Part shown: piece after piece, positions 1 through 64,000 of the stretch | Layout of the letters: the number at the start of each line of letters is the position of its first letter | Numbering within the stretch: the stretch's first letter is position 1 | NCBI GenBank assembly: GCA_032718475.1 | Contig: JAUCBJ010006632.1 | Location: forward strand, 12,596 to 76,595 | Source: Nemertoderma westbladi | Lineage: Eukaryota; Animalia; Xenacoelomorpha | DNA length: 64,000 bases | Direction: 5' to 3' | The notes under the pieces: model-generated | Told to the model about the DNA's origin: nothing | Database searches by the model: none | What the model saw: only the letters and a program-made list of their open reading frames with translations | Position numbers and translations under genes: made by a program

Positions 1-806
1 TTCGACTACAATGACGAGCTGAATGAGGTGATAGATCGATACAACGATAAGATTCGCAATGAACACGCCGTACGATTCTTTACTCAAGAAGTTGTAGAGC
101 CTAATTCCTACGACAAGGCTCTATCTGTCAAGGAGGAAAGAGCCAAGCAGATACAGGAAACGACCACCCGTTTTCTCAAAGATCAAGGTAGATATGAAAT
201 TGGTCTTCCATTCTGACGGCGAGAACCAAACTTTATCAATAACAGACCTTTAGTGGAGAAGAGAATCGCGCAACTACATCGGCATCTTACGGCCAATGCT
301 TCCGCTAAGGAGATGTATAAGACACAGCTAAAGAAATTCATCGATAAGGGATACGCGGAGCGAGTACCAGAAGAAACACCCGTAACTGAGAGAACGTATT
401 ATCTAACACATCATTACGTTCCCAAACCCAGTAAACCCAACGAAGTCCGGGTAGTATTCTACGGCTCCGCCCTTTACATGGGCCAATCACTTAATTCTGA
501 GTTGTTGCCGGGACCCAACTTACTCCAATCCTTGTTGGGAATACTCTTAAGATTGCGGCAATATTCTATCGCTTTCGCCTCAGATATAGAAGGCATGTTC
601 TTACAAGTTAAGGCGCTGGATAGGGATCGAGACAGCCTATGATTTCTGTGGTGGCCTGAAGGAGATCTCAACCTAAAACCGGTGGAGTACTGGATGACCA
701 TCCAGGCATTCGGGTTCATCTCAAGCCCCTCGAACGCTTGCTCAGTAGTGTGTACCACTGCTGATGACAACCGAGACGCCTTCTCTAAAGCGGTTATCGA
801 CAACAT
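1..806 (+). pseudogene. pol: BEL/Pao element A, pol fragment (pre-RT and RT N-terminal part), interrupted at 806 by element B
   Basis: ORFs 28-216 and 253-642 (YYLTHHYVPKP..VRVVF..LNSELLPGPNLL..ILLRLRQ..DIEGMFLQV) are typical Pao RT and nearly match B pol; internal stops; the reading ..VIDNI continues as KRYIYMDNNLKS at 17422. Confidence 0.93.
802..806. repeat. 5-bp target-site duplication AACAT of element B (second copy 17417-17421)
   Basis: aacat|TGTTCGCG at 802-807 and TTTTACA|aacat at 17416-17421. Confidence 0.95.
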
Positions 807-2000
807 TGTTCGCGCTTTCAGACCTTTGGCAGTTTAACCCGCCAAATTAGGATGTCTTCTAGATATTAAATCGCCTTTTAGCCTATGACAAGTATTTGAT
901 TCACTACACTAGTCGAAACCAATCTGTGCGCGATCATTCACCCGCTGGTTATACCCGGGAGATTGGGTTCGACGGCTTAATCTTATTGCTATGTAAGCCT
1001 AATGTATTATTCGACTGACAGTATTATATAATCTCTGACAATATTATTCACCTTCGGGGAATATTAACAGTTCCTTTAGGACGTGGCGCTCTATCTATAT
1101 AAACAGAGTTATGACTTAAACTACTCACAACGATATGGTTTAGTTATAATTCACATATATGGCGCATTCTTTAGGAAATGCTTCTTTAACAGACTCACTC
1201 ATATACAATGCTGCACAATACTGCACACTAATCTGCCGATCTTCACTGATTTTAGTCACATATAAAAGGAACACAGACTGACTCATGTAGGGTCTATCAA
1301 ATAACATTCGATTCACTTCAAACCACTTTAACATAAGTCACAATCGTTTATCTGTAACCCTTCTCTCTTACCTTCGGTATATCAAGAATATTGGGTTTCG
1401 GGGTTATTTATCGTTATTCCAAATATAATAATTCATCAACCATATTATGAATAACTGACAGTAAATAGCAGTATAAAACAACAACTGAACACTGATTGTT
1501 ATGAGTTTGCAATGTTTCAGCAGTTTGTATGGTCAGATCAGGTCAGCAGTTAAAGGATATATGTCCTTATAATTAAACCTACTAGTGTTGGGCTAAAAAG
1601 CAGAAAAGCACAAAACACTACAAAGCCGTTCTTTCGTGGCTTTGAAACTCGTGACTACTGCTCTATACGAGGATACCAACTACACTTATTCCACGAAGCT
1701 CCCGTTCAACACAGAGAAAGAGCAGTGAGATAGGAAAAATTCAGTTCAGTAGCTCTGTGATAGGTCAAAATCAAGGCTAACTCAAATTCTATTGGGAGAT
1801 ACAAAAACAGGGCTATGACGCAACCTTCCTAGGCTGGTTGGCCGATTAAACAGAGCCCAGATACCTGCGTACAGCAAATCAGCCAATAAGCTGGTAGCTT
1901 GCACTATTTTAACTATAGATCCCTTTTTGAGTATTCTAGCGACCGGGGGGGAACTGGCCAGCAAAGCAAACGAACCAGTTATCCCACAAAAGCTTTTACA
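807..2000 (-). repeat. 3' LTR of element B (1194 bp)
   Basis: Direct repeat of 16223-17416; only two substitutions noticed by eye. Confidence 0.96.
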
Positions 2001-2008
2001 CCGCTCCC
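2001..2008 (-). promoter_or_regulatory. Short polypurine tract of B (GGGAGCGG on minus strand)
   Basis: Abuts the 3' LTR; same GGAGCGG ending as element C. Confidence 0.7.
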
Positions 2009-2039
2009 AGAAAATGGGATTTAAGTCTATAAAATATAC

Positions 2040-3410
2040 AAAATCACAGTTTCTAAAATATTAAAATACTCTAAACAGTTAGTCTTTCTTGCGTGGACGG
2101 CGTTTACGCAGTTTCTTGAGGCTAGCGAGAGTCCTTTTCTCTTTGGGGCGAGCCACTTTATGAGGAGGGCTGTAGCTCCTAGGCGAAGGGTGCAATATGA
2201 TTGCATTAGAAGGTTTGGGTTTACGGTCGGTGTCTCGTCCATTTCGATATGCTTCTCCTCGAGCTGATTTTCCTCCGCTTGTCATGGGATACGTTCGTCC
2301 AAAACTCTCGCAAAGAATAGGGTTTTCTAAGCTTGATATCTTCTTTGAGATTCGAGATTTCCCAATCGAACTGAGATAAGGCCAATTCGTTTATCGATTG
2401 GACTTACTGTTATAACTTACGTTTATCTGAACAAACGCAGATTTCTTTTTTGATCTTTATAGAATAGCGTTTAACTCGTTTTGTACAACGCTCTCCTTCA
2501 CCTTGATGAAGGGTTGTATCGCGTTAAACGGGACGACCATACGGTTGGATAGTGATATTAGGTGTCCGCGTCATAATCCGGCTAGGTAAGATGGGCGGCT
2601 AGGTAGAAATCACTGTCGGAGTGTTACCGATTAATTGTTAGGGTAGCACTAGATCTTTGAACAGTGAATACAGTCCGCGAGGATCCGCGACACCACCAGG
2701 ATCGCAGGTCTGAGGTCCAACTAAGGAATGAGGAGGTTTGACCGAGTATTCCGGGACTTTGATCGTAGGTTTACTCCAGGATCGTTCGAGCCGAGTGAGC
2801 ATAGGTGATACGTCAAACAAGTTTCGCTCGAAACTCCAGTAAATATAACGAGCACAACTGTGTTTAACACAACGTTTCCGTGGATGTTTATGTCTTTCCG
2901 TTTATTAGTTGGGTCTAGGGCATTTATCGTAATAATACCAAAGACGCACGTCTGGTAGGGGAAACGCGGGTGATATTTATTTGTTGTTACAATGCTTCTG
3001 TCAAGAATTCCAAATATACGTTGGAGTTACCGCGTTTATTTGTTTCTTTAGTGTCTTTTCTTTCGAGTCTATTTCGAATAGAAATTTCGCATTCGAATTT
3101 CAGTTTATGGTTCTGACTCCGCTGGGCAGGATATATAGTCGACATAGTCCGTATTATGTAAATCGATAGGATGACCAGTAGTTAAGAAGACCATATACGT
3201 ACCATTACGCTGCATATATCGAGCGGCGAATTTTCTATAGTCCAACTCGCGCGCGAGCTGCTCTTGGGACATTGGCGGTTCGATATAACGACCATCGTCC
3301 TCCGCAGCAGTTGGACTAACGTCGCCGCGTATTAAGCTATCAACAAACGCTTGTAAAAGTAGAGTATATCGCTCCCCGATACCAAGACCATCTTCTATCA
3401 ACTCCGTCAT
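2040..3410 (-). pseudogene. Remnant of B accessory ORF (N-terminal part only; exonuclease and zinc knuckles absent)
   Basis: MTELIEDGLGIGERY.. and FDVSPMLTRLERS..VPEYSVKPPHSLV match A 22019-23370; similarity to A stops near 2233 (gaaatggacgaga). Confidence 0.85.
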
Positions 3411-5037
3411 ATCTGCTATATATGAGTTTATCCATATTATAATGAGTTTATATTTAGGCGAGCGGGCGTCGCTGCCTACCCCAATCAACCCCCGGACAGT
3501 ACGAGATCCTCAGCGCCGATGTGTCGTCGCCGCTGTACTTTCGCCAACGACGTAGCCGCACAACGACAACGACAACCGGCACAAGTCACTCGACTGTCCG
3601 TCCCAAAGGCTTAGATATACCTCAGGTTCTTACTGGAGAGTTAGGGTTACTTTCACAATTGCGACTCGCTACTGTAAACACACCTTAGTAGTAACATTCG
3701 CCTATAAACTCACAAATACCACACACACAACTTGTCACAAATTACACACACTCGGGTCACTTGTCCGTTAGTCAATGCCTTCCAGAATGTCACTGTATTA
3801 TTATGTATCCTTGGATACTAGCAGTGCGCTATTTATTCCCTATGCTATTCAATGGGACAAGCTTTCTATTGTTCCTTTAACTCAATTCTAATTCTAGCGT
3901 GGTTGTTGCTATGGTGACATTATGTAAAGCTAGCGGTAGAATTAGGGTAATTCCAATGCATACAGATCTGGGATGTTATTTAATAGTAATTCTTTAATAG
4001 TCAATGTCCTGTTTTATACATGACTTTATGAATTTTATCGGCTATTGACTATGTTTGGGAGACTTTCGTACACGCATACGCATAATAATATAAATCTCCG
4101 CTCCCCTGATCTATTAATTAATGGAATTTTGGGAATGTTATAAATTGCGTAAAATGGCAATTTATTAAATTCATTAAAAGACATGAATTTAAATTTATTC
4201 CCTGAAATTTTATTATTTGACACTTAAATAGACATATTTTGATTCTAAAACATGTCTGGGGACACAAGATCCTTAATTCTACGAAAATTGTCCTTTTAAG
4301 AATATCGGTAAATGCTACGATATCTTAATCGACTAGAATTGTTAAAGGATCTGAATTTTGCAGATTTTGACATATTAGATTTGCAAATATTAAATAATTA
4401 ATATTTGAGATGGGCACCGATTTATTCCAGAACTTGTCTGGGGACGTTAACCACTGATTCTATAATTTGTCTTTCAAGTATATCGGTGGGTGCCACGATA
4501 TCTTAATCGACTAGAATTACAGATGGTCAAAGGGTTTAACAGATTTATTTTGCGTTATACGCTACTGTTAAAGGGACATCACGCTACTATATGTATTATT
4601 TAATATACGGTATGAGAGCAATATCGCACGAAGCAATGTCAGTGTGAAGAGGCAAGTCGTTTCCAAGGTCTACCAAGAGCTTGGTTTAGCCGAGACACGA
4701 GGATCTGAACTTTGCATTCCTAATACTCTGCCTACCAATAATACTTTAATATAGTAGTGGCTTTATTGTACTTTAATAAGTACGGACATTTCATCTTACT
4801 GTAGTTACGTATTTATAATATAATACGGACAGTAAGGAAAGAGAAAAATAATTATTTCTTCGCCGTCGCACTAAATATAATATAAGTAATTACGTACGTA
4901 ATAAACACGAATATATTGCACTATTCTACTAAATTAAATAAAACGATTATAATAAAATTACATAGTAATACATACATAAATATAAAAATAATAAAATAAT
5001 ATAAAATAATAGAGTCACACGCCCACTCCGAACGATA

Positions 5038-6600
5038 TTAAGTTGGGGAGTCCCTAGATGTCGGTTGGATTAGGGAAGTGGTCGTGGGAAGAGTTTCTTG
5101 CCTTCCATAGTTTCCGGAGAGCTCTCTGTCTCTTTCCAGTAAACATAAACGACCCACTGGGCGATTGAGCTGTTGAGTCTCAAAGACTATCCCTGGTTTC
5201 TTAAAGTTCCGCCGCATGACGACGAGCTCTACTGATCTCACCAAACCATCGCTCGAGATATAAGTCTCGATGATACGTCCTGTTTGCCATCGCTTACGTG
5301 GGAGATCGGGGTCCACAATAAGCACCATGTCTCCAGCGCTGACGTTTTCTTGCTGCGCAAACCACTTAGTTCGAAGTTGTAGAGTGGGCAGGTAATGTTT
5401 CTCGAAATGGTCAGCGAAACGACGGGATAGCAACTGCATAAGTTGCCAGGTTCGACGACAGTACTCGTCTCCGTCTGTGATCTCCGATCGTGGGAGCATG
5501 GCTACGGGCTTCTTCAGTAGAAAGTGCGCGGGTGTTAGCGCTTCCAGGGAATCAGGATTTGAAGAGACTGGCATAAGCGGTCTTTCGTTGAGATAGGCGG
5601 CGATTTCCTCCATTAACGTCCGCAATAATTCGTCGGTGAGATAAGCGCGACAAGGCACAATAAAGTGGAACGCAGTCTTCACGCTCCTAATCAATCTCTC
5701 CCAACTTCCTCCCCACCAAGGGGCGTCGGCGGCGTTGAAGGTCCAGCTAGACGCTGTTATCCTTAGCTGATCGTCCACCTGTCTTATGTTCCAGTCCTTT
5801 ACGTAAGCTTGAATTTCGTTATTGGCGCCAATGAAGTTCGTTCCCTTATCCGATCTCATCGTGTTACTGGTTCCGAAGCGAGCGATCTGTCGTCGTAAAC
5901 TCAACACGAAGCTGTTGGTGGATAGATCGTTTACCATATCGAGATGGATAGCTCTACAAGTCATACAAACGAAGATGACACACCATCTCTTGACTATAGT
6001 TCGGGCACGATATACTTCAATAGGGCCAAATAAATCCACACCGGTATTAGTAAAGGGTGGTTCATAGAAGCTTACTCTTTCCCTAGGTAATTCTGCCTCT
6101 CGCTGTGTTAAAGGCCTACTGAATGCTTTCTTACAGGGTATGCAGTTCCTAAGAACTTGGTTCAGAGCCCTACGGGGTTTATAAAAATAGTAGCGAGTTC
6201 GAATTTCACTCAGAACTCGTTCTCTACCAGCATGGTACAGTTTGCTATGAACATCTACAATTATCTTGATTTGTATGTCAAGATTTCTAATAAGTATGGG
6301 AAACTTAGTGTCAAAGGATAATGGGGCGTTTGTTAGCCGACCCCCAACACGTATTAACCCATCTATCATGGTACTAGAGAAGCGATCCCTTAAGCGCATC
6401 TGCGGATTTCTTAACAACAGGAAATACTTATCGGAATCCTCATAGCATTGTAGGAGTCTCAGCATCTGTTTGTTGGTTTCATCATGCTCCTGGTAACTGA
6501 TCTTCTCCTTTAGAAACCTGTCGGATATCTTGTACTTTGGAAGATCTTTAACAGCATGGACTCGTGCAGATGTTGATGGAGCATCATCACTATTCATCAT
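5038..6600 (-). CDS. pol: B pol C-terminal segment: integrase (HHCC zinc finger, DDE core, C-terminal Pao domain)
   Basis: H-x3-H..CIPC, TGVDLFGP, RSDKGTNF, PWWGGSWERLI, LTPAHFL, GDMVLI..W.TGRI..DGLVRSV. Confidence 0.93.
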   Translation of the reverse strand: MMNSDDAPSTSARVHAVKDLPKYKISDRFLKEKISYQEHDETNKQMLRLLQCYEDSDKYFLLLRNPQMRLRDRFSSTMIDGLIRVGGRLTNAPLSFDTKFPILIRNLDIQIKIIVDVHSKLYHAGRERVLSEIRTRYYFYKPRRALNQVLRNCIPCKKAFSRPLTQREAELPRERVSFYEPPFTNTGVDLFGPIEVYRARTIVKRWCVIFVCMTCRAIHLDMVNDLSTNSFVLSLRRQIARFGTSNTMRSDKGTNFIGANNEIQAYVKDWNIRQVDDQLRITASSWTFNAADAPWWGGSWERLIRSVKTAFHFIVPCRAYLTDELLRTLMEEIAAYLNERPLMPVSSNPDSLEALTPAHFLLKKPVAMLPRSEITDGDEYCRRTWQLMQLLSRRFADHFEKHYLPTLQLRTKWFAQQENVSAGDMVLIVDPDLPRKRWQTGRIIETYISSDGLVRSVELVVMRRNFKKPGIVFETQQLNRPVGRLCLLERDRELSGNYGRQETLPTTTSLIQPTSRDSPT

Positions 6601-6609
6601 TCATCATCA

Positions 6610-7725
6610 TCACTTTGTCCCGGAGTAACGATGATGAAAACATCGTTTCAAATAAGTAACAGCTTTACAAAGCCGATTCCAGGAACTGTAGTGACGTATC
6701 GCTCTCTGCAAGAGAGGTGAGAGTCCTTGCGAGATATCTGGTATTCCAGATTTCCAATCCTTGTCACGGATTTCCAAGATTTCTTTAGTCGTGGCAGTGG
6801 GTTTCTGATCCAAAGCATCCTCTCCGGAAGTAAATAATACAGATAGATCAACCGCAGGTTTAAACAACTTCGATTTACTCGCTCGAGTTTTGGGTTTAAC
6901 TTTCTCCGCTCCCTTGGCCTGTCTGATCTCTGCGGTTGTGAGATGGGGAGGCCATTCTTCTTCTTCTCGGTAGAGAAAGCTGGGTCCACCTAACCATTCA
7001 GGAGTATTTACCAATTCCTTTGGAGTCGCTCCTCGGGAAGCGATGTCTGCTGGATTAATCGTTCCGGGGCAATGTCTCCATTGGTCCATCGTCGTGCGAC
7101 TAAGTATGATGGATACTCTGTTGGTAACAAAGACGCTGAACTGACAGACTTCATTGGTTATATACTCTAACACGAGTAAAGCGTCGGTCCAATAGACAGT
7201 TTTCTCTAATGGATAGTCAATCTGTTCTGTTACATTCCGGCCGATGGCTGTAGCGTATAGAGCCGCTTTTAACTCCGCTCGAGGAACTTTCAACTTGTTG
7301 TTGATTAATGCCTTAGAAGTAACCAAGGCGACTTTGATTCCATCCGGAGTTTCCACCCTTAGATAGGCTACTATACCTATTCCCATATTGCTGGCGTCTC
7401 CAAACACATGGAGTTGATAGGAATACGTAGGGAGAACATGACCAAAATATGAACGGGATATTATAAAATCCTCAATAGCTGGCAGAGAATCTTCCCATTT
7501 CATCCACTTCTTTAATAATTCTCCCTTAAGTGGATCGTCCCATGAGTGGTTTTCAAGCCACATTTGTTGTACCAAACTCCGAGCAATCAATATAACTGAG
7601 CTAATAAATCCCAATGGATCGAAATAAGTGCTCAGTATACTTAAGCAAATCCGTTTGGTTCGAACTGGATTATCTCGCTGTTTTAGTTGGAAAAACAGGA
7701 TATCTCGCTCTGTGTCCCATTTCAA
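6610..7725 (-). CDS. pol: B pol middle segment: RT thumb and RNase H-like (Pao 'Peptidase_A17') region
   Basis: TKRICLS..FDPLGFI, LHVFGDAS, VPRAELKAA, YWTDA, FVTNRV, WRHCPGTINPADIASRG. Confidence 0.92.
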   Translation of the reverse strand: MKWDTERDILFFQLKQRDNPVRTKRICLSILSTYFDPLGFISSVILIARSLVQQMWLENHSWDDPLKGELLKKWMKWEDSLPAIEDFIISRSYFGHVLPTYSYQLHVFGDASNMGIGIVAYLRVETPDGIKVALVTSKALINNKLKVPRAELKAALYATAIGRNVTEQIDYPLEKTVYWTDALLVLEYITNEVCQFSVFVTNRVSIILSRTTMDQWRHCPGTINPADIASRGATPKELVNTPEWLGGPSFLYREEEEWPPHLTTAEIRQAKGAEKVKPKTRASKSKLFKPAVDLSVLFTSGEDALDQKPTATTKEILEIRDKDWKSGIPDISQGLSPLLQRAIRHYSSWNRLCKAVTYLKRCFHHRYSGTK

Positions 7726-10700
7726 GCCGAGTGTCTTGTTTCTGGCAGATCATCTTTGATCAAATCGAGATCTTTCGCTCCTCGATCCTCCGCAGGGATC
7801 GACTCCAGAAACTCACGGGAGTTGCTGGTGAATTTCGTTAATCGAAACCCACCTCTTTTTAAGCACTCTACCGTTCCTTTAGCGACCTCAATGGCTTCCT
7901 CAACTGATGGAAGGGACTTCAGATTGTCGTCCATGTATATGTCCCTCTTAATGTTGTCGATCACTTCCTTAGAGAAGGCCTCTCGGTTGTCCTCTGCAGT
8001 GGTACGCACTACTGAACAGGCGTTGGAAGGGCTTGAGATTATTCCAAAGGCCTGGATGGTCATCCAGTACTCCACCGGTTTCTGGTTGAGGTCTCCTTCG
8101 GGCCACCATAGAAATCGTAGGCTATCTCGATCCCTATCCAACACTTTGACTTGCAAGAACATGCCTTCTATATCGGAGGCGAAAGCAATCGAATATTGTC
8201 TCAATCTTAAAAGAATTCCCAACAAAGATTGAAGTAAGTTGGGTCCGGGTAACAATTCAGAGTTAAGGGATTGACCCATGTAAAGAGCGGAGCCATCAAA
8301 CACTACTCTCACTTCATGTGGCTTACCGGGTTTAGGAACGTAATGGTGAGTTAAGTAATACGTTCTTTCGGTCACAGGTGTTTCTTCCGGTACTCTCTCC
8401 GCGTATCCCTTATTAATAAATTTTTCCAGCTGTGTTTGATACATTGCTTTAGCTGAAGAATTGGCCGTAAGGCGTCGATGGAGTTGCGCGATTCTTTTTT
8501 CCGCCAAAGGTCTGTTATTGATGAACTTCGGTTCTCTCTTGCGAAAAGGTAAACCGACTTCATACCTACCTTGATCTTTGATGAAACGTGTAGTCGTCTC
8601 TTGGATCTGCTTGGCCCTTTCCTCTTCCACCGATAAGGCTTTATCGTAGGAATTGGGCTCTACCGCCTCTTGCGTAAAGAATCGTACAGCATGTTCATCT
8701 CGAGTCTTGGCATTACAACGCTCAATGACGTCATTTAACTCGTCGTTATAAGTTTCTCGTTCAGATGGATAGAGAAGTTGACATAAGTTCACTTGATTTT
8801 GCCAAGCCTCGTTTTCCTTAAGGAGATCAATGGTATTCTCCTCATCAAAAAGCTGGTGAATGTCGTCGTTGTCTGAGGAGTATGGAGTTCCCTCAGTTAA
8901 ATCGTCTCCCTCACTAGTATCATCTTCCCATTCACTCACCTGGCAGACGCGCTCTTGCGGTAGTCTTTCTCTGAGTGTTCTACGGGAAGGTCCAGTAAAG
9001 TACCAACCTACTCTAGTTCTTACCGCATAGGTCTGCAGTGGCTGCGGTTGAGCAGGCCGTTTCTCTAATGTCTCCAGCGCCTCATGCGCGTTTTGGCCGA
9101 TGAGTATTTGCCCTCCAGGATAATCAGTCTGGAATCGAGGTATGTTAAGATGTTGGATGCTCTCATCCTCGTCCCAATTATAAAGGTCTGCTTGGGTAGT
9201 AGCGAAGTTCTTTATAGCTACCATTTTCACTGACCTGATGCTATGTTCTCCTAGTTCGTCCTGGGGGGTGGACAACGCTCCTACATAATAATCCGCTGTT
9301 ATTGTAGATTTCCAAACTTGCATAATTCCAGACATGTTTAGCGTAGTTCGGAACTTGGGTTGTCCAGCAAATATGTCTTCGGCTAGCTCTTGGTCGATGA
9401 ATGTTCCTGTACTACCGGAGTCAAGGAGGGCGTTCACTACATAACTCCGTTTAGGTCCGTGAACCCTTACCTGTACCACAGGAAATTCTCTAATCCCTAC
9501 ATTGGAAGATGGCTCTTTCCAAGATGGTTGCCGTTCAGAAGTAGTTAGAGTGAGGTCGCTGTCTGTATCTTTTTCATATGTGAGTGCTCGATACACTGCG
9601 GTATTTATCAGGTAACAGGATTCGTTTTCGTCGGAGAACTCATCCGTATAGAATCCTTCCATCTCAGATTGATCAGTGTCGTTCACATCACTGAATTGGA
9701 CATGTAGTTCGGAATCACTTACCTGATTCGGACTATTTCGCTCGAATTCAGCGTGCAACAAGATATGATGTTTCGCACCACACTTTGCACACCTTATGTC
9801 AGAGAAACAGGTACGCCGTTGGTGTCCTTGTCTGAGGCAATTATAACATAACCGCTTATCCCACATGACTTCGCGTCTCTCAGTTAATGATTTCTTTAGA
9901 AATTCATCACACATATTTAAGCGATGGGTCCCGTCGCATAGCGCACATTTCGGTTTGATGTTACTTACCTTATTCTGAGTCACATTGTGTACACTTGCTT
10001 TTTCTTCGGGCTTTCTCACCTGAATTCTCTTGGGAGACGTAGGAGGAGTTTTTCTTACCTGTTCTCTCCTGTCATTTGTTCGAGACTTGAATTTACTTAC
10101 CTGATCTTTAGGCATTTTATTCACGTAATAAGATCTATCAGTGTCCTTCCCGCTATCTTCTCCTTGAGAAGTCTGGCTTTCGCCATCGTCTGTATAACAC
10201 ACTGGTGTTACCTTTCTCCTAGAGACGGGTTTTTCACTTACCTTGTTTTCCGGTGTCTTCTCTCTGGACAGTTTCAGGAGCTGTAATTTCACTTCTCCAT
10301 CTAGGAATGACATGAGATCAGACATGGTAGGGTCTCTTCGTTGTTGTTCCATCATATATAACACTTTCTTATCCCAGCGTGTGCCTACCCCACCTTTCGG
10401 TAAAGTAGAAGCCACAGCTCCAATGACCATAGAACTTTGGTATTCATGAGACTTACCTAACCAATCTAATTGTCTACAGATCTCTTGAATCTCATCGGAA
10501 AACTCTATTATCCCACTGCTGATGAACTTTCTGGGCGCTACTAATTTCGCATATAAATACTTAGCGATATTATTCCTATTACCATACCTGATGTTTAGTG
10601 TATCCCAAACTTGTCTTAATCCGTCTGGATGTCCAATAAACTTTAACGCCATTAACTTGGGAGATCCTTCCAAGCACTCGATGAGGAATCTAAGTTTCTC

Positions 10701-11762
10701 TCCATTAGACAATACAGAGTTCTGTATGTTATCTTTGTAATATTCATTAAAAGGTAACCATTTCATCTCATCTCCATTGAATTTGACTATCTCTCCCACC
10801 TTCACCGCTTGCCGGGCTTCGGTTCTAGCCATTTGACGCGTAAAACTTTCTTGGGCCATCGTGTTATTTAATATCGAGTTATCGGTATATAAATTTCTCG
10901 GATTATGATCCGGTCTATAGGGAATATCATTATCAACAGGTCTATAATTACCCTTAATAGGGTTCACTATAGGAGTTTCTACTTCGCTAGCAGTATAGAT
11001 GCGTGTAGGCTCCACACCTTGCGCATGAGATACTTCAGACCTAACGGGTTGACACATTGTTACAAGGGGTGGTGGTATACCCTTTTGTAAATTTACTAAT
11101 TTATCGCGTTCTAACGCGATATTTTGCTGCACTTCCTGCAATTCTAACCTACTTTCCTTTACTGTTCCCTTTAACTGTTGAACAGTCTCTTCTAACTCTC
11201 GGACCTGTTGGGAGGAGCGAATGTGATTCTCCTCCATCTTTCCGAGGAGAACGTCCATCCCCCGCCGTCTCTCGTCTACCCAATCAACCGCCGAAACGGG
11301 ATCCGCCAACGTTGTAGCGGGCGGACGAGGGACAACGGGCGACAAACCATGAATATTTCGCTCGGAGTCCAGAGTATGAACTATCTCATGGGCTGTTCTG
11401 CTGGGCACAGGTAACTTAGTGCTGTGCAACGGGAATTGAGAGGTAGGTTCAGGGAGTACAGGTGTCTCTACGACCGAAAGTGTGACTTCGGGAACAGGCC
11501 TAACTATTTCAGGCTCATCTACTATAGTAGGGAGTCTCTCTATTGTAATTATTTGTTCTGTGGGTTCTGTACTCGCTAAGTTGGTGTTATTTAGTTGCCT
11601 TCTAACAGCTGGAGGCAAATCAGGCAATTTTTGACGGTGGAACGTTCTTTTACGTCTGCTTAGGCGAGATCGATTTCCTCCGCCTTCAGTGTCGGTGGTA
11701 TCGCCTTCCTCAGATGATGTATAACCCTGTCTTTTGGGAGTCGATCGACTCATCATCTGCAT
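7722..11762 (-). CDS. gag-pol: B gag (capsid-like, BEL-type CCHC knuckles), aspartic protease and RT
   Basis: KFNGDEMKW..F, CALCDGTHRLNMC, CYNCLRQGHQRRTC..CAKCGAKHHILLH, LLDSGSTGTFI, YMDD. Confidence 0.94.
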   Translation of the reverse strand: MQMMSRSTPKRQGYTSSEEGDTTDTEGGGNRSRLSRRKRTFHRQKLPDLPPAVRRQLNNTNLASTEPTEQIITIERLPTIVDEPEIVRPVPEVTLSVVETPVLPEPTSQFPLHSTKLPVPSRTAHEIVHTLDSERNIHGLSPVVPRPPATTLADPVSAVDWVDERRRGMDVLLGKMEENHIRSSQQVRELEETVQQLKGTVKESRLELQEVQQNIALERDKLVNLQKGIPPPLVTMCQPVRSEVSHAQGVEPTRIYTASEVETPIVNPIKGNYRPVDNDIPYRPDHNPRNLYTDNSILNNTMAQESFTRQMARTEARQAVKVGEIVKFNGDEMKWLPFNEYYKDNIQNSVLSNGEKLRFLIECLEGSPKLMALKFIGHPDGLRQVWDTLNIRYGNRNNIAKYLYAKLVAPRKFISSGIIEFSDEIQEICRQLDWLGKSHEYQSSMVIGAVASTLPKGGVGTRWDKKVLYMMEQQRRDPTMSDLMSFLDGEVKLQLLKLSREKTPENKVSEKPVSRRKVTPVCYTDDGESQTSQGEDSGKDTDRSYYVNKMPKDQVSKFKSRTNDRREQVRKTPPTSPKRIQVRKPEEKASVHNVTQNKVSNIKPKCALCDGTHRLNMCDEFLKKSLTERREVMWDKRLCYNCLRQGHQRRTCFSDIRCAKCGAKHHILLHAEFERNSPNQVSDSELHVQFSDVNDTDQSEMEGFYTDEFSDENESCYLINTAVYRALTYEKDTDSDLTLTTSERQPSWKEPSSNVGIREFPVVQVRVHGPKRSYVVNALLDSGSTGTFIDQELAEDIFAGQPKFRTTLNMSGIMQVWKSTITADYYVGALSTPQDELGEHSIRSVKMVAIKNFATTQADLYNWDEDESIQHLNIPRFQTDYPGGQILIGQNAHEALETLEKRPAQPQPLQTYAVRTRVGWYFTGPSRRTLRERLPQERVCQVSEWEDDTSEGDDLTEGTPYSSDNDDIHQLFDEENTIDLLKENEAWQNQVNLCQLLYPSERETYNDELNDVIERCNAKTRDEHAVRFFTQEAVEPNSYDKALSVEEERAKQIQETTTRFIKDQGRYEVGLPFRKREPKFINNRPLAEKRIAQLHRRLTANSSAKAMYQTQLEKFINKGYAERVPEETPVTERTYYLTHHYVPKPGKPHEVRVVFDGSALYMGQSLNSELLPGPNLLQSLLGILLRLRQYSIAFASDIEGMFLQVKVLDRDRDSLRFLWWPEGDLNQKPVEYWMTIQAFGIISSPSNACSVVRTTAEDNREAFSKEVIDNIKRDIYMDDNLKSLPSVEEAIEVAKGTVECLKRGGFRLTKFTSNSREFLESIPAEDRGAKDLDLIKDDLPETRHSA

Positions 11763-11763
11763 A

Positions 11764-12602
11764 TGTGGCTGGCCACGAGAAAAGGGACCTTATGTCGCAA
11801 AACCTGATTCTGAGATAATCGCGTTTAAAGTTTCCCTCTATTTTTGAACAAATTTAATTGGATTATCAATTTAGAAATGTATAAAACGATGAGGGAAATT
11901 CAAATTGGTTCTGATATTCAATATACCTAGGAAATAACTAATTACAGGAAGCAATATAAGATGTTGCAGTATATAACACTGTCTTAGGGTTTTCATGTCT
12001 GAATTTAGGACTGTAATAAAATTGTAATTGCACTACTGTAATACAGTATGTAGGTACTGTAGGCCTACAGTTATTTTTTAAATGCAATATGGCTGTCATT
12101 TTCTTAATTTATCTTCGTTAGTTCTTAAATTTTGTAATCCCAATAAAGAATTCAAAATACAAATAATTTTAAATTTTGTTAAAAATATTTATCTTTTTGG
12201 AAAAATTTTAAATTAAAAAAAAAAATTTTTTGGTTACATGTTTTTTTGAAAATTTTGCAAAAATTTTTTTAAAATAGTTCATGAACAATATTAATAGTTT
12301 CAAAGTGTTAAAAGTTGTATAAAAAGCCGAATAACATTGAGCTGCCTAACTATATAGTTAGAATGCTATGATATTATTAATCTTTTCCATTTTTTTAAAT
12401 AATCGCTTATTATAACCGCTATTAATAAAATTAAAACTACCCGATTCACCTTCACATAAATCGCTATAACTTTTTTTTGGAAATAGATATTGAGACACCG
12501 TTTTTTTTGTTAGAATCTCTGGAAAATTCTGCATCTCATAGGCCTAATAACTCAAAATCGACCTCCGGTGACATAAGGTCCCTTTTCTCGTGGCCAGCCA
12601 CA
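11764..12602. mobile_element. Non-autonomous DNA transposon (MITE) inserted in B gag
   Basis: Perfect 32-bp TIRs GTGGCTGGCCACGAGAAAAGGGACCTTATGTC (11765-11796 / 12570-12601), flanked by ATAT (TA or ATAT TSD); AT-rich non-coding interior; removing 841 bp fuses ..VASN to MQMM.. in frame. Confidence 0.93.
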
Positions 12603-12603
12603 T

Positions 12604-13965
12604 ATTACTAGCTACTAACTGTTTACTGAAGTCGTCTTGCTTCTCTTGAAGATTTTCCAACTCCAGTTGGATGATCTCTTCAGCCGCTCTCCGTTCTGCT
12701 TCCGCCACTGCTGCCGCTTTTGCCTCTGCCGCTGCCGCTTTTGCCTCTGCCGCTGCCGCTTTTCTTTCTGCCTCTGCCACTGCTGCTATCTTTCTGTCTT
12801 CTATACGTTTTTTCCTTACTTGTTCTTCCTTTTCTCTAGCGATGCGGAGTTGTTCATCGAATTTAGCTTGGTTCGCCGCTAACCTATCCACATCAATTGC
12901 ATCTAACACAAGTTTGGCTCCTTCGCTATTAGGGCTAAGTCCCTCTAGCCTTCTCCTCAACTCTTCATCTCCCAAAGAACGCTGATAGTCTGACAGATAG
13001 ATGTCAATGGCATCCTTCTTATGCGGTTTCTCTGCCGTCGCTTCACTTTCCACTTGGGAAAAAGTAGCGTCCGTCGATTCTCCATGGGTTGAGCGCTCCT
13101 CCAACTGAGCTTTCCACTGAGCTGCTCCTTGAACCTGGCGTCTCACCCTTTGAAACCAAGTCTTTACGGCAACTTGCAACGACGTGTCTTGTCTTCTTTT
13201 AGAAGCCTCCTCAAAGGCTGATAAGATTAGCCTAATTCGCAGAATTCTTTCTCTAACTTGATAAAGCAGTTGTCCCTGCTCTTGAGGTCCTTGAGGTTGT
13301 TTAAACAGTTGTTTTTCTACTCGCTCCATAGAGCTGAAGAATCCTTGTGCGTATCCGGCTGCGGACCTCTTCCATACAGCTGGATCGATGGTTTCCTTGG
13401 CTACTCCCATCCGGTGTATGTCTTCCCAGGCAGCTTCTGATAAATCAAACGGGAGTCCGGGTCCGGGGAAGTTCCATTGCGACTCGACAATAGACGTCAG
13501 TTCTTCCCTCGTGTATCCCGCATAACTATCTCTAGTTGATCGTTGACTTCTCGCCCAATCGATCTGGTGTTCTTCCACCGCGATCAATAACCTAGTGAGT
13601 ACGGCTGCAGGAAGGATGAGAAGGGGATCCGTATAAACCGCATCCGTCATCTCTGCTCCGCGCTCGGGTGTCAGCTCTACAGTATCCTCACTACTGGAGC
13701 TGTTGGGCCGCTGAGGAATAAGTTCTTGACTCGCGGGTTGTTGCTGTTCCGCTGCTTCTTGGTCCCGCTTGACCTGAGCTCGGGTGCCTATGATAGACCT
13801 ACGATGTTGGACTAGCCTAGGTTCTGTTATTACTACTGGAGGGATGACCTTTCTCACAGTGGGAGGTGAACTGAACTTACGACTCGACGGTTCTATATCT
13901 CTATCTGAGTCGCAGATAGTTACATCTAATAAACTGTCTGACAGGTTCTGCTTAGTATCAGACAT
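12604..13965 (-). CDS. gag: B gag N-terminal part (coiled-coil, AEAKAAA repeats)
   Basis: 473-aa ORF that runs into the MITE TIR; in frame with 7722-11762 after MITE removal. Confidence 0.85.
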
Positions 13966-15309
13966 GTTTGTATGTACAGTTGAATGCCTACTGCTATATT
14001 ACAGTCTAAGCAAGTCTAGTAATTCAGTATTAACTGCTAGCCTAGTAATTAACTACCGATACTGCTACTCAGTGCAGCGTGATATATATAATATATTAGA
14101 ATACCGGTATGCTTATAGTATATATAAGTATTATTACAGACTATGTTTATCACAGAATACCGGTATAATTTTAGCACAAATATATATAAATATATAATAG
14201 GCCTATCGGGAATACCGGTATACAGCTTACAGTTTGTAGTATATATAATTCTGGACTAGAATTAATTACAAGTACCGGTATAATTTCAGCCTAAATTTAT
14301 AGAAATAAAGATAATAGGCCTATCGTAAATACCGGTATATCAATTATTTTAAATAATTGAATTTCTGAACTTTAAGGGTTACTTGGTTACTCTACTTACT
14401 TTATTACCGTTATTTGAGCAGTAGTCCAACTGATATTGAGACCTAATGGTTATATGGTAGGCCTACTATTTATAAATCGTTAGATTTGATTTATAATATA
14501 TATATACCCGTTTTAATGGGTTTTGTCAATGTTTGAAATAAATGTTATTATTTCTGGGGAGTAATCACTACACAAAGCGGTGCGCTTTCAGTGAAGTGTT
14601 ACTTATAGGACACTAAAACAAATAATGCTAATTTACCTAAGTTACTTAATACTACAAATTACGTACAATTCGGGTGAGATTACAATCTCTAAATAAACAC
14701 AAAAATTTACAAAAAACACAAAATACGAATTTTTAGGGTAATTTTACAAGAAGTCTACAAACCAGCCTAACAAAGGGTTAGAAATCTGGTTATTACAACG
14801 GACAGGGTACTACGGTATTTGAAAATAATAAGTAGTAGTGAATACACTGCGCTGTCCAGATAGGAAAATACCACCGCCTGACGACCTATAGCCGTATCGC
14901 TATAGGTTCTACGTTATGTATCACGGAGTGTTCCTACCTAGAAGTTAATAGAGCTAATCGAACATGCCTATCAACCACTTTACAACACAAATATAATGCC
15001 TACACTAATTACTTTCGGAAAGCACTGTACACTAAACCCTAAATTAGGTACGAGTACTTGTACAACAGATAATCAGTAGTTAAATATACTTGAACAGTTA
15101 AAAGAACCACGGCATCTGCTGGAGTAACCGGTGCACAAAATCACCAGTCTTTACCTACGCCTAGCAGCCCGTGTAGTACCGGGGTTAGTTTAACTATAAC
15201 GGTATGTACAACAAACACAATTACTGTAGGAACAAACTTGGGGAATGAATGTTGTGAATAATCGCATAAACTCTGAATAATAAATATTACGCAACGCGTA
15301 CAAACTACT

Positions 15310-15865
15310 CAAACAAAATGCAGACCAAATACCGACAGACTACCATCAAGCCTAAACAAACTACGGTATATGCAGACTCCGAAATGATTAGGTAGTATGC
15401 GTTCTAACCCAGTAGTACGACTTATTCTTTAGCTGGGGGTTTACCTTATAGCATTTGGCTGCCCCTACTTCCTAACCGTACTTAATCGGACAGGTGCTCT
15501 ACACACACTACAATCCGTTCAGACCTAATAACAGCCAGACAATTATCCAGCCTACAAATTATCTAAATAAATATTATACGCTACCTGTACAGACTTACAC
15601 AAACAAAGTACAGACCAAACGATGGCAGACTACTATCAAGCCTAAATAAACTACAGGACATGCAGACTCCGAAATGATTAGGTAGTATGCGTTCTAACCC
15701 AGTAGTACGACTTATTCTTTAGCTGGGGGTTTACCTTACAGCATTTGGCTGCCCCTACTTCCTAACCGTACTCAATCGGACAGGTGCTCTACACACACTG
15801 CAATCCGATCAGGCCTAACAGCAATCAGACAACAGCTCAGCCTACAAATTGTCTGTACAATCTGA
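15310..15865. repeat. Tandem duplication with 290-bp period in the B 5' leader
   Basis: tgcagactccgaaatgattagg.. at 15371 and 15661, near-identical over >170 bp. Confidence 0.9.
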
Positions 15866-16029
15866 TCAGGCTTACACGCCTTCTGTTCAATACTGGCCTA
15901 CAAACAAATAAAACTTGACAGAAATAAGTAAAAATCTCAATAAAAAACCAGGGCTGCAGTCCCTGATTAATTATTAAGGCCTACCGGTATATAACTATCA
16001 AAATCGAATAATACTGCTGTACTTATACG

Positions 16030-16180
16030 GAAGTACCGGTTAGGACAGTTGGGCCTACGGACCTACAGAAGTACTGGTTCTGGCAGTTGGACCTACGGGC
16101 CTATGGCAGTACCGGTTCTGGCAGTTGGGCCTACTGACCTACAGATGTACCGTTCAGGTTTACCGGTTGTCCGGTACTTT
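16030..16180. repeat. ~38-bp degenerate tandem repeat (gtaccggttctggcagttgggcctac) in the B leader
   Basis: About 3 copies visible. Confidence 0.75.
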
Positions 16181-16211
16181 CAACTTTATTGCTTACTGCA
16201 ATAAAGAAGCA

Positions 16212-16222
16212 ATATCCTTTAA
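16212..16222 (-). promoter_or_regulatory. Non-tRNA primer-binding site of B (TTAAAGGATAT), complementary to LTR segment 16966-16976
   Basis: Abuts the 5' LTR end; no TGG; perfect 11-nt inverted repeat with the LTR interior. Confidence 0.75.
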
Positions 16223-17416
16223 TGTTCGCGCTTTCAGACCTTTGGCAGTTTAACCCGCCAAATTAGGATGTCTTCTAGATATTAAATGGCCTTTTAGCCT
16301 ATGACAAGTATTTGATTCACTACACTAGTCGAAACCAATCTGTGCGCGATCATTCACCCGCTGGTTATACCCGGGAGATTGGGTTCGACGGCTTAATCTT
16401 ATTGCTATGTAAGCCTAATGTATTATTCGACTGACAGTATTATATAATCTCTGACAATATTATTCACCTTCGGGGAATATTAACAGTTCCTTTAGGACGT
16501 GGCGCTCTATCTATATAAACAGAGTTATGACTTAAACTACTCACAACGATATGGTTTAGTTATAATTCACATATATGGCGCATTCTTTAGGAAATGCTTC
16601 TTTAACAGACTCACTCATATACAATGCTGCACAATACTGCACACTAATCTGCCGATCTTCACTGATTTTAGTCACATATAAAAGGAACACAGACTGACTC
16701 ATGTAGGGTCTATCAAATAACATTCGATTCACTTCAAACCACTTTAACATAAGTCACAATCGTTTATCTGTAACCCTTCTCTCTTACCTTCGGTATATCA
16801 AGAATATTGGGTTTCGGGGTTATTTATCGTTATTCCAAATATAATAATTCATCAACCATATTATGAATAACTGACAGTAAATAGCAGTATAAAACAACAA
16901 CTGAACACTGATTGTTATGAGTTTGCAATGTTTCAGCAGTTTGTATGGTCAGATCAGGTCAGCAGTTAAAGGATATATGTCCTTATAATTAAACCTACTA
17001 GTGTTGGGCTAAAAAGCAGAAAAGCACAAAACACTACAAAGCCGTTCTTTCGTGGCTTTGAAACTCGTGACTACTACTCTATACGAGGATACCAACTACA
17101 CTTATTCCACGAAGCTCCCGTTCAACACAGAGAAAGAGCAGTGAGATAGGAAAAATTCAGTTCAGTAGCTCTGTGATAGGTCAAAATCAAGGCTAACTCA
17201 AATTCTATTGGGAGATACAAAAACAGGGCTATGACGCAACCTTCCTAGGCTGGTTGGCCGATTAAACAGAGCCCAGATACCTGCGTACAGCAAATCAGCC
17301 AATAAGCTGGTAGCTTGCACTATTTTAACTATAGATCCCTTTTTGAGTATTCTAGCGACCGGGGGGGAACTGGCCAGCAAAGCAAACGAACCAGTTATCC
17401 CACAAAAGCTTTTACA
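16223..17416 (-). repeat. 5' LTR of element B (1194 bp)
   Basis: Direct repeat of 807-2000; lies upstream of gag on the minus strand. Confidence 0.96.
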
Positions 17417-17421
17417 AACAT

Positions 17422-20312
17422 CAAACGGTATATATACATGGACAACAATTTAAAGTCCCTCCCATCGGTGGAAGAAGCCATTGATGTTGCTAAGGGAACG
17501 GTAGAGTGCTTGAAACGCGGTGGATTTAGACTAACCAAATTCACAAGAAACTCCCGTGAGTTTCTGGAATAGATCCCGGTGGAAGATCAAGGTGTTAAAG
17601 ATCTGGACCTTATCAAGGACGATCTTCCGAAAACCAAGACGCTTGGTTTGAAATGGGACACAGAGAGAGATATCCTGTTTTTCCAGCTAAAACGGCGAGA
17701 TAATCCAGTTTGAACTAAACGGATTTGTCTAAGTATCCTGAGCACTTATTTCGATCCATTGCGATTTATTAGCCCCGTTATATTGGTTGCTCGGAGATTA
17801 GTACAACAAATGTGGCTTGAAAACCACTCGTGGGACGATCCACTTAAGGGAGAACTACTAAAGAAGTGGATGAAATGGGAAGATTCTCTACCATCCATCG
17901 AGAACTTAACGATTTCCTGTTCATATTTTGGTCACGTTCTCCCCACATATTCCTAACAACTCCATGTGTTTGGAGACGCCAGCGATATGGGAATAGGTAT
18001 AGTAGCCTACCTGAGAGTTGAAACTCCGGTTGGAATTAAAGTTGCCTTGGTTACCTCTAAGGCCTTGATAAACAACAAACTACGAGTTCCTCGAGTGGAG
18101 TTGAAGGCGGCTCTATACGCTGAAGCCATCGGCCGGAATGTAACAGAACAGATCGACTATCCACTGGAGAAAACTGTCTATTGGACCGATGCTTTACTCG
18201 TTTTGGAGTATATAACCAATGAAGTCTGTCAGTTCAGCGTCTTTGTTACCAACAGAGTAGCCATTATACTTAGTCGCACTAATGTAGATCAATGGAGACA
18301 TTGCCCTGGGACGATTAATCCAGCCGACATCGCCCCCAGAGGAGCGACTCCCCAAGAACTGATAGATACTCCAGACTGGTTAGGTGGACCCGACTTCCTA
18401 AGTAAAGAAGAAGATGAATGGCATCCTCATCTTACCACGGCTGAGATTAGACAAGCCAAGGGACCAGAAAATGTCAAACCTAAAACCCGGGCAAGTAAAT
18501 TAAAGTTATTCAAACCCGTGATAGATCTGTCTGTACTACACATTTCTGGGGACGATGCTGTGGATCTCAACTCACCCGCCACCAATAAATCTGTTGTAGA
18601 AATCAGAGAAAGAGACTAGAAATCTGGAACACCAGACGTCTCGCAGGGACTCTCACCTCTCCTACAGAGAGCGATAAATCACTATAGTTCCTGGAATAGG
18701 CTTTGTAAGGCCGTCGTGTATTTAAAGCGATGCTTCCATCATTACTACTCCATGACAAAGATCGCTAGTGATACCGCTCCACTGACATCCGAGCAGGTCC
18801 ATGCTATTAAAGATCTTCCCAAATACAAAGTATCAGAGAGGTTTCTGACGGAGAAGATCAGTTACCAGGAGCATGAAGAAACCAATAAGCAGATGCTGAG
18901 ACTCCTACAATTCTATAAAGATTCCAATAAGTATTTCCTGTTGTTGAGAAATCCACAGACGCGCTTAAGGGATCGGATCGTTCTCTAGCACAATGATAGA
19001 TGGGATAATACGTGTTGGAGGGAGACTAACTAATGCTCCAGTATCCTTTGACACTAAGTTCCCCATACTCATTAGAAATCTTGAAATACAAATCAAGATG
19101 ATTGGAGATGTTCACAGTAGGCTTTACCATGCTGGTAGAGAACGAGTTCTTAGCGAAATTCGAACTTGCTATTATTTTCATAAACCCCGTAGAGCTCTCA
19201 ACCAAGTTCTTAGGAACTGTATACCCTGTAGGAAAGCATTTAGTAGGCCTTTAACACAGCGAGAGGCAGAATTACCTAGGGAACGAGTAAGCTTTTATGA
19301 ACCACCCTTTACTAATACCGGTGTGGATTTATTTGGCCCTATTGAAGTATATCGTGCTAGGACTATAGTCAAGCGATGGTGTGTCATCTTTGTCTGTATG
19401 ACTTGTAGAGCGATCCATCTAGATATGGTGAATGATCTATCTACCAACAGTTTCATACTGAGTTTACGCCGACAGATTGCTCGCTTTGGAACTAGCAACA
19501 CGCTGAGATCTGATAAGGGAACGAACTTCATTGGCGCCAATAATGAGATCAACGCTTACGTTAGAGATTGGAACCAAAGACAGGTGGACGATCAGCTAAG
19601 GGTAACAGCATCAACGCCGCCGATGCCCCTTGGTGGGGAGGAAGTTGGGAGAGATTGATAAGGAGCGTGAAGACCGCATTTCACTTTATAGTGCCTTGCC
19701 GCGCGTATCTCACCGATGAACTTTTTGCGGACGTTAATGGAGGAAATCGCTGCCTATCTTAACGAGAGACCGCTTATGCCAGTCTCATCCAGTCCCGACT
19801 CCCTAGAAGCGCTAACACCCGCGCATTTCTTACTGAAGAAACCTGTCGCCATGCTCCCACGATCGGAAATTACAGACGGAGACAAATACTGCCGACAAAC
19901 TTGGCAGCTTATGCAGTTGTTATCCCGTCGTTTTGCTGACTATTTCGAAAAACATTATCTGCCTATGCTACAACTTCGAACCAAATGGTTTGCGCAGCAG
20001 GAAAACGTCAGCGCCGGAGACATGGTACTTATTGTGGACTCAGATCTTTCACGTAAGCGGTGGCAGACAGGTCGTATAATCGAGACTCATCTGTCCGATG
20101 ATGGTTTAGTGCGATCGGTAGAACTCGTCGTCATGCGAAGTAACTTTAAGAAACCTGGAATTGTGTTCGAGACACAGCAACTCAACCGCCCAGTTGGTCG
20201 TTTATGTTTACTGGAAAGAGACAGAGTACTCTCCGGAAACTATGGAAGGCAAGATACTCCTCCCACGACCACCTCCCTAATCCAACAAACATCTAGGGAC
20301 TCCCCAACGTAA
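17422..20312 (+). pseudogene. pol: Element A pol continuation (RT C-terminus, RNase H, integrase) with several stops and frameshifts
   Basis: YMDN (vs YMDD in B), FGDAS, WRHCPGTINPAD, TGVDLFGP, SDKGTNF, WWGGSWER across several broken ORFs. Confidence 0.93.
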
Positions 20313-22018
20313 CAACGTACAGAGTGGGTGTGTGACTATACTATTTTATTTTATTTTTTTTTTTTTTATATTTATATATGTATTATTATGTAATTTTATT
20401 ATAATCGTTTTCTTTAATTTTATTTAGTAGAATGTTATTTTAGCGATTATTTAGTAGATTAGTGCAAAATATATATTCGTGTTTATTACTTAATACTTAT
20501 ATTATATATTTAGTTTAACTTTTAAAGCTTTAAAGCTTTCCTTACTGTCCGTATCATATTATAAATACGTGACTACAGTAAGATGAAATGTCCGTACTTA
20601 TTAAAGTACAATAAAACTCCTACTATATTCAAGTATTATTGGTAAGTACAGTATTAGGAATGCAAAGTTCAGATCCTCGTGTCTCGGCTAAACCAAGCTC
20701 TGGGTAGACCTTGGAAACGACTTGCCTCTTCTCACTGACATTGCTTCTTGCAATATTGCTCTCATACCGTATATTAAATAATACATATAGTAGCGTAATG
20801 TCCCTTTAACAGTAGCGTACAACGCAAAATAAATCTGTTAAACCCTTTGACCATCTGTAATTCTAGTCGATTAAGATATCGCAGCACCCACCGATATACT
20901 TGAAAGACAAAATTCTAGAATCAGTGGTTAACGTCCCCAGACAAGTTCTGGAATAAATTGGTGCCCATCTTAAATATTAATTATTTAATATTTACGAAAT
21001 CTATTTAGTCAAATACAATAGCGTAAACGCTAAGAAATTAAATCTAGAAAATCTACAAATTTAAATCTGTTACAATTTCGATCCTCTAAAAATTCTAGTC
21101 GATTAAGATATCGCAGCACTTACCGATACTCTTAAAAGACAAAGTTCTTCAAATTAAGGATCCTAGTCCCCAGACATGTTTGTTCTGGAATAAAATTTTT
21201 TTTTCTTTTTTAATATTAAATAATAAAATTTACAGGAATAAATTTAAATTCATATCCTCTCATGAATTTGATAAATTGTCATTTTATACAATTTATAACA
21301 TTCCCAAAATTACATTAATTAATAGATCATGGGAGCGGAGATTCACCCTATTAAGTATATTAGTGCACAAGAATCTCCAACATATAGTCAATAGCCGATA
21401 AAATTCGTAAAATCGTGTATAAAGGGGAATATTGACAATTAAAGAATTACTATAAAATAGCATCCCAGATCTGTATGCATGAGAATTACACTAATTCTAC
21501 TGCTATCTTTCCATAATGTCACCATAGCAACAACCACGTTAGAATTAGAAGCGAGTTAAAAGAACAATAGAAAGCTTGCCCCATTGAATAGCATACGGAA
21601 TAAATAGCACACTGCTAGTATCCAGGGATACATAATAATAACGTGGCATTCTGGAAGGCACTTGACTAACAGACAAATGGCCCGAATGTGTACAATTTGT
21701 GACAGTTGTGTGGAATTTGTGCGTTTATAGGTGAATGTTACTACTAAAGTGTGTTTACAGTAGCGAGTCGCAGTTGTGAAAGTTGCCCTACCTCTGTAGC
21801 AAGAACCTGAAGTAAATCTAAGCCCTTGGGACGGACAGTGGAGTGACTCGCGCTGGTTATTGTTGTCGTTGTATAGCTACTACGTTGGCGAGAGGCGCAG
21901 CAACGACAGTACATCAGCGCAGAGGATCTTGCCCTGCCGGGGGCATTGAGGGGTAGGCAGCGATGACCGCTAGCCTAATTATAATTAATTATAATATTGA
22001 TAAACTCATATAGCAGCT

Positions 22019-25000
22019 ATGACTGAGTTGATAGAAGATGATCTTGGTATCAGGGAGCGATATACCCTACCGTTGCAAGCGTTTGTTGATAGCTTAATAT
22101 GCGGCGACGATAGTCCCACTACTACGGAGGACGATGGCCGTTATATCGAACCGCCAATGTCGAAGGAACAACTCACGCGTGAATTGGACTATAGAAAATT
22201 CACCGCTCGCTATACACATCGTAATGGTACGTATATGGTCATCCTATCGATTTACACGATACGGACGATGTAGACACCGAAAGGGAAATGGTTCTATTTA
22301 AGTATCATACCCAGCGGAGTCGGAAAGATAAACCGAGAATCGAACACAAGAATTCTATTCGAAACCGACTCGAAAGAGAAGACGTTGAAGAGCCGGATAA
22401 ACGCAGTGACTTCAACGAATATCTGGAATTTTTGAGAGAAACATATCTCAATATTGCCAGTCAACAAAATCTAGAAACTCGATATCCTCAAGGTATACAT
22501 CATGACCCTATGATAGAACTCAAACGGCTCTATTTCACTATGATGTACCTTACCGCCGATCGACCGCTACCTGTTGTCCCGGATAGCTTCGAACAGATGG
22601 AGGAAATTGTAAAACTGGAGAACGATCACCCGCGTTTCCCCTACAGGACGTGCGTCTTTGGTATTATTGCGATGAATGCCCTAGACCCAACCAGCAAACG
22701 GAAAGACATAAACATCCGCGGAGACGTTGCACTAAACACAGTTTTACTCGCTATACTTACGGGAGTTTCGAGCGAAACTTGTTCGACGTATCACCCACGC
22801 TCGCTCGACTCAAACGATCCTTAAATAAACCCATGATCAGAGTTCCGGAATACTCGGTTAGACCTCCTCACTCCCTAGTAAGACCTCAAACTCTTGATCC
22901 TAATAGTATCACGGATCCTCCTGAACTGTATTCACTGTTCAAAGGTCTTGTGTTACCCGAACAATTAATCGGTGGCACTCCGGTAGTGGGCTCTCTAGAT
23001 ATTCGCCCATCCTACCTAGCCGGATTGGGACGCGGACATCTAATATCGCCGTTCAACCCATACAATCGTCCCGGTTTAACCCCGATACAACCCGTCACCA
23101 AAGTCAAGGAGAGCGTTATACGAAATGCGTTAGACTCTATTCGGCAGAAGATCGGAAAAGGAACTTACGATTGTTTAGAGAAACACAAATTGCAGCAACA
23201 AGTCCAAGCAGTGAAGGAGTTGGCCTTACCCCAGTTCGATCAAGAAATCAAGAACCTCGAGGAAGACATCGAACTTGGAGAAACCTATTCTCTACAAGAG
23301 TTTTTAAATGAACGCTTACAACGACAAGCGGAGGAAAATCAGCTCGAGGAGAAACACATCGAAATGGATGAGAGAGAAGAAGCAGCTTTAACCCAACCAG
23401 AAGCTCAAATCCTTATGACTGATCTCTATTCCAAAACCATCATTCATCCCTCAATGGTTCCCAATTTCGGAGACAAACTCTTCGCAACGGTACAACCCCA
23501 ACTGGTTGATATCAACCTAAGATCCCGAGATCTTATCGCTGACGCTCCTATGTTACAGTGTCTGCCAATCGAGGCCGCTTGTGTCGACGGTATACTCGTT
23601 GAACCTCCGGACAATCGAGCGGATCTTGTCCGTCGTATGGTACACGAGGTCAACATACGCGCTAGACCTTTACCAAACTCGTTTTATGGGATCAAAGACC
23701 ACCCTTATTATGTCAATCTAACTCAATATTATATGGTAAAACCTGAAGATCCGACACATAGTCTAAGGTTTCTACCACTAATAAATCCTCTCAACCTTGT
23801 CGAACTCGAACAATTGCAGAAACATCTGGATCAGTTAGTAAAAGTAAACTCATTCAGAAAACCCTACAATGTTTCCAGAATAGAGAAGGATATAACGACT
23901 CCATATAATCTCGATGGATTTATTAAAACTCGATTAGTCCATTGGAATCTCGACGTATTATTCGAGGAAGAGAGAATACAAAGATATGGAGATGTAGAGA
24001 CGTATACTATACAGTATGTGGCGAATGCGCCACCTTGTGGCATCCGGTGGGGATTACCCTAGAGAACGCCACTAAAGAGTGGAACAAAACTCTTAACATT
24101 ATCGAAATGTACGGAGTTGTCACTTATGATAACGAAGGTAGCGTTCCGGTCGGAGAACTGGGAACTACGCGCATGATACATATACGAGGACTATCTGGTT
24201 CTACCCACGTGTTTACTCGAGCGTGTTCCAACATGATTGATTATTCTTTTGAGACTCTCACCGAGATACAAAAGAAACTCCGACATGGACAATTCGAACT
24301 CGTGCAGCGTTACGTCACCAACACCGAGCGCAAACCGGCCATGGGTATTGATGGATTGATGTTACCCCAGCCCGTGCCGAGATGTTGTTTAACAAAAGAA
24401 TCCTTAAAATCGGCTCAGCTGTTTATGGAGATCTCCAAAACGACTTCAGGAACATGGAGAATATCCCATATCCTTTCGTAGATATCCAGCTGATTGCTCC
24501 CTGGGCAGAAGGCCGAGGTTTCTTTCGAACTATGTATGCCAATACACCCAGCGGCATCAATAAAGTACAACGAACCTCCATCGGACATCTTGCTTTTCAA
24601 GAATACGGATGGAATTTCAAAGTCAGAAACCCTATCAACTATCAACAAGTATATGGAGATCATTATTCTCGATTATACTTCGACGGACCATTGACCGCAC
24701 CTAGCGTCGTGTATAGCTTCATGAGCGTTCCACTTCGTCCCTCATTAGCTATATACACTATCTTCGAAAACGCCGCACTTGTCGGTTGGCTAGCCGATGT
24801 GTGCAGTCGTACTATACGCGCCCATCCCTTGATACTTGGAACTAAACTCGCCAAGCTAGATAAACACAATAAATTCATCCGCTTTGAATGTTTTAGGCGA
24901 TTCCTGACTCCGTTCCATAACGTTGATAGTCAGTTCAAGGACCGCGCTCTGACCAAGCTCAGCCAAAGAGACTCAGCTGCTGAGAAGTTAGACAGCGCTG

Positions 25001-25743
25001 GATTCGCCATTTTCAAAGACATTTGTATACAGAACTTACATTCCTCTGTTATACAAAGACCTCGAATCCCCATGGGTTATTCTATCGTGGAAGTTCAGAC
25101 ACTGGGTTCGCTTGAGGAGACAGCTACGCCTACCTCAGCTATGCAATTGGAAGACGAACCAATATGCTTAGAAACCGAGGAGATTCAGCCCACAGCGCCC
25201 CGGAGCAGAGACAACGACTACGTCTTGGAATGGTATCAAGGTCCACAATGTCTCACTGCGTACGATTATCAACATGCCAATTATGTTTCTAGGAAACGTT
25301 GCCGATTGTGCGCATCTTGAGACCATTTCACCCCGGAGTACTCCAACGTGCCCTGCTCCTACTTCCATGAACAGCCTATGATGGAGATCTATTGTGCATA
25401 TTGTAGACTCAATGACTTGCACATTTTCGCAGTCTGCCCCCAATTTATGACTCAATGCCATCATTGTCAGTTTAAAGGACATGCAAGTTTTGATTGCCCT
25501 TTCAATCGCGATCTGGAAAGCGTAGATGAAATGATTACCCTACGCTATATCCGAGCCTGGGAAGCAAACACAGATTTACATTGTGAGTCACGTCATCGCT
25601 ATTACCCTGGACGTGCCTACGAAGGGGTTTATGCATTCCACCCGTACCTATTCGCGTCCGTGGAACAAAAATCTTGCACGCCGAGTTACGAACTAATGAA
25701 GCGTGTTGGCGAGAATATTTCGACCAAATTTGTTCATAAATAA
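22019..25743 (+). pseudogene. Element A accessory ORF3: novel N-domain, DEDDy-type 3'-5' exonuclease and 3 CCHC knuckles (frameshifted)
   Basis: YDNEG (24124), LKIGSAVYGDL, FVDIQ, SIGHLAFQEYGWNFK, YTIFE; CRLCAS.DH..C, CAYCRLNDLHIFAVC, CHHCQFKGHASFDC; collinear with C 39677-43392. Confidence 0.82.
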
Positions 25744-25769
25744 ACTTATTAGGTTATGGGTTATGTATG

Positions 25770-26866
25770 TTATATATTATAGGTTATGAATTTCATAACC
25801 ACATCTACTACATCCACGACTAGGAGAAAAAGTGGTGATCTCGACTTATCTGGTCGAGATTTGGATGCTGGGTGGGATCTGGATCTAGCAACTCTATTAA
25901 CAGATGAAAAACTTCCTCTTTTATCGCTATTCCATGTGGATTCAGCTTTTCGGCAGAAATCAAGTGTTTCTGGAAGAGTTGGGAATTCTTCCTTTTCAGA
26001 TAGACGGCGGGCAACCTCCCTATCCTGGAGGCTGGCTTGTATCCGGATCACAATACGTTTGTCATGGCATTCCTGACAGATATCTGCATCTTTTGCCAAA
26101 TCACAGAGCGACAGATAGAAATCATCAAAAAATTCCCCTTGGCGTTGTTTACGAGCTTCAAATTGTATATGATCCACCCATGGATTTTGGCGTTTACGTA
26201 GATAGCGAACAATCGCATCCACAGTTTCATCGACGGTTGGTTGATCTGGATTTACAGCTTGAATTTCAATTGCATCGTGTTCAATCATCCGCTTTAAATC
26301 ATCGCTGAGCATTGATCGAAGTCCGGCCATCTGTTCATCATAACCTAGTTGTGGCATATGTTGTAGTGTGGCGAAATCCCGAAAATTTTGTCTCCAGGCA
26401 ATAAAATCAGGATATGTGTCCTGATGTTTAAGTTTTTGAGGAAGGGAGCAGCAGCAGTGCGAGCGAGTGTAGTTTGAGATGTCCGTGCGCTAGGAGGTCG
26501 GGTTTGATCTCCATGCGGGGGCAGAGTCCGATCCTGATGTGTCACATTTCCATCTCCTCGTAGAACTTCAACTAACTGAATAAACTCATGTTGTCGTCGC
26601 TTTGCATCTTCCTCTCGTCGAAGACATTCCTCCTCACAATCAATCCGCATTTGCTCTAACAATGTAGATAACAATTCATGGTCTGCGGGGTTCGCAGAAA
26701 TTTTACGGTGTCGCATCATGGGCATGGTGTCCGTTGGTGGGGAACCAATAATATCACTGGTAAAACCAAAAAATGGGGTTGAAAAATCGTCAGATCCGCC
26801 TACAGCACCTAAAGGCTGTTGGGGCGGACTATCGGTAGGTTTAACAGGTTGGGTAGACTGATCCAT
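25770..26866 (-). pseudogene. gag: Ty3/Gypsy-type (Mag-like) gag of truncated element E; pol absent
   Basis: F..RKQRQGEFFDDFY.SL.DLAKDA.IC..C.D..I...I...L.D.EV.RRL is a typical Gypsy capsid motif; split across two ORFs. Confidence 0.75.
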
Positions 26867-26951
26867 TGAATTACAGAATTACCGGTAGTTTTTTTTTTGT
26901 AGGCCTATTTGTCTGTATGTGAATGTAGCCTTACTACACCAATATATGACT

Positions 26952-26956
26952 ATACG
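26952..26956. repeat. 5-bp TSD ATACG of element C (second copy 47194-47198)
   Basis: atacg|TGTTACGG and TTTATCA|atacg. Confidence 0.95.
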
Positions 26957-29140
26957 TGTTACGGTATATGGCGCTGTATCCACAGTATTAGTCCATTATG
27001 CAGTATGCAGTATTAGTCCATTATGCAGTATGCAGTATTAGTCCGTTATACTGTACGTAATATTAGTCCGTTGTGCAGTATAATTATTTAGATAAGGCGC
27101 AGTGTGGTGACATTTAGGTAAGGAAGTTAAAACGCCCATATATTTTGCATCCATTCATTTTGTATAGTATGTAGCCCTACCTACGTAATTTTGTATTAGG
27201 ATATATGTAGATAGTTCCAGGGTAGCGAGTTTACTCGGACCCTGGATTTTGTGCTTGCTGATATTAGTTTGATAGGGCTAGCATATAGGGACGCTGTCCT
27301 GGCCATTCAGCAGCCAGAGACGTGATCCATTACCATATATGGTAATAATTTGAGGGCATAGGGCTACAATCCGGTCTCCTTATTGGATTAACTGCTTCCA
27401 GGTTGGTTTAATGCTAGCATGGACTGGAGAGCCAATGGGAGAGCGATTGAGTCACCTTATTGCATCACCCCATCGGGATCACCTATAAATTGGCGGTGTG
27501 CCGGTAGGGCCTTTTGTTGTTCATATGTTCATGCCTTATCACATGACACACCCCTGTTACAATTTACTTGCTGAGCTGTCTCTAATTTTGTATTAGGATA
27601 TCGTATTTTCTGCAATTTGCTAATTTTGATTAATTTCTTGGAATGATTTGCTAGTACGATTACTTTGCTTGTGTTTCTCAATAATTCCTTCGATTACTGC
27701 AAATTACAATCGAACTATGATTTCTACCTTTGATTGATGGTTCTATGTGATTCTTTTCTGCGCAATAATCCCAAGGGATTCCTGAGACTGTCAGACTTTG
27801 TGATTTGCATGCGCCGCTACGGTAGCTATTAGCATCATGGAGGGCTAAGGTGCCAGTGGGCGGTGGGCGCATCGGGGGATTGAGCGACTAGGAGAGAGCG
27901 GAGGATTCAAAGCGGGCAACGCTGGCCAGGGTCACCGTTGCCGCCGGGTATCTTGCACTGCGGCACGCAGACCGATCGCCGGTACAGTATCTAGGGGGCT
28001 GATGATCCAGGTTTTGTCTCTATTTAGTATTAGGGGGGCAGGAATTGGGTTAGTTAGGAATCCTAGATGTACCCGGGAGAGGCCTGCGCGTCCGCGTATT
28101 ACAACGTTGAGTGTGGAGTACGAGTAGTGAATTGCACAATTGTAAACTGTGATTTCTAACGCTGATTGGTGTGTTATTGAAGTGTGCCTAAGATTACGAA
28201 TGCTTAGATAGGCGCTCTTTTCCTTTGATTGATTTCTATTTCTTAGTTACAATAATTAGTTATTGATTAGGTCAAAGTAATACGGCAATTTAGGCTATTA
28301 CTAGCGAAACCTGTTGCGTGATAAATTAGAATTACGTATTCTGGAACTCTTAGTAATTAGTACGCTGTTAAATATTTGTGACTGTAATTAATTAGTAAAA
28401 AATTAAGAATTAGTACGCAGCATAGCGGAGAGTAGCTAAGGTAATAATTAGTGTACTGTAAACTATTCACGCTGAGCGGTTATTTGCATTAGCGGGCAAT
28501 CAGCTAGAACGCACTATTCGGTACGCACGATACGCTAGTAATTTTGCTGGCCTAAAGCCAGTCGCGGGCAGTTTTAGACTCGGAGTGGTATTATCCACGT
28601 AGAAACAGATACTGTACCATTTTGATATTTTAAATATTCTCGCATTCACACATTACGTTAGGGAACCTCCAGTATTCGCGATTAGAAAGACGTAGGTAAT
28701 AGCGTGCTTTAATAGTGATAGAATTAGGCGTAAGAATACTCTGAGTGCAAGGCCTCTCGCACTCGTCTTAAGTAAACTTAGGGAGCCGACTCGGGTTTAT
28801 TGTTTTGGTTATTCCTGCGTGGCTCATAGATTCGAACAGTTAGCTCTCTATCGAGCAATCGGTAGAGAAAGGAACAAGCGATTTTGCAGGAGTTGTGTAA
28901 ATTTAGTAAAATATATTAGCGGACGGCAGATTAGCGCCATCTAACGGTAAGTAGCGGTTTGTATTTAGCAACCCTTACAATTTAGTAATATCACGCTCCT
29001 GAGCCCCTTTACTTAACAGTAGAGCAGTCTTTGTGTCTTATTGGTTAGACGAGAACTTATTAGGTTGGCAGAAGGATATTAACGGGTATTGGTCTGTTCA
29101 ACAGTTCTGCTGTTAGTATAGAGGTCGCGGTTGTTTATCA
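26957..29140 (+). repeat. 5' LTR of C (2184 bp)
   Basis: TG..CA; direct repeat of 45013-47193 with a few substitutions and small indels. Confidence 0.96.
27432..27490 (+). promoter_or_regulatory. Putative Pol II promoter in the C LTR (CCAAT 27432-27436, TATAAAT 27484-27490)
   Basis: Consensus motifs with plausible spacing; not validated. Confidence 0.5.
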
Positions 29141-29150
29141 GTAATACGCG
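29141..29150 (+). promoter_or_regulatory. Non-tRNA primer-binding site of C (GTAATACGCG), complementary to LTR 28093-28102
   Basis: Abuts the LTR end, no TGG; exact 10-nt reverse complement CGCGTATTAC in both LTRs. Confidence 0.75.
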
Positions 29151-30469
29151 TTTTTGTTTTGCTGTACTGCGTACAGTAAATACGAATTAGATTACTGTAT
29201 TAGGTACTGTACTGCGTACGGTGAGACAGAGAGTATTCTTAGGCTGATTAGTTTAGATTACTGATACTTCGTATCAGTAATACGCGCATATTGCTTTGCT
29301 GTACTGCGTATAGTAAGGCAGATAGTGTATTCTTAGGCTGATAGTAGTATCACAGTATTAAGTAATAAGTTGGAGCACGTGATCGTCTGCTGTAGGCTAT
29401 AGGCTAGCGTACAGTAAGACATTGAGTTTATTCTATTAGGTTGTTAGTTTAGATTACTGTATTCACTGGCTGCGTACAATAGTACAGTAGTACATTAGGC
29501 TGATTGTTGTTACTGCGGACGGTAGAAGGACATTTGTTTGCCGTACCACACACAGTATCATTAGGCTGTTAGGTTGGTGTACTGTTTTACTTACTGTGCT
29601 GCATACAGTGAATGTACGGTAGTGCGTTTTGCTAATTGCGAATACAGCAGTTCCTTAGGCCTTAGGGCAAACAGTAATTAGTAAGTTTTTTGAAAATTTT
29701 AGCTAGGTTTGCGAGAATTCAGTTTTCGGTCAAAATTATTTTGTAAAATTCTAGAGTTTTGTACCGGTATGTTAGGTAACCGCTTAGTTATTTTATACCA
29801 TCTGGAGATACATGGCAAGACGGAACTTCTGAGTTTGGGGTTTGTGTGGGTCTGCGGGTTCGGTTTGCAATCAGCGAAGGGCCTGAATCTTTGGACGCGG
29901 ACGTGGAATCTCACAGCAAACAAGGTTGGTTGTTCTGTTGGCACCAGTGTGTTTGTGGAAGCAGTAAAAAATTACCGGTTGTTTAACTGCGAAGCTGAAC
30001 TCAATTTATTAGTTAGGATATTTAGGTTTAGCCGGCCATGGTTTTTTGAATCGCTCAAGTTAGAGAGAGAGTTAGAGAGAGTCGCAACCCGAAGATGTAG
30101 CCACGCGCTAGTGGATACATATAATATTTGAAATTAAAATTACGTTGATTGGAGCTATATATATAAAATTAGAAATATTCGGGTGGCAAGTTTATTTTGA
30201 ATATTTTGTATTAGATTCAAAGTTATTTTGTGCTATACCGGTATTTAATACTATATAGTAGCTATATAATAATATTTTTTGTTTAAATATTGTGTTAGTA
30301 TTTGCTATAACTATATACCCCATTAAATTCACAATATTGCATTGCGAATTTATTTGACATTTGGACCAACTGATTATTTGACAAATAATTTGACCGTATT
30401 TCGGTTAAATTATAATTATATCTCGAACTTTTGCGAGATTTTTGCCAGAAGGCAAATATTATTTAGACT

Positions 30470-33400
30470 ATGAGTGTCTCAGACAAAGAGGCACTAGAGG
30501 ACAGCTATGAGACGGCGGCTGGACCGCCGACTGACGATAGCGTAAATATTACTGTTGATGACAATGCCGACTATGACGACGCAGCGAGCGACGCTGACGT
30601 AAGTGAACAGGAGGACGAGACAGTGACTAGTGAGGAAGAACAGCAGCCTCAGGTAATAGTATTAGGATCCCCTACCGCTACTGATAGGAAGGACTGTATG
30701 GCAGCCCGGACAGAGGTGAGTGATAGGGAGGGTAGTGTAGTAGAAGCGAGAGCCCGGAGCCCGGTTTCCAGACCTGTGGGTATGGTAAGTGCCGTGGTCC
30801 CGACGGCTGTTAGGAGTACCTGTAGTTCCCGAAATAATCCTTCAAGTCCACCAAGTGTGAGTCAGGTAAGCGAGAGAGAACTTGATATCGCGATAAAGAA
30901 GAAACTTCGCGCGCATGCCGGACATATAACTCGGACGGCGGACAAGGTAAGGAAGATGTTAGCTGACCCAGCGAACATCGGGAGGGTAGAGTTAGTAGAG
31001 ATTAGAAGAGGATATAACTCAGCGTTATTCAAGCAGACGGAGGAGCTTGCAGTCCTAGCGAAGAAGGCAGTAGAGTCTCAGTCGAGCGACGTAGCAACGA
31101 GGATTTACGACAGGGTTTTAGCAGCCTTGTTAGAGCACCGCGAGTTATCGGAGCGATTCCGACGAGTTAGGACGGAGAACTGGCTGCTATGGGCATCACA
31201 AACGCAGGCGACTCAGGTGAGTGACGCAGAGTTAAGAGACTTAGTGGAGCGGGAAGAGATCCAAGATAAGGAAGAGCGCCGTTATCAGAGGGAAGTTACT
31301 AGCTGGCTGATGCAGAATGGAGTGGTGGTACCAGGCCAGGTGCTACCGACGACGGAGAACATTCAACAGAGGACGTTGACTCCACCCGACGACGCATCTA
31401 GAGACAGCGGCGATTCCCAGGTTAGTCACGCGCGAGGTAAGGTAATATGTGCTAGATCCCTTGTTTCTCACAACTCGGCGGAGGAGAGAAGACGCCGACT
31501 AGACGAACAGCAGGCGGAAGTTTTGCGTGCACAGGAAGCACGGAAGGAAGCCGAGCGGGAACGGGAGCGCACACGTAAGTTGGACGCAGAGTTACGAGAG
31601 TTGGAAGAGATAAGTAAGCGCGAGCGAGCGGAACGCGAGCAAAGGGAATGTGAACTCCAAGCCGAGCGCGAGCGCGAGGAACTCGAATGCGAACAGAGAG
31701 AACGCGAACTCCAACTCGAATGCGAACGGGAAGCGAAGAAACGCGAACTCCAACTTGAATGCGAACGGGAAGCGAAGAAACGCGAACTCCAACTCGAACG
31801 CGAACAGGAAGCGAAGAAACGCGAACTCCAAGCCGAACGCGAGCGCAAGAAACTCGATCGTGAACAGAAGGAGCGCGAGCTTCAACTCGAACGCGGACGC
31901 AAGGAACGCGAACTCGAGATCGAGAAAAGAAGACGCGCATTGTATGAAGAAAAGGCGCGAGTGGAAGAAGAGAGCGCAGCGAGACGAGCGAGGGAAGAAG
32001 AAGAGCGTAAACTGGCGCAGTTGGAAAGTGCGAGATTAAGTTTAGAGAGCGAAGAACGGACTAGGAAGGCGAACGAAATCGCCGAGAAGGGGATGCGAAT
32101 GCTCGAAGAATGTGGGGCGAGTGTGGGGACAGAGTTGCGAGAACTGTTCGCACTGCAGAAGGCCGAACAGGAAGCGAGAACTCCGACTATACGCGAGTCA
32201 ACGACGACCAGAATTCCTATACCCGGTCCAGCTATTACGAGTACACGGATCGTTAAACCGTTCTCTACATATCGCACGCCAGTTGGTATTAGTGCTTCAC
32301 CTATCGCCCAGGATCTACGTCATCGGAACGCCGCACCACTGTATACCGAACGTGACAACGGAGAATTTAGAGAAGAAACTCCAACGGGACGAGTATTTGG
32401 CGAACCGAACCCGCGGGTTTGGAATACGCGGACGGAGCGCCGACCCAGTTCGACGGAGAACTTCCGGGTTAAACCGGAAGAGGGATCATATGAGAGACAG
32501 CGGATTACTCAGATAGAGCCGACTATACAACAGAACCCTAGCCAGGAATTTATTACGAGGGATGAGTTAAGTGCTAGTTTAGCGCAAGCTATATCGCCGC
32601 ACATCCAACCTATAACGGACATGCTTAGCAACCTACGGTTAAAGGAAGCAGCCCAGGTAAGAAGTAATTCTAATCCTAGCAGGCCTGAGTTAGATAAAGT
32701 CCAGCCTAGTCAACGAGTACGCATATCGGAGGAGACTATACCACATAGACCTCAGGTAAGGACGCCTGTCCCGAATATCCATAATCCCAATTTCGAAAAT
32801 TCGGCAGAAAGATTTATTGAGGAAGCTTGGGTCAGGGCCTCGGCGCGCAAACCATCGCGAGCGCTAAGGACTGACACTGAGTCAAGCGATGAAGAGGAAG
32901 AAATGAGATGTCAGAAGTCCCGAAACTATAAGGAAAGAAGGACGGACGCGGAGCAGGTAAGTTGGAACCACCGGGAAAGGACCAGACTTAACAACACTGC
33001 GGAACTAAACCATTTGTTAACCCGGAACGACGCAACCCTTAGGGACATAGGTAAGTTTGCTGCTAGGCAAGGACTGCCGACGCAGCAACCCCAGAAGTTT
33101 ATGGGTAACCATAAACATTGGAGGACCTTCAAAACCTATGTCGACGAGCAGCTAACCAACAGCACCTTTACTCCCAACGAAAAGTTCAACTATTTGCTTC
33201 AGATGCTCCATCGAGAACCTAGAGCCATTGCTGATAATTTCGTCGGCAATGAAAGAGCATTTGAGTTAGCGATGAAGATGCTTAGTGACATTTACGGGAA
33301 TAAAACCAAGATGGCGCAGTCGATAGTAGAAGACTTGGGTAAGGGCGGAAGGATTACAACTCCGTTAGAGCTGTTGAACTTAGCAAACGCTATTTCGAAC

Positions 33401-35530
33401 GCATTGGACATCTTGAGGACGGTGAATCTACCTCATCATGGTGATCACGCCGAAGTTTTGAAAAGCGTAATAAGACGTTTAAACATGCGTTACAGACAGA
33501 AATGGCGCAAATTAGAGAATAAGTTGGAGGGCCAAGGTAAGGTGTTGACACTTCAGCATATTCATGACATGATAGCCACAGACGCAGTAGCAGAGATGAA
33601 ATCAAACTTCTCAGAAGAGAATATGAGGGAGTCTAAACCTGTTACCGGTAAGTCTATGGTAAGTTTTGACGATGACAGGACCACTGTGACATTTAACTCA
33701 GTAGACAGATATAATTCGAATACCCCAGCCTTTAGATCAGACTCGCGAGTATGGTCAGGTGAGCGGTTAGATAGACCTAGGTTAAAGCAACAGGAGTTGC
33801 CGGATGGATTTGTAGGTTGCCAATACTGTTTACTAAAGGAGGTAAGATCTGACGACCATAAGTTAGATAGTTGCAGACGGTTCAAAGAATTAAATTCGGA
33901 ACAGAGAAGAGTTCAAGTGCGGACGTTGGACACCTGTTGGGCATGTCTTGCGCCAGGTCATGTACGGCGGCAGTGCCCGAACAGCAAGGACGGATGCATG
34001 GAATGCGGCAGACTACATCACAAGTTGCTACATGCGGATTTCCACACCCCAACGGACCGTTACTTACAGCGAAATCCTCAAAGGAAGGGGAGCAAAGAAC
34101 CCGTATCGATAAGGAGGAATACGTACACTGGCATCCAGGACGATGGTTACCAACCAGGTTCGTCGGACGAGGATGGCGAGTCGAGCGCGAGAGAAGTGAC
34201 CTGCCAAGGTTTCACCGCGGATAGTTCATCGACCAGCGCGCGGACGTATTTATCATCGGCCACGTCGGAAATATTTAGCGTGATTCCGGTGAAACTCACT
34301 GGCGATAAGGGATCGAAACGAATATATGTGATGCTGGACACTGCGTCCACATTATCGTATATCGACGAGGAAGTGGCGAGAGCCGTTTCTAGCTTCCAGG
34401 ACGCCGAGGAGATCCAAATAGAGTTGAAGTCTATGCATGGGGTAGGAGACCTCAAGGTACACAGAATTTCGGTGGAACTAGATTCCCTACTTCCGAGAGA
34501 CCAACACACTCGACAAGAACGGAAAGCTTTGCCATTGGACGGATTTAAGTGTCTAGCTATGAAGGGATTCGGCAGGCAGTTAGGTAAGGTGCCGCCGATG
34601 AGTCCCATAGCACAGGAGTATTTTGACAAGCTCAGGATACCCAGACACCAGGTAGGTTATAGGAATGTTTCTATGTTGATTGGTGCAGAACAGCTGATCG
34701 CACACCAGATATGGGAAACGAGACCAGCTGAGCCGCATGTCAATGGACCACATGCCCATAGGACCATACTAGGTTGGTATACACGAGTACCCATGTCTTA
34801 TGAGTTTACAGGTGGCGACAAGCCAATGGACAGATACGATGAATTACAGCCTATAATTCAACCACCGTTAGTAGAACCACCAGACATAGACGAGTTTAGG
34901 AGAACCTGTATTGACCACTATAGTGACTTTAGCGAGTCGGACGAGGAGTTGATTCCCGATAATGTTAGGTTGTCGGAACCACTTCACAATGACCGGACAG
35001 ATAGTGAACCCGAGGACTACTGTTATCAGACCCGTGGGTCTGGTTCAGCGGCCCACGCTACCTATTTGACTAACGTTTTGACTTATACAGACATAGTGGA
35101 GGGTCAAGTGGCTAAATATCGAGACCTAGACATTTTCCAATACAGTGAGGAGGAATTACAGAAGGAATTGATACGCCAGGACCTCGAGACAGGAGCCAGA
35201 ACCGTCGAATGGCTGGACAGGGACGCAATGGAACCCGGTGGATATGACCTAGCCATGTCTACTGATGAGAAGCGGTCGCTGGAGATGATGGAAGATACCA
35301 TACGTCTACTACCGACTGGACATTTTGAAGTTGGAATGTTGTGGCGTCGACAACCACCTAAGTTGGAGAACAACTACAGCTTAGCCTTGAAAAGATTAAA
35401 CGGAGTAAGGGCTCGGTTGTTGAGGAATCCAGGCATTAGGGAGAAGTATTGCGCCCAGATCAACAACTATTTCGCCAAGGGATTTGCTGGGAAGGTAGAG
35501 GACCCTGACTTAGTGACAGACCAGACTTAG
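30470..35530 (+). CDS. gag-pol: C gag-protease (long coiled-coil gag, BEL CCHC knuckles, protease)
   Basis: 1686-aa ORF; KFMGNHKHWRTF, CWACLAPGHVRRQC..CMECGRLHHKLLH, MLDTASTLSYI; ends in an in-frame TAG at the start of RT. Confidence 0.93.
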   Translation: MSVSDKEALEDSYETAAGPPTDDSVNITVDDNADYDDAASDADVSEQEDETVTSEEEQQPQVIVLGSPTATDRKDCMAARTEVSDREGSVVEARARSPVSRPVGMVSAVVPTAVRSTCSSRNNPSSPPSVSQVSERELDIAIKKKLRAHAGHITRTADKVRKMLADPANIGRVELVEIRRGYNSALFKQTEELAVLAKKAVESQSSDVATRIYDRVLAALLEHRELSERFRRVRTENWLLWASQTQATQVSDAELRDLVEREEIQDKEERRYQREVTSWLMQNGVVVPGQVLPTTENIQQRTLTPPDDASRDSGDSQVSHARGKVICARSLVSHNSAEERRRRLDEQQAEVLRAQEARKEAERERERTRKLDAELRELEEISKRERAEREQRECELQAEREREELECEQRERELQLECEREAKKRELQLECEREAKKRELQLEREQEAKKRELQAERERKKLDREQKERELQLERGRKERELEIEKRRRALYEEKARVEEESAARRAREEEERKLAQLESARLSLESEERTRKANEIAEKGMRMLEECGASVGTELRELFALQKAEQEARTPTIRESTTTRIPIPGPAITSTRIVKPFSTYRTPVGISASPIAQDLRHRNAAPLYTERDNGEFREETPTGRVFGEPNPRVWNTRTERRPSSTENFRVKPEEGSYERQRITQIEPTIQQNPSQEFITRDELSASLAQAISPHIQPITDMLSNLRLKEAAQVRSNSNPSRPELDKVQPSQRVRISEETIPHRPQVRTPVPNIHNPNFENSAERFIEEAWVRASARKPSRALRTDTESSDEEEEMRCQKSRNYKERRTDAEQVSWNHRERTRLNNTAELNHLLTRNDATLRDIGKFAARQGLPTQQPQKFMGNHKHWRTFKTYVDEQLTNSTFTPNEKFNYLLQMLHREPRAIADNFVGNERAFELAMKMLSDIYGNKTKMAQSIVEDLGKGGRITTPLELLNLANAISNALDILRTVNLPHHGDHAEVLKSVIRRLNMRYRQKWRKLENKLEGQGKVLTLQHIHDMIATDAVAEMKSNFSEENMRESKPVTGKSMVSFDDDRTTVTFNSVDRYNSNTPAFRSDSRVWSGERLDRPRLKQQELPDGFVGCQYCLLKEVRSDDHKLDSCRRFKELNSEQRRVQVRTLDTCWACLAPGHVRRQCPNSKDGCMECGRLHHKLLHADFHTPTDRYLQRNPQRKGSKEPVSIRRNTYTGIQDDGYQPGSSDEDGESSAREVTCQGFTADSSSTSARTYLSSATSEIFSVIPVKLTGDKGSKRIYVMLDTASTLSYIDEEVARAVSSFQDAEEIQIELKSMHGVGDLKVHRISVELDSLLPRDQHTRQERKALPLDGFKCLAMKGFGRQLGKVPPMSPIAQEYFDKLRIPRHQVGYRNVSMLIGAEQLIAHQIWETRPAEPHVNGPHAHRTILGWYTRVPMSYEFTGGDKPMDRYDELQPIIQPPLVEPPDIDEFRRTCIDHYSDFSESDEELIPDNVRLSEPLHNDRTDSEPEDYCYQTRGSGSAAHATYLTNVLTYTDIVEGQVAKYRDLDIFQYSEEELQKELIRQDLETGARTVEWLDRDAMEPGGYDLAMSTDEKRSLEMMEDTIRLLPTGHFEVGMLWRRQPPKLENNYSLALKRLNGVRARLLRNPGIREKYCAQINNYFAKGFAGKVEDPDLVTDQT
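31610..31920 (+). repeat. Coding tandem repeat (39-nt core, CEREAKKRELQLE) in C gag
   Basis: gaacgggaagcgaagaaacgcgaactccaact repeated. Confidence 0.85.
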
Positions 35531-35545
35531 CTTCCACACCACTAT

Positions 35546-38500
35546 GTGACTCACCCTGACAAGCCAGACAAAGTCCGAGTAGTCAACGACTGCGCAGCAG
35601 TCTATAGAGGTATGTCCCTGAATTCAGAGTTGATGGATGGTCCCAACCTGAATAACTATTTGATTGGAATACTGTTGCGTTTTAGACAGCGGCGATTCGC
35701 ATTTACTTGTGACATCGAGGCGATGTTCCACCAGGTAAGAGCCTGTAAGGCAGACCAGGATAGCCTTCGATTTCTCTGGTTTGAGAATGAAGACTTATCC
35801 GGCCCAGTGGTTACATACCAAATGTACGTTAGGATATTTGGCGCCCGCGATAGTCCGAATGGCACGCTGTTCGTTCTAAAGAAAACGGCAACAGCCCAGA
35901 TTGGTAAGTACCCAGTAGAAGTAATCGAGTCCATCTTGAGAAACTTCTATATGGACGACGGATTGGTGTCCAAGGACACAGCGGAACAAGCCATAGAAGT
36001 GGCTCACGGCCTGCAAGAGTGCTTGGCTACAGGGGGTTTTCCTCTAACCAAGTTCACTACTAACTCGGAGGCCCTATTAGAATCGTTCCCGGTAAAAGAT
36101 CGCGGGAGCGGAGACATTGAATTGGGGGTAGAACCAATCCCCATGGCGCGAGTACTGGGACTCGCTTGGAATCCGAACTCGGATAAGTTCCAGGTAAGAG
36201 TTAGATTTGAGCCCAGTAGCCCAGACAAAGTTTTGACAAAGAGAATTTGCTTATCGACATTAAGTAGACTATTTGACCCGATGAACTTTATCAGTCCGGT
36301 TATATTACAGGCACGAGCGTGCATGAGGAAAATTTGGTTGTCCGACTTAGAGTGGGACGAACCAATATCTCCTATACATGCAAAGCAGTGGAGGGAGTGG
36401 GAAGCCGAGTTGCATCTATTGAAAAATATAGATGTACCCCGTTCCTACTTTCCGAATCAGCTGGTATTTCCAGCTGATTTAGAACTGCATTTATTTAGTG
36501 ACCGGCTTTGGTATGGTAGCCTACCTTCGCCGAGAGGTAAGTCAGGACAAATTTGAGACGGCCTTTGTGACTTCTAGATCAAAGACAATGCCGGTCAAAT
36601 ATATGACTGTCCCTCGTGCAGAGTTACAGGCGGCTGTAGTTTCGGTCGAGGTAAGTAAGCAAATAACTGAGGAGTTAGACACGACATTGACCTTATTCTA
36701 TTGGACGGACGCATCCTTGGTGTTAGTATACATTGCGGCCGACAATATTGCACTAAAGACATTTGTGGCCAATAGACGCGCTCAGATCGTTGATTTTTCG
36801 ACGAAGGAACAATGGAGACATTGTCCGGGAGTGTTGAACCCGGCCGACATAACTTCGAGAGGTGCAATGCCGGCGGAATTCTGTCGGGAAGAGTCGCAGG
36901 AGTTTTGGTTGCATGGACCTGATTTTCTAACGAGGACACAGGAACATTGGCCAGAGCGACTAAAGATAGTGACCAATCCGATGCCTGAAGATGCAGAAGT
37001 CAAGGTGGAGAAAGTCTCTAAGTCGAAGTCTAAAGCCAAACTTAAGTCATTGGAGCGGCCTGAAGAGTCATTGGAGCGGCCTGAAGAATCATTGGAGCGG
37101 CCCGGAGACCTGTCAGACCAACAGACTTACGTGACTACTAGGTCCGGAAGGGTAAGTTATGACGTAAAACCACCCTTACAGACTAAACCAGAGTCACAGT
37201 TGGTAAGTGACGGACAGAAAATGACCGACACAATGGAGTCTTTGGTTTCCAAACCTGCGGGTTTGGATTCGAAACTTCCATTAGTTAGCGGACAACCGTC
37301 GCTGGCATTAGAGTCATGCAGTATTTATGACAAATTACTAAATTCGTCTGCCTCTTGGCTGACAATTTGTAAAAGAACTGCGTGGTTAAGCCGATACGTT
37401 TCGTACCTTTGTTTAAAACATTCGAAACATTTGAGAGAACCATTGAGCACCAATAGTGAGCGAATTCAGAAATTGAAACAACCTCTGACAGAGGATGAGA
37501 TTGATCAAGCGGAATTAAAGCATTTGAAGCATTATCAAATGTGTGCCTTCCCGAAAGAATTCCATCTATTATCGGCTCATCGACCAGTTCTCTATAAACC
37601 CCTTAGAAAATGGAGTCCATTAATCCATAAGGGTTTAATTTGTCATAGATCGAGAATCCAGACTGTCGACATAAACTCACAGTTTAGGTTCCCAGTGATA
37701 ATCCCTAGTCACCCAATAGAATTGCAAAGAGCGATTCTATGGGATATACACAAGAGGTTGCATCACGCGGGAAAGTTACACTGTCTGTCGGCAGCGAGAC
37801 AGCGATTCATTCTATTGCAGCCAAGCAGGGCAGTAGGCACTATGTACGACGCCTGTCTGGTTTGCAAGAGAGTGAACGCCAGAGTATTGGAACAGGAGAT
37901 GGCTGAACTCCCGGAAGCGAGAGTGCAGGCATATGACCCACCCTTTACGAATACAGGGGTGGACTGTTTTGGTCCGATTGAAGCAAAGAGTGGACGGCTG
38001 ACCCACAAGCGATGGGGTCTGCTACTGACATGTATGGCCAGTAGAGCCATACACATCGAGCGTGTGGCAGACATGTCGACCAAATCTCTGCTCCTGGCCT
38101 TAAAGAGATTTATGGCCAGGAGAGGACTAGTAAAGGCGTTCTACTCTGACAAGGGTACAAACTTTGTCGGAGGGAATAGCGAGTTGAACGCGGCTCATAA
38201 AGCAGCACAGAATAAGGAAATTTCTGCAGCACTTTTGCCGCAACGAGTAGAATGGAGATTCAATACTCCAGAAAGTCCTTGGAGAGGAGGAAGTTGGGAG
38301 CGTTTGGTTCGCTCTGTGAAGCAGGCCATTGCCAAAACATTGCCTGTGAACAAACAACTTACCGACGACGAACTGGTCACAGCTTTTATTGAAATCGAGC
38401 ATACCCTAAACTCGAGGCCGATAGCTATGTTGCCAGACGGTGTTGCATTAACGCCGAATCATTTGCTAATGCAGAGTCCAGCATTTCTTGTGCCGGCATC

Positions 38501-38912
38501 AGAACCCATTAGTGCCGACCTATATAGTCGTAAGAGCTGGAAAGTAACACAGTTTGTGGCGTACACATTCTGGGAATATTGGCGGGAATACTATCTTCCC
38601 ACCATATCCACCAGAACAAAGTGGTACAAAACGGTTCGGAGTCTCCAAAGGGGAGATTACGTGTTGATAACCGAACCCATTGTCAAGAGAAAGTATTGGG
38701 AGACGGGAGTGATCTTGCACACACACCCAGACGTGCAAAACATAGTGCGCACAGTCACTGTGAAAATTAGGTGCAAGTGTCCGCACCCAAAAAAGTGTAA
38801 AACTAATGGTTTACACACCTTGGACCGACCGGTCCAAGATATTGTGTTATTAGAGGAGACACGTATCGAGACGGGAGATTATAATTTGTCTCCTGCCTCA
38901 AAACTGAATTAG
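35546..38912 (+). pseudogene. pol: C pol (RT, RNase H, integrase); frameshifting deletion in the RNase H FSDAS motif near 36500
   Basis: GPNLNN, DIEAMFHQV, FYMDD, LHLFSD|GFGMVAYLR, NPADITSRG, TGVDCFGP, SDKGTNF, WRGGSWERL. Confidence 0.92.
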
Positions 38913-39676
38913 TGTTGGACGCAACTCACTTCGTATGCATTCCTCGTATGCAAATACAAGGAAATGCATAGGAGCGGGGTTGTGGTGATTTGCGTTGAGT
39001 TTTGTCTGGTGGGTATCAAAACAAAATTTTATTTCAAAAATTTTGGAAAAAATTAGAAAATTTTAAAAATTAGAAGTGAACCCAAGACAATTCCAGACGC
39101 TGTGTATAGACGCGTTTTAGAATTCGTCTATAGATAAACAGTAATTTGAAAAGTCGTGAAGCCTGGAAAATAGCATTTAGAAACCATGGTGACGGCTATA
39201 TTACGTAGGAGTGTAAATTGAGTTTAGCAACTTCCACAGATTGGTGCCAACAGTGCAACTAAGGTGCTAAAGGTTAGTAGCACCAGAGGGGTGCACGGAC
39301 CCCACTCAGTAGTTTGCAGGATGTGTGATGTTCGATTATCAAACCTGTGGGTTTGGTATAGTCGAGTATTGTGGCTATAGTCCTTTCTAACTACTGTAGT
39401 TTAGTACGAGTAATGGGAGTAGTTTGGGCATCAAAAAGTGAGTTGGTCACGGCCAGTTTATCTCCAAAGTTTTTGCGCTATGCATGGGAATAGGTTAGAG
39501 GATAGTTAGTTAGGAAGAGACGGGATCTAGAGAGTCGAACCTGAACTGCTGGAAGGCGGGGGGGGGGGGTTCGGGAGGTCTGTCCTTCGGCGACATCTAA
39601 CTGATTTACCCACAGTGTAGTTGGTTACGTAACGGCACTTATTGGGATATATATATATGTATATACGCGTAACATA

Positions 39677-42600
39677 ATGGAGAGGGATATTAGAGCGCAA
39701 CCGCGCAGAGGATTTACTGCCAGAGAGGAGGCGGAGCTACCATTCGCGCGACCAGGATGTAAAGACTCTAACGTTTACTACCATGGGCGGTCCGTGATGG
39801 AGCTGAACGGGAAGTATAAACCAAGTTATGATAAAGAATTACGGAGAGAAAGAATGAGAGCGTTGGGGGACCGGATGGAAGTCTTGCGGAGAGAGTATCG
39901 CACGCGGTATCCCTACGACTTTGCTTTGGACGTGTGCGACATTAGCGCAGATCCGGACGAGGAAATCGCACGACTATACCATATGAATATGTATTTACGA
40001 CATGAGGAGCCTCTACCTGCAGTCCGAGACCAGTTCGACGGAATGCACCTGTATCGGAGGACTCGAGGCGAGGATCAGGAGACGCCGAAAGTCTTCAGCG
40101 TATACAAGCTCTTCTACAAGTGTGGTGAATGCATGAATAAACAGGACGTGGCGATTCCCGACCGATTAGACGAGCAACATCCGGAACCGATATTAACGCG
40201 ATGTCCAGCTCACCAATTCCTTAGATACAACGAGGGAGGTTACCTGATGAGCAACCCGATGATCAGTATCGACTTCAGTGGAAAGCGACCTCCGAGACCC
40301 ATTACGCCGACCGTTACGACATTAGATCCGTATACGGAGATTAAACCCTGTTCGACACCCAGTTTGATAGAGACGGCAGCGGCCATTTTGCTGTACCGAT
40401 CCTACAAGGATCTAGAGGCGCGGCGCGAAGCGGCGCGGGACTCGGGTACCAAACCCGTGGGTTTGGAGCTCTCGAGTCCCTGGACTGCGTTTACTTCACC
40501 TCACCGAGTGAGAAGCCTCACACCTGAGCATCAGGACGACATAGACGCGTTGCGGCAGGAGGAGCGAGTGGCGAAGGCGAAAGAGTTATCAGGATAGCTA
40601 CTTATTAACAGGATAGCGGAGTATAATAAGACCGCGGATAGACATCAAGAGGAGACGAGGAGAGTGACCGGATTTGTTCCACAGGTCGTATCTCAACCCG
40701 GACCGGTGTATTATTCCGACGGCACCGAACCTGCGATATTAGTAGATCATCCGGAGTCGCGAGAAGCGATACGATGAAGATGGTAAGAATGGCGGACCAT
40801 TGGAACGTTGACTGTCTACGGGAAGTTTTATGCGCGAAGTTCTTGCGTGATGTCCCAATGCAGATCACAGATTACGACACTTTGGACAAGATTGGAGCTC
40901 CGGGGAAGGAGAGTAAGTTATTCGGATGGTTGGATAAGTACATCAAGGTATGGGTCGCGGTGGCTACATTCCCAGATGACGAGGAAGTAGACCAGACGTG
41001 GCTGAGGAGGAAGGGTTCTTATACCCGATATGATGACCACAAGGCGATCGAGCGCATGTGGACCCCATCAGATGAGATTCAGCGTCAGTGGAGGAAAACG
41101 GAGGAATCACTGCAGGATTGGAGAGTGATGTTCTACGACAATGAAGGAGGGTCCCATCAGGAATGCTTGACTAGCAAGTGTATTCAAATTCGTGCGGCCG
41201 ATGGTGTGACTCATGTGTTTATGCGTGTGAGGGCGGATCGAGAGAGACCGGAGCCCATCATAACGACACAATATCGGAAAGGGAAGGATCCTAGGGAACA
41301 GATTTTGGAGGTATGCAGGCGAGGAGGTATGCACGGAGCGGAGCGTATCGACGCCAGGATGTTACCAAAGAAGGTTAGAGAGGCTATTCTCAACCAAGAT
41401 TACGTCAAGGTGGGATCGGGAGTCCAGAGCGATTTGGAGAGCGACTTCAACGCCATGACTGATCTGGAAGATAGATTGCCGAGACCGTTTGTCGACACCA
41501 AGCTATTGTTGCTATGGGCACAGGATATTGGAATTTATAGGGAGTATCCCAACTCTGCCAAGACTGGTATGGGCTTTATAGCACACTTGTTGTATAATTG
41601 GGACTTTAAGTTGAAGACGCAAAAGAAGTACGAGGAGGCGTATGGCGAATACAACACGCCACCGGGAGCGGAGTTCAAATCCCACTTCAAGCGGCAAGCG
41701 TTAGTGTATTGGAACATTTGCGCGCCACCCCGTGCGTCGCTACAATATTATTTGGTGCTTGAGTCGAACACGGTGACTTGTTTATTAGCGGATATCGTTG
41801 CGCGAGTTTTGAAGCGTCATCCATTGGTATTCGGAGGAGATCAATACGTTCGCTCGAAAGGGGGAATCCAATCCGACGTGATGAAGCGTTTCTTAACCCC
41901 GTTCTTCAACCAATCGTTAGAGAATACGTCGATGGTGAGGAGAGGATTAGCGATATTCGAAGGAGTATATCGACAGAACATCGGAGATTTGGGAGACCGA
42001 CCGTCGATGGAATATCCGACGCCAGAAGCTTTGGAGAAGTGGTTCGGGAATCAAACCCGCGGGTTTGGTACTCCCTTCCACTCGGAGGCTGATAGACCTG
42101 TTAAGGAGGGCTGGCCGGAAACGTTAGTAGAGGTGTTCGGAGTAGATCTTCCGGTGGAGAAGACATATCCGAAACGAACGCGGGAGGAAATATTGGAGAT
42201 AGAGGACAAGGGCGAGGATGTTTACTTTGTTCCGGATCGACAACCGTTGACCGGAGAGGACGACATCGTATTAGACATTGGGAAGGAAGGAAGTGCGAAA
42301 CCGATTGGAGACCTCATATACGAGAGGGCCTGGTTTCCACAAGCGCGTAGGTGCAAATTGTGCGGCAGCACAAGGCACAATCTAAAGTCGTGCGACGCGG
42401 TAATAGAGGCGGCGCATAAGGTCTGTCGTTGGTGCAATGAGACCGACCATTCGTTTCACACGTGCACCGTCTTCATTTCTCAATGTGGATATTGTGGAGT
42501 AAAAGGACACCGTAGCGCGAGATGTCAGCTGCGAGATGATTCCTTTCAAAACCATAGCGCTAACCTACTTCGGGTGATGTTAGATAAGTGGGAGAGTGTG

Positions 42601-43392
42601 GCGGATTACCATATTCAAGCGCAGATGCGTTGGTTACCATTTAAAGCGGGATATGGGTTTTGGGCGGTAGACCCATCGCATGTTGCGTACGAGCCATATC
42701 TACAATCGCTACCACAATATCAGGAGCTCATCCTAACTGCTCAAGACCTTCCACAGAACACTGGAGTTATCGTAGTCCGAGAATACTTCAGACAATTGAA
42801 CATGGACAATAAGTACACATGGAACTTCGTTGCTATTTGCGATCGCATCACGAAGGGTGTATTTACGGAGACTAGAAAAGTGGTACGCGCGCGAGGTGAT
42901 TGGAGGATGGCGGCTATACAATACCGCAACGAATTCTTGTTGACTCATGTGCCAGTGGGTTCATTGACCGCCGAGAGGATACAGGAACAAAGGATCGCAG
43001 CGACCACAGCGACGACCGCTGGAGCTCAAGGCTCGCGGAAAGAACCAGGAGGAGGGGTCCAAGACAAGCGTCAAGTCAAGGACGACCACTACCACTCCAT
43101 TATAGAAGCTCAACGGTTGCAGCGCAAGGCGCAGGGGGCGTCTGAGAAAGCGCGTGTGCAACTGCAGAAGGAAGAGTTGGCGGAAGCGACCACGGGAGCG
43201 CGACAATTGGGACGAGGCCGAGGGAGAAGTTCAAGCCGAGAATCTGTCGGGGCTCAGGGAACGTCGTCGCCGGTTCCGGGGAGTGACGCCTCACGGACGC
43301 CGTCAACGGAGTCGACTAGAGGTAGATTAGTGTATCTGGGAAGGGGACGAAAGAGAGGAGCGAGCCCAAAGAACCCAGGAGCGGGTCGATAA
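39677..43392 (+). CDS. C accessory ORF3 (~1240 aa if repaired): novel N-domain, DEDDy-type exonuclease, 3 CCHC knuckles, basic tail; one stop (40595) and one frameshift (~40770)
   Basis: FYDNEG, CIQIR, LP..VREAILNQDYVKVGSGVQSDL, FVDTK, GMGFIAHLLYNWDFK, YYLVLE; CKLCGSTRHNLKSC, CRWCNETDHSFHTC, CGYCGVKGHRSARC; the inter-ORF segment ILVDHPESRE matches A ILVEPPDNRA. Confidence 0.85.
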
Positions 43393-45005
43393 TACATTAT
43401 GGCACAGGGCGACAGACTCTAGATATATACATCATCGTCGCTCTGATGTATATTGTAGCATTTGAAAATTTTCGACTAGACTCGTACCTAAAGAGGTGAG
43501 GTCTCTATAGGGGTGCGAGTAACAGGCGGCGGCGGACTCGTGAGGGTCTGGGGGCACGTTAAACACTAGTCTAAGTGCAAGGGAGATACTGATGGCCCTC
43601 GTGTCTAGCGAACCATGAATTGCCATGGTGCCGTGGTTCCGTCTAGTCGGCATGTTGCCGTACTGCCAGTCCTGTACACAGTAGGGGTGGTGGCATGGCG
43701 TGATTTGTGGTGTCATGTGGTGTGAACTGTGGTTTGTATGTGGGCGATCAGTGGCAGTTGCTTGGGGCTCGGATGGGTTCCTTTGGCCATCAGCTGTTCC
43801 GTTTTTTTGATACTATATGTTATTGTCTCCATGTTCAGCTGATTGGTTTTTGGGATTTGTTTGGGCCTTTGAGTTTTCTGTTGCTGTGGGTACGTGAGTA
43901 CACGTGATTGTGTGTATGGCCACTGCGAGTGAGTGTGGGAAACCTTGCCGGTTGGACAAGACGCCGCTGGTATTAGTAGGACCATACTTTACTGCGCCCC
44001 AGCATACTTTGTGCACACAAGTTATTTTACCTTGTCGGTAAAATAAAGTACTCTCGACTTTCTCATTCTCTCTCAAGTCGATACAACTAGTCCCTCCCGA
44101 TTTTGACACCGATTTTGTCTTTCACGATTATGTCCTCTGTGTGTGCATGGTATGTGTCCGATTTTGTGTTTACCGTAGTGTACTTGATATTGTGAACATC
44201 TGTTGAGTACACGTGTATAGGACTGGTAAGTGGTTACTTGTTCCTAGCTTTCGAGCTAGTCAGTATTGTTTGTGGAACTTACTTCCCCTCAATACTGCCG
44301 GCGAGGCGGGTGAAAACGTGTCAATATTCCATGTTGGGTAGCACAAGCCCACTTGGGACAAGACCGTCGGTTAGGCCCAAGGGCGACCTTGGTGCTTGAT
44401 CGCTATCGACTGGTCCACCCGCCGGTTGACTCTCTGAGTTGGCTCAATGTACAGTCAGGCCACAGTAAGTTGACAGTAGCCGCCCATCTGGCTACACGTT
44501 CGACGAGCTGTGCCGGTGTGATCGGGGAATTGAAAATTGAACCCGGGAAGCATCGGGCCATCCCCCGGCCCGGTCTGATAATAACATCAGTCAGACTGGC
44601 CCCAGGGGTGGTGGAAACACGTCCGCCTCGTGGGTGCGCCTCGGGGAGGAGCCCAGAAGGACGTAAGCGATACACTAGTTGAGTTATTTGAATTTATATT
44701 ATGAAAGAGGCGAAGGAAGTGATTGGGGAGACAAACCTGCAGGTTTGGCTTACTCCTTTCACTTGCCCTAGCAAAATTTTTATATTTGATTTTGTATGTA
44801 GTAATCATTATGTAGTAAGAATGAACGAGAAACAATATTTTGTAAATTTAATTTGTATGTAATTCATTATGCAATATCTATGGCAATATTTGTAAATAGT
44901 AGAATTATTATGTTATTTAGATTGGTTGGAAGAAATTTATTTTGTTTTGTATACATCACCTTATACTCTTCTACAATTGGAGGGAAACATTATATGATTT
45001 CCCTT

Positions 45006-45012
45006 GGAGCGG
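45006..45012 (+). promoter_or_regulatory. Short PPT of C (GGAGCGG)
   Basis: Abuts the 3' LTR; same ending as B. Confidence 0.65.
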
Positions 45013-47193
45013 TGTTACGGTATATGGCGCTGTATCCACAGTATTAGTCCATTATGCAGTATGCAGTATTAGTCCATTATGCAGTATGCAGTATTAGTCC
45101 GTTATACTGTACGTAATATTAGTCCGTTGTGCAGTATAATTATTTAGATAAGGCGCAGTGTGGTGACATTTAGGTAAGGAAGTTAAAACGCCCATATATT
45201 TTGCATCCATTCATTTTGTATAGTATGTAGCCCTACCTACGTAATTTTGTATTAGGATATATGTAGATAGTTCCAGGGTTGCGAGTTTACTCGGACCCTG
45301 GATTTTGTGCTTGCTGATATTAGTTTGATAGGGCTAGCATATAGGGACGCTGTCCTGGCCATTCAGCAGCCAGAGACGTGATCCATTACCATATATGGTA
45401 ATAATTTGAGGGCATAGGGCTACAATCCGGTCTCCTTATTGGATTAACTGCTTCCAGGTTGGTTTAATGCTAGCATGGACTGGAGAGCCAATGGGAGAGC
45501 GATTGAGTCACCTTATTGCATCACCCCATCGGGATCACCTATAAATTGGCGGTGTGCCGGTAGGGCCTTTTGTTGTTCATATGTTCATGCCTTATCACAT
45601 GACACACCCCTGTTACAATTTACTTGCTGAGCTGTCTCTAATTTTGTATTAGGATATCGTATTTTCTGCAATTTGCTAATTTTGATTAATTTCTTGGAAT
45701 GATTTGCTAGTACGATTACTTTGCTTGTGTTTCTCAATAATTCCTTCGATTACTGCAAATTACAATCGAACTATGATTTCTACCTTTGATTGATGGTTCT
45801 ATGTGATTCTTTTCTGCGCAATAATCCCAAGGGATTCCTGAGACTGTCAGACTTTGTGATTTGCATGCGCCGCTACGGTAGCTATTAGCATCATGGAGGG
45901 CTAAGGTGCCAGTGGGCGGTGGGCGCATCGGGGGGTTGAGCGACTAGGAGAGAGCGGAGGATTCAAAGCGGGCAACGCTGGCCAGGGTCACCGTTGCGGG
46001 CGGGTATCTTGCACTGCGGCACGCAGACCGATCGCCGGTACAGTATCTAGGGGGCTGATGATCCAGGTTTTGTCTCTATTTAGTATTAGGGGGGCAGGAA
46101 TTGGGTTAGTTAGGAATCCTAGATGTACCCGGGAGAGGCCTGCGCGTATTACAACGTTGAGTGTGGAGTACGAGTAGTGAATTGCACAATTGTAAACTGT
46201 GATTTCTAACGCTGATTGGTGTGTTATTGAAGTGTGCCTAAGATTACGAATGCTTAGATAGGCGCTCTTTTCCTTTGATTGATTTCTATTTCTTAGTTAC
46301 AATAATTAGTTATTGTTTAGGTCAAAGTAATACGGCAATTTAGGCTATTACTAGCGAAACCTGTTGCGTGATAAATTAGAATTACGTATTCTGGAACTCT
46401 TAGTAATTAGTACGCTGTTAAATATTTGTGACTGTAATTAATTAGTAAAAAATTAAGAATTAGTACGCAGCATAGCGGAGAGTAGCTAAGGTAATAATTA
46501 GTGTACTGTAAACTATTCACGCTGAGCGGTTATTTGCATTAGCGGGCAATCAGCTAGAACGCACTATTCGGTACGCACGATACGCTAGTAATTTTGCTGG
46601 CCTAAAGCCAGTCGCGGGCAGTTTTAGACTCGGAGTGGTATTATCCACGTAGAAACAGATACTGTACCATTTTGATATTTTAAATATTCTCGCATTCACA
46701 CATTACGTTAGGGAACCTCCAGTATTCGCGATTAGAAAGACGTAGGTAATAGCGTGCTTTAATAGTGATAGAATTAGGCGTAAGAATACTCTGAGTGCAA
46801 GGCCTCTCGCACTCGTCTTAAGTAAGCTTAGGGAGCCGACTCGGGTTTATTGTTTTGGTTATTCATGCGTGGCTCATAGATTCGAACAGTTAGCTCTCTA
46901 TCGAGCAATCGGTAGAGAAAGGAACAAGCGATTTTGCAGGAGTTGTGTAAATTTAGTAAAATATATTAGCGGACGGCAGATTAGCGCCATCTAACGGTAA
47001 GTAGCGGTTTGTATTTAGCAACCCTTACAATTTAGTAATATCACGCTCCTGAGCCCCTTTACTTAACAGTAGAGCAGTCTTTGTGTCTGACGAGTGGTTA
47101 GACGAGAACTTATTAGGTTGGCAGAAGGATATTAACGGGTATTGGTCTGTTCAACAGTTCTGCTGTTAGTATAGAGGTCGCGGTTGTTTATCA
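45013..47193 (+). repeat. 3' LTR of C (2181 bp)
   Basis: Direct repeat of 26957-29140. Confidence 0.96.
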
Positions 47194-47258
47194 ATACGAG
47201 TAGGCACTTTACTGAGAAGCCACAATGGGGCAATAACTGAGACAACCTGAGTTCCATT

Positions 47259-47267
47259 ACTGCGCCA
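47259..47267 (-). promoter_or_regulatory. Canonical tRNA PBS of Gypsy element E (TGGCGCAGT, tRNA-Ser-like)
   Basis: Minus strand reads ..CATACCA|TGGCGCAGT, upstream of E gag once C is removed. Confidence 0.65.
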
Positions 47268-47500
47268 TGGTATGTTTTGTATAATCTTATCCAACGATAT
47301 CAAAAACATATGTTCAGTTAACCAGTACAGCAGTGTATTTCAGTAGTTATAAAGATTTAAGATATCTGACTGTCAACCACACAGAATACCTAAATATAAT
47401 ATATGTATATATCTTTACAGCCCGGACTGGTACCCAATCACCTGTACCGCTTACACATACCGTTATACAGTATGATAATTGTATAATATTACATATCACA
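47268..47500 (-). repeat. Probable 5' LTR of Gypsy element E
   Basis: Minus-strand TGTGATATG...CATACCA termini next to the PBS; no partner LTR in the window, so the outer boundary is tentative. Confidence 0.5.
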
Positions 47501-48123
47501 CCAGTGTTGTAATGTTTGAGGACAGGGGTAGTGATAAGTATCCCTTTACATACAGAACAGTGCAATAATAGTAATGTTCTAGAACTTTCGCAAAGACGCG
47601 ACGCTTCTACCTACAGAATACCGCCGGATTTCCTATACAAATCGAGGCGAAAATGTAAAACTGGAAACCTCTTCTCTTATCATGACAACCGACATCAGTC
47701 GCGCGACTACGGGGTTTATTTCGACGAGAAGTTTGGGAAGTTTAAATCATACGGAGATAAGCGGCAGCATCTGTCTGCGAACCACATCGAGTGGGTGAGT
47801 GACACAGCTGTGCGAGGTACCCAGCCCTACACGTCGGTTTACCGGAGGAGTTTCAACCGAGTCTTGTCTGTAACCCCGGATACTACCGCGGGGATATCGC
47901 TTGATATCCCTCCTGTATTCCGGGCCGCCACGTCGGAATCATTCCGAACCCACTCCCGCTCCCCCCGTAGTCAGGGCGACTGATCGCTCGGAATATATCC
48001 GGGTTGGTATGACAGCTCCTTTTCCGGTTCATTTAGGACTCCTCTTTGCTCCCTCACTTTGGCAAAGGAACCGTTCCAGAAATAACTGGCGATATTCAAA
48101 CAGAGGCGTTAAAATATAATAGG

Positions 48124-48128
48124 ATTTA
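48124..48128. repeat. 5-bp TSD ATTTA of element D (second copy 61068-61072)
   Basis: attta|TGTTAGC and GTCACA|attta. Confidence 0.95.
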
Positions 48129-48671
48129 TGTTAGCTTAACCAATTCCGCTAACACAAACCCATAGAGTGAACCGTTAAGCAATATTGGGAGCACGAGGTT
48201 GATTACCAATATCAACCTCCACCAAGGTGGGAAGGAGAGACACACACACAATAGGGGTCAGGGGTTACTCCCCTGAAAGGAGAGAGAACAACAGGGGCAA
48301 GGGGAAACACACCAGGGAAGGTGAAAGGGCGACAAGTAGGATATTAGCCAATCAGGGGGGGAGCATCGGCTGAGTAGCGTAACTTGGCCAACTGTGCAAT
48401 ATATTATCATTTACTCAGTGTATCATCCAGTCAGTGTATCATTTGGTGTTAGTTAGGTTAGTTTAGCTAGGGAAGTACCGGGACTTTAATCACCATTTCC
48501 CGCCTTCCGTTTACTATATTACCAATTCTATATTATAATCATTTATCTATACTATTATACCCAAAGATTATATACGACGAACAACACAAACTCTTTTCAC
48601 CTTTCACACACGGCGGGGACGCGTAGATTAACAAACCGGATAAACCGGGATCCTTCGTGGATCCTGTCACA
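48129..48671 (+). repeat. 5' LTR of D (543 bp)
   Basis: TG..CA; repeat of 60514-61067. Confidence 0.95.
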
Positions 48672-48680
48672 GTGATTAAA
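48672..48680 (+). promoter_or_regulatory. Non-tRNA primer-binding site of D (GTGATTAAA), complementary to LTR 48485-48493
   Basis: Abuts the LTR end, no TGG; exact 9-nt reverse complement TTTAATCAC in both LTRs. Confidence 0.72.
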
Positions 48681-48807
48681 TCGGAGCTGCTACCCTAGTT
48701 AACTAAACTCGAGCAGCTACTACAGTGATTAAAACCCAAGCAGCCGCCCCTAGTTGAACAGTGACTACCAGCCACCAATCTAAAGTACACAGAAGAGCCA
48801 AAGAAAG

Positions 48808-51800
48808 ATGAGCAACGTAACGCCAACGCGGACCCCGGACGAAGAGCTAACGATCCGCGAGGCCGCGACCAGGCGGTATAGGCCCACGACGCTGGACCCA
48901 TCCATAATGGGTCATCCGGCAGTTCAGGATGAGGGGAACCACCTGGAGCCAGAGAGCGAGATGGAAGGAGAAAGAGACGAGTCGACACATGTCGGTCGAC
49001 GTACCGATGTTGCCGGCCAGCCACAGGCCGAGGGCGACGGACGGCCCACCGGAACGGCGACGGTAGGGCCGCCGGTACGACGTCGGACCCGGAGAGATGG
49101 AGGAGAGGTCGGCGACGAAGACTTCGGGGTTTCTGATCGACTTTGACGGGCCTACAACGTGACCCGGAAACTACTAAAGGAGGCCAAAGAGAGGGCGAGG
49201 ATAGACGAGGTAAAGTTGACAAAAGGACTAGGTGAGTCGGATAGACATTTTAATTATCTAATGCGCTTTGGGCAGGGAGAACTGGCCAAGGAGAGAGCGA
49301 GAGGGGTTGCCAAAGAACTGTGTGATTTATGGCGGTGTAGGGGTATGCAACCTAGTGTAGTGTACATAGGGACATACTTAGTCGATGCCCAGGGTATAAA
49401 ATTAGTGGGTTGGAGGAGACCTGAGAGAGGCCGAATCCGAGGTTAACCCCGAGGATTCGGTCTCGTCGGTCGGAGGGAATTCCAGTTCCGGGAGGCGGGG
49501 GGAGTTAGTAGGACAGGAAGGCGGAGGGAATCCGTCACAACCGATAAGTCTGCTACATCCTCCGTAAAAGGAAGACGGGGGATGGAAATTAACGCGGAGT
49601 ACCATCTCGATTTGATAGCGCAAGGCCAAAGAGAGGTAGAGAGACAGTTAGAGGAGGGGAAAGCGCTATTAGAGAAAGAGATGGGACTGGTTAGAGAGAC
49701 CGGAGAGAGGGCCGAGAGAACTGCGAAAAGCTTTAGGGAGTGTGAGGAAATGGGATGGAAGGAACAAGAAGAGCATGAGGCGAGAGAGGAGAATGAGCGT
49801 AGGGAGCATGAGGCGAGAGAGGAGAGTGAGCGTAGGAAGCGTGAGGCGAGAGAGGAGAGTGAGCGCAAAGATCGCAAGGCGGAATGTAAAGAGCGCGAGG
49901 CGAGACGAACGGAGAGAGTTGAGAGAGAGAGAAGGAACAGGCCGAACAGAGCGCGCGGGAGAGTCAGGAAATGATAGCAGAGGGGAGGCGTATGCGGGAT
50001 GGTTTACATGCCCGCCTAGGGGGGTTAATTCAGTACCAAACCAGACAGAAGCGCATACTGGAATTGGCGCGATTGGGGTTGTCAGAGAGTGAGGCTGAGT
50101 CGAGTGCTTTCGAGGAGCCAAGGGCCGAGGAAACATTTATTAATACTCCACTTACAGGGACCGCACGACAAACCCGAGACTGGTGTAACTGTACGGGCGG
50201 GGGGGGGGGGGGGGGGGGGGGGGTAATAATAATACTACAGTAGATGACGTTAATATTAATAGTACCGTATTGGATAACTCTAACCAAACTTTTATTGCAG
50301 GAAATATTTTACCTAGTAGTAGTAATTTAAATTTAAATCCGAATAATTCTAATATTAATGTAGTTACGCAAAATAATCTAAATAATAATCTGAATTCGAA
50401 TTTACAAAATAAACCAAGTAACGCAATTGCGCAAAATAATCCGAATAACTTTATTTTGAACGAACAAAATAATTCCGTTTCTAATTTGGGTGCACAAAAT
50501 AATTTAACTGGGGTGGAAGACTTAATTGATTTAACCAATAACGGTTCCTGTGGTTCCTCAGGAAGCCAGTCTGATGGACCGCGTGATTAGTGAGCCAGAG
50601 GTGGCGGGGTTGAGCCAACCCAGGGTAGGCCTGGTAGGCCACGTAGTTAGTAGGCAGGAGGTGGCAAGGTTAAGCCAACCCGGGGTAGGCCTGGTGGGCC
50701 ACGTAGTTAGTAGGCAGGAGGTGACAGGGTTGAGTCAACCCGAGGTGGGCCTGGTAGGCCACGTAATTAGTAGGCAGGAGGTGGCGGGGTTGAGCCAACC
50801 CGGAGTAGGCCCGGTAGGCCAGGTAGTAGTAGAGAGAGAAGCTGGGGTGAATAGACCTAGCCGCAGTAGAAAGATTGTGTCGACTGGAGAGGGGTGTAGA
50901 AGTGAAGTAACAGGTAGCGGCGTGATATGTGGCGAGCGGGGGGGGGGGGGGGGCTACAGGAGCCCCACAACGAGAAGTTAGTGATGAGAGGGGGGGCAGA
51001 GAGTGTCCCACAGGCGTCGGCGGATAATGCGCGGGCCGAATCAGGTAAACCACAACACCCGGCGACGGAGAGTAATAGGGGGATTGCGAGTATCCCCAGC
51101 GGCGTGCGATCGAGCAGAGAGAGGCAGGATGACGTCGCGAGAAGGCGGACGGAGCGTCGAGCCCGATCAGAAGAGGGAAGAAGAACAGTGGAGTTTAACC
51201 GGGAGGTCGACGAGAGATCTCACGAGCGGGAATACTGCACTGTAAAGAGAAGAAGAGAAGACAGTAGGAGAATTATCGCCGCGAACGATAGGAGAGCGAG
51301 GACGGATAGCGAGCCGTCGGTAGTCAAGATGGAAAGAGAGTGTAGGTGGGGTCGAACTTCGGGAGATTGCCGTTGCCTCGGAGAAACGCGACCCGACGAG
51401 GCGCACTACGCGTCGAGAGAGGGGTACACAATGTACCGGTACGAAGACGAGAGCAGTAGAGGGGGTCGAAGAGAAACTTTCCGACGGGAAATACCTACCG
51501 ACCGAGAATACGGTAGCCGCGGGGAGGATTATTTGAGAAGAATAAACTTCGATCCCGAGAGACACACACAGACTGTAGGACATACTGTAGGCCTTACTGC
51601 ACATACTATAGGCCATGCTGACAGAGGCAATGTAAGCGATAGGATAGCGCGAACCGCGGGATTAAACCCGGAAGTCGCGGAGTACATACCGGCAGGTAGG
51701 CCAGAAGCTGATAGGCCTATACCGGTACCAGTGCAGCAGTATGACTACAGCACGAAAGGATATAACATATACCCAGTGGAGGGGGGAATCGTGCTAAAGA

Positions 51801-53062
51801 CGCTAGACGCGCCATACGAGCTCAACACGTCTAACAAGTGGAGGAAAATCGCTTTCTCCACTCGAGATAGGAAGGGTGCGGAACTGGGTTTAGAGGAAAT
51901 GTCAAGCTTCTTAATCTACGAAGCTGAACTAATAACCGATCCAGTCTATAGCGAAGATAGCCTGGGAAAGGGACCAAAGACGGATTACCACAGACCGAAA
52001 CCAGAGCACAACACGTCAAACGCATTACCAAAGCTCAGGCAATCACTGCCGTATGCAGCGACGCAGGGGACTGCAAGTCCACAGGTAGCCGAGGGTAAGA
52101 CCACACCATGGAACGGACAAGGGAAAAATAACAACACAAATAAATATAACCCTAGTACATCCAGTAGGCCGAACCCAAACAATAAGAACAGTAGGGATTT
52201 TGGTACAAAAGCAGCTGCGATACACAATGCACTGTATAAGGACGGCTACAACCCAAAGAGCAAATGCCAGCTACATACAAATGCGCTTCATCAAACCATG
52301 AACTGCAGGTACTGCAGAACGAGGCCAAGTAGAATGGCGGTAACAACCATTTCCAGCAAAGATGAGGTCCTGGATATGAGGACCGGACAGTGCGCGATTG
52401 CAGCAATAGCACCGGGATGCGACTATGGGGCGAGCATCGACCCCATCCAAGTGATAGAGTCAATAAATATCAATGCCAGGCGGCCAACCAACATCGAGGT
52501 CGAACAATACAAATTTCTGGATGATATCGACTTCACAATCCCAGAGGTGGACATTAGGAAGGTATCCATCATAGTAGGAATGGACTGCCCGACGGCCCAC
52601 GAAAGAATGCAAACGGTCTTCGGCGAAGACAGGGAGTGTGACCCAGTGGCGATACTGACACCATTCGGGTGGACACTGAGTGGCCCAATCAAGAGCAAGA
52701 TACCATTTAGGATGTCGGAGACATCAGGATGCATGCTCGCGGGAACTATGCAGGAAATGGGTGATGAGAGAGCAGAGGAGCAGCTTAAAAGACTGCTCAA
52801 ACAAGATTTTGAAGGATTAAAGGAGACCAGGGTCGGGACCTTGGTGGAAGACAAACAGGCTCAACAAAGCATAGAGGAGTCTATGAAATGCGACGAAGGG
52901 CGGTATACCATAGGAATGGTATGGAAGCTACCGAAGCTACCAATGCCCGATAATAGAGGGATGGTACTCACGACGCTCCACAAGCTGAAGCAGACACTAA
53001 AACGGAGCCCAGAGAAGAATGAGTACATCCACAGAACAATTAAGAAGTACGTCGAGAAATGA
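48808..53062 (+). pseudogene. gag: D gag/protease region, fragmented with internal deletions
   Basis: Broken coiled-coil ORFs; KWRK..SFLIYEAELITDPVYS, VSIIVGMDCP..TPFGWTLSGP; capsid core, knuckles and protease DxG motif not found. Confidence 0.75.
50590..50830 (+). repeat. 60-bp tandem repeat (4 copies) in D gag
   Basis: ggaggtggcggggttgagccaacccggggtaggcctggtaggccacgtagttagtaggca units. Confidence 0.9.
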
Positions 53063-53068
53063 TGGGCT

Positions 53069-56000
53069 GTGGAGTTACCGGTCGACGAACCAAGCACGGA
53101 CAGGACATATTACCTACCACTCCACGTGGCTTTAGATCCAAAGAAAGGTAAACTGCGGATGGTAGTTGACGCATCGGCCAAAACCAACGGAAAATGCCTA
53201 AACGACTATCTGCTGGAGGGTCCCAACATCTACAACTCGGGGATCGAGGTCCTACTTAGATTCAGGAATGGGAAACACGCCTTCACCTGTGATATAGAGG
53301 GCATGTTCAACCAAGTCCGTGTAACGGAAGAAGATAGCGATAGTCAACGCTTCTTATGGTACAACGGCAACGAAGAACCGTCAACCATACCAACGTATAA
53401 GACGATAGTACAGAACATGGGGGCCAAGTCGTCTTCCTTCACGACGACTATGGCAGTAAGAGACACAGTGAAAGGGAAGGAGGATAGATACAGCACTAGG
53501 GCCGTCGATATGATTCGACGCAGCTTCTACGTAGACGACGGAATGGAGTCTGGAAATACGGTTAAAGAGATACTGGACACAGGGCGCGAGGTTCGCGACA
53601 TCCTAAAAGGATCCGGCTTTAACCGGACCAAATTCCAATCCAGTTCGAAGGAATTTATCAAGGCGATAGAGGACGAGAGACCAGAATCGACCATGGATAA
53701 TCCCACAACAGCCAAAGGGCAGGACATGGCGAATAAGAGAACAGAGTCTCAACAGAAGGCACTGGGAATCGTGTGGAACAGAGAAACAGATTAACTGAAG
53801 TACCAGCTGAGCCAGGAGGGCGCAGACATCCACACAAAGAGGGGCTATGTGTCATACATAGCAAGAATATACGATCCCCTAGGCCTAGCATTCCCACTAC
53901 TAGTAACGGGGAAACAGATACTCAAGAGAGTATACAAACTGAAGGATGATTGGGACATAGAGGTACCAGAAGAGATTAAGAAACAATGGTGTAAGTGGAC
54001 AGAAGGTTTAGAGCAGATAGGAACATACAGCATGCCACGAGTGTATTTCCCGGATGGGGACATGATGAACCTGGATCTGCACATGTTCTCCGATGCGTCA
54101 CTAGAGTCATACGGAGCGGCACTCTATTTAGTACAATGAGAGGGGCCTCATAAGCCCAGACTTGCCTTCAGCAAGGCGAAGTCAACGCCACCAGAATTGG
54201 CATCGGTTCCCAAACTCGAGTTGACAGCTGCGAGGTTAGGAGTTAGGGCCACAGCCTACATAATGGATGCTATTCCCAACATAGTGGAGACACACTACTG
54301 GACGGATTCCATGGTAGTGCTTGGATGGCTACATAACGAGAAAACGCAATACCCTATATTCGTCGCAAATAGAGTGGACAAGATAAGGGCGACGACAGAA
54401 CTAGAAAGGTGGCACTACTGCCCTACGGACAAGAACCCAGCAGACTTGTTATCAAGGGGCGTGGCACGCCACACGTTCCTAAGAAAGGAGGTATTGTGGC
54501 AACACGGGCCACAGTTTCTGAGCGACAAAGAGGCCTGGCCGCCGATGAGAAAGGTGGACCCGGGCTCGGGAGAAGCAGTATCAGAGGGAGAAGAGGGAGA
54601 TTCAGAGAGAGAAGAGATATACTCCCAGATGGTGAGGGAGATAAGGGACGTGCAACCTAAACCAGAAGAACTGTGCGATAACCCAACGGATAAACTCCTC
54701 AGCTACAGCTCTAGTTGGTACAAGACCAAGAAATTAGTGGCGTACTGGAGAGCCTTCGGGAATTTCCTCGCGGGAGTTGGCAAAGGCAAGAAGATCAGGA
54801 CAACCATAGATCTGGAAGGAGCGGCCAAAGCAGTTATCCGCTATGAACAACGGAAGAGCTATGGCGACGAGGTGGAATGCGTCGGTAAACAACAGCATCT
54901 TCGACGGGACAGCAAGCTGATCACGCTGTCACCACAACTTAATGATGATGGGATTCTAGTAATGAACTCTAGGGTGGGATATAACAACAGCATTGTTATA
55001 CCACCAAAGCCCATCATCATCCCTACAGGATCGCCAATAGTCCACCAGATTATCTGGGACTCCCACAAGTCGATATTGCACGGGGGCACCAACCGAACCC
55101 TTACGGAGATACGGAGGACCTTTTGGGTCAAACAGCTGAGGAAGAAGGTAAAAGCGGTAGTGGGGCAATGCCAGACCTGCCGACGAGCGAAGAAGGAGCA
55201 AGCCATACAGGAGATGGCACCACTGTCGGCGAGTAGGGTAAGACAGCACGACCCGCCATTTACGCATTGCGGTGTGGACATGTTCGGGCCGATAAAGATC
55301 AAGGTGATGCGGCACACAGAGAAACGCTACGGTATTATCTTCGTATGTAACAACACGTGGGCGGTAGGGATAGAACTCGCCCAAGATGCAACCGCATCGG
55401 CATTTATTAATGCTTTAGAAAGGTTCAGAGACCGCAAAGGTGGGACAATTGCAGTTATGTACTCCGGCAGCGGAACCAACTTTGCGGGAGCAGAGAACGA
55501 GATGGCAGAGGCCTTGGACATCTTGGAAGGGGAGGAAGTCAGGGCAGCCATGAGACGACGACAAGTTAAGTGGGAGAGGAGGACGCTGTATGCACCACAT
55601 ACACTAGGATGCGTCGAGAGACTGGTGGGCAGTTCGAAGCGTCTCATGACGAAGTTAATGAACACCCATATGGTCATGGAGGACGTTTTAAGAACAGTAC
55701 TTGCGAAGTGTGAGGGTATCATTAATAGCAGATCGCTATACCCGGAGAATGATGACCCTGAGTCACTAGATGTGCTGACGCCCAGCCATTTTCTAATGGA
55801 AAGGCCAGCGACTATCGATATGCGGGGTGTAGACCCAGATGACATACACTCCCGCCAGAGTTGGAAAGTCGCTAAAGCAATAAGCGCAGAGTATTGGAGG
55901 AGGTGGGTTGAGGAATACCTACCCACGCTTCACAAAAGAAGCAAGTGGAGGAAGTCGAATAGGGAGTTAAGAGAGGGAGATCTCGTGATCGTCACGGATG

Positions 56001-56160
56001 ATACTATCATCAACAACCAGTGGCGGTTGGCGAGAGTGGTAGGCACTTACTCCGATGAGGACGGAAGAGTCCGATCGGTAGAAGTGCGGATAGATGGCAA
56101 GACAGAAAAACCTACAGGAGAGCTGTAGGGAAATGCTGTCTACTAGAAGGGGCACCTTAA
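53069..56160 (+). pseudogene. pol: D pol (RT, RNase H, integrase) with stops; second IN aspartate apparently mutated (SGSGTNF)
   Basis: YYLPLH, LNDYLLEGPN, DIEGMFNQV, FYVDD, MFSDAS, NPADLLSRG, CGVDMFGP, LTPSHFL. Confidence 0.92.
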
Positions 56161-56289
56161 CGTAGTGTAGAGTGTAGGGGGGAGAGGTGTTTAGTCGTCC
56201 AAGTTTTGGACTGAGGGGGGTGGGATTGAGGGCGAGACGCCCTTCCCACACATAAAAATAAAAATAAATAAAAATAATTAGAGTTAGTT

Positions 56290-56760
56290 AGGAGGTACGT
56301 AGTACCGAGAGATAGAGTTAGCTAGTTAAGTTAGTTAGGAGTTAGTTAGTTAGTGGAGTTAGAGTAGTAAGAGGGTACGTAGTACCGTTAATTAGTAGAG
56401 TCAGAGTAGTAAGAGGATACGTAGTACCGTTAGTTAGTGGAGTTAGAGTAGTTAGAGGGTACGTAGTACCGCTAGTTAGAGGTGTTAGAGTAAGAGATAG
56501 AGGGTACGTAGTACCGCTAGTTAGTTAAAGAGAGAGAAAGTAAGAGTTAGAGGGTACGTAGTACCGCTAGTTAGTTAGAGAGAAAGAGAGTAAGAGTTAG
56601 AAGGTACGTAGTACCGTTAGTTAGTTAGAGAGAGAGTAAGAGTTAGAGGGTATGTAGTACCGTTAGTTAGTTAGAGAGAGAGTAAGAGTTAGAGGGTACG
56701 TAGTACCGTCAGTTAGAGAGAGATAGAAGTTAGTAAGAAAGTACGTAGTACTAGTTAAGT
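56290..56760 (+). repeat. Minisatellite of ~10 units (42-80 bp) with palindromic core GGTACGTAGTACC between pol and ORF3 of D
   Basis: Core at ~56294, 56374, 56416, 56458, 56503, 56553, 56603, 56649, 56695, 56740. Confidence 0.88.
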
Positions 56761-57196
56761 AAGAGATAGAGGTAGAAGGGTATATAGTATAGATATCAGT
56801 CAGTAGTTAGTAGCGAGAGGGGGGCATATGAGTACAGTTGGATAGATCGTGTAGGCCACGCGACATATACTGTTGTACTGCACAAGCCCGCAGAGTAGGC
56901 CAGAATGTGGATTAGAAAATAGATTAATCCATAGGCAATAGTAAGTAGTAGGACAGTAGAGTTAAAATTAAATTAAAATAAATAAAATAGGGCTAAGAGA
57001 ACAAATTATGGTAACAGTAATAAGGAAATTCTGGAACATAATTAAAGCAACGGACAGAATTAGTGAATTTAGGAAATTTAGCACTTTAAGAAAATAAAAG
57101 TAAGAAAAACGGCAATAACCTAGCATTTCAGAGAGAGATAGGCCATTATCGAACTGTACAGACCATCCTAGCTACATCACTCACTTATATTGCGCC

Positions 57197-59794
57197 TTGG
57201 TAAGGCACCACCTTATAGGTGAGCGATTGGGAGAGTTCGAAATGGCGGGGAAGCTGATCAGGAAGAGAAAGGCAGAGTCAGGAGGAAAGGAGATACTGGT
57301 GGATTTCACCAAGAGGCATCCGGAAGAGAGGACAAGGGGATACTACGACCGGTTGGAAAAGGGTCACGCAGCGCGAGCGCTACACGACCACTTTAGGGAG
57401 GTGCACGAACAGCGGCTGGTCGGGACCTACTGGATGCCGTCGCTGGACAACGCGATCTTCGAGCATTTCCACTATGTGGTGAAAGGGGACGAGGCGAAGT
57501 TCGGGATTCCGAAGTACCCGAGGGAGTCTCCGAGGAAGGATTGGAAGAGGTTCATAGAGTCCGTCTACAGGGGAGGATACATGATCCTAGACGACGAAGG
57601 AACCGTGGAAGACGAGGAAGGTTCGAGGAGAGAATCGGCGGGATCGACCAGAACCATACTCCTACATTTGGCCGCGCCAAATGGGGACATTTTCCTGTTT
57701 GATCTAGGAACGTATGGGAAGAAGGACGGACCGAAGTTAGACTGGCTGCCGAGGGCGGTGCAGGTCCTAGTGAGAAAGAAGTCGACAACGAAAGTGGGAT
57801 CGGCGATTCGCGACAACGCGGAGAGAATCATCGGTCCGGACACCCCCAACCTTCTAGACACGCAGGCGGTCTTTATGGCTATGACAGCGCCAGACGGGTT
57901 GGGGCTAGTGGAGAACACAGGCCAGTGCGGAGCGGTGGCGATGGGCCAGCTATTGGGGCTCGTGTGTCACAAACCGATGGACTGGGGGAAGTTCAGAGAA
58001 GAGTACGGAGCAAAGCTAGCGAACTCGCTGAAGTGGGGAGCAAGGCCAGGGAAACAAGAGGTGTATCAATTTTCGAAGAGGAGCTATAAAGGTATATCAG
58101 AAGCGATATATCCTACAGGAGGATTGGATAATGATAGGTTTGCTTAACCTATTCATGACCGTGGTTATCGAGAGGGAACCAGCGGCATTCCTATTATCGG
58201 GATCACCCTTGAGCTACAGAAGAGCCTTTAAAACGGCTTTCGAGGGTCTGGTAGACCACCCGGGGCCGAAGGGCGAGTCGGTGTACTACAACAGCCGACA
58301 TCTGGTAGACGGGGAGATAGATACGCCATATCAGAGATGGGAGCAGCTAGAGACGGATAGACGAGAAGCAAAGCGAATGAAAGAAGTCGCTAGACGGGAG
58401 AGGATAGAAGCAGAGGGAAGGGAGGAGGAAGCCAGGGCACAGGGCTACGGCTTCGAGGAACAGGCGGGCTTAGACAAATTTCGTTGGACTTCATCAGGGA
58501 TTTCGGGGGAGTCTCTAGGGCGAGAACTGGGGTGGACGGTGGGATCACCAAAACAGTCGACGTCGGGGTTGCAAGCGATGCCCATACCGGCGGGCGCTGA
58601 GGGCGACCAACCGCTAAGGAAGCTAGGGGAGCCAGAGGGATGGAGAGCTAAGGGCGAGAGCCAAGGCGGGAAGGGACATAGTGGATCCAGCGGGATACCG
58701 GGGTTGGAGCCACTGCCGGAGGAGGACGAAGACGACAACGAGTTCGGAGAGATGCCGCCCATCGCGAGGATAGGCCACTCGGACTCGGACTGGGTTGGCG
58801 GGAGGGTGGTGACGGCCAGTGGGTCGAGGGCCTTCTGGGATAAACCCGGCAAGCGGGCCTGGGTGCACGAGGAACCGGCGATGGATTTTGCGGGGAGCAC
58901 CATCAGGTTGGGCAAACAACCGGGGACGGCACCACGGGTAGTATTTGGGGAGACGATGCCCGGGGGAGGCGAGGAGATCGCGACATAGACAGGAACGCTA
59001 ACGTCCAAAAGTTCGCCTACCAGCGACTCCATAGACCGCGGAAATCGCTTGGGACGAAAGACGACGTGGGGCGGGAGACATTGGTACTCGGTTGCGACTA
59101 CTGTGGGAGACAGACCCACCAGGAAAGGAGCTGTTTGTACCGGTTCCAAAAGGGGACTGTCTGTCTCTATTGCCGAGAGTCGAGCCACAGGATGGGGGCG
59201 TGTCCACGGTTGCACAACCGATGTTCGAAATGTAACGTTCGGGGACATTACGGATGCCAGTGCAACTGGATGGACGACGAAGAGAAGTTCAGGATCTTCG
59301 ATGAAGGGGCCGACGTCGTGGCGATGACTCGGCAACGTATGAAGGCCCAGGAGTTCCGGTGGGGCTTCTTTAACATCAATCAGGAGGCTCACATGGAGAT
59401 TATTAAACGGAGGCTTCCATTTACCTACCAGGAAGTGGCGACGGCGGCATCATATGCTGGGGTGATAAATACGCAGAGGTATTTGGATAGGTGGACGCCA
59501 CAAAGCAGAGGAGAGTTTAGGGATTTCTTGGCGGAGCATGTGCCGCGGGCAATGAAGATGATCTTATGGGATGCCACCAGGGGGAGACAACAGGGCCACT
59601 CGGAGGGGCCACCCGCAAAGCGATATCGGGAGCTGATAACACCAGCACCCAAGGAGCCAACGACCGGGATTAGTAAGGAGGTGGCGGCGAGAGTCCGAAA
59701 ACAGAAGACAGATCCCAGAGGAGCGACAGTAACCAGGAAACGACCCAGGGAGGAGGACGGCAAAGGGAAAGACTTGAGATGGTTCCCAAAGTGA
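57197..59794 (+). pseudogene. D accessory ORF3: DEDDy-type exonuclease and 3 CCHC knuckles (frameshifted)
   Basis: ILDDEG, LLHLAAPNGDIFLFDL, LP..VQVLV....TKVGSAIRDN, LLDTQ, YILQE; CDYCGRQTHQERSC, CLYCRESSHRMGAC, CSKCNVRGHYGCQC. Confidence 0.85.
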
Positions 59795-60504
59795 GGGGGG
59801 GCGAACTGAGGCTTCGATGTGGTACGCCTGGAAGGTGCCACGCGAGACGTGCGAACTATTAAGTACAAATTCAAGTAATCTAAATAATCAAATAAGTGCA
59901 ATTTGTATGTACGTATGTAGCAATCAGTAATCTACGAAATATATATGTTCGAAGTAAGTACTATAGTCATACAACCTTTCTCAATTAGCTACTGGGACTG
60001 GGGGGCCAACTGACTATGGCACTATGGACGAGACACCAGACGATTTCACACTTCTTGAGTGTGATGGCACAGGAGGGCGGGTGAGACTCGTCAGAAGGAG
60101 TAGGGTAGTCAAAGAGGGGTCGAGAAAAGGTCATAGAGCGGAGTGTGAAGAGAGTGCGGATGCAATTCAAGTGTGGGGGGGGGAGGAATAAGAGGTTGAG
60201 TGAGGGACAGGGAAGTCCGAGAGTTAGAGCGGGAGGGAGGAGAAGTAGAGGAGAGTCTGGGTGAGAAAAGAGTAGAGTCAGGGCGAAAGTGTTGGGGAAA
60301 CATAAGTCGTGTGAGAGGAGTGCACGATCGGCCCGACATGGGACGCCAGGCGAACAGGGTAGCGTTATCATACCCATAGGGAGCGGCCTGGAAAGCCAGC
60401 TCCGAGAGGAAATGATTCCACCCCACACCCGATACTAGATCGGGATCCAGCGGAATTGTAGCGCACTTGAGGAGGATGCTATCTTCTCACCGGGAAGATA
60501 GCAT

Positions 60505-60513
60505 GGGGGGGAG
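60505..60513 (+). promoter_or_regulatory. PPT of D (GGGGGGGAG)
   Basis: Purine run abutting the 3' LTR. Confidence 0.8.
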
Positions 60514-61067
60514 TGTTAGCTTAACCAATTCCGCTAACACAAACCCATAGAGTGAACCGTTAAGCAATATTGGGAGCACGAGGTTGATTACCAATATCAA
60601 CCTCGTGTCACCCCAACAAGGTGGGAAGGAGAAACACACACACAATAGGGGTCAGGGGTTACTCCCCTGAAAGGAGAGAGAACAACAGGGGCAAGGGAAA
60701 ACACACCAGGGAAGGTGAAAGGGCGACAAGTAGGATATTAGCCAATCAGGGGGGGAGCATCGGCTGAGTAGCGTAACTTGGCCAACCGTGCAATATATTA
60801 TCATTTACTCAGTGTGTATCATTCAGTCAGTGTATCATTTGGTGTTAGTTAGGTTAGTTTAACTAGGGAAGTACCGGGACTTTAATCACCGTTTCCCGCC
60901 TTCCGTTTACTATATTACCAATTCTATATTATCATCATTTATCTATACTATTATACCCAAAGATTATATACGACGAACAACACAAACTCTTTTCACCTTT
61001 CACACACGGCGGGGACGCGTAGATTAACAAACCGGATAAACCGGGATCCTTCGTGGATCCCGTCACA
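60514..61067 (+). repeat. 3' LTR of D (554 bp)
   Basis: Repeat of 48129-48671 with small indels and substitutions. Confidence 0.95.
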
Positions 61068-62050
61068 ATTTATTTGATATTATTAGGTAATAAATAATTT
61101 TAATTTACAATTAATTTGTTAAATTATATCAGCTGATTTTGAAAAGTGCAAATTTTGCTCTCGGACTTCCTCCGACGTTCTCAAAATGTTTCTATAAAAT
61201 ATATTAGGTAATATTAGGCAGACAGCTGATACGGATGTTGAAATATTTAAGGCAACACTTATGAGTTAAGGTGCACCTTAGCTAAGGTTGATTTATATGC
61301 AACCGGCCCCTCCTGGTCTAACAGCAAGTTAAGTAAATAAAGTTAAGTTATTGCAACTATAATTTATTAATATATTGTAAATATTAACCAAACATAAACC
61401 AATAACCCATAACCATCACACATATAAACTGGTAACATATAGCAGAATAGCCAAGATTCAGTCTCTTCTAAAACTTATTGGGAATTCTAACTGCAAAATA
61501 AATAATAAAAACGTTAAAGTAAATAATTTTATAGTAAAAAACGATATTTATTCCGGAACTACAGTATTATTAATTGCTTACCGGTCTACCGAGATCCTGT
61601 TAAATAGAATACGACAATAAGATAACATTATTTTAGGTGCTGTATACAATATTTGTAAACCTATCTCTCACGCATTCTCAGATTTAATCCCCTGCGTACA
61701 GAGTAGGGCCCCCTAAGTAGTTGTTGTAGCAGATTGTTCGGTGTTTATACTGTACTATGTGTGTATGTAATATAATTTGTATCTAATATTTCGTGCTGTG
61801 CTATTTCGATTTTACTATGGGCCCCAGCGGCGTGGAATAATAATAAATAACATTAATAATTATTATTAACTTTTCACCCAAATATATCATATCATATATT
61901 TTATTTATATTTATATAAATATTTTATTTATATTTATTATTATTTTTTATAACTCTATTAATATAATTAATATAATTAAATGTACAAGTTAGTTTCCAAC
62001 GCAACTCTACTGGAATTATTTAGTAATTTTATATAAAACTTACAGTTTTA

Positions 62051-62776
62051 CTAAATCAAAATCTTCATTTCAACTCGAGAAGCCGGATTCCTTCTAGTAA
62101 AATAATACCAACAAGGTCCTCTCCCCCAAGGCCCCGCATCTTTATTATAACTCCCCGCACCATATTCTCCGTTCAAGTTACTTCTAGCGCAGTACTTGTA
62201 CCACCACGCCCCAGTATCTAAGACGGCGCAGTTGACGTAGTCCCACCTGTCATTATCGCGGTCCTTGGTAGAGAATGGGAGACCGTTGTGATACTCCAAT
62301 GCGTCACCAGCAGTACCATGGTAACCGGATACATTTAGGGTGTAATTAGTTGCAGCTGATCCGATAGAGAAGTTGTTGTATTCCGCGTATCGGTGTTCGT
62401 TGGTGTAATTCACCCACCTCCGGCTATCATCACCATCACCACCTTTTAGTCCCACTCCAGTGAACCACAAATCGACCCTCAACTTCACCCCACCTTCACT
62501 CAGCTTGTGGATCGCCTCCAACCCCAACCAAAAATTGGTATTCGGGTCGCCAAATCCTTCAACATATTCATCCCAGTCTCGATAGAAGTCAACAGATCCA
62601 TCAACTCTTTGTTGAATCTTCACCCCATCTTTATGCTTTATTAGCCGAGGAGCCATTTGCTGATACAGTGTAATGGATGAATTCACTATATCCGTATCAT
62701 GTAACCTGTAAACGAACTCTTCCAACTCCGTATTCTGTTGTTCCAACTCTGTATTCTGTTGTTCCAACTCTTTAAC
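62051..62776 (-). CDS. Terminal exon of a host fibrinogen-related (FReD/FBG domain) protein, ficolin/angiopoietin-like
   Basis: IQQRVDGSVDFYRDWDEYVEGFG..FWLGLE.IH, FSTKDRDND, GAWWY..C..SNLNG, EMKI; in-frame acceptor ttcctaacAG at 62777-62778; short coiled coil ELEQQNT x2. Confidence 0.9.
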   Translation of the reverse strand, partial: VKELEQQNTELEQQNTELEEFVYRLHDTDIVNSSITLYQQMAPRLIKHKDGVKIQQRVDGSVDFYRDWDEYVEGFGDPNTNFWLGLEAIHKLSEGGVKLRVDLWFTGVGLKGGDGDDSRRWVNYTNEHRYAEYNNFSIGSAATNYTLNVSGYHGTAGDALEYHNGLPFSTKDRDNDRWDYVNCAVLDTGAWWYKYCARSNLNGEYGAGSYNKDAGPWGRGPCWYYFTRRNPASRVEMKILI

Positions 62777-62968
62777 CTGTTAGGAAATATTATTAATTGA
62801 AATTGTTTATTAAATTCTGTAAATCCTCTGCACACATCTGATCAGTGGTTGGGTTGGAGTTCTCTAGGGAAATCATTAAACGCCGGCATTTCGACCCAAC
62901 ATTTAGAGCAATTAAATACCAACTATATTACGTCGTTGCTCATAAAATAGCACATTATAGCGTTACGA

Positions 62969-63050
62969 CAGTGCCGGATTAACCTTAAGGCATATAAGGC
63001 ACCTTTATGCAATATAAGACTCTTATAAGGCACATTAGGGCCAGCCGAAA
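62969..63050 (+). mobile_element. Possible terminus of a non-autonomous DNA transposon in the FReD intron
   Basis: CAGTGCCGGATTAACC..AAGGCA..AAGGCAC..AGGGCC resembles common hAT-like MITE ends; partner end not seen. Confidence 0.3.
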
Positions 63051-64000
63051 ATACGGGCCATTTTTTCTCAGCGAGTCATTCTTGTGAAAAAAATACTTTT
63101 ATCTGAAAAGTCCACATTTTTTCTCACTAAAATTTATAGAAAACAGAGCAAGTGCATCTGCACGAAAGTGCATCTTTCGAGCATTTCTGATAGAAAATGC
63201 AAAATTCTAGCTCAGTCGACCGATAGGTGCTGTGTTTTTAGTTAGAGACCTGATGGCAGGGAAATAATAAAACATGGGCAGTAAAACTTTAAAGTGCTAA
63301 TTATGAACAGTGGAGAATTTAATTTTATTTATTTGTGGGGAATTATTTGTAGTTATGCTCTTAAACTTTCTGGTACAACCAAATAATGACGTGGTGACAT
63401 ACTGGAAATACTGTTCATAGTAAATGTATGGCGTGGGGATATGGTAGTGCGAAATTAATTTTTTTTTTATAAATATAGGCCCTTATAGATAAAAAAAAAA
63501 GATAAATTAATTGTAGATAGAATAGTTGGTGATAAAAAAAAACGTGTCAGAATTAACTTCTTGACACAAATTTAATTTAAAGATGTTCGAAATTAAGATG
63601 TTCTGCCCTCGTGTATTGAATTTTGCATTCGACGGCCTTTTAGGTGCAATTCCTGCAAAACCTAAAAGCATAATTGGGCAGCATAATTGAATTTGGTAAA
63701 TTAAAATTAGTGACAAAAAGTGCTTATTTCCGAGACTGTTTTCTATCGGAGAACATTACTTTCTCAGCAAGTCCAAATGTAGATCAGAAATATTATATCT
63801 TTGCACTAAGCCCACACTTTTGGTGTGTTATATTTCTCAGCAAGTCCTGTATAGATAAGTAAGCTTACCGTGCAAAACCTACCCTAGAGAATATAAATAA
63901 CACATTCCCACGATCCGATCAAAATTGCTAAATGCCTACAGGAGTCAGTCAGCCTTAAGGGGGCCAACTCTAACCACCACAGAAATGAAATTTTTTAAAT

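Follow-up and report, generated by a model that had tools for sequence, protein, structure and literature searches.

Three BEL/Pao LTR retrotransposons, designated B, C and D, probably prime reverse transcription in the manner of Tf1, from the RNA of their own LTRs; we put the probability of this reading at about 0.7. The elements lie in a 64,000-nucleotide stretch of Nemertoderma westbladi DNA (the window). Directly behind the 5' LTR of each, with neither a spacer nor a TGG, stands a sequence exactly complementary to a segment of the same LTR over 11 nt (B), 10 nt (C) and 9 nt (D), and the segment occurs in both LTRs of each element (Table 1). The 3' base of the segment pairs with the first base past the LTR's CA, which gives the polarity of a primer, and in all three the predicted primer is uninterrupted in the LTR. 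This is the geometry that the original prediction had described, and a recheck of the sequence bore out all of its coordinates.

Pfam domains confirmed that B, C and D are BEL/Pao elements: Peptidase_A17, DUF5641 and Integrase_H2C2 were found in all three, and DUF1759 in B and C. The PR-RT-RH-IN order together with these BEL/Pao-specific domains places them in the Belpaoviridae, and the same Pfam set was found in most of those listed among 848 homologs. None of the three has the 18-nt tRNA PBS of the ICTV description, and the family filing rests on the proteins. Misclassified Tf1-like chromoviruses were considered as their identity and ruled out by the domains, which are those of BEL/Pao and not the Ty3/gypsy chromovirus RT/IN that defines Tf1/sushi members. 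All three elements have TG...CA LTR ends, a PPT and 5-bp TSDs; pol is interrupted in all three copies, and the 3' accessory ORF of B is mostly gone. Element A keeps pieces of this accessory ORF (ORF3), and no B-like LTR for it was found within the window.

Table 1. Features of the retrotransposons in the window (positions in the 64,000-nucleotide stretch)
Feature	Position	Strand	Remarks
B 5' LTR	17416-16223	minus	1194 bp, TG...CA; TSD ATGTT
B PBS-position sequence	16212..16222	minus	11-nt exact reverse complement of own LTR segment
B predicted self-primer segment	16966..16976	minus	LTR positions 441-451
B gag-pol region, interrupted	5038..13998	minus	DUF1759, protease, RT, Peptidase_A17/RNase H, integrase, DUF5641
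B PPT	2016-2001	minus	
B 3' LTR	2000-807	minus	99.8% identical to 5' LTR
B segment copy in 3' LTR	1560-1550	minus	
Element A	17417..25720, rest at 1-806	plus	older B-like copy (83%), split by B insertion
C 5' LTR	26957-29140	plus	2184 bp; TSD ATACG
C predicted self-primer segment	28093..28102	plus	LTR positions 1137-1146
C PBS-position sequence	29141..29150	plus	10 nt, exact reverse complement of own LTR
C second PBS-like copy in leader	29277..29288	plus	duplicated LTR end and PBS
C gag-pol, interrupted	30467..38912	plus	
C ORF3	40642..43392	plus	DEDDy-like 3'-5' exonuclease motifs and CCHC knuckles
C PPT	44997-45012	plus	
C 3' LTR	45013-47193	plus	99.1% identical to 5' LTR
C segment copy in 3' LTR	46143-46152	plus	
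E TGG-type PBS	47259..47267	minus, from 47267	internal comparison
D 5' LTR	48129-48671	plus	543 bp; TSD ATTTA
D predicted self-primer segment	48485..48493	plus	LTR positions 357-365
D PBS-position sequence	48672..48680	plus	9 nt, exact reverse complement of own LTR
D second PBS copy	48725-48733	plus	
D gag-pol, interrupted	50918..56128	plus	
D ORF3 pieces	57119..59794	plus	DEDDy-like motifs and CCHC knuckles
D PPT	60498-60513	plus	
D 3' LTR	60514-61067	plus	96.4% identical to 5' LTR
D segment copy in 3' LTR	60881-60889	plus	

As had been proposed, B, C and D lack a tRNA-type PBS: no TGG lies within 9 nt of the LTR, and their PBS 8-mers had no counterpart among tabulated tRNA 3' ends, internal tRNA fragments being outside that table. 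ARAGORN and Rfam searches over the window returned nothing. Element E does have the TGG-type PBS ascribed to it, which matches a listed tRNA-Ser 3' end over 9 nt, but its proposed gypsy identity was not confirmed, the sole basis for it being a gag-like ORF with no Pfam hit. The three PBSs each fit their own LTR, as claimed, and match the other two window LTRs over just 4–6 nt. Dinucleotide shuffles of the LTRs reached the observed match length in 7 (B), 16 (C) and 28 (D) of 5000 cases, for a joint chance of ∼2.5e-8; the matches are rare, as had been argued, although the shuffles reached them ∼2–5 times more often than originally estimated.

Several local features accompany these matches. A variant at 16211, at ∼87–90% of contig depth, gives B a 12th pair, and no variant fell inside the B segment among the 40 of 99 variant rows listed. 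Four further pairs (one G-U) are possible in D past a 3-nt bulge. The 5' LTR of C has six extra bases at the 5' edge of the segment (28087-28092) that are absent from its 3' LTR, and the second PBS-like copy of C is complementary over 12 nt to the segment as it stands in the 3' LTR. Contig depth falls 6–10-fold just 3' of the B segment, contigs being no readout of RNA starts, and none of the four contig joints listed in the B LTR was of the intron type (15 of 136 joints were listed). Spliced extension of the match was tried for B, C and D and rejected, the best spliced matches being just 6, 8 and 6 nt; acceptor-like sites do lie upstream of the segment in B and C. B also has a second 10-nt match, between bases 12–21 after the LTR and LTR position ∼822, in an order incompatible with splicing.

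Complementarity to the own LTR extends to relatives, which the original prediction had proposed to survey for this and for covariation. Of 80 metagenome loci, 33 were tested, and removal of four duplicates and one locus without an LTR left 28, making 31 distinct elements with the three from the window; the remaining 47 had no LTR end, no PBS or no readable LTR, repeated a family already tested, or lay outside the survey. The own LTR was matched over at least 10 nt in 28 of the 31 elements, whereas cross-pairs reached this in 39 of 930 cases and shuffles in 34 of 930. The LTR end in 17 of the 28 relatives is not fixed exactly by two copies and was set by eye, often after the match had been seen; where two LTR copies fix the end, 10 of 11 elements passed. 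Two relatives, L007 and L089, failed the fixed test at 8 nt each, the latter showing one mismatch in 11 by eye. The letters differ between families (28 different 9-mers in the first nine PBS bases of 29 elements), and the match, oriented as a primer would be, ends within 0–4 nt of the end of the LTR. No TGG lies within 9 nt of the LTR in 27 of the 28 relatives, and the sole TGG-bearing element among the 31 resembles a tRNA-Tyr site.

In a held-out set of 15 loci, a pair of LTR ends flanking the BEL ORF was missing from 10 and present in five, and three of these five elements passed the fixed test. A scan of all ends gave matches of 11 nt in L083 and L092 (spliced) and in L086 (contiguous); because repeats in L092 and L093 also produced spurious hits, these three matches were left uncounted. 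No relatives were found in viral contigs. The probability that we are looking at chance matches selected after the fact is close to nil: the 9-nt match of D alone has p ∼0.006, and flexible offsets and junctions yield ∼4% false positives per pair, but this explanation is refuted by the 28 of 31 elements against 4%, the held-out replication, and the donor enrichment and compensatory changes described below. On sequence evidence, the self-complementary PBS marks a broad BEL/Pao lineage well beyond the window.

In 21 of the 28 relatives, the match emerges only once a GT-AG intron is removed from the LTR; false splice signals gave 1–4 matches in 31 elements, compared with 21 with GT-AG. Although any GT was allowed, the best donor was GTAAG in 18 of the 21, compared with 34 of 943 GT sites, and a test confined to GTAAG gave 18 of 28 against 5 of 756. 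Covariation was found in the sister families L084 and L085, where two bases at the end of exon 1 and their two partner bases in the PBS changed together, a compensatory change across the intron. In L012/L018, the spliced duplex with G-U pairs has a predicted −22.3 kcal/mol compared with −4.3 unspliced. Of 29 elements, 27 have AC or AT at the 3' end of the predicted primer, and in 24 an A and a pyrimidine are followed by C or G (background 0.046), which points to a defined cut; this pattern is broken by B, whose primer ends in AA, and by C, where the next base is A. A second helix lies past a small bulge, a result equalled in 0 and 1 of 5000 permutations.

These features make it very unlikely that the pairing is a regulatory RNA structure (for packaging, polyadenylation or translation control) and that another host RNA, such as a tRNA fragment, is the primer. 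Half-tRNA primers exist in copia elements, internal tRNA fragments lay outside the table of 3' ends, and the leaders also carry hairpins and duplicated PBS-like copies. However, such a primer would face 28 different 9-mers in 29 elements, each matched to its own LTR 0–4 nt from the LTR end and with primer polarity, and no host RNA could change in step with the exon junction of every family. Taken together, the complementarity and covariation support the tRNA-independent self-priming of the original prediction, and it is not peculiar to three elements but would belong to a broad and mostly intron-split lineage.

From these features we infer the following course of priming. Transcription would begin at or upstream of the segment, and the segment, in the presumed R of the RNA, would pair with the PBS-position site; a cut directly behind its final base, probably made by RNase H of the element itself, would free a 3' end for reverse transcriptase. 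In Tf1, the cut that frees the primer 3' OH is reported to be made by RNase H. In most relatives, the LTR intron would be spliced from the primer-donating RNA, assembling a primer of 10–15 nt with its 3' end 3–8 nt into the second exon, and the cut would fall after AC or AU. Because minus-strand strong-stop DNA would be limited to U5 and the part of R lying downstream of the cut, the intron would be inherited from an unspliced 3' R copy. If a spliced 3' R were copied, the progeny would lack the intron; candidates are L017, L020, L026, L033 and L043, perhaps joined by the ancestors of B, C and D.

In relatives the primer is placed in R because AATAAA or ATTAAA follows it 3–93 nt downstream in 22 of 26; neither motif occurs in any of the three window LTRs, and R is therefore not placeable for B, C and D. 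The predicted helix probability is 0.89 for B and 0.94 for C if the RNA starts at the segment, falls to 0–0.16 with 40–70 nt of upstream LTR, never exceeds 0.23 for D, and is above 0.5 in 12 of 20 spliced relatives. Folding thus favors the primer as the first bases of the mRNA for B and C, whereas the second upstream helix and the spliced first exons of the relatives argue against it.

The masking of the in-cis helix predicted for B, C and D would suit a primer that is a short separate LTR transcript, started, spliced and ended in a 5' or solo LTR and annealing in trans to unspliced genomic RNA. This would be the simplest account of how the intron survives despite required splicing, and the poly(A) signal follows the primer at a short distance. 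We nevertheless regard it as quite unlikely, since a 3' cut would still be required and repeated intron loss implies that spliced genomic RNAs are copied too.

Priming from the RNA 3' end is also unlikely. Here the segment in the 3' R, after splicing where it holds an intron, would pair with the PBS and be cut or trimmed to the duplex, a task that the DEDDy-like ORF3 may perform in the window's elements; the intron would be inherited from the unspliced 5' R. Both LTRs do carry the segment, the poly(A) signal lies downstream of it in 22 of 26 relatives, the second helix implies that the primer RNA reaches 5' of the core match, and A, C and D have an ORF resembling a 3'-5' exonuclease. That assignment is a lead: ExoI D-x-E, ExoII D and ExoIII Y-x3-D/E motifs, which we take to be those of a DEDDy 3'-5' exonuclease, are visible in the ORF3 alignment, and Atlas features gave PF01612 at 0.92–0.93 in 25 of 30 hits in one case and in all 30 in the other. 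The window ORF3 proteins had no Pfam hit, the match to RNase D was weak (E 0.68), AlphaFold models had a pLDDT of 32–33, and C ORF3 gave only weak zinc-knuckle and VP4 matches in the PDB. Most relatives have only ∼0.1–0.4 kb from pol to the PPT, too little for ORF3, so the exonuclease would be dispensable. In addition, the fixed A-pyrimidine end would suit an endonucleolytic site more than trimming, and Tf1, the described precedent, uses the 5' copy.

We favor, on balance, a wider reading in which a widespread animal BEL/Pao lineage swapped the tRNA for its own RNA. In its main branch, the host spliceosome would build the primer from two LTR exons, and the need for one spliced and one intron-retaining copy would license reverse transcription; intron-less forms like B, C and D would arise repeatedly from fully spliced RNA. 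In trees of window elements and metagenome loci without reference sequences for named BEL/Pao clades such as Sinbad/Sailor, Suzu and Pao, these formed a clade with 98–99 support, apart from insect Pao-like proteins and with one fluke protein inside. The five intron-less relatives were nested among spliced ones, with four changes on the tree, and three of the five have no GT[AG]AG in the LTR at all. In two trees a tRNA-type branch (L021, L037) separated the window elements from the spliced clade, and in the third, a quick mixture tree, its position was unresolved; the AU test on whether B, C, D and the relatives share one origin of self-priming gave p = 0.178.

If this is true, a large part of the Belpaoviridae uses no tRNA, self-priming occurs in all three LTR-retrotransposon superfamilies and splicing directly builds a replication primer. 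It would make sharp predictions for the splice site, the cut (after AC/AU, 3–8 nt into exon 2) and the LTR copy that keeps the intron, and account for the failure of PBS finders that rely on tRNA ends to detect such elements. The elements might also escape control by tRNA-derived fragments, with their mobility tied to splicing regulation. The literature searched, which did not cover Repbase, GyDB, subscription papers and bioRxiv supplements that may mention the feature, held no report of BEL/Pao self-priming and no description of splicing directly building a replication primer.

The ICTV profile describes the Belpaoviridae as host-tRNA-primed through an 18-nt PBS for tRNA-Arg or tRNA-Gly, with genomes of 4.2–10 kb, LTRs of 0.2–1.2 kb and poorly understood replication (PMC8742986). 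The elements here share the Gag-PR-RT-RH-IN order, TG...CA LTRs, PPT and animal hosts but differ in having no tRNA site, in their length of 12.9–20.2 kb and in the 2.2-kb LTR of C (PMC8742986). Their accessory ORF behind pol with RNase D-like motifs resembles the ORF3 with a DEDDy exonuclease described in bdelloids for Juno/Vesta LTR retrotransposons and for Athena elements; the excerpts of that report concern those elements and not BEL/Pao, and ORF3 here has CCHC knuckles and is assigned by motifs and features (PMC5408684).

Self-primed reverse transcription is described for Tf1, Tf2 and Tj1 of the Tf1/sushi group of Ty3/gypsy chromoviruses, where, in the excerpts of the sources, the Tf1/Tj1 primer is the mRNA 5' end and contiguous in the DNA (PMC4600332, PMC6317226). 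That precedent stood, but the trait is not restricted to Tf1/sushi, the only group that the original prediction named: self-priming is also predicted from PBS-LTR complementarity for Tcn1 (gypsy) and TAR/Houba/Osr-1 (copia), which suggests that it arose more than once (PMC6317226). Those elements are plant or fungal and of other superfamilies, and the excerpted text describes no spliced primer (PMC6317226). The elements studied here resemble Tf1/sushi, as far as the excerpts describe it, in a PBS right behind the 5' LTR with ∼11 nt complementary to the own LTR RNA, in having no tRNA site and in the cut that would be needed to release a 3' OH. They differ in belonging to the Belpaoviridae, in pairing that reaches further 5' past a bulge, in a possible 0–4-nt spacer before the PBS and in the intron that splits the primer in 21 of 28 relatives.

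Self-BLAST revealed three LTR pairs in the window, those of the BEL/Pao elements B (minus strand), C, and D; the LTRs of all three have TG...CA ends, and each element also has a PPT and a target duplication of 5 bp. In agreement with the original prediction, positions included, the stretch right behind the 5′ LTR (11 nt in B, 10 nt in C, and 9 nt in D) is exactly the reverse complement of a sense-strand segment within the element's own LTR. These match lengths were equalled by 7, 16, and 28 of 5000 LTR dinucleotide shuffles and at 1, 5, and 2 of 899 other leader offsets, respectively, some of these offsets being duplicated PBS copies; against the LTRs of the two other elements, each PBS matched only 4–6 nt. 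Pol is interrupted in all three elements. Pfam domains confirmed their proposed BEL/Pao identity, and they are therefore not misfiled Tf1-like chromoviruses. The presence of BEL/Pao elements and of a fibrinogen-domain gene identifies the host as an animal.

The leaders and LTRs have further features (see table), including a hairpin right behind the PBS in all three. In C, the second PBS copy has a 12-nt match to the segment in the 3′ LTR, and the 6-nt duplication by which its two LTRs differ may be a scar left by priming or strand transfer. The acceptor-like sites in B and C may end an LTR intron.

Positions of features in the window and in two relatives (A, older B-like copy; E, element with a TGG PBS; X4 and X5, public runs)
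Feature	Element	Position	Remark
Second own-LTR match in leader, 10 nt	B	16202-16211 (minus)	directly behind PBS; LTR position ~822
Repeat of LTR end and PBS in leader	C	29272-29316	
Repeat of LTR end and PBS in leader	D	48722-48733	
6-nt tandem duplication	C	28087-28092	exactly at 5′ edge of predicted primer
Polypyrimidine-TAG acceptor-like site	B	17009 (minus)	33 nt upstream of segment
Polypyrimidine-TAG acceptor-like site	C	28027	66 nt upstream of segment
ORF3, behind pol	C	40642-43392	DEDDy-like motifs, CCHC knuckles
ORF3, behind pol	D	57119-59794	DEDDy-like motifs, CCHC knuckles
ORF3, behind pol	A	23927-25700	DEDDy-like motifs, CCHC knuckles
ORF without Pfam match	C	39605-40597	between pol and ORF3
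ORF without Pfam match	A	22587-24062	between pol and ORF3
ORF without Pfam match	B	12544-13998	upstream of gag-pol
A-rich loose end, run X4	A	21230	within the AT-rich pol-ORF3 spacer; may mark an internal poly(A) site
Stretch absent from a form of A, X4 and X5	A	22371-25149	
Nested insertions	A, B, C, E	1-47193	B within its older relative A (TSD ATGTT); C within E (TSD ATACG)
gag end of E adjoining truncated A end	A, E	near 25720	
Fibrinogen C-terminal domain exon	host	62051-62779 (minus)	3′ splice site upstream
tRNA-Tyr-like PBS	L021	56-75	5-nt spacer; LTR without intron
tRNA-Tyr-like PBS	L037	18-37	5-nt spacer; LTR without intron

A scan of metagenome contigs yielded 80 BEL/Pao loci with 37–43% RT identity to C. 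Loci in which both LTR ends could be seen almost never had TGG after the LTR. Several loci have contiguous PBS-LTR matches of 9–12 nt, and the others carry an apparent GTAAG...YAG intron within the LTR whose predicted exon-exon junction is the PBS complement. We scored 31 distinct elements (3 from the window and 28 families) at offsets 0–5, allowing matches that were contiguous or ran across any GT-AG pair 40–1500 nt apart. A match of at least 10 nt was found in 28 of the 31 (21 spliced and 7 contiguous), compared with 34/930 shuffles and 39/930 cross-pairs, so that the complementarity anticipated for related families did exceed shuffled controls. The exceptions were D (9 nt), L007 (8 nt), and L021, with its tRNA-Tyr-like site. 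Five false splice-signal pairs gave matches in 1–4 of 31 elements; the best donor was GTAAG in 18 of the 21 spliced elements (one tie) versus 34/943 GT sites, and with GTAAG alone 18/28 passed versus 5/756 cross-pairs. In just 11 relatives, 10 of which pass, is the LTR end fixed exactly by two LTR copies; in the other 17 it was placed by eye, often with the match already seen.

Of 15 further loci kept as a held-out set, both LTR ends were present in five. Spliced matches of 11 nt let L084, L085, and L090 pass; the match of L089 was 8 nt (by eye, one mismatch in 11), and L095, an L014 family member, was missed, its alignment ending too early. L084 and L085 are 85% identical in the LTR and 78% inside; two bases at the end of exon 1 differ between them, and the two PBS partner bases differ as well. 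These paired differences constitute direct covariation across the intron, of the kind the original prediction called for. Chance matches, which a few shuffles and cross-pairs produced at these lengths, have a negligible probability as the explanation. L081–L095 are animal BEL/Pao contigs that the genome collection places in prokaryote MAGs, probably because of host contamination.

An LTR element requires a minus-strand primer beside U5. B, C, and D have no tRNA site, and their sole complement is the presumed R-region segment of their own LTR, with primer polarity and position; regulatory pairing, with a host RNA as the real primer, is very unlikely. We favor, with a probability of about 0.7, a Tf1-like self-priming route of pairing, cut, and extension, in which we infer all steps past the sequence pattern. 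The segment would pair with the PBS of the element RNA as in Tf1, a cut, probably by RNase H, would fall right after its last base, and the freed 3′ end would be extended. RNase H is said to have been implicated in Tf1 self-priming by Levin in 1996. In spliced elements the cut would lie just inside exon 2, so that strong-stop DNA would have no copy of the intron, which would then have to be supplied by an unspliced 3′ R. Of the other self-priming forms, a primer from the 3′ end of the RNA is unlikely and a short LTR RNA acting in trans quite unlikely; the three forms taken together are very likely.

The predicted primer of 29 elements ends in AC in 21 and AT in 6, and A-pyrimidine followed by C or G occurs at this end in 24/29 (background, 0.046); D conforms to this cut-site pattern, and B and C break it. 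The LTR-to-PBS spacer is 0, 2, 3, or 4 nt, and spliced elements have introns of 71–423 nt and 3–8 primer bases within exon 2. A poly(A) signal lies 3–93 nt downstream of the primer in 22/26 relatives, and none was found in the LTRs of B, C, and D. A second helix of at least 4 Watson-Crick pairs past a small bulge was present in 10/29 elements versus 42/812 cross-pairs (0/5000 permutations), and L012/L018 form a spliced duplex with G-U pairs. Both observations indicate that RNA pairing is under selection.

Folding predicted the helix with a probability over 0.5 in 12 of the 20 spliced relatives; unspliced, the value never rose beyond 0.42. With the RNA starting at the segment, the values were 0.89 for B and 0.94 for C; with 40–70 nt more upstream they were 0–0.16, and for D they were ≤0.23 throughout. 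These low predicted probabilities are the main weakness of the case for B, C, and D themselves.

We compared the B LTR with contigs from four public runs, from which, as contigs, neither start site nor expression can be read. A variant at 16211 makes up about 87–90% of depth in the two deep runs (219294/252940 and 421028/470241) and gives B's PBS-segment pairing a twelfth pair; none of the 40 variants listed out of 99 lies inside the PBS or segment. Contig depth drops 6–10-fold just 3′ of the segment, and two runs show loose ends 4 nt beyond it. Thus, the segment is kept where its downstream neighborhood is replaced.

In trees including outgroup proteins, the window elements and metagenome loci form one clade (support 98–99) apart from insect Pao-like proteins; the branches of B, C, and D are long and basal. 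In two trees, though not in the mixture-model tree, the tRNA-type pair L021/L037 falls between them and the spliced clade; a tRNA primer was either kept or regained in this pair. The AU test allows a single self-priming clade (p = 0.178) without demonstrating it. Intron-less L017, L043, L026, and L020 (with L033) are nested among spliced relatives, which needs four changes and is the pattern to expect from occasional copying of spliced RNA.

The homologous ORF3 of A, C, and D is a candidate DEDDy-like exonuclease: language-model features pointed to PF01612, and a profile search to RNase D (E 0.68), with a single homolog found in a set of 1.8 billion representatives. Since compact relatives lack the space for ORF3, the trait does not depend on it. 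A similar ORF3 occurs in bdelloid LTR elements, according to the available portion of PMC5408684.

Belpaoviridae are described as primed by host tRNA in the ICTV profile (PMC8742986). Full-text literature searches, with Repbase, GyDB, and subscription papers outside their scope, found no report of BEL/Pao self-priming or a spliced primer. PBS, primer, tRNA, and priming are absent from the text of De la Chaux 2011, and PBS, primer, and intron from that of Thomas-Bulle 2018. Neither BEL/Pao self-priming nor a spliced primer is mentioned in the accessible parts of Copeland 2005, Benachenhou 2013, the annelid, Culex, and zebrafish surveys, or an eLife 2026 paper, supplements included. Self-priming is described in Tf1/Tj1 (PMC4600332) and has been predicted in Tcn1 and in TAR of the copia group (PMC6317226), as far as the available sections of these papers go. 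The complementarity reported here is real, and its Tf1-like self-priming signatures in Belpaoviridae, as read from the elements' sequences, are contiguous in the window and would be built by splicing in most relatives.

Follow-up and report, generated by a model that had tools for sequence, protein, structure and literature searches.

Two oddities of the LTR retrotransposons at this locus, a PBS that matches the element's own LTR and an ORF with the look of a DEDDy-fold exonuclease, raise the question of how such elements prime reverse transcription and whether the exonuclease takes part. Self-priming is known experimentally from Tf1, in which the primer consists of the 11 bases with which the RNA begins. 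The earlier note had joined both oddities in one hypothesis, in which a self-primer lying inside the transcript would receive its 3'-OH from the element's own exonuclease. The internal position of the primer gained support from an upstream pairing arm in one element and from split segments in relatives, and the proposed link to the exonuclease did not hold among families outside the window (ORF present in 0 of 5).

The BEL/Pao cluster of the window

The window, that is, the whole 64-kb stretch of DNA analysed, comprised a cluster of four BEL/Pao LTR retrotransposons, here called A, B, C and D. Their Pfam domains were DUF1759, Peptidase_A17, Integrase_H2C2 and DUF5641 (not all domains in each element), arranged in the Pao-type gag-pol order of protease-RT-RNase H-integrase, and B, C and D possessed TG..CA LTRs, a PPT and a short TSD, which was 5 bp long in all three. 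The LTR stretch complementary to the PBS is referred to below as the segment.

26957-47193, plus strand: element C, 20.2 kb, TSD ATACG
26957-29140, plus strand: 5' LTR of C, 2184 bp, TG..CA
45013-47193, plus strand: 3' LTR of C, segment copy at 46143-46152
30467-38912, plus strand: gag-pol of C, BEL/Pao type, frame interrupted by one stop and one frameshift
39605-40597, plus strand: accessory ORF of C, 330 aa, family unassigned, weak homologue in A
17416-807, minus strand: element B, 16.6 kb, TSD ATGTT
16223-17416, minus strand: 5' LTR of B, 11-nt segment at 16976-16966
807-2000, minus strand: 3' LTR of B, segment copy ending at 1550
48129-61067, plus strand: element D, 12.9 kb, TSD ATTTA
48129-48671, plus strand: 5' LTR of D, TATA-like motif at 48398, Inr-like motif at 48431, segment at 48485-48493
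60514-61067, plus strand: 3' LTR of D, segment copy at 60881-60889
62051-62779, minus strand: host fibrinogen C-terminal domain gene fragment

Element B sat inverted within its close relative A (window 1-25780), to which it was 80-83% identical (91% in the RT), and no LTR of A, including the 3' LTR, was found within the window. The RTs of C and D were 33% alike. Pol frames were interrupted in all four elements; the LTR pairs differed by two substitutions in B and nine each in C and D, and B is the youngest of the window elements. Both ends of the C 5' LTR recurred as loose ends in an independent sequencing run, and family C was very abundant, with a contig word depth of 1e4-1e5 against 35 in the flank, which gives a rough indication only. 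The accessory ORF of C was the second such ORF in that element, with a counterpart in A (22225-24062) and part of it retained in B; it had no match in Pfam or the ESM Atlas. Tandem repeats occurred at 15279-15854 (leader of B), at 50571-50832 and 56278-56789 (gag and 3' region of D), and at 26990-27090 (start of the C LTR).

Primer-binding sites complementary to the LTR

The PBS of B, C and D started at +1 after the CA of the LTR, lacked a TGG start and was of the non-tRNA type, and it was a perfect reverse complement of 11, 10 and 9 nt, respectively, within the element's own LTR.

28093-28102, plus strand: candidate self-primer segment of C, 10-nt complement of the PBS
29141-29150, plus strand: PBS of C, non-tRNA type, +1 after the LTR CA
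29277-29288, plus strand: second PBS copy of C, within a repeat of the leader, complementary over 12 nt to the segment in its 3'-LTR form
16212-16222, minus strand: PBS of B, 11-nt complement of its own LTR segment
48672-48680, plus strand: PBS of D, 9 nt

This complementarity exceeded chance in all three elements. A perfect LTR complement was found for 1 of 3150 interior words of the same length in B, 4 of 2960 in C and 3 of 2960 in D (0.0003-0.0014), and for 23 of 984 in C when spliced joins were also allowed; such joins gave no longer PBS match in B, C or D. As in Tf1/sushi elements, the PBS was complementary to RNA of the own LTR rather than to the CCA end of a tRNA, but the domains found here are those of BEL/Pao, not of the Ty3/gypsy chromovirus lineage to which Tf1/sushi belongs. 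The window held no tRNA genes and no Rfam matches, and hence no element-encoded tRNA primer.

Units of LTR end plus PBS were duplicated in the leaders of C (29272-29288) and D (48722-48760), and the second PBS-plus-arm unit of D, which begins at 48725, retained the upstream pairing arm described below. The 5' half of the C segment had a 6-nt duplication (28087-28092) in the 5' LTR of C but not in its 3' LTR. This duplication was polymorphic in the family, with about 59% of depth lacking it in one run and both forms common, so that this difference between the LTRs is uninformative on which copy primes. Relatives of D often had A at position 3 of the PBS (depth share 31%, 65% and 100% across three runs); among the rows listed, seven others lying outside the listing, the segment showed no compensating change. 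Just 5' of the segment, C (28048-28082) and D (48449-48484) shared the pattern GTTAGTTAGG..CTAG..GTACC(C)GGGA, and an ACCC-like motif at the same site in several relatives could base-pair with GGG right after the PBS.

Segment and PBS of the window elements would form a duplex of only -7 to -13 kcal/mol. The 5' copy of the segment lay 97-1038 nt from the PBS and the 3' copy 6-17 kb, and the U5 sequence 3' of the segment reached 1040 nt in C and 743 nt in B. In equilibrium folding of the 5' region, under a model that excludes pseudoknot-like forms, the mean pair probability of the segment-PBS helix exceeded 0.5 in just two of the 11 full-segment folds, namely the spliced form of one outside locus (L003) and B with its RNA starting at the segment (P 0.66).

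We evaluated whether such sites recur outside the window. Scans with an RT alignment returned 33 outside loci, and scans of viral contigs returned none. After truncated loci and those lacking a 5' LTR were left out, 14 loci with a readable PBS or LTR end remained, representing seven families. Six of these seven had a self-complementary PBS, and the seventh (L009) had a TGG PBS of tRNA type. In five families the complement existed only across a predicted GT..AG intron of the LTR (107-197 nt), with the junction near the centre of the match:

L002: 5+5 nt, intron 3667-3851
L013/L018: 5+6 nt, intron 556-717 in L013
L003: 6+5 nt, intron 220-326
L023: 7+6 nt, intron 1004-1200
L008: 6+6 nt, intron 5903-6044

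The spliced complements totalled 10-13 nt, with nulls of 0-1 of 984, apart from L008, which was found by eye and then checked, carries no null and has an LTR ending in TA, not CA. The same LTR-intron layout occurred in L006, L011, L031 and probably L032, in which the PBS was unreadable or mismatched. The sixth family, L030, was intron-less, with identical LTRs, a TSD and a contiguous 11-nt match (null 0 of 494); its complement (6411-6425) starts at +5, 4 nt past the TSD-defined LTR end, unlike all other cases. Each self-complementary outside family had a distinct PBS matched by its own LTR, a pattern of covariation, and most PBSs here began with GT. The five intron-bearing families formed one clade (support 98) in an RT tree built without reference sequences of named BEL/Pao clades, and their PBSs all differed. 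In these relatives the spliced copy would pair at about -12 to -17 kcal/mol, against -2 to -5 kcal/mol, so that only the spliced copy could pair.

An Inr-like motif, TCA[GT][TA], a pattern picked after looking, lay 87-110 nt 5' of the donor in all six LTRs tested, and the corresponding distances were 113-118 nt in L031 and 51 nt in L008. A[AT]TAAA followed the acceptor by 23-80 nt in eight intron-bearing LTRs; L030 had neither this hexamer nor an exonuclease. Among five copies of the L013 family with donor, acceptor and PBS, two matched perfectly and three carried one substitution (L031 in both LTRs), and across the family 7 of 7 copies shared one PBS while 3 of 7 loci differed in the exon-2 half of the complement (L031 again in both LTRs). 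L025, with an interrupted LTR and a diverged PBS, gave no self-match, and one half of the match was missing in L014 and in L020. BEL/Pao-type RT matches L029-L033, two of them with complete LTR pairs, lay in contigs filed under bacterial genomes, and are likely animal host DNA in those bins.

Where the segment lies within the RNA bears on how a primer could be made. The positions that the earlier note had given for motifs and segments (27432 for CCAAT, 27484 for TATAAAT, 28093, 48398/48431, 46152, 60889 and 1550) were all correct, as was its placing of a promoter candidate far upstream of the segment in C and of a motif pair about 50 nt upstream in D, all of these motifs being consensus matches only.

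27432-27490, plus strand: candidate promoter of C (CCAAT and TATAAAT), consensus match only
28008-28027, plus strand: candidate splice acceptor of C, about 65 nt 5' of the segment
48453-48477, plus strand: LTR arm of D upstream of the segment, in-register complement of 48688-48712 in the leader

The C 5' LTR contained other promoter candidates besides this one, and the D pair comprised AATATA (48398) and TCAGT (48431), again as consensus matches only. There was no TATA about 30 nt 5' of the segment in B, C or D. The note's failure to spot AATAAA in the three LTRs by eye was confirmed by a scan of the window LTRs, yet its absence is within chance (expected counts 0.95, 0.57 and 0.24); A[AT]TAAA was likewise not found in them. 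Candidate splice sites were located at 17009 and 17280 on the minus strand in B and at 28027, 27118 and 28947 in C. The candidate acceptors, which have donors farther 5', lay 33 nt (B) and about 65 nt (C) 5' of the segment; strong candidate donors downstream of the segment in B and C would, if used, skip the PBS. Contigs of one possibly-RNA run covered parts of the C LTR; no joint was seen in them, and they were uninformative on ends.

In D, LTR sequence reaching as far as 32 nt 5' of the segment was an in-register complement of leader sequence just after the PBS (-29.4 kcal/mol), around a 10-bp core of 48463-48472 with 48693-48702; none of the 423 background windows and none of the 400 shuffles reached this strength. 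The LTR block of this arm was one of two deeply covered blocks among D relatives. L030 had a similar arm (P 0.009/0.005). Of the nine families tested for an arm, only D and L030 reached significance, the others being B, C and the five spliced families. Whether the arm of D is a working helix or the trace of copying from a long primer, the partner RNA must reach upstream of the segment. In the split families, a 5'-terminal primer would require a first exon of only 5-6 nt. From the in-register arm of D and the split segments of intron-bearing relatives, the segment is probably internal to the RNA, not 5'-terminal, in these elements.

The exonuclease-knuckle ORF

Downstream of pol, C carried an open reading frame with a predicted exonuclease domain followed by CCHC knuckles, and broken counterparts were found in A and D; B lacked the ORF. 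The pol of B was broken too, and B may be complemented in trans.

40642-43392, plus strand: ORF of C with predicted DEDDy-fold exonuclease, open frame, domain at about 41110-41800
about 42350-42540, plus strand: three CCHC knuckles of C, within the exonuclease ORF
23927-25740, plus strand: exonuclease-knuckle ORF of A, broken by a frameshift and a stop
57119-59794, plus strand: exonuclease-knuckle ORF of D, in pieces, Asn at the ExoII acid position

A HMMER search of a representative set found eight homologues of the C ORF with the same build of exonuclease-like domain and three CCHC knuckles. Word-indexed protein searches gave no match, no Pfam family matched the exonuclease ORFs of the window, and a single-sequence PDB search gave two spurious matches only. 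A profile of the domain matched EXD2 (E 4.9e-8) and then, weakly, Egalitarian and WRN, and the ESM Atlas assigned it to the PF01612 cluster (0.92). With a structure model of pLDDT 69, the best match by VIA-align was the EXO domain of Nibbler (Z 12.1, rmsd 3.4, 180 residues aligned), with the Pol A exonuclease, RNase D and WRN close behind (Z 11.2 for RNase D and WRN), and the best Foldseek matches were NrnC and EXD2. Comparison of the structure model thus gave a DnaQ-like fold. Nibbler, EXD2, WRN-exo and RNase D share this fold at 10-15% identity, several families lying within about 1 Z of one another.

The motifs of C were D-x-E (ExoI), D (ExoII) and Y-x3-E (ExoIII). C and A shared this set, in which Glu replaces the last Asp, as it does in two of five homologues; ExoIII aligned to EXD2 and WRN at a non-significant score only. 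An initial placement that left ExoIII of C without its acid was rejected, as the alignment of homologues places the motif 11 residues further on. The ORF of C, A and D is real, and on the structure model what it encodes is an exonuclease of predicted DEDDy fold.

If exonuclease and self-primer formed one system, as the earlier note had it, the two would be expected to occur together across BEL/Pao families. Searching the 33 outside loci with the exonuclease profile gave no match, and the distance from the integrase ORF to the 3' LTR was only about 150-770 nt in L001/L013, L002, L003, L008 and L030. The 3' region of L023 lay beyond its contig. The ORF was thus present in none of the five outside self-complementary families with a complete 3' region, so that a self-complementary PBS does not need a DEDDy ORF and the expected co-occurrence is refuted in that direction. 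A single system of self-primer and exonuclease is not supported by these sequence comparisons, and the exonuclease is likely an accessory gene that would not be needed for priming. Its most likely job is small-RNA or 3'-end interference or trimming, Nibbler being the best structural match, or fidelity in elements of 13-20 kb. The ORF accompanied large size in a small sample (20.2 kb in C, 16.6 kb in B and 12.9 kb in D, against about 6.5-7 kb in L002, L003 and L030). Proofreading nucleases of large RNA genomes offer an analogy for an association of this kind.

Routes to a primer and their wider meaning

Our explanation of the whole, held tentatively and at a little under even confidence, is self-priming by an internal LTR segment that is probably cut by RNase H, with the exonuclease as an accessory. 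Transcription would begin upstream of the segment, whose predicted position is at least some tens of bases into the RNA; the segment would then anneal to the PBS, in the relatives once the LTR intron has been spliced. The RNase H of the element, whose acidic motifs are present in C and D, would probably cut at the edge of the duplex and so leave a primer 3'-OH with a long 5' tail. As the tail would leave the geometry 3' of the segment unchanged, an internal segment should need no new enzyme. If the 5' LTR copy is used, strong-stop DNA would extend over no more than the sequence 3' of the segment; whatever lies 5' of the cut, the intron included, would be restored from the unspliced 3' LTR, so that the intron would be kept. 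Intron retention needs only one unspliced template copy, however, and does not decide between the 5' and 3' copies; likewise, a 3' splice site followed 23-80 nt on by A[AT]TAAA resembles a terminal exon and would suit a 3' copy, or a separate short RNA, just as well.

Other routes place the cut or the primer elsewhere. In the scheme of the earlier note, pairing of the 3' LTR copy with the PBS circularises the RNA, and the DEDDy exonuclease removes the tail as far as the duplex. Such a role would suit the DEDD fold and acidic motifs of the protein, an apparently internal primer, and window LTRs that have no A[AT]TAAA where eight intron-bearing LTRs have one past the acceptor, and Rodriguez et al. 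suggested in general terms, in the Discussion of PMC5408684, that such ORFs might process the 3' ends of element RNA. We nevertheless regard it as unlikely, given that all five complete outside families do without the ORF, including L030 with its identical LTRs, no intron and no A[AT]TAAA; that B, the youngest element here, lacks it (though with its broken pol B may depend on trans complementation) and D has Asn at ExoII; that the missing AATAAA is within chance; and that the U5 sequence 3' of the segment is as long as 1040 nt in C and 743 nt in B, next to a duplex of only -7 to -13 kcal/mol. Priming by the 3' copy with cutting or trimming by RNase H or a host 3' exonuclease, instead of the element's DEDDy protein, would work without the ORF, and the 3' LTR is where one would expect splicing of a terminal intron that is coupled to polyadenylation, but the 3' copy lies 6-17 kb from the PBS as opposed to 97-1038 nt for the 5' copy, and the cap-proximal intron would have to stay unspliced, and we consider this route improbable as well. 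Doubtful to a similar degree is a strict Tf1 type, at least in B and C, with transcription beginning at the segment. Matches of 9-11 nt do resemble the 11 nt of Tf1, B and C have no upstream arm, and the B helix formed only with RNA starting at the segment; against this stand the arm of D, the lack of a TATA about 30 nt 5' of the segment in B, C and D, and the first exon of 5-6 nt that the split families would need.

The primer might also act in trans, as a self-encoded substitute for tRNA: a short LTR transcript, in intron-bearing families spliced and polyadenylated within the LTR, or a second packaged RNA would anneal to the PBS of a genome that is unspliced, and RNase H or a host nuclease would cut or trim it. 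This possibility, though on the whole unlikely, is the likeliest of the alternatives: it would fit the terminal-exon layout within the LTR and the high copy number of family C, it would explain intron retention without selective splicing of one end, and the L013 family has a constant PBS (7 of 7) beside an exon-2 half that varies (3 of 7 loci, L031 in both LTRs). These substitutions may, however, be neutral decay, and no poly(A) hexamer lies near the segment in the window elements. That a host RNA, such as a tRNA half or other small RNA, is the primer, with the LTR match a regulatory hairpin or by-product, seems very improbable. Half-tRNA primers are known in copia lineages, as a passage of PMC6317226 describes, and most PBSs here begin with GT, but nine distinct PBSs match their own LTR, five of them across a splice junction centred in the match.

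Priming from an internal segment, as we tentatively prefer, has its closest counterpart in self-priming as described for Tf1/sushi and predicted for the plant Tcn1 and TAR lineages in passages of PMC7175516 and PMC6317226. Tf1 and Tf2 of Schizosaccharomyces pombe, and the Tf1/sushi group of Ty3/gypsy, likewise have a non-tRNA PBS directly after the LTR with a complement of about 11 nt in their own LTR (passages of PMC7175516 and PMC6317226), and the RNase H of Tf1 makes its cut where the duplex ends, between bases 11 and 12 of the RNA (passage of PMC7175516). The elements here differ in being BEL/Pao, in a segment that is predicted to be internal, in the upstream pairing of D, in five related families with an intron-split segment, in LTRs of up to 2.2 kb and in their extra ORFs. 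For plant Tcn1 (gypsy) and TAR/Houba/Osr-1 (copia), which belong to separate superfamilies, self-priming is likewise predicted from sequence, and the passages of PMC6317226 on Tcn1 and TAR contain no BEL/Pao element and no internal or spliced primer. Passages of PMC6934838, PMC5006619 and PMC3601003 gave no case of BEL/Pao self-priming, the main text of PMC3118150, PMC554778 and PMC2996953, all BEL/Pao-related, yielded no discussion of PBS or tRNA by term look-up, and a literature search covering sources other than subscription papers and Repbase reports found, in the passages available, no report of BEL/Pao self-priming or a splice-built primer.

The exonuclease has parallels of its own. Passages of PMC5408684 and PMC6431247 report DEDDy ORFs in rotifer Juno, Vesta and Athena/Terminons, with a proposed role in RNA 3'-end processing; in bdelloid Juno and Vesta (ORF3) and in Athena/Terminons the ORF lies downstream of pol, as here. 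Compared by description, the present ORFs differ in their BEL/Pao context, three CCHC knuckles and the ExoIII Glu of C and A. The terms 'PBS' and 'priming' do not occur in PMC5408684, and DEDDy ORFs also occur in Dada DNA transposons according to a passage of PMC3706591. On sequence comparison, the window likely presents a Tf1-like form of self-priming outside the superfamily of Tf1, together with a DEDDy-knuckle gene that was acquired separately.

The two oddities are now separate, and the captured DEDDy-knuckle gene needs an explanation of its own, such as anti-small-RNA activity or fidelity. With a PBS of this self-complementary kind, it is understandable that PBS finders would miss these elements. 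A bolder reading, which we think improbable, is that a broad BEL/Pao lineage swapped its tRNA primer for internal RNA of its own LTR, which small elements splice and the giants of the window finish with the DEDDy-CCHC exonuclease; if true, splicing would, in the small elements, single out as primer one copy of the LTR or else a separate short RNA, and the giants, with an intron-less primer and no poly(A) signal, would have a fully self-encoded priming system. More generally, an internal and sometimes splice-built primer in BEL/Pao would, if true, be an independent route to tRNA-free reverse transcription; a splice-built primer would link replication to host splicing, and self-priming would remove the target site of tRNA fragments that is exploited in silencing.

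What the first reader, a model, noticed from the sequence alone, without database searches (positions are those of the whole stretch)
39677..43392. env-position accessory gene encoding a WRN/RNase D-like DEDDy 3'-5' exonuclease with three CCHC knuckles in three BEL/Pao families
Seen: A (23942-25743), C (40774-43392) and D (57197-59794) each have a post-integrase ORF with ExoI D-x-E (YDNEG, YDNEG, LDDEG), a [IL]-[QH]-[IL] strand, LP..[VL]...L.....K[IV]GS....[DN], [FL][VL]D[TI], a helical G...[LI]...L...K block and then three C-x2-C-x4/5-H-x4-C knuckles. No signal peptide or TM helix of an env is apparent. Known: this motif order is that of WRN/EXD2/Mut-7-type DEDDy exonucleases. From memory, DEDDy extra ORFs have been reported in some rotifer and nematode retroelements, so the domain capture itself may not be new. 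Its retention across three highly diverged families implies function. Inference: an RNA-processing or anti-silencing (small-RNA trimming) enzyme.
Basis: partly seen in the sequence, partly recalled or inferred. Interest (0 to 1): 0.8.

Follow-up and report, generated by a model that had tools for sequence, protein, structure and literature searches.

The report
RNA-trimming nuclease gene in BEL/Pao retrotransposons
Three distantly related jumping-gene families in this genome carry, where related viruses keep an envelope gene, a conserved gene predicted to fold like an RNA-trimming enzyme with three zinc knuckles, which likely trims RNA ends, possibly the element's own primer.

Summary
Three BEL/Pao families (A, C, D; pol 28-51% identical) carry a post-integrase gene with a DEDD 3'-5' exonuclease fold, three CCHC knuckles and a conserved C-terminal domain. 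A family profile hits EXD2 (E=7e-9), Egalitarian and WRN. All 50 listed structural matches of the model are DEDD nucleases (best Z 11.8). Copies of C show purifying selection (31 of 39 listed differences synonymous). Corrections: the fourth catalytic position is Glu, not Asp, in all three; D has Asn in ExoII; A and C have a long N-terminal extension; a fourth, young element (B) lost the gene while its pol stayed under selection. New here: C, D and B have no tRNA primer site but a 9-11 nt perfect match to their own LTR (self-priming signature). Best reading: a trans-acting, TbRND-like RNA 3'-end trimmer, with the self-primer as leading candidate substrate (0.35). Counter-silencing and non-catalytic RNA binding remain open. 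DEDDy third genes are published for rotifer Ty3/gypsy elements; I found none for BEL/Pao. This scan noted Rrp6-like ORF3s in gypsy elements and self-priming BEL/Pao elements on other DNA, but not the two together.

The parts
26957..47193 (+). BEL/Pao element C, 20.2 kb; LTRs 26957-29140 and 45013-47193; 5-bp target duplication
   Evidence: 10 mismatches and 9 gap letters between LTRs; Pfam DUF1759, Peptidase_A17, Integrase_H2C2, DUF5641
39677..40773 (+). N-terminal part of C's accessory gene, no known domain; holds a C-x2-C...C-x2-H motif shared with A; in-frame stop at 40595-40597 and frame change near 40774 in this copy
   Evidence: homology to A 22477-22943, E=4e-8, motif; no Pfam or PDB hit; 10 of 17 listed copy differences synonymous; contigs of other copies differ in length from this copy at both breaks
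41020..41850 (+). DEDD exonuclease-fold domain of C: ExoI Asp 41137 and Glu 41143, ExoII Asp 41431, ExoIII Tyr 41749 and Glu 41761
42352..42525 (+). three C-x2-C-x4-H-x4-C zinc knuckles of C
   Evidence: profile hits Lin28, TbRND and retroviral NC knuckles
42526..42800 (+). conserved unnamed domain after the knuckles (pattern F/W-E-x-x-A-D...G-F/W...P-x-Y), followed by a basic low-complexity tail to 43392
   Evidence: alignment A1; present in A, D and the homologues; no Pfam family; not folded
22019..25743 (+). accessory gene of element A, broken into at least six pieces; long N-terminal extension, exonuclease motifs at 24125, 24412, 24754, knuckles at about 25300-25520
57242..59794 (+). accessory gene of element D in three frames; no N-terminal extension; ExoI 57587, ExoII (Asn) 57797, ExoIII (Glu) 58107, three knuckles and C-terminal domain in 58844-59791
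48129..61067 (+). BEL/Pao element D, 12.9 kb; LTRs 48129-48671 and 60514-61067; 5-bp target duplication
807..17416 (-). BEL/Pao element B, same family as A and inserted in A's pol; LTRs differ at 2 of 1194 sites; accessory gene reduced to a decayed N-terminal remnant (about 3200-2233), exonuclease and knuckles absent
29141..29150 (+). primer-site position of C: no tRNA site; 10 nt perfectly complementary to 28093-28102 in its own LTR
48672..48680 (+). primer-site position of D: 9 nt perfectly complementary to 48485-48493 in its own LTR
16212..16222 (-). primer-site position of B: 11 nt perfectly complementary to 16976-16966 in its own LTR

Best explanation
This is a conserved third gene of a group of BEL/Pao retrotransposons whose product is predicted to be a DEDD-fold 3'-5' exonuclease joined to three CCHC knuckles, and which likely works in trans to trim single-stranded RNA 3' ends of the element's own RNA. 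Shown: position after the integrase, homology across three families and 10 outside proteins, purifying selection, loss in element B, and a self-complementary primer site in C, D and B. Predicted: the fold. Inferred by analogy to trypanosome RNase D: the knuckles hold the RNA a few nucleotides behind the 3' end and feed it to a two-metal site in which Glu replaces the fourth Asp. Inferred and untested: the RNA that anneals to the primer site must end flush at the LTR edge, and the nuclease would chew a 3' overhang back to the edge of that duplex to leave the primer end. My odds: fold 0.95, functional gene 0.95, active nuclease in most members 0.65, own RNA as substrate 0.35, the self-primer specifically 0.2.
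For: Profile of alignment A5 vs PDB: EXD2 E=6.9e-9, Egalitarian 4.7e-4, WRN 9e-4; EXD2's ExoI, ExoII and ExoIII align with the family's motifs (ExoIII segment weak on its own). Model pLDDT 63, pTM 0.65, core 70-90; 50 of 50 listed VIA rows are DEDD nuclease domains, Z 11.8 (rmsd 4.0, 166 aligned) to 9.2. ExoI Asp and Glu in 10 of 10 rows that span them, ExoII Asp in 10 of 11, an acid at ExoIII in 10 of 10, at about 20% identity. 20 of 26 listed differences in the exonuclease domain are synonymous vs 25-30% expected. TbRND joins the same two modules, and its knuckles bind RNA positions R5-R9 from the 3' end (PMC7797062, passages). Primer sites pair with the own LTR exactly from +1 and stop at the LTR edge; internal controls 10 of 5270, 9 of 3931, 1 of 4721 starts. 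A role in 3'-end processing of element RNA was proposed for rotifer DEDDy ORF3s (PMC5408684).
Against: The ExoIII Asp binds metal A directly in TbRND and is Glu in C, A, D and 2 of 8 homologues; D also lacks the ExoII Asp; P0001 has lost the ExoI Glu and doubled the knuckle module. Egalitarian keeps all five catalytic residues yet does not need them, so conserved acids do not prove activity. B lost the gene long before its last jump (6 stops in 209 codons vs 0 in 782 pol codons) and still has the self-complementary site, so the gene is not needed in cis. Tf1 self-primes without such a gene (RNase H cut; recalled). Earlier notes of this scan report self-priming BEL/Pao elements in other genomes with no mention of a nuclease (unchecked). 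No transcription start could be placed at the LTR sites. No Foldseek match reached E<=0.001 (best 1.7e-3), and the alignment behind the model has 12 rows.
Confidence: 0.35

Rival explanations
1. Counter-silencing: the nuclease degrades or mis-trims host piRNAs or siRNAs or their precursors and so protects all copies of the family in a cell.
For: Structural neighbours include Nibbler (Z 10.9), Exd1 (9.8) and RICE1 (10.5), which act in small-RNA pathways (recalled). A trans-acting shared benefit fits B, which kept pol under selection (dN/dS 0.07-0.13) while the accessory remnant decayed (0.40, 6 stops). The family of C has many copies (6974 contigs laid in one run).
Against: No small-RNA data. 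A shared fold shows no substrate. Mature piRNAs carry a 3' 2'-O-methyl that blocks such enzymes (recalled).
Confidence: 0.25
2. Catalysis-independent RNA-binding adaptor, as in Egalitarian, Exuperantia or Exd1: the exonuclease fold and knuckles bind element RNA for transport, packaging or granule formation.
For: Non-canonical fourth acid in all window copies, Asn in D's ExoII, and P0001 with a degenerate ExoI but two knuckle modules. Egalitarian is a sequence and structure hit and needs no catalytic residues for RNA binding or function (bioRxiv 10.1101/2025.08.03.668247, passages). Basic, low-complexity tail.
Against: ExoI Asp and Glu are invariant in 10 of 10 rows at about 20% identity and ExoIII alternates only between Asp and Glu, which fits metal binding.
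Confidence: 0.25
3. cDNA end editing: the enzyme removes mismatched or untemplated 3' nucleotides from reverse transcripts, helping strand transfer in unusually long elements.
For: Pol I, WRN and EXD2 exonuclease domains score as well as the RNases. C (20.2 kb), B (16.6 kb) and D (12.9 kb) exceed the 4.2-10 kb given for the family (PMC8742986).
Against: It is a separate gene, not fused to RT; B is long and lost it; tandem CCHC knuckles usually bind single-stranded RNA (recalled).
Confidence: 0.1
4. A passenger: a host gene piece captured by chance and now decaying.
For: Every window copy is broken, and B lost most of it.
Against: Purifying selection among copies of C, retention in three families with pol 28-51% identical, intact homologues elsewhere; both breaks in C lie where other copies differ from this one.
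Confidence: 0.03

Closest known systems
DEDDy ORF3 of bdelloid rotifer LTR retrotransposons Juno and Vesta, and of Athena/Terminon elements (Rodriguez, Kenefick, Arkhipova 2017, PMC5408684)
   Same: A DEDDy-fold third gene after pol, without TM or env features; catalytic motif altered; function untested.
   Different: Host elements there are not BEL/Pao (a Ty3/gypsy-type group, recalled); the motif there is given as DEED, here it is D-E-D-E; no triple CCHC or C-terminal domain is described in the text I read; selection was not shown for those DEDDy ORFs. Sequence relationship not tested (sequences not at hand).
Trypanosoma brucei RNase D, TbRND (PDB 7C42-7C4C; PMC7797062)
   Same: DEDD exonuclease, linker, then tandem CCHC knuckles; both modules are hit separately (knuckles by profile E=7e-7; exonuclease by structure Z 9.3).
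   Different: Four knuckles and a short linker there, three and a 150-300 residue variable linker here; canonical DEDD there; a cellular mitochondrial enzyme for guide-RNA U-tails; probably convergent architecture (inference).
EXD2, WRN exonuclease, Nibbler/Mut-7, Egalitarian, NrnC, RNase D
   Same: Fold and motif order; EXD2 is the best sequence-profile match (E=6.9e-9).
   Different: 7-17% identity; ExoIII Glu; none has the triple knuckle and C-terminal domain; no orthology shown.
Tf1/sushi self-primed reverse transcription
   Same: No tRNA site; a perfect short complement between the sequence right after the 5' LTR and the LTR itself.
   Different: In Tf1 the match is the first nucleotides of the mRNA (PMC5445492, passage) and RNase H makes the cut (recalled); the start site is unknown here, and Tf1 has no nuclease third gene (recalled).
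env-carrying BEL/Pao elements (Roo, Tas, Cer13, Atlas; Belpaoviridae)
   Same: Third gene in the same position.
   Different: No TM helix or fusogen similarity; elements and LTRs are larger than the family's stated range.

Membership tests
DEDDy 3'-5' exonucleases | RNase H-like DnaQ core fold | tested here: met
   model; Foldseek top rows all DEDD, prob up to 1.00 but best E 1.7e-3; VIA 50 of 50 rows DEDD, best Z 11.8, rmsd 4.0, 166 aligned
DEDDy 3'-5' exonucleases | ExoI D-x-E | tested here: met
   10 of 10 rows of A5 that span it, including C, A, D; P0001, not in A5, lacks the Glu
DEDDy 3'-5' exonucleases | ExoII Asp | tested here: met
   Asp in C, A and 8 of 8 homologues; Asn in D (10 of 11 rows)
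DEDDy 3'-5' exonucleases | ExoIII Y-x3-D | tested here: not met
   Y-x3-E in C and A (alignment) and D (read by eye past a frame change); Asp in 6 of 8 homologues, Glu in 2. The window proteins are filed as a D-E-D-E variant of the fold, not as canonical DEDDy
DEDDy 3'-5' exonucleases | two-metal 3'-5' exonuclease activity | not testable with these tools
   needs an assay
WRN/EXD2/Mut-7 subgroup | closer to these than to RNase D, Rrp6, NrnC or Pol I domains | tested here: inconclusive
   profile favours EXD2; structure scores are near ties; Pfam DNA_pol_A_exo1 only E=0.2 in 1 of 12 members; no tree
BEL/Pao retrotransposons (Belpaoviridae) | TG..CA LTRs, target duplication, polypurine tract | tested here: met
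   B, C, D; A's LTRs are not in the window
BEL/Pao retrotransposons (Belpaoviridae) | gag-pol with Pao-type domains in PR-RT-RH-IN order | tested here: met
   DUF1759 (B, C), Peptidase_A17, Integrase_H2C2, DUF5641 (B, C, D); A by 73-92% identity to B
BEL/Pao retrotransposons (Belpaoviridae) | RT phylogeny with reference elements | not tested
BEL/Pao retrotransposons (Belpaoviridae) | tRNA-Arg/Gly primer site and 4.2-10 kb length (descriptive traits in the ICTV profile, not used for placement) | tested here: not met
   no TGG within 60 nt of the LTR in 3 of 3 elements; 12.9-20.2 kb; profile read
retroelement env genes | transmembrane anchor | tested here: not met
   max 19-residue hydropathy 1.46 in 10 pieces
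rotifer Juno/Vesta/Athena DEDDy ORF3 | sequence clade with those ORFs | not tested
   sequences not available; motif differs (DEED vs D-E-D-E)
TbRND-type RNase D | DEDD domain followed by tandem CCHC knuckles | tested here: met
   architecture only, orthology not tested
Tf1-type self-priming | sequence right after the 5' LTR is perfectly complementary to the LTR | tested here: met
   3 of 3 elements, 9-11 nt, from +1; shuffled LTRs hold the site in 4, 4 and 3 of 2000
Tf1-type self-priming | the LTR match is the 5' end of the transcript | tested here: inconclusive
   no TATA box at -25 to -30 and no canonical poly(A) signal in any LTR; no raw RNA reads

The most novel reading that the evidence does not exclude
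A clade of BEL/Pao elements has dropped tRNA priming and encodes its own primer-maturation enzyme: a D-E-D-E exonuclease with three knuckles that trims the element's RNA back to the primer-site duplex, shared in trans among copies. This would be a dedicated priming nuclease unknown in any LTR element or retrovirus.
Probability: 0.2. Interest if true: 0.85.

Novelty: new variant of a known kind. Interest (0 to 1): 0.6.

Why it matters
Third genes of LTR elements are usually taken for env. This is a non-env enzyme family with no Pfam model, kept under selection across deeply split BEL/Pao families and found in 10 unnamed proteins elsewhere. It extends nuclease capture beyond rotifers, where the role was left open in 2017. 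An unbroken natural domain is at hand, so the question is directly testable in vitro. If it matures the primer, it is a new step in reverse transcription; if it attacks small RNAs, it is a transposon-encoded silencing suppressor with a known active site.

Tried and rejected
No whole genome is held, so no genome-wide copy survey. Pfam finds no exonuclease in the window ORFs and only E=0.2 in one homologue. Word-based protein search found nothing with C or alignment A2 and one new relative with P0005. Single-sequence PDB search found only weak knuckle hits. Single-sequence folding was useless (pLDDT 34). Locus scans gave no DNA context for the homologues (metagenomes; viral contigs; not run for lack of conserved stretches), so it is unknown whether they lie in BEL/Pao elements. 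The protein atlas did not complete (8 tries) and the wide structure search never ran; the narrower VIA second look did. No RNA holder was listed, which says nothing on expression. No tRNA or Rfam match in the window. Rejected: a coupled stop-start at 40774 as a designed feature, because contigs of other copies differ from this copy there. Rejected: env. A splice-built primer is not supported: no AG acceptor directly before the three LTR sites (by eye). Priming at a poly(A) site is not supported: no AATAAA or ATTAAA in the LTRs. The N-terminal extension has no PDB hit below E=0.6. Print: 10 searches found no BEL/Pao exonuclease; 'exonuclease' occurs 0 times in PMC3118150, PMC2774666, PMC13524379, PMC6238403 and PMC9094657. 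Malik 2000, the C. elegans Cer paper and three Tf1 papers were not held. Repbase and GyDB annotations could not be consulted.
Full report
Setting. The window is a nest of LTR retrotransposons. Pfam gives Pao-type domains (DUF1759, Peptidase_A17, Integrase_H2C2, DUF5641) for the gag-pol regions. Three elements are complete, with TG..CA LTRs and 5-bp target duplications: C (26957-47193), D (48129-61067) and B (807-17416, minus strand). A (1-806 and 17417 to about 25790) is interrupted by B and belongs to B's family (73-92% amino-acid identity). Between A/B, C and D the pol blocks are 28-51% identical, so there are three distant families. No whole genome is held.

The observation. It matches A (E=9e-35) and D's knuckle region (E=2e-7). 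The frame at 39677-40597 matches the upstream part of A's gene (E=4e-8). C is broken by a stop at 40595-40597 and a frame change near 40774; contigs from other copies differ in length from this copy at both places. I infer that the family's gene is one long frame and that the breaks arose in this copy. D lacks the N-terminal extension. No piece has a transmembrane-like stretch.

A wider family. A phmmer search of 1.84 billion representatives returned 8 proteins at E<=0.001; a cluster look-up and a later search added 2. They are 514-734 residues, unnamed or 'hypothetical', and share the order exonuclease-like domain, variable linker, three knuckles, conserved C-terminal domain. A profile from 8 of them, without window rows, finds C, two D pieces and two A pieces and nothing else below E=0.1 among 1098 six-frame segments. 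Their DNA context could not be fetched.

The fold. Pfam misses the domain. The profile of alignment A5 (12 rows) hits EXD2 at E=6.9e-9, Egalitarian at 4.7e-4 and WRN at 9e-4, besides knuckle proteins. Folding with A5 gave pLDDT 63 and pTM 0.65, with 132 of 307 residues at 70 or above; folding without alignment failed. Foldseek listed only DEDD nucleases, best E=1.7e-3, none at E<=0.001. VIA-align, a second look at 998 of Foldseek's chains, gave 50 of 50 listed rows as DEDD domains: NrnC Z 11.8 (rmsd 4.0, 166 aligned), Nibbler 10.9, RNase D 10.2, WRN 10.1, Egalitarian 9.9, TbRND 9.3. The subfamily is not resolved.

The active site. ExoI Asp and Glu are present in 10 of 10 rows that span them; ExoII Asp in 10 of 11 (Asn in D); ExoIII has Tyr in 9 of 10 and Asp in 6 or Glu in 4 of 10. 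C and A have Glu, and so does D when read past its frame change. In TbRND the ExoIII Asp binds metal A directly and the ExoII Asp acts through water (PMC7797062, passages). The window proteins are therefore a D-E-D-E variant. Activity is plausible but not assured; Egalitarian keeps all catalytic residues without needing them (bioRxiv 10.1101/2025.08.03.668247, passages).

Selection. Contigs of four runs were laid on C in each of two calls (44, 48). The tool listed 40 of 478 and 40 of 69 differences; I dropped 5 outside the frames and those at the two breaks, leaving 56 distinct places. In 40774-43389, 31 of 39 are synonymous against 25-30% expected (p about 1e-10 to 1e-12); in the exonuclease domain 20 of 26; upstream 10 of 17. 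Many come from one diverged contig and the list favours common variants, so the p values are too small, but the direction is clear. B is the contrast: against A, pol has dN/dS 0.07-0.13 and no stop in B in 782 codons, while the accessory remnant has 0.40 and 6 stops in 209 codons, and the exonuclease and knuckles are gone. B's LTRs differ at 2 of 1194 sites, so about 0.5 substitutions are expected in that remnant since insertion. The gene decayed while the lineage was still jumping. It is not needed in cis; it is dispensable or supplied by other copies. The A-B pol alignment has 4 frame-changing gaps, so B itself is not intact.

Primer site. None of C, D, B has TGG within 60 nt after the 5' LTR, although the ICTV profile gives a tRNA-Arg or -Gly site (PMC8742986, whole text). 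In each, the 10, 9 and 11 letters starting at +1 are perfectly complementary to one site inside the LTR, and pairing stops at the LTR edge. Matches this long occur at 10 of 5270, 9 of 3931 and 1 of 4721 internal starts, and in 4, 4 and 3 of 2000 shuffled LTRs. This is the Tf1 self-priming signature (PMC5445492, passage). No start or poly(A) site could be placed.

Mechanism. I commit to a trans-acting trimmer of single-stranded RNA 3' ends that works like TbRND, whose knuckles hold nucleotides R5-R9 while the DEDD site cuts. The element's own RNA is the most likely substrate, and the self-primer is the one visible place where a flush 3' end is needed (0.35 overall, 0.2 for the primer). Counter-silencing (0.25), non-catalytic RNA binding (0.25) and cDNA end editing (0.1) remain. 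Gene, selection and primer-site pairing are shown; the fold is predicted; activity and substrate are inferred.

What is known. DEDDy third genes are described for rotifer Juno and Vesta LTR elements and Athena elements, with the motif given as DEED and activity untested (PMC5408684; parts 1-3 of 5 and figure legends read, figures and supplement not seen; repeated in PMC6431247 and PMC6338049, passages). Ten searches found no such gene for BEL/Pao; five BEL/Pao-related papers do not contain the word (main text only). Older nematode papers and repeat databases could not be seen, so absence from print is not proven. This scan noted Rrp6-HRDC-knuckle ORF3s in gypsy elements elsewhere and nothing like this sequence.

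Verdict. Real and functional; a new variant of a known kind, with a new host superfamily, a new architecture and an altered catalytic tetrad. Interest 0.6; 0.85 if it proves to make the primer.

Noticed in passing
window 29141-29150, 48672-48680, 16222-16212: Self-priming signature: the letters right after each 5' LTR pair perfectly with a site inside the LTR, with different sequences in the three families.
   Followed up: yes
window 29277-29286 and 48725-48733: C and D each hold a second copy of the primer-site sequence 137 and 54 nt after the LTR, preceded by LTR-end-like letters.
   Followed up: partly
window 1-806, 807-17416, 17417-25790: B is inserted in the opposite orientation into the pol of its own family member A (83% nucleotide identity).
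   Followed up: yes
window 40106-40230 and 22653-22760: C-x2-C...C-x2-H motif in the N-terminal extension of C and A, a possible further zinc site; D and the outside homologues lack the extension.
   Followed up: partly
window 25770-26878, minus strand: Two gag-like ORF pieces of another element between A's 3' end and C (judged by eye, not scanned).
   Followed up: no
window 62051-62779, minus strand: Intronless ORF with a fibrinogen C-terminal domain (Pfam PF00147, E=1.9e-38), probably a host gene or retrocopy.
   Followed up: no
window 56278-56789, 50571-50870, 31593-31927: Tandem arrays: 42-50 nt units between D's pol and third gene, 60 nt units in D's gag, 39 nt coiled-coil units in C's gag.
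   Followed up: no
protein P0001: Family member with a degenerate exonuclease site and a doubled knuckle-plus-C-terminal module.
   Followed up: partly
run X6 laid on window 38900-44400: Contigs join across 39822-40152 and 39560-41557 without GT-AG ends, i.e. internally deleted copies; one loose end at 43486 resembles a cDNA template-switch adapter (recalled), a weak hint that this run is cDNA.
   Followed up: no
window 26957-47193: C is 20.2 kb with 2.18 kb LTRs, about twice the upper range in the ICTV profile of the family.
   Followed up: partly
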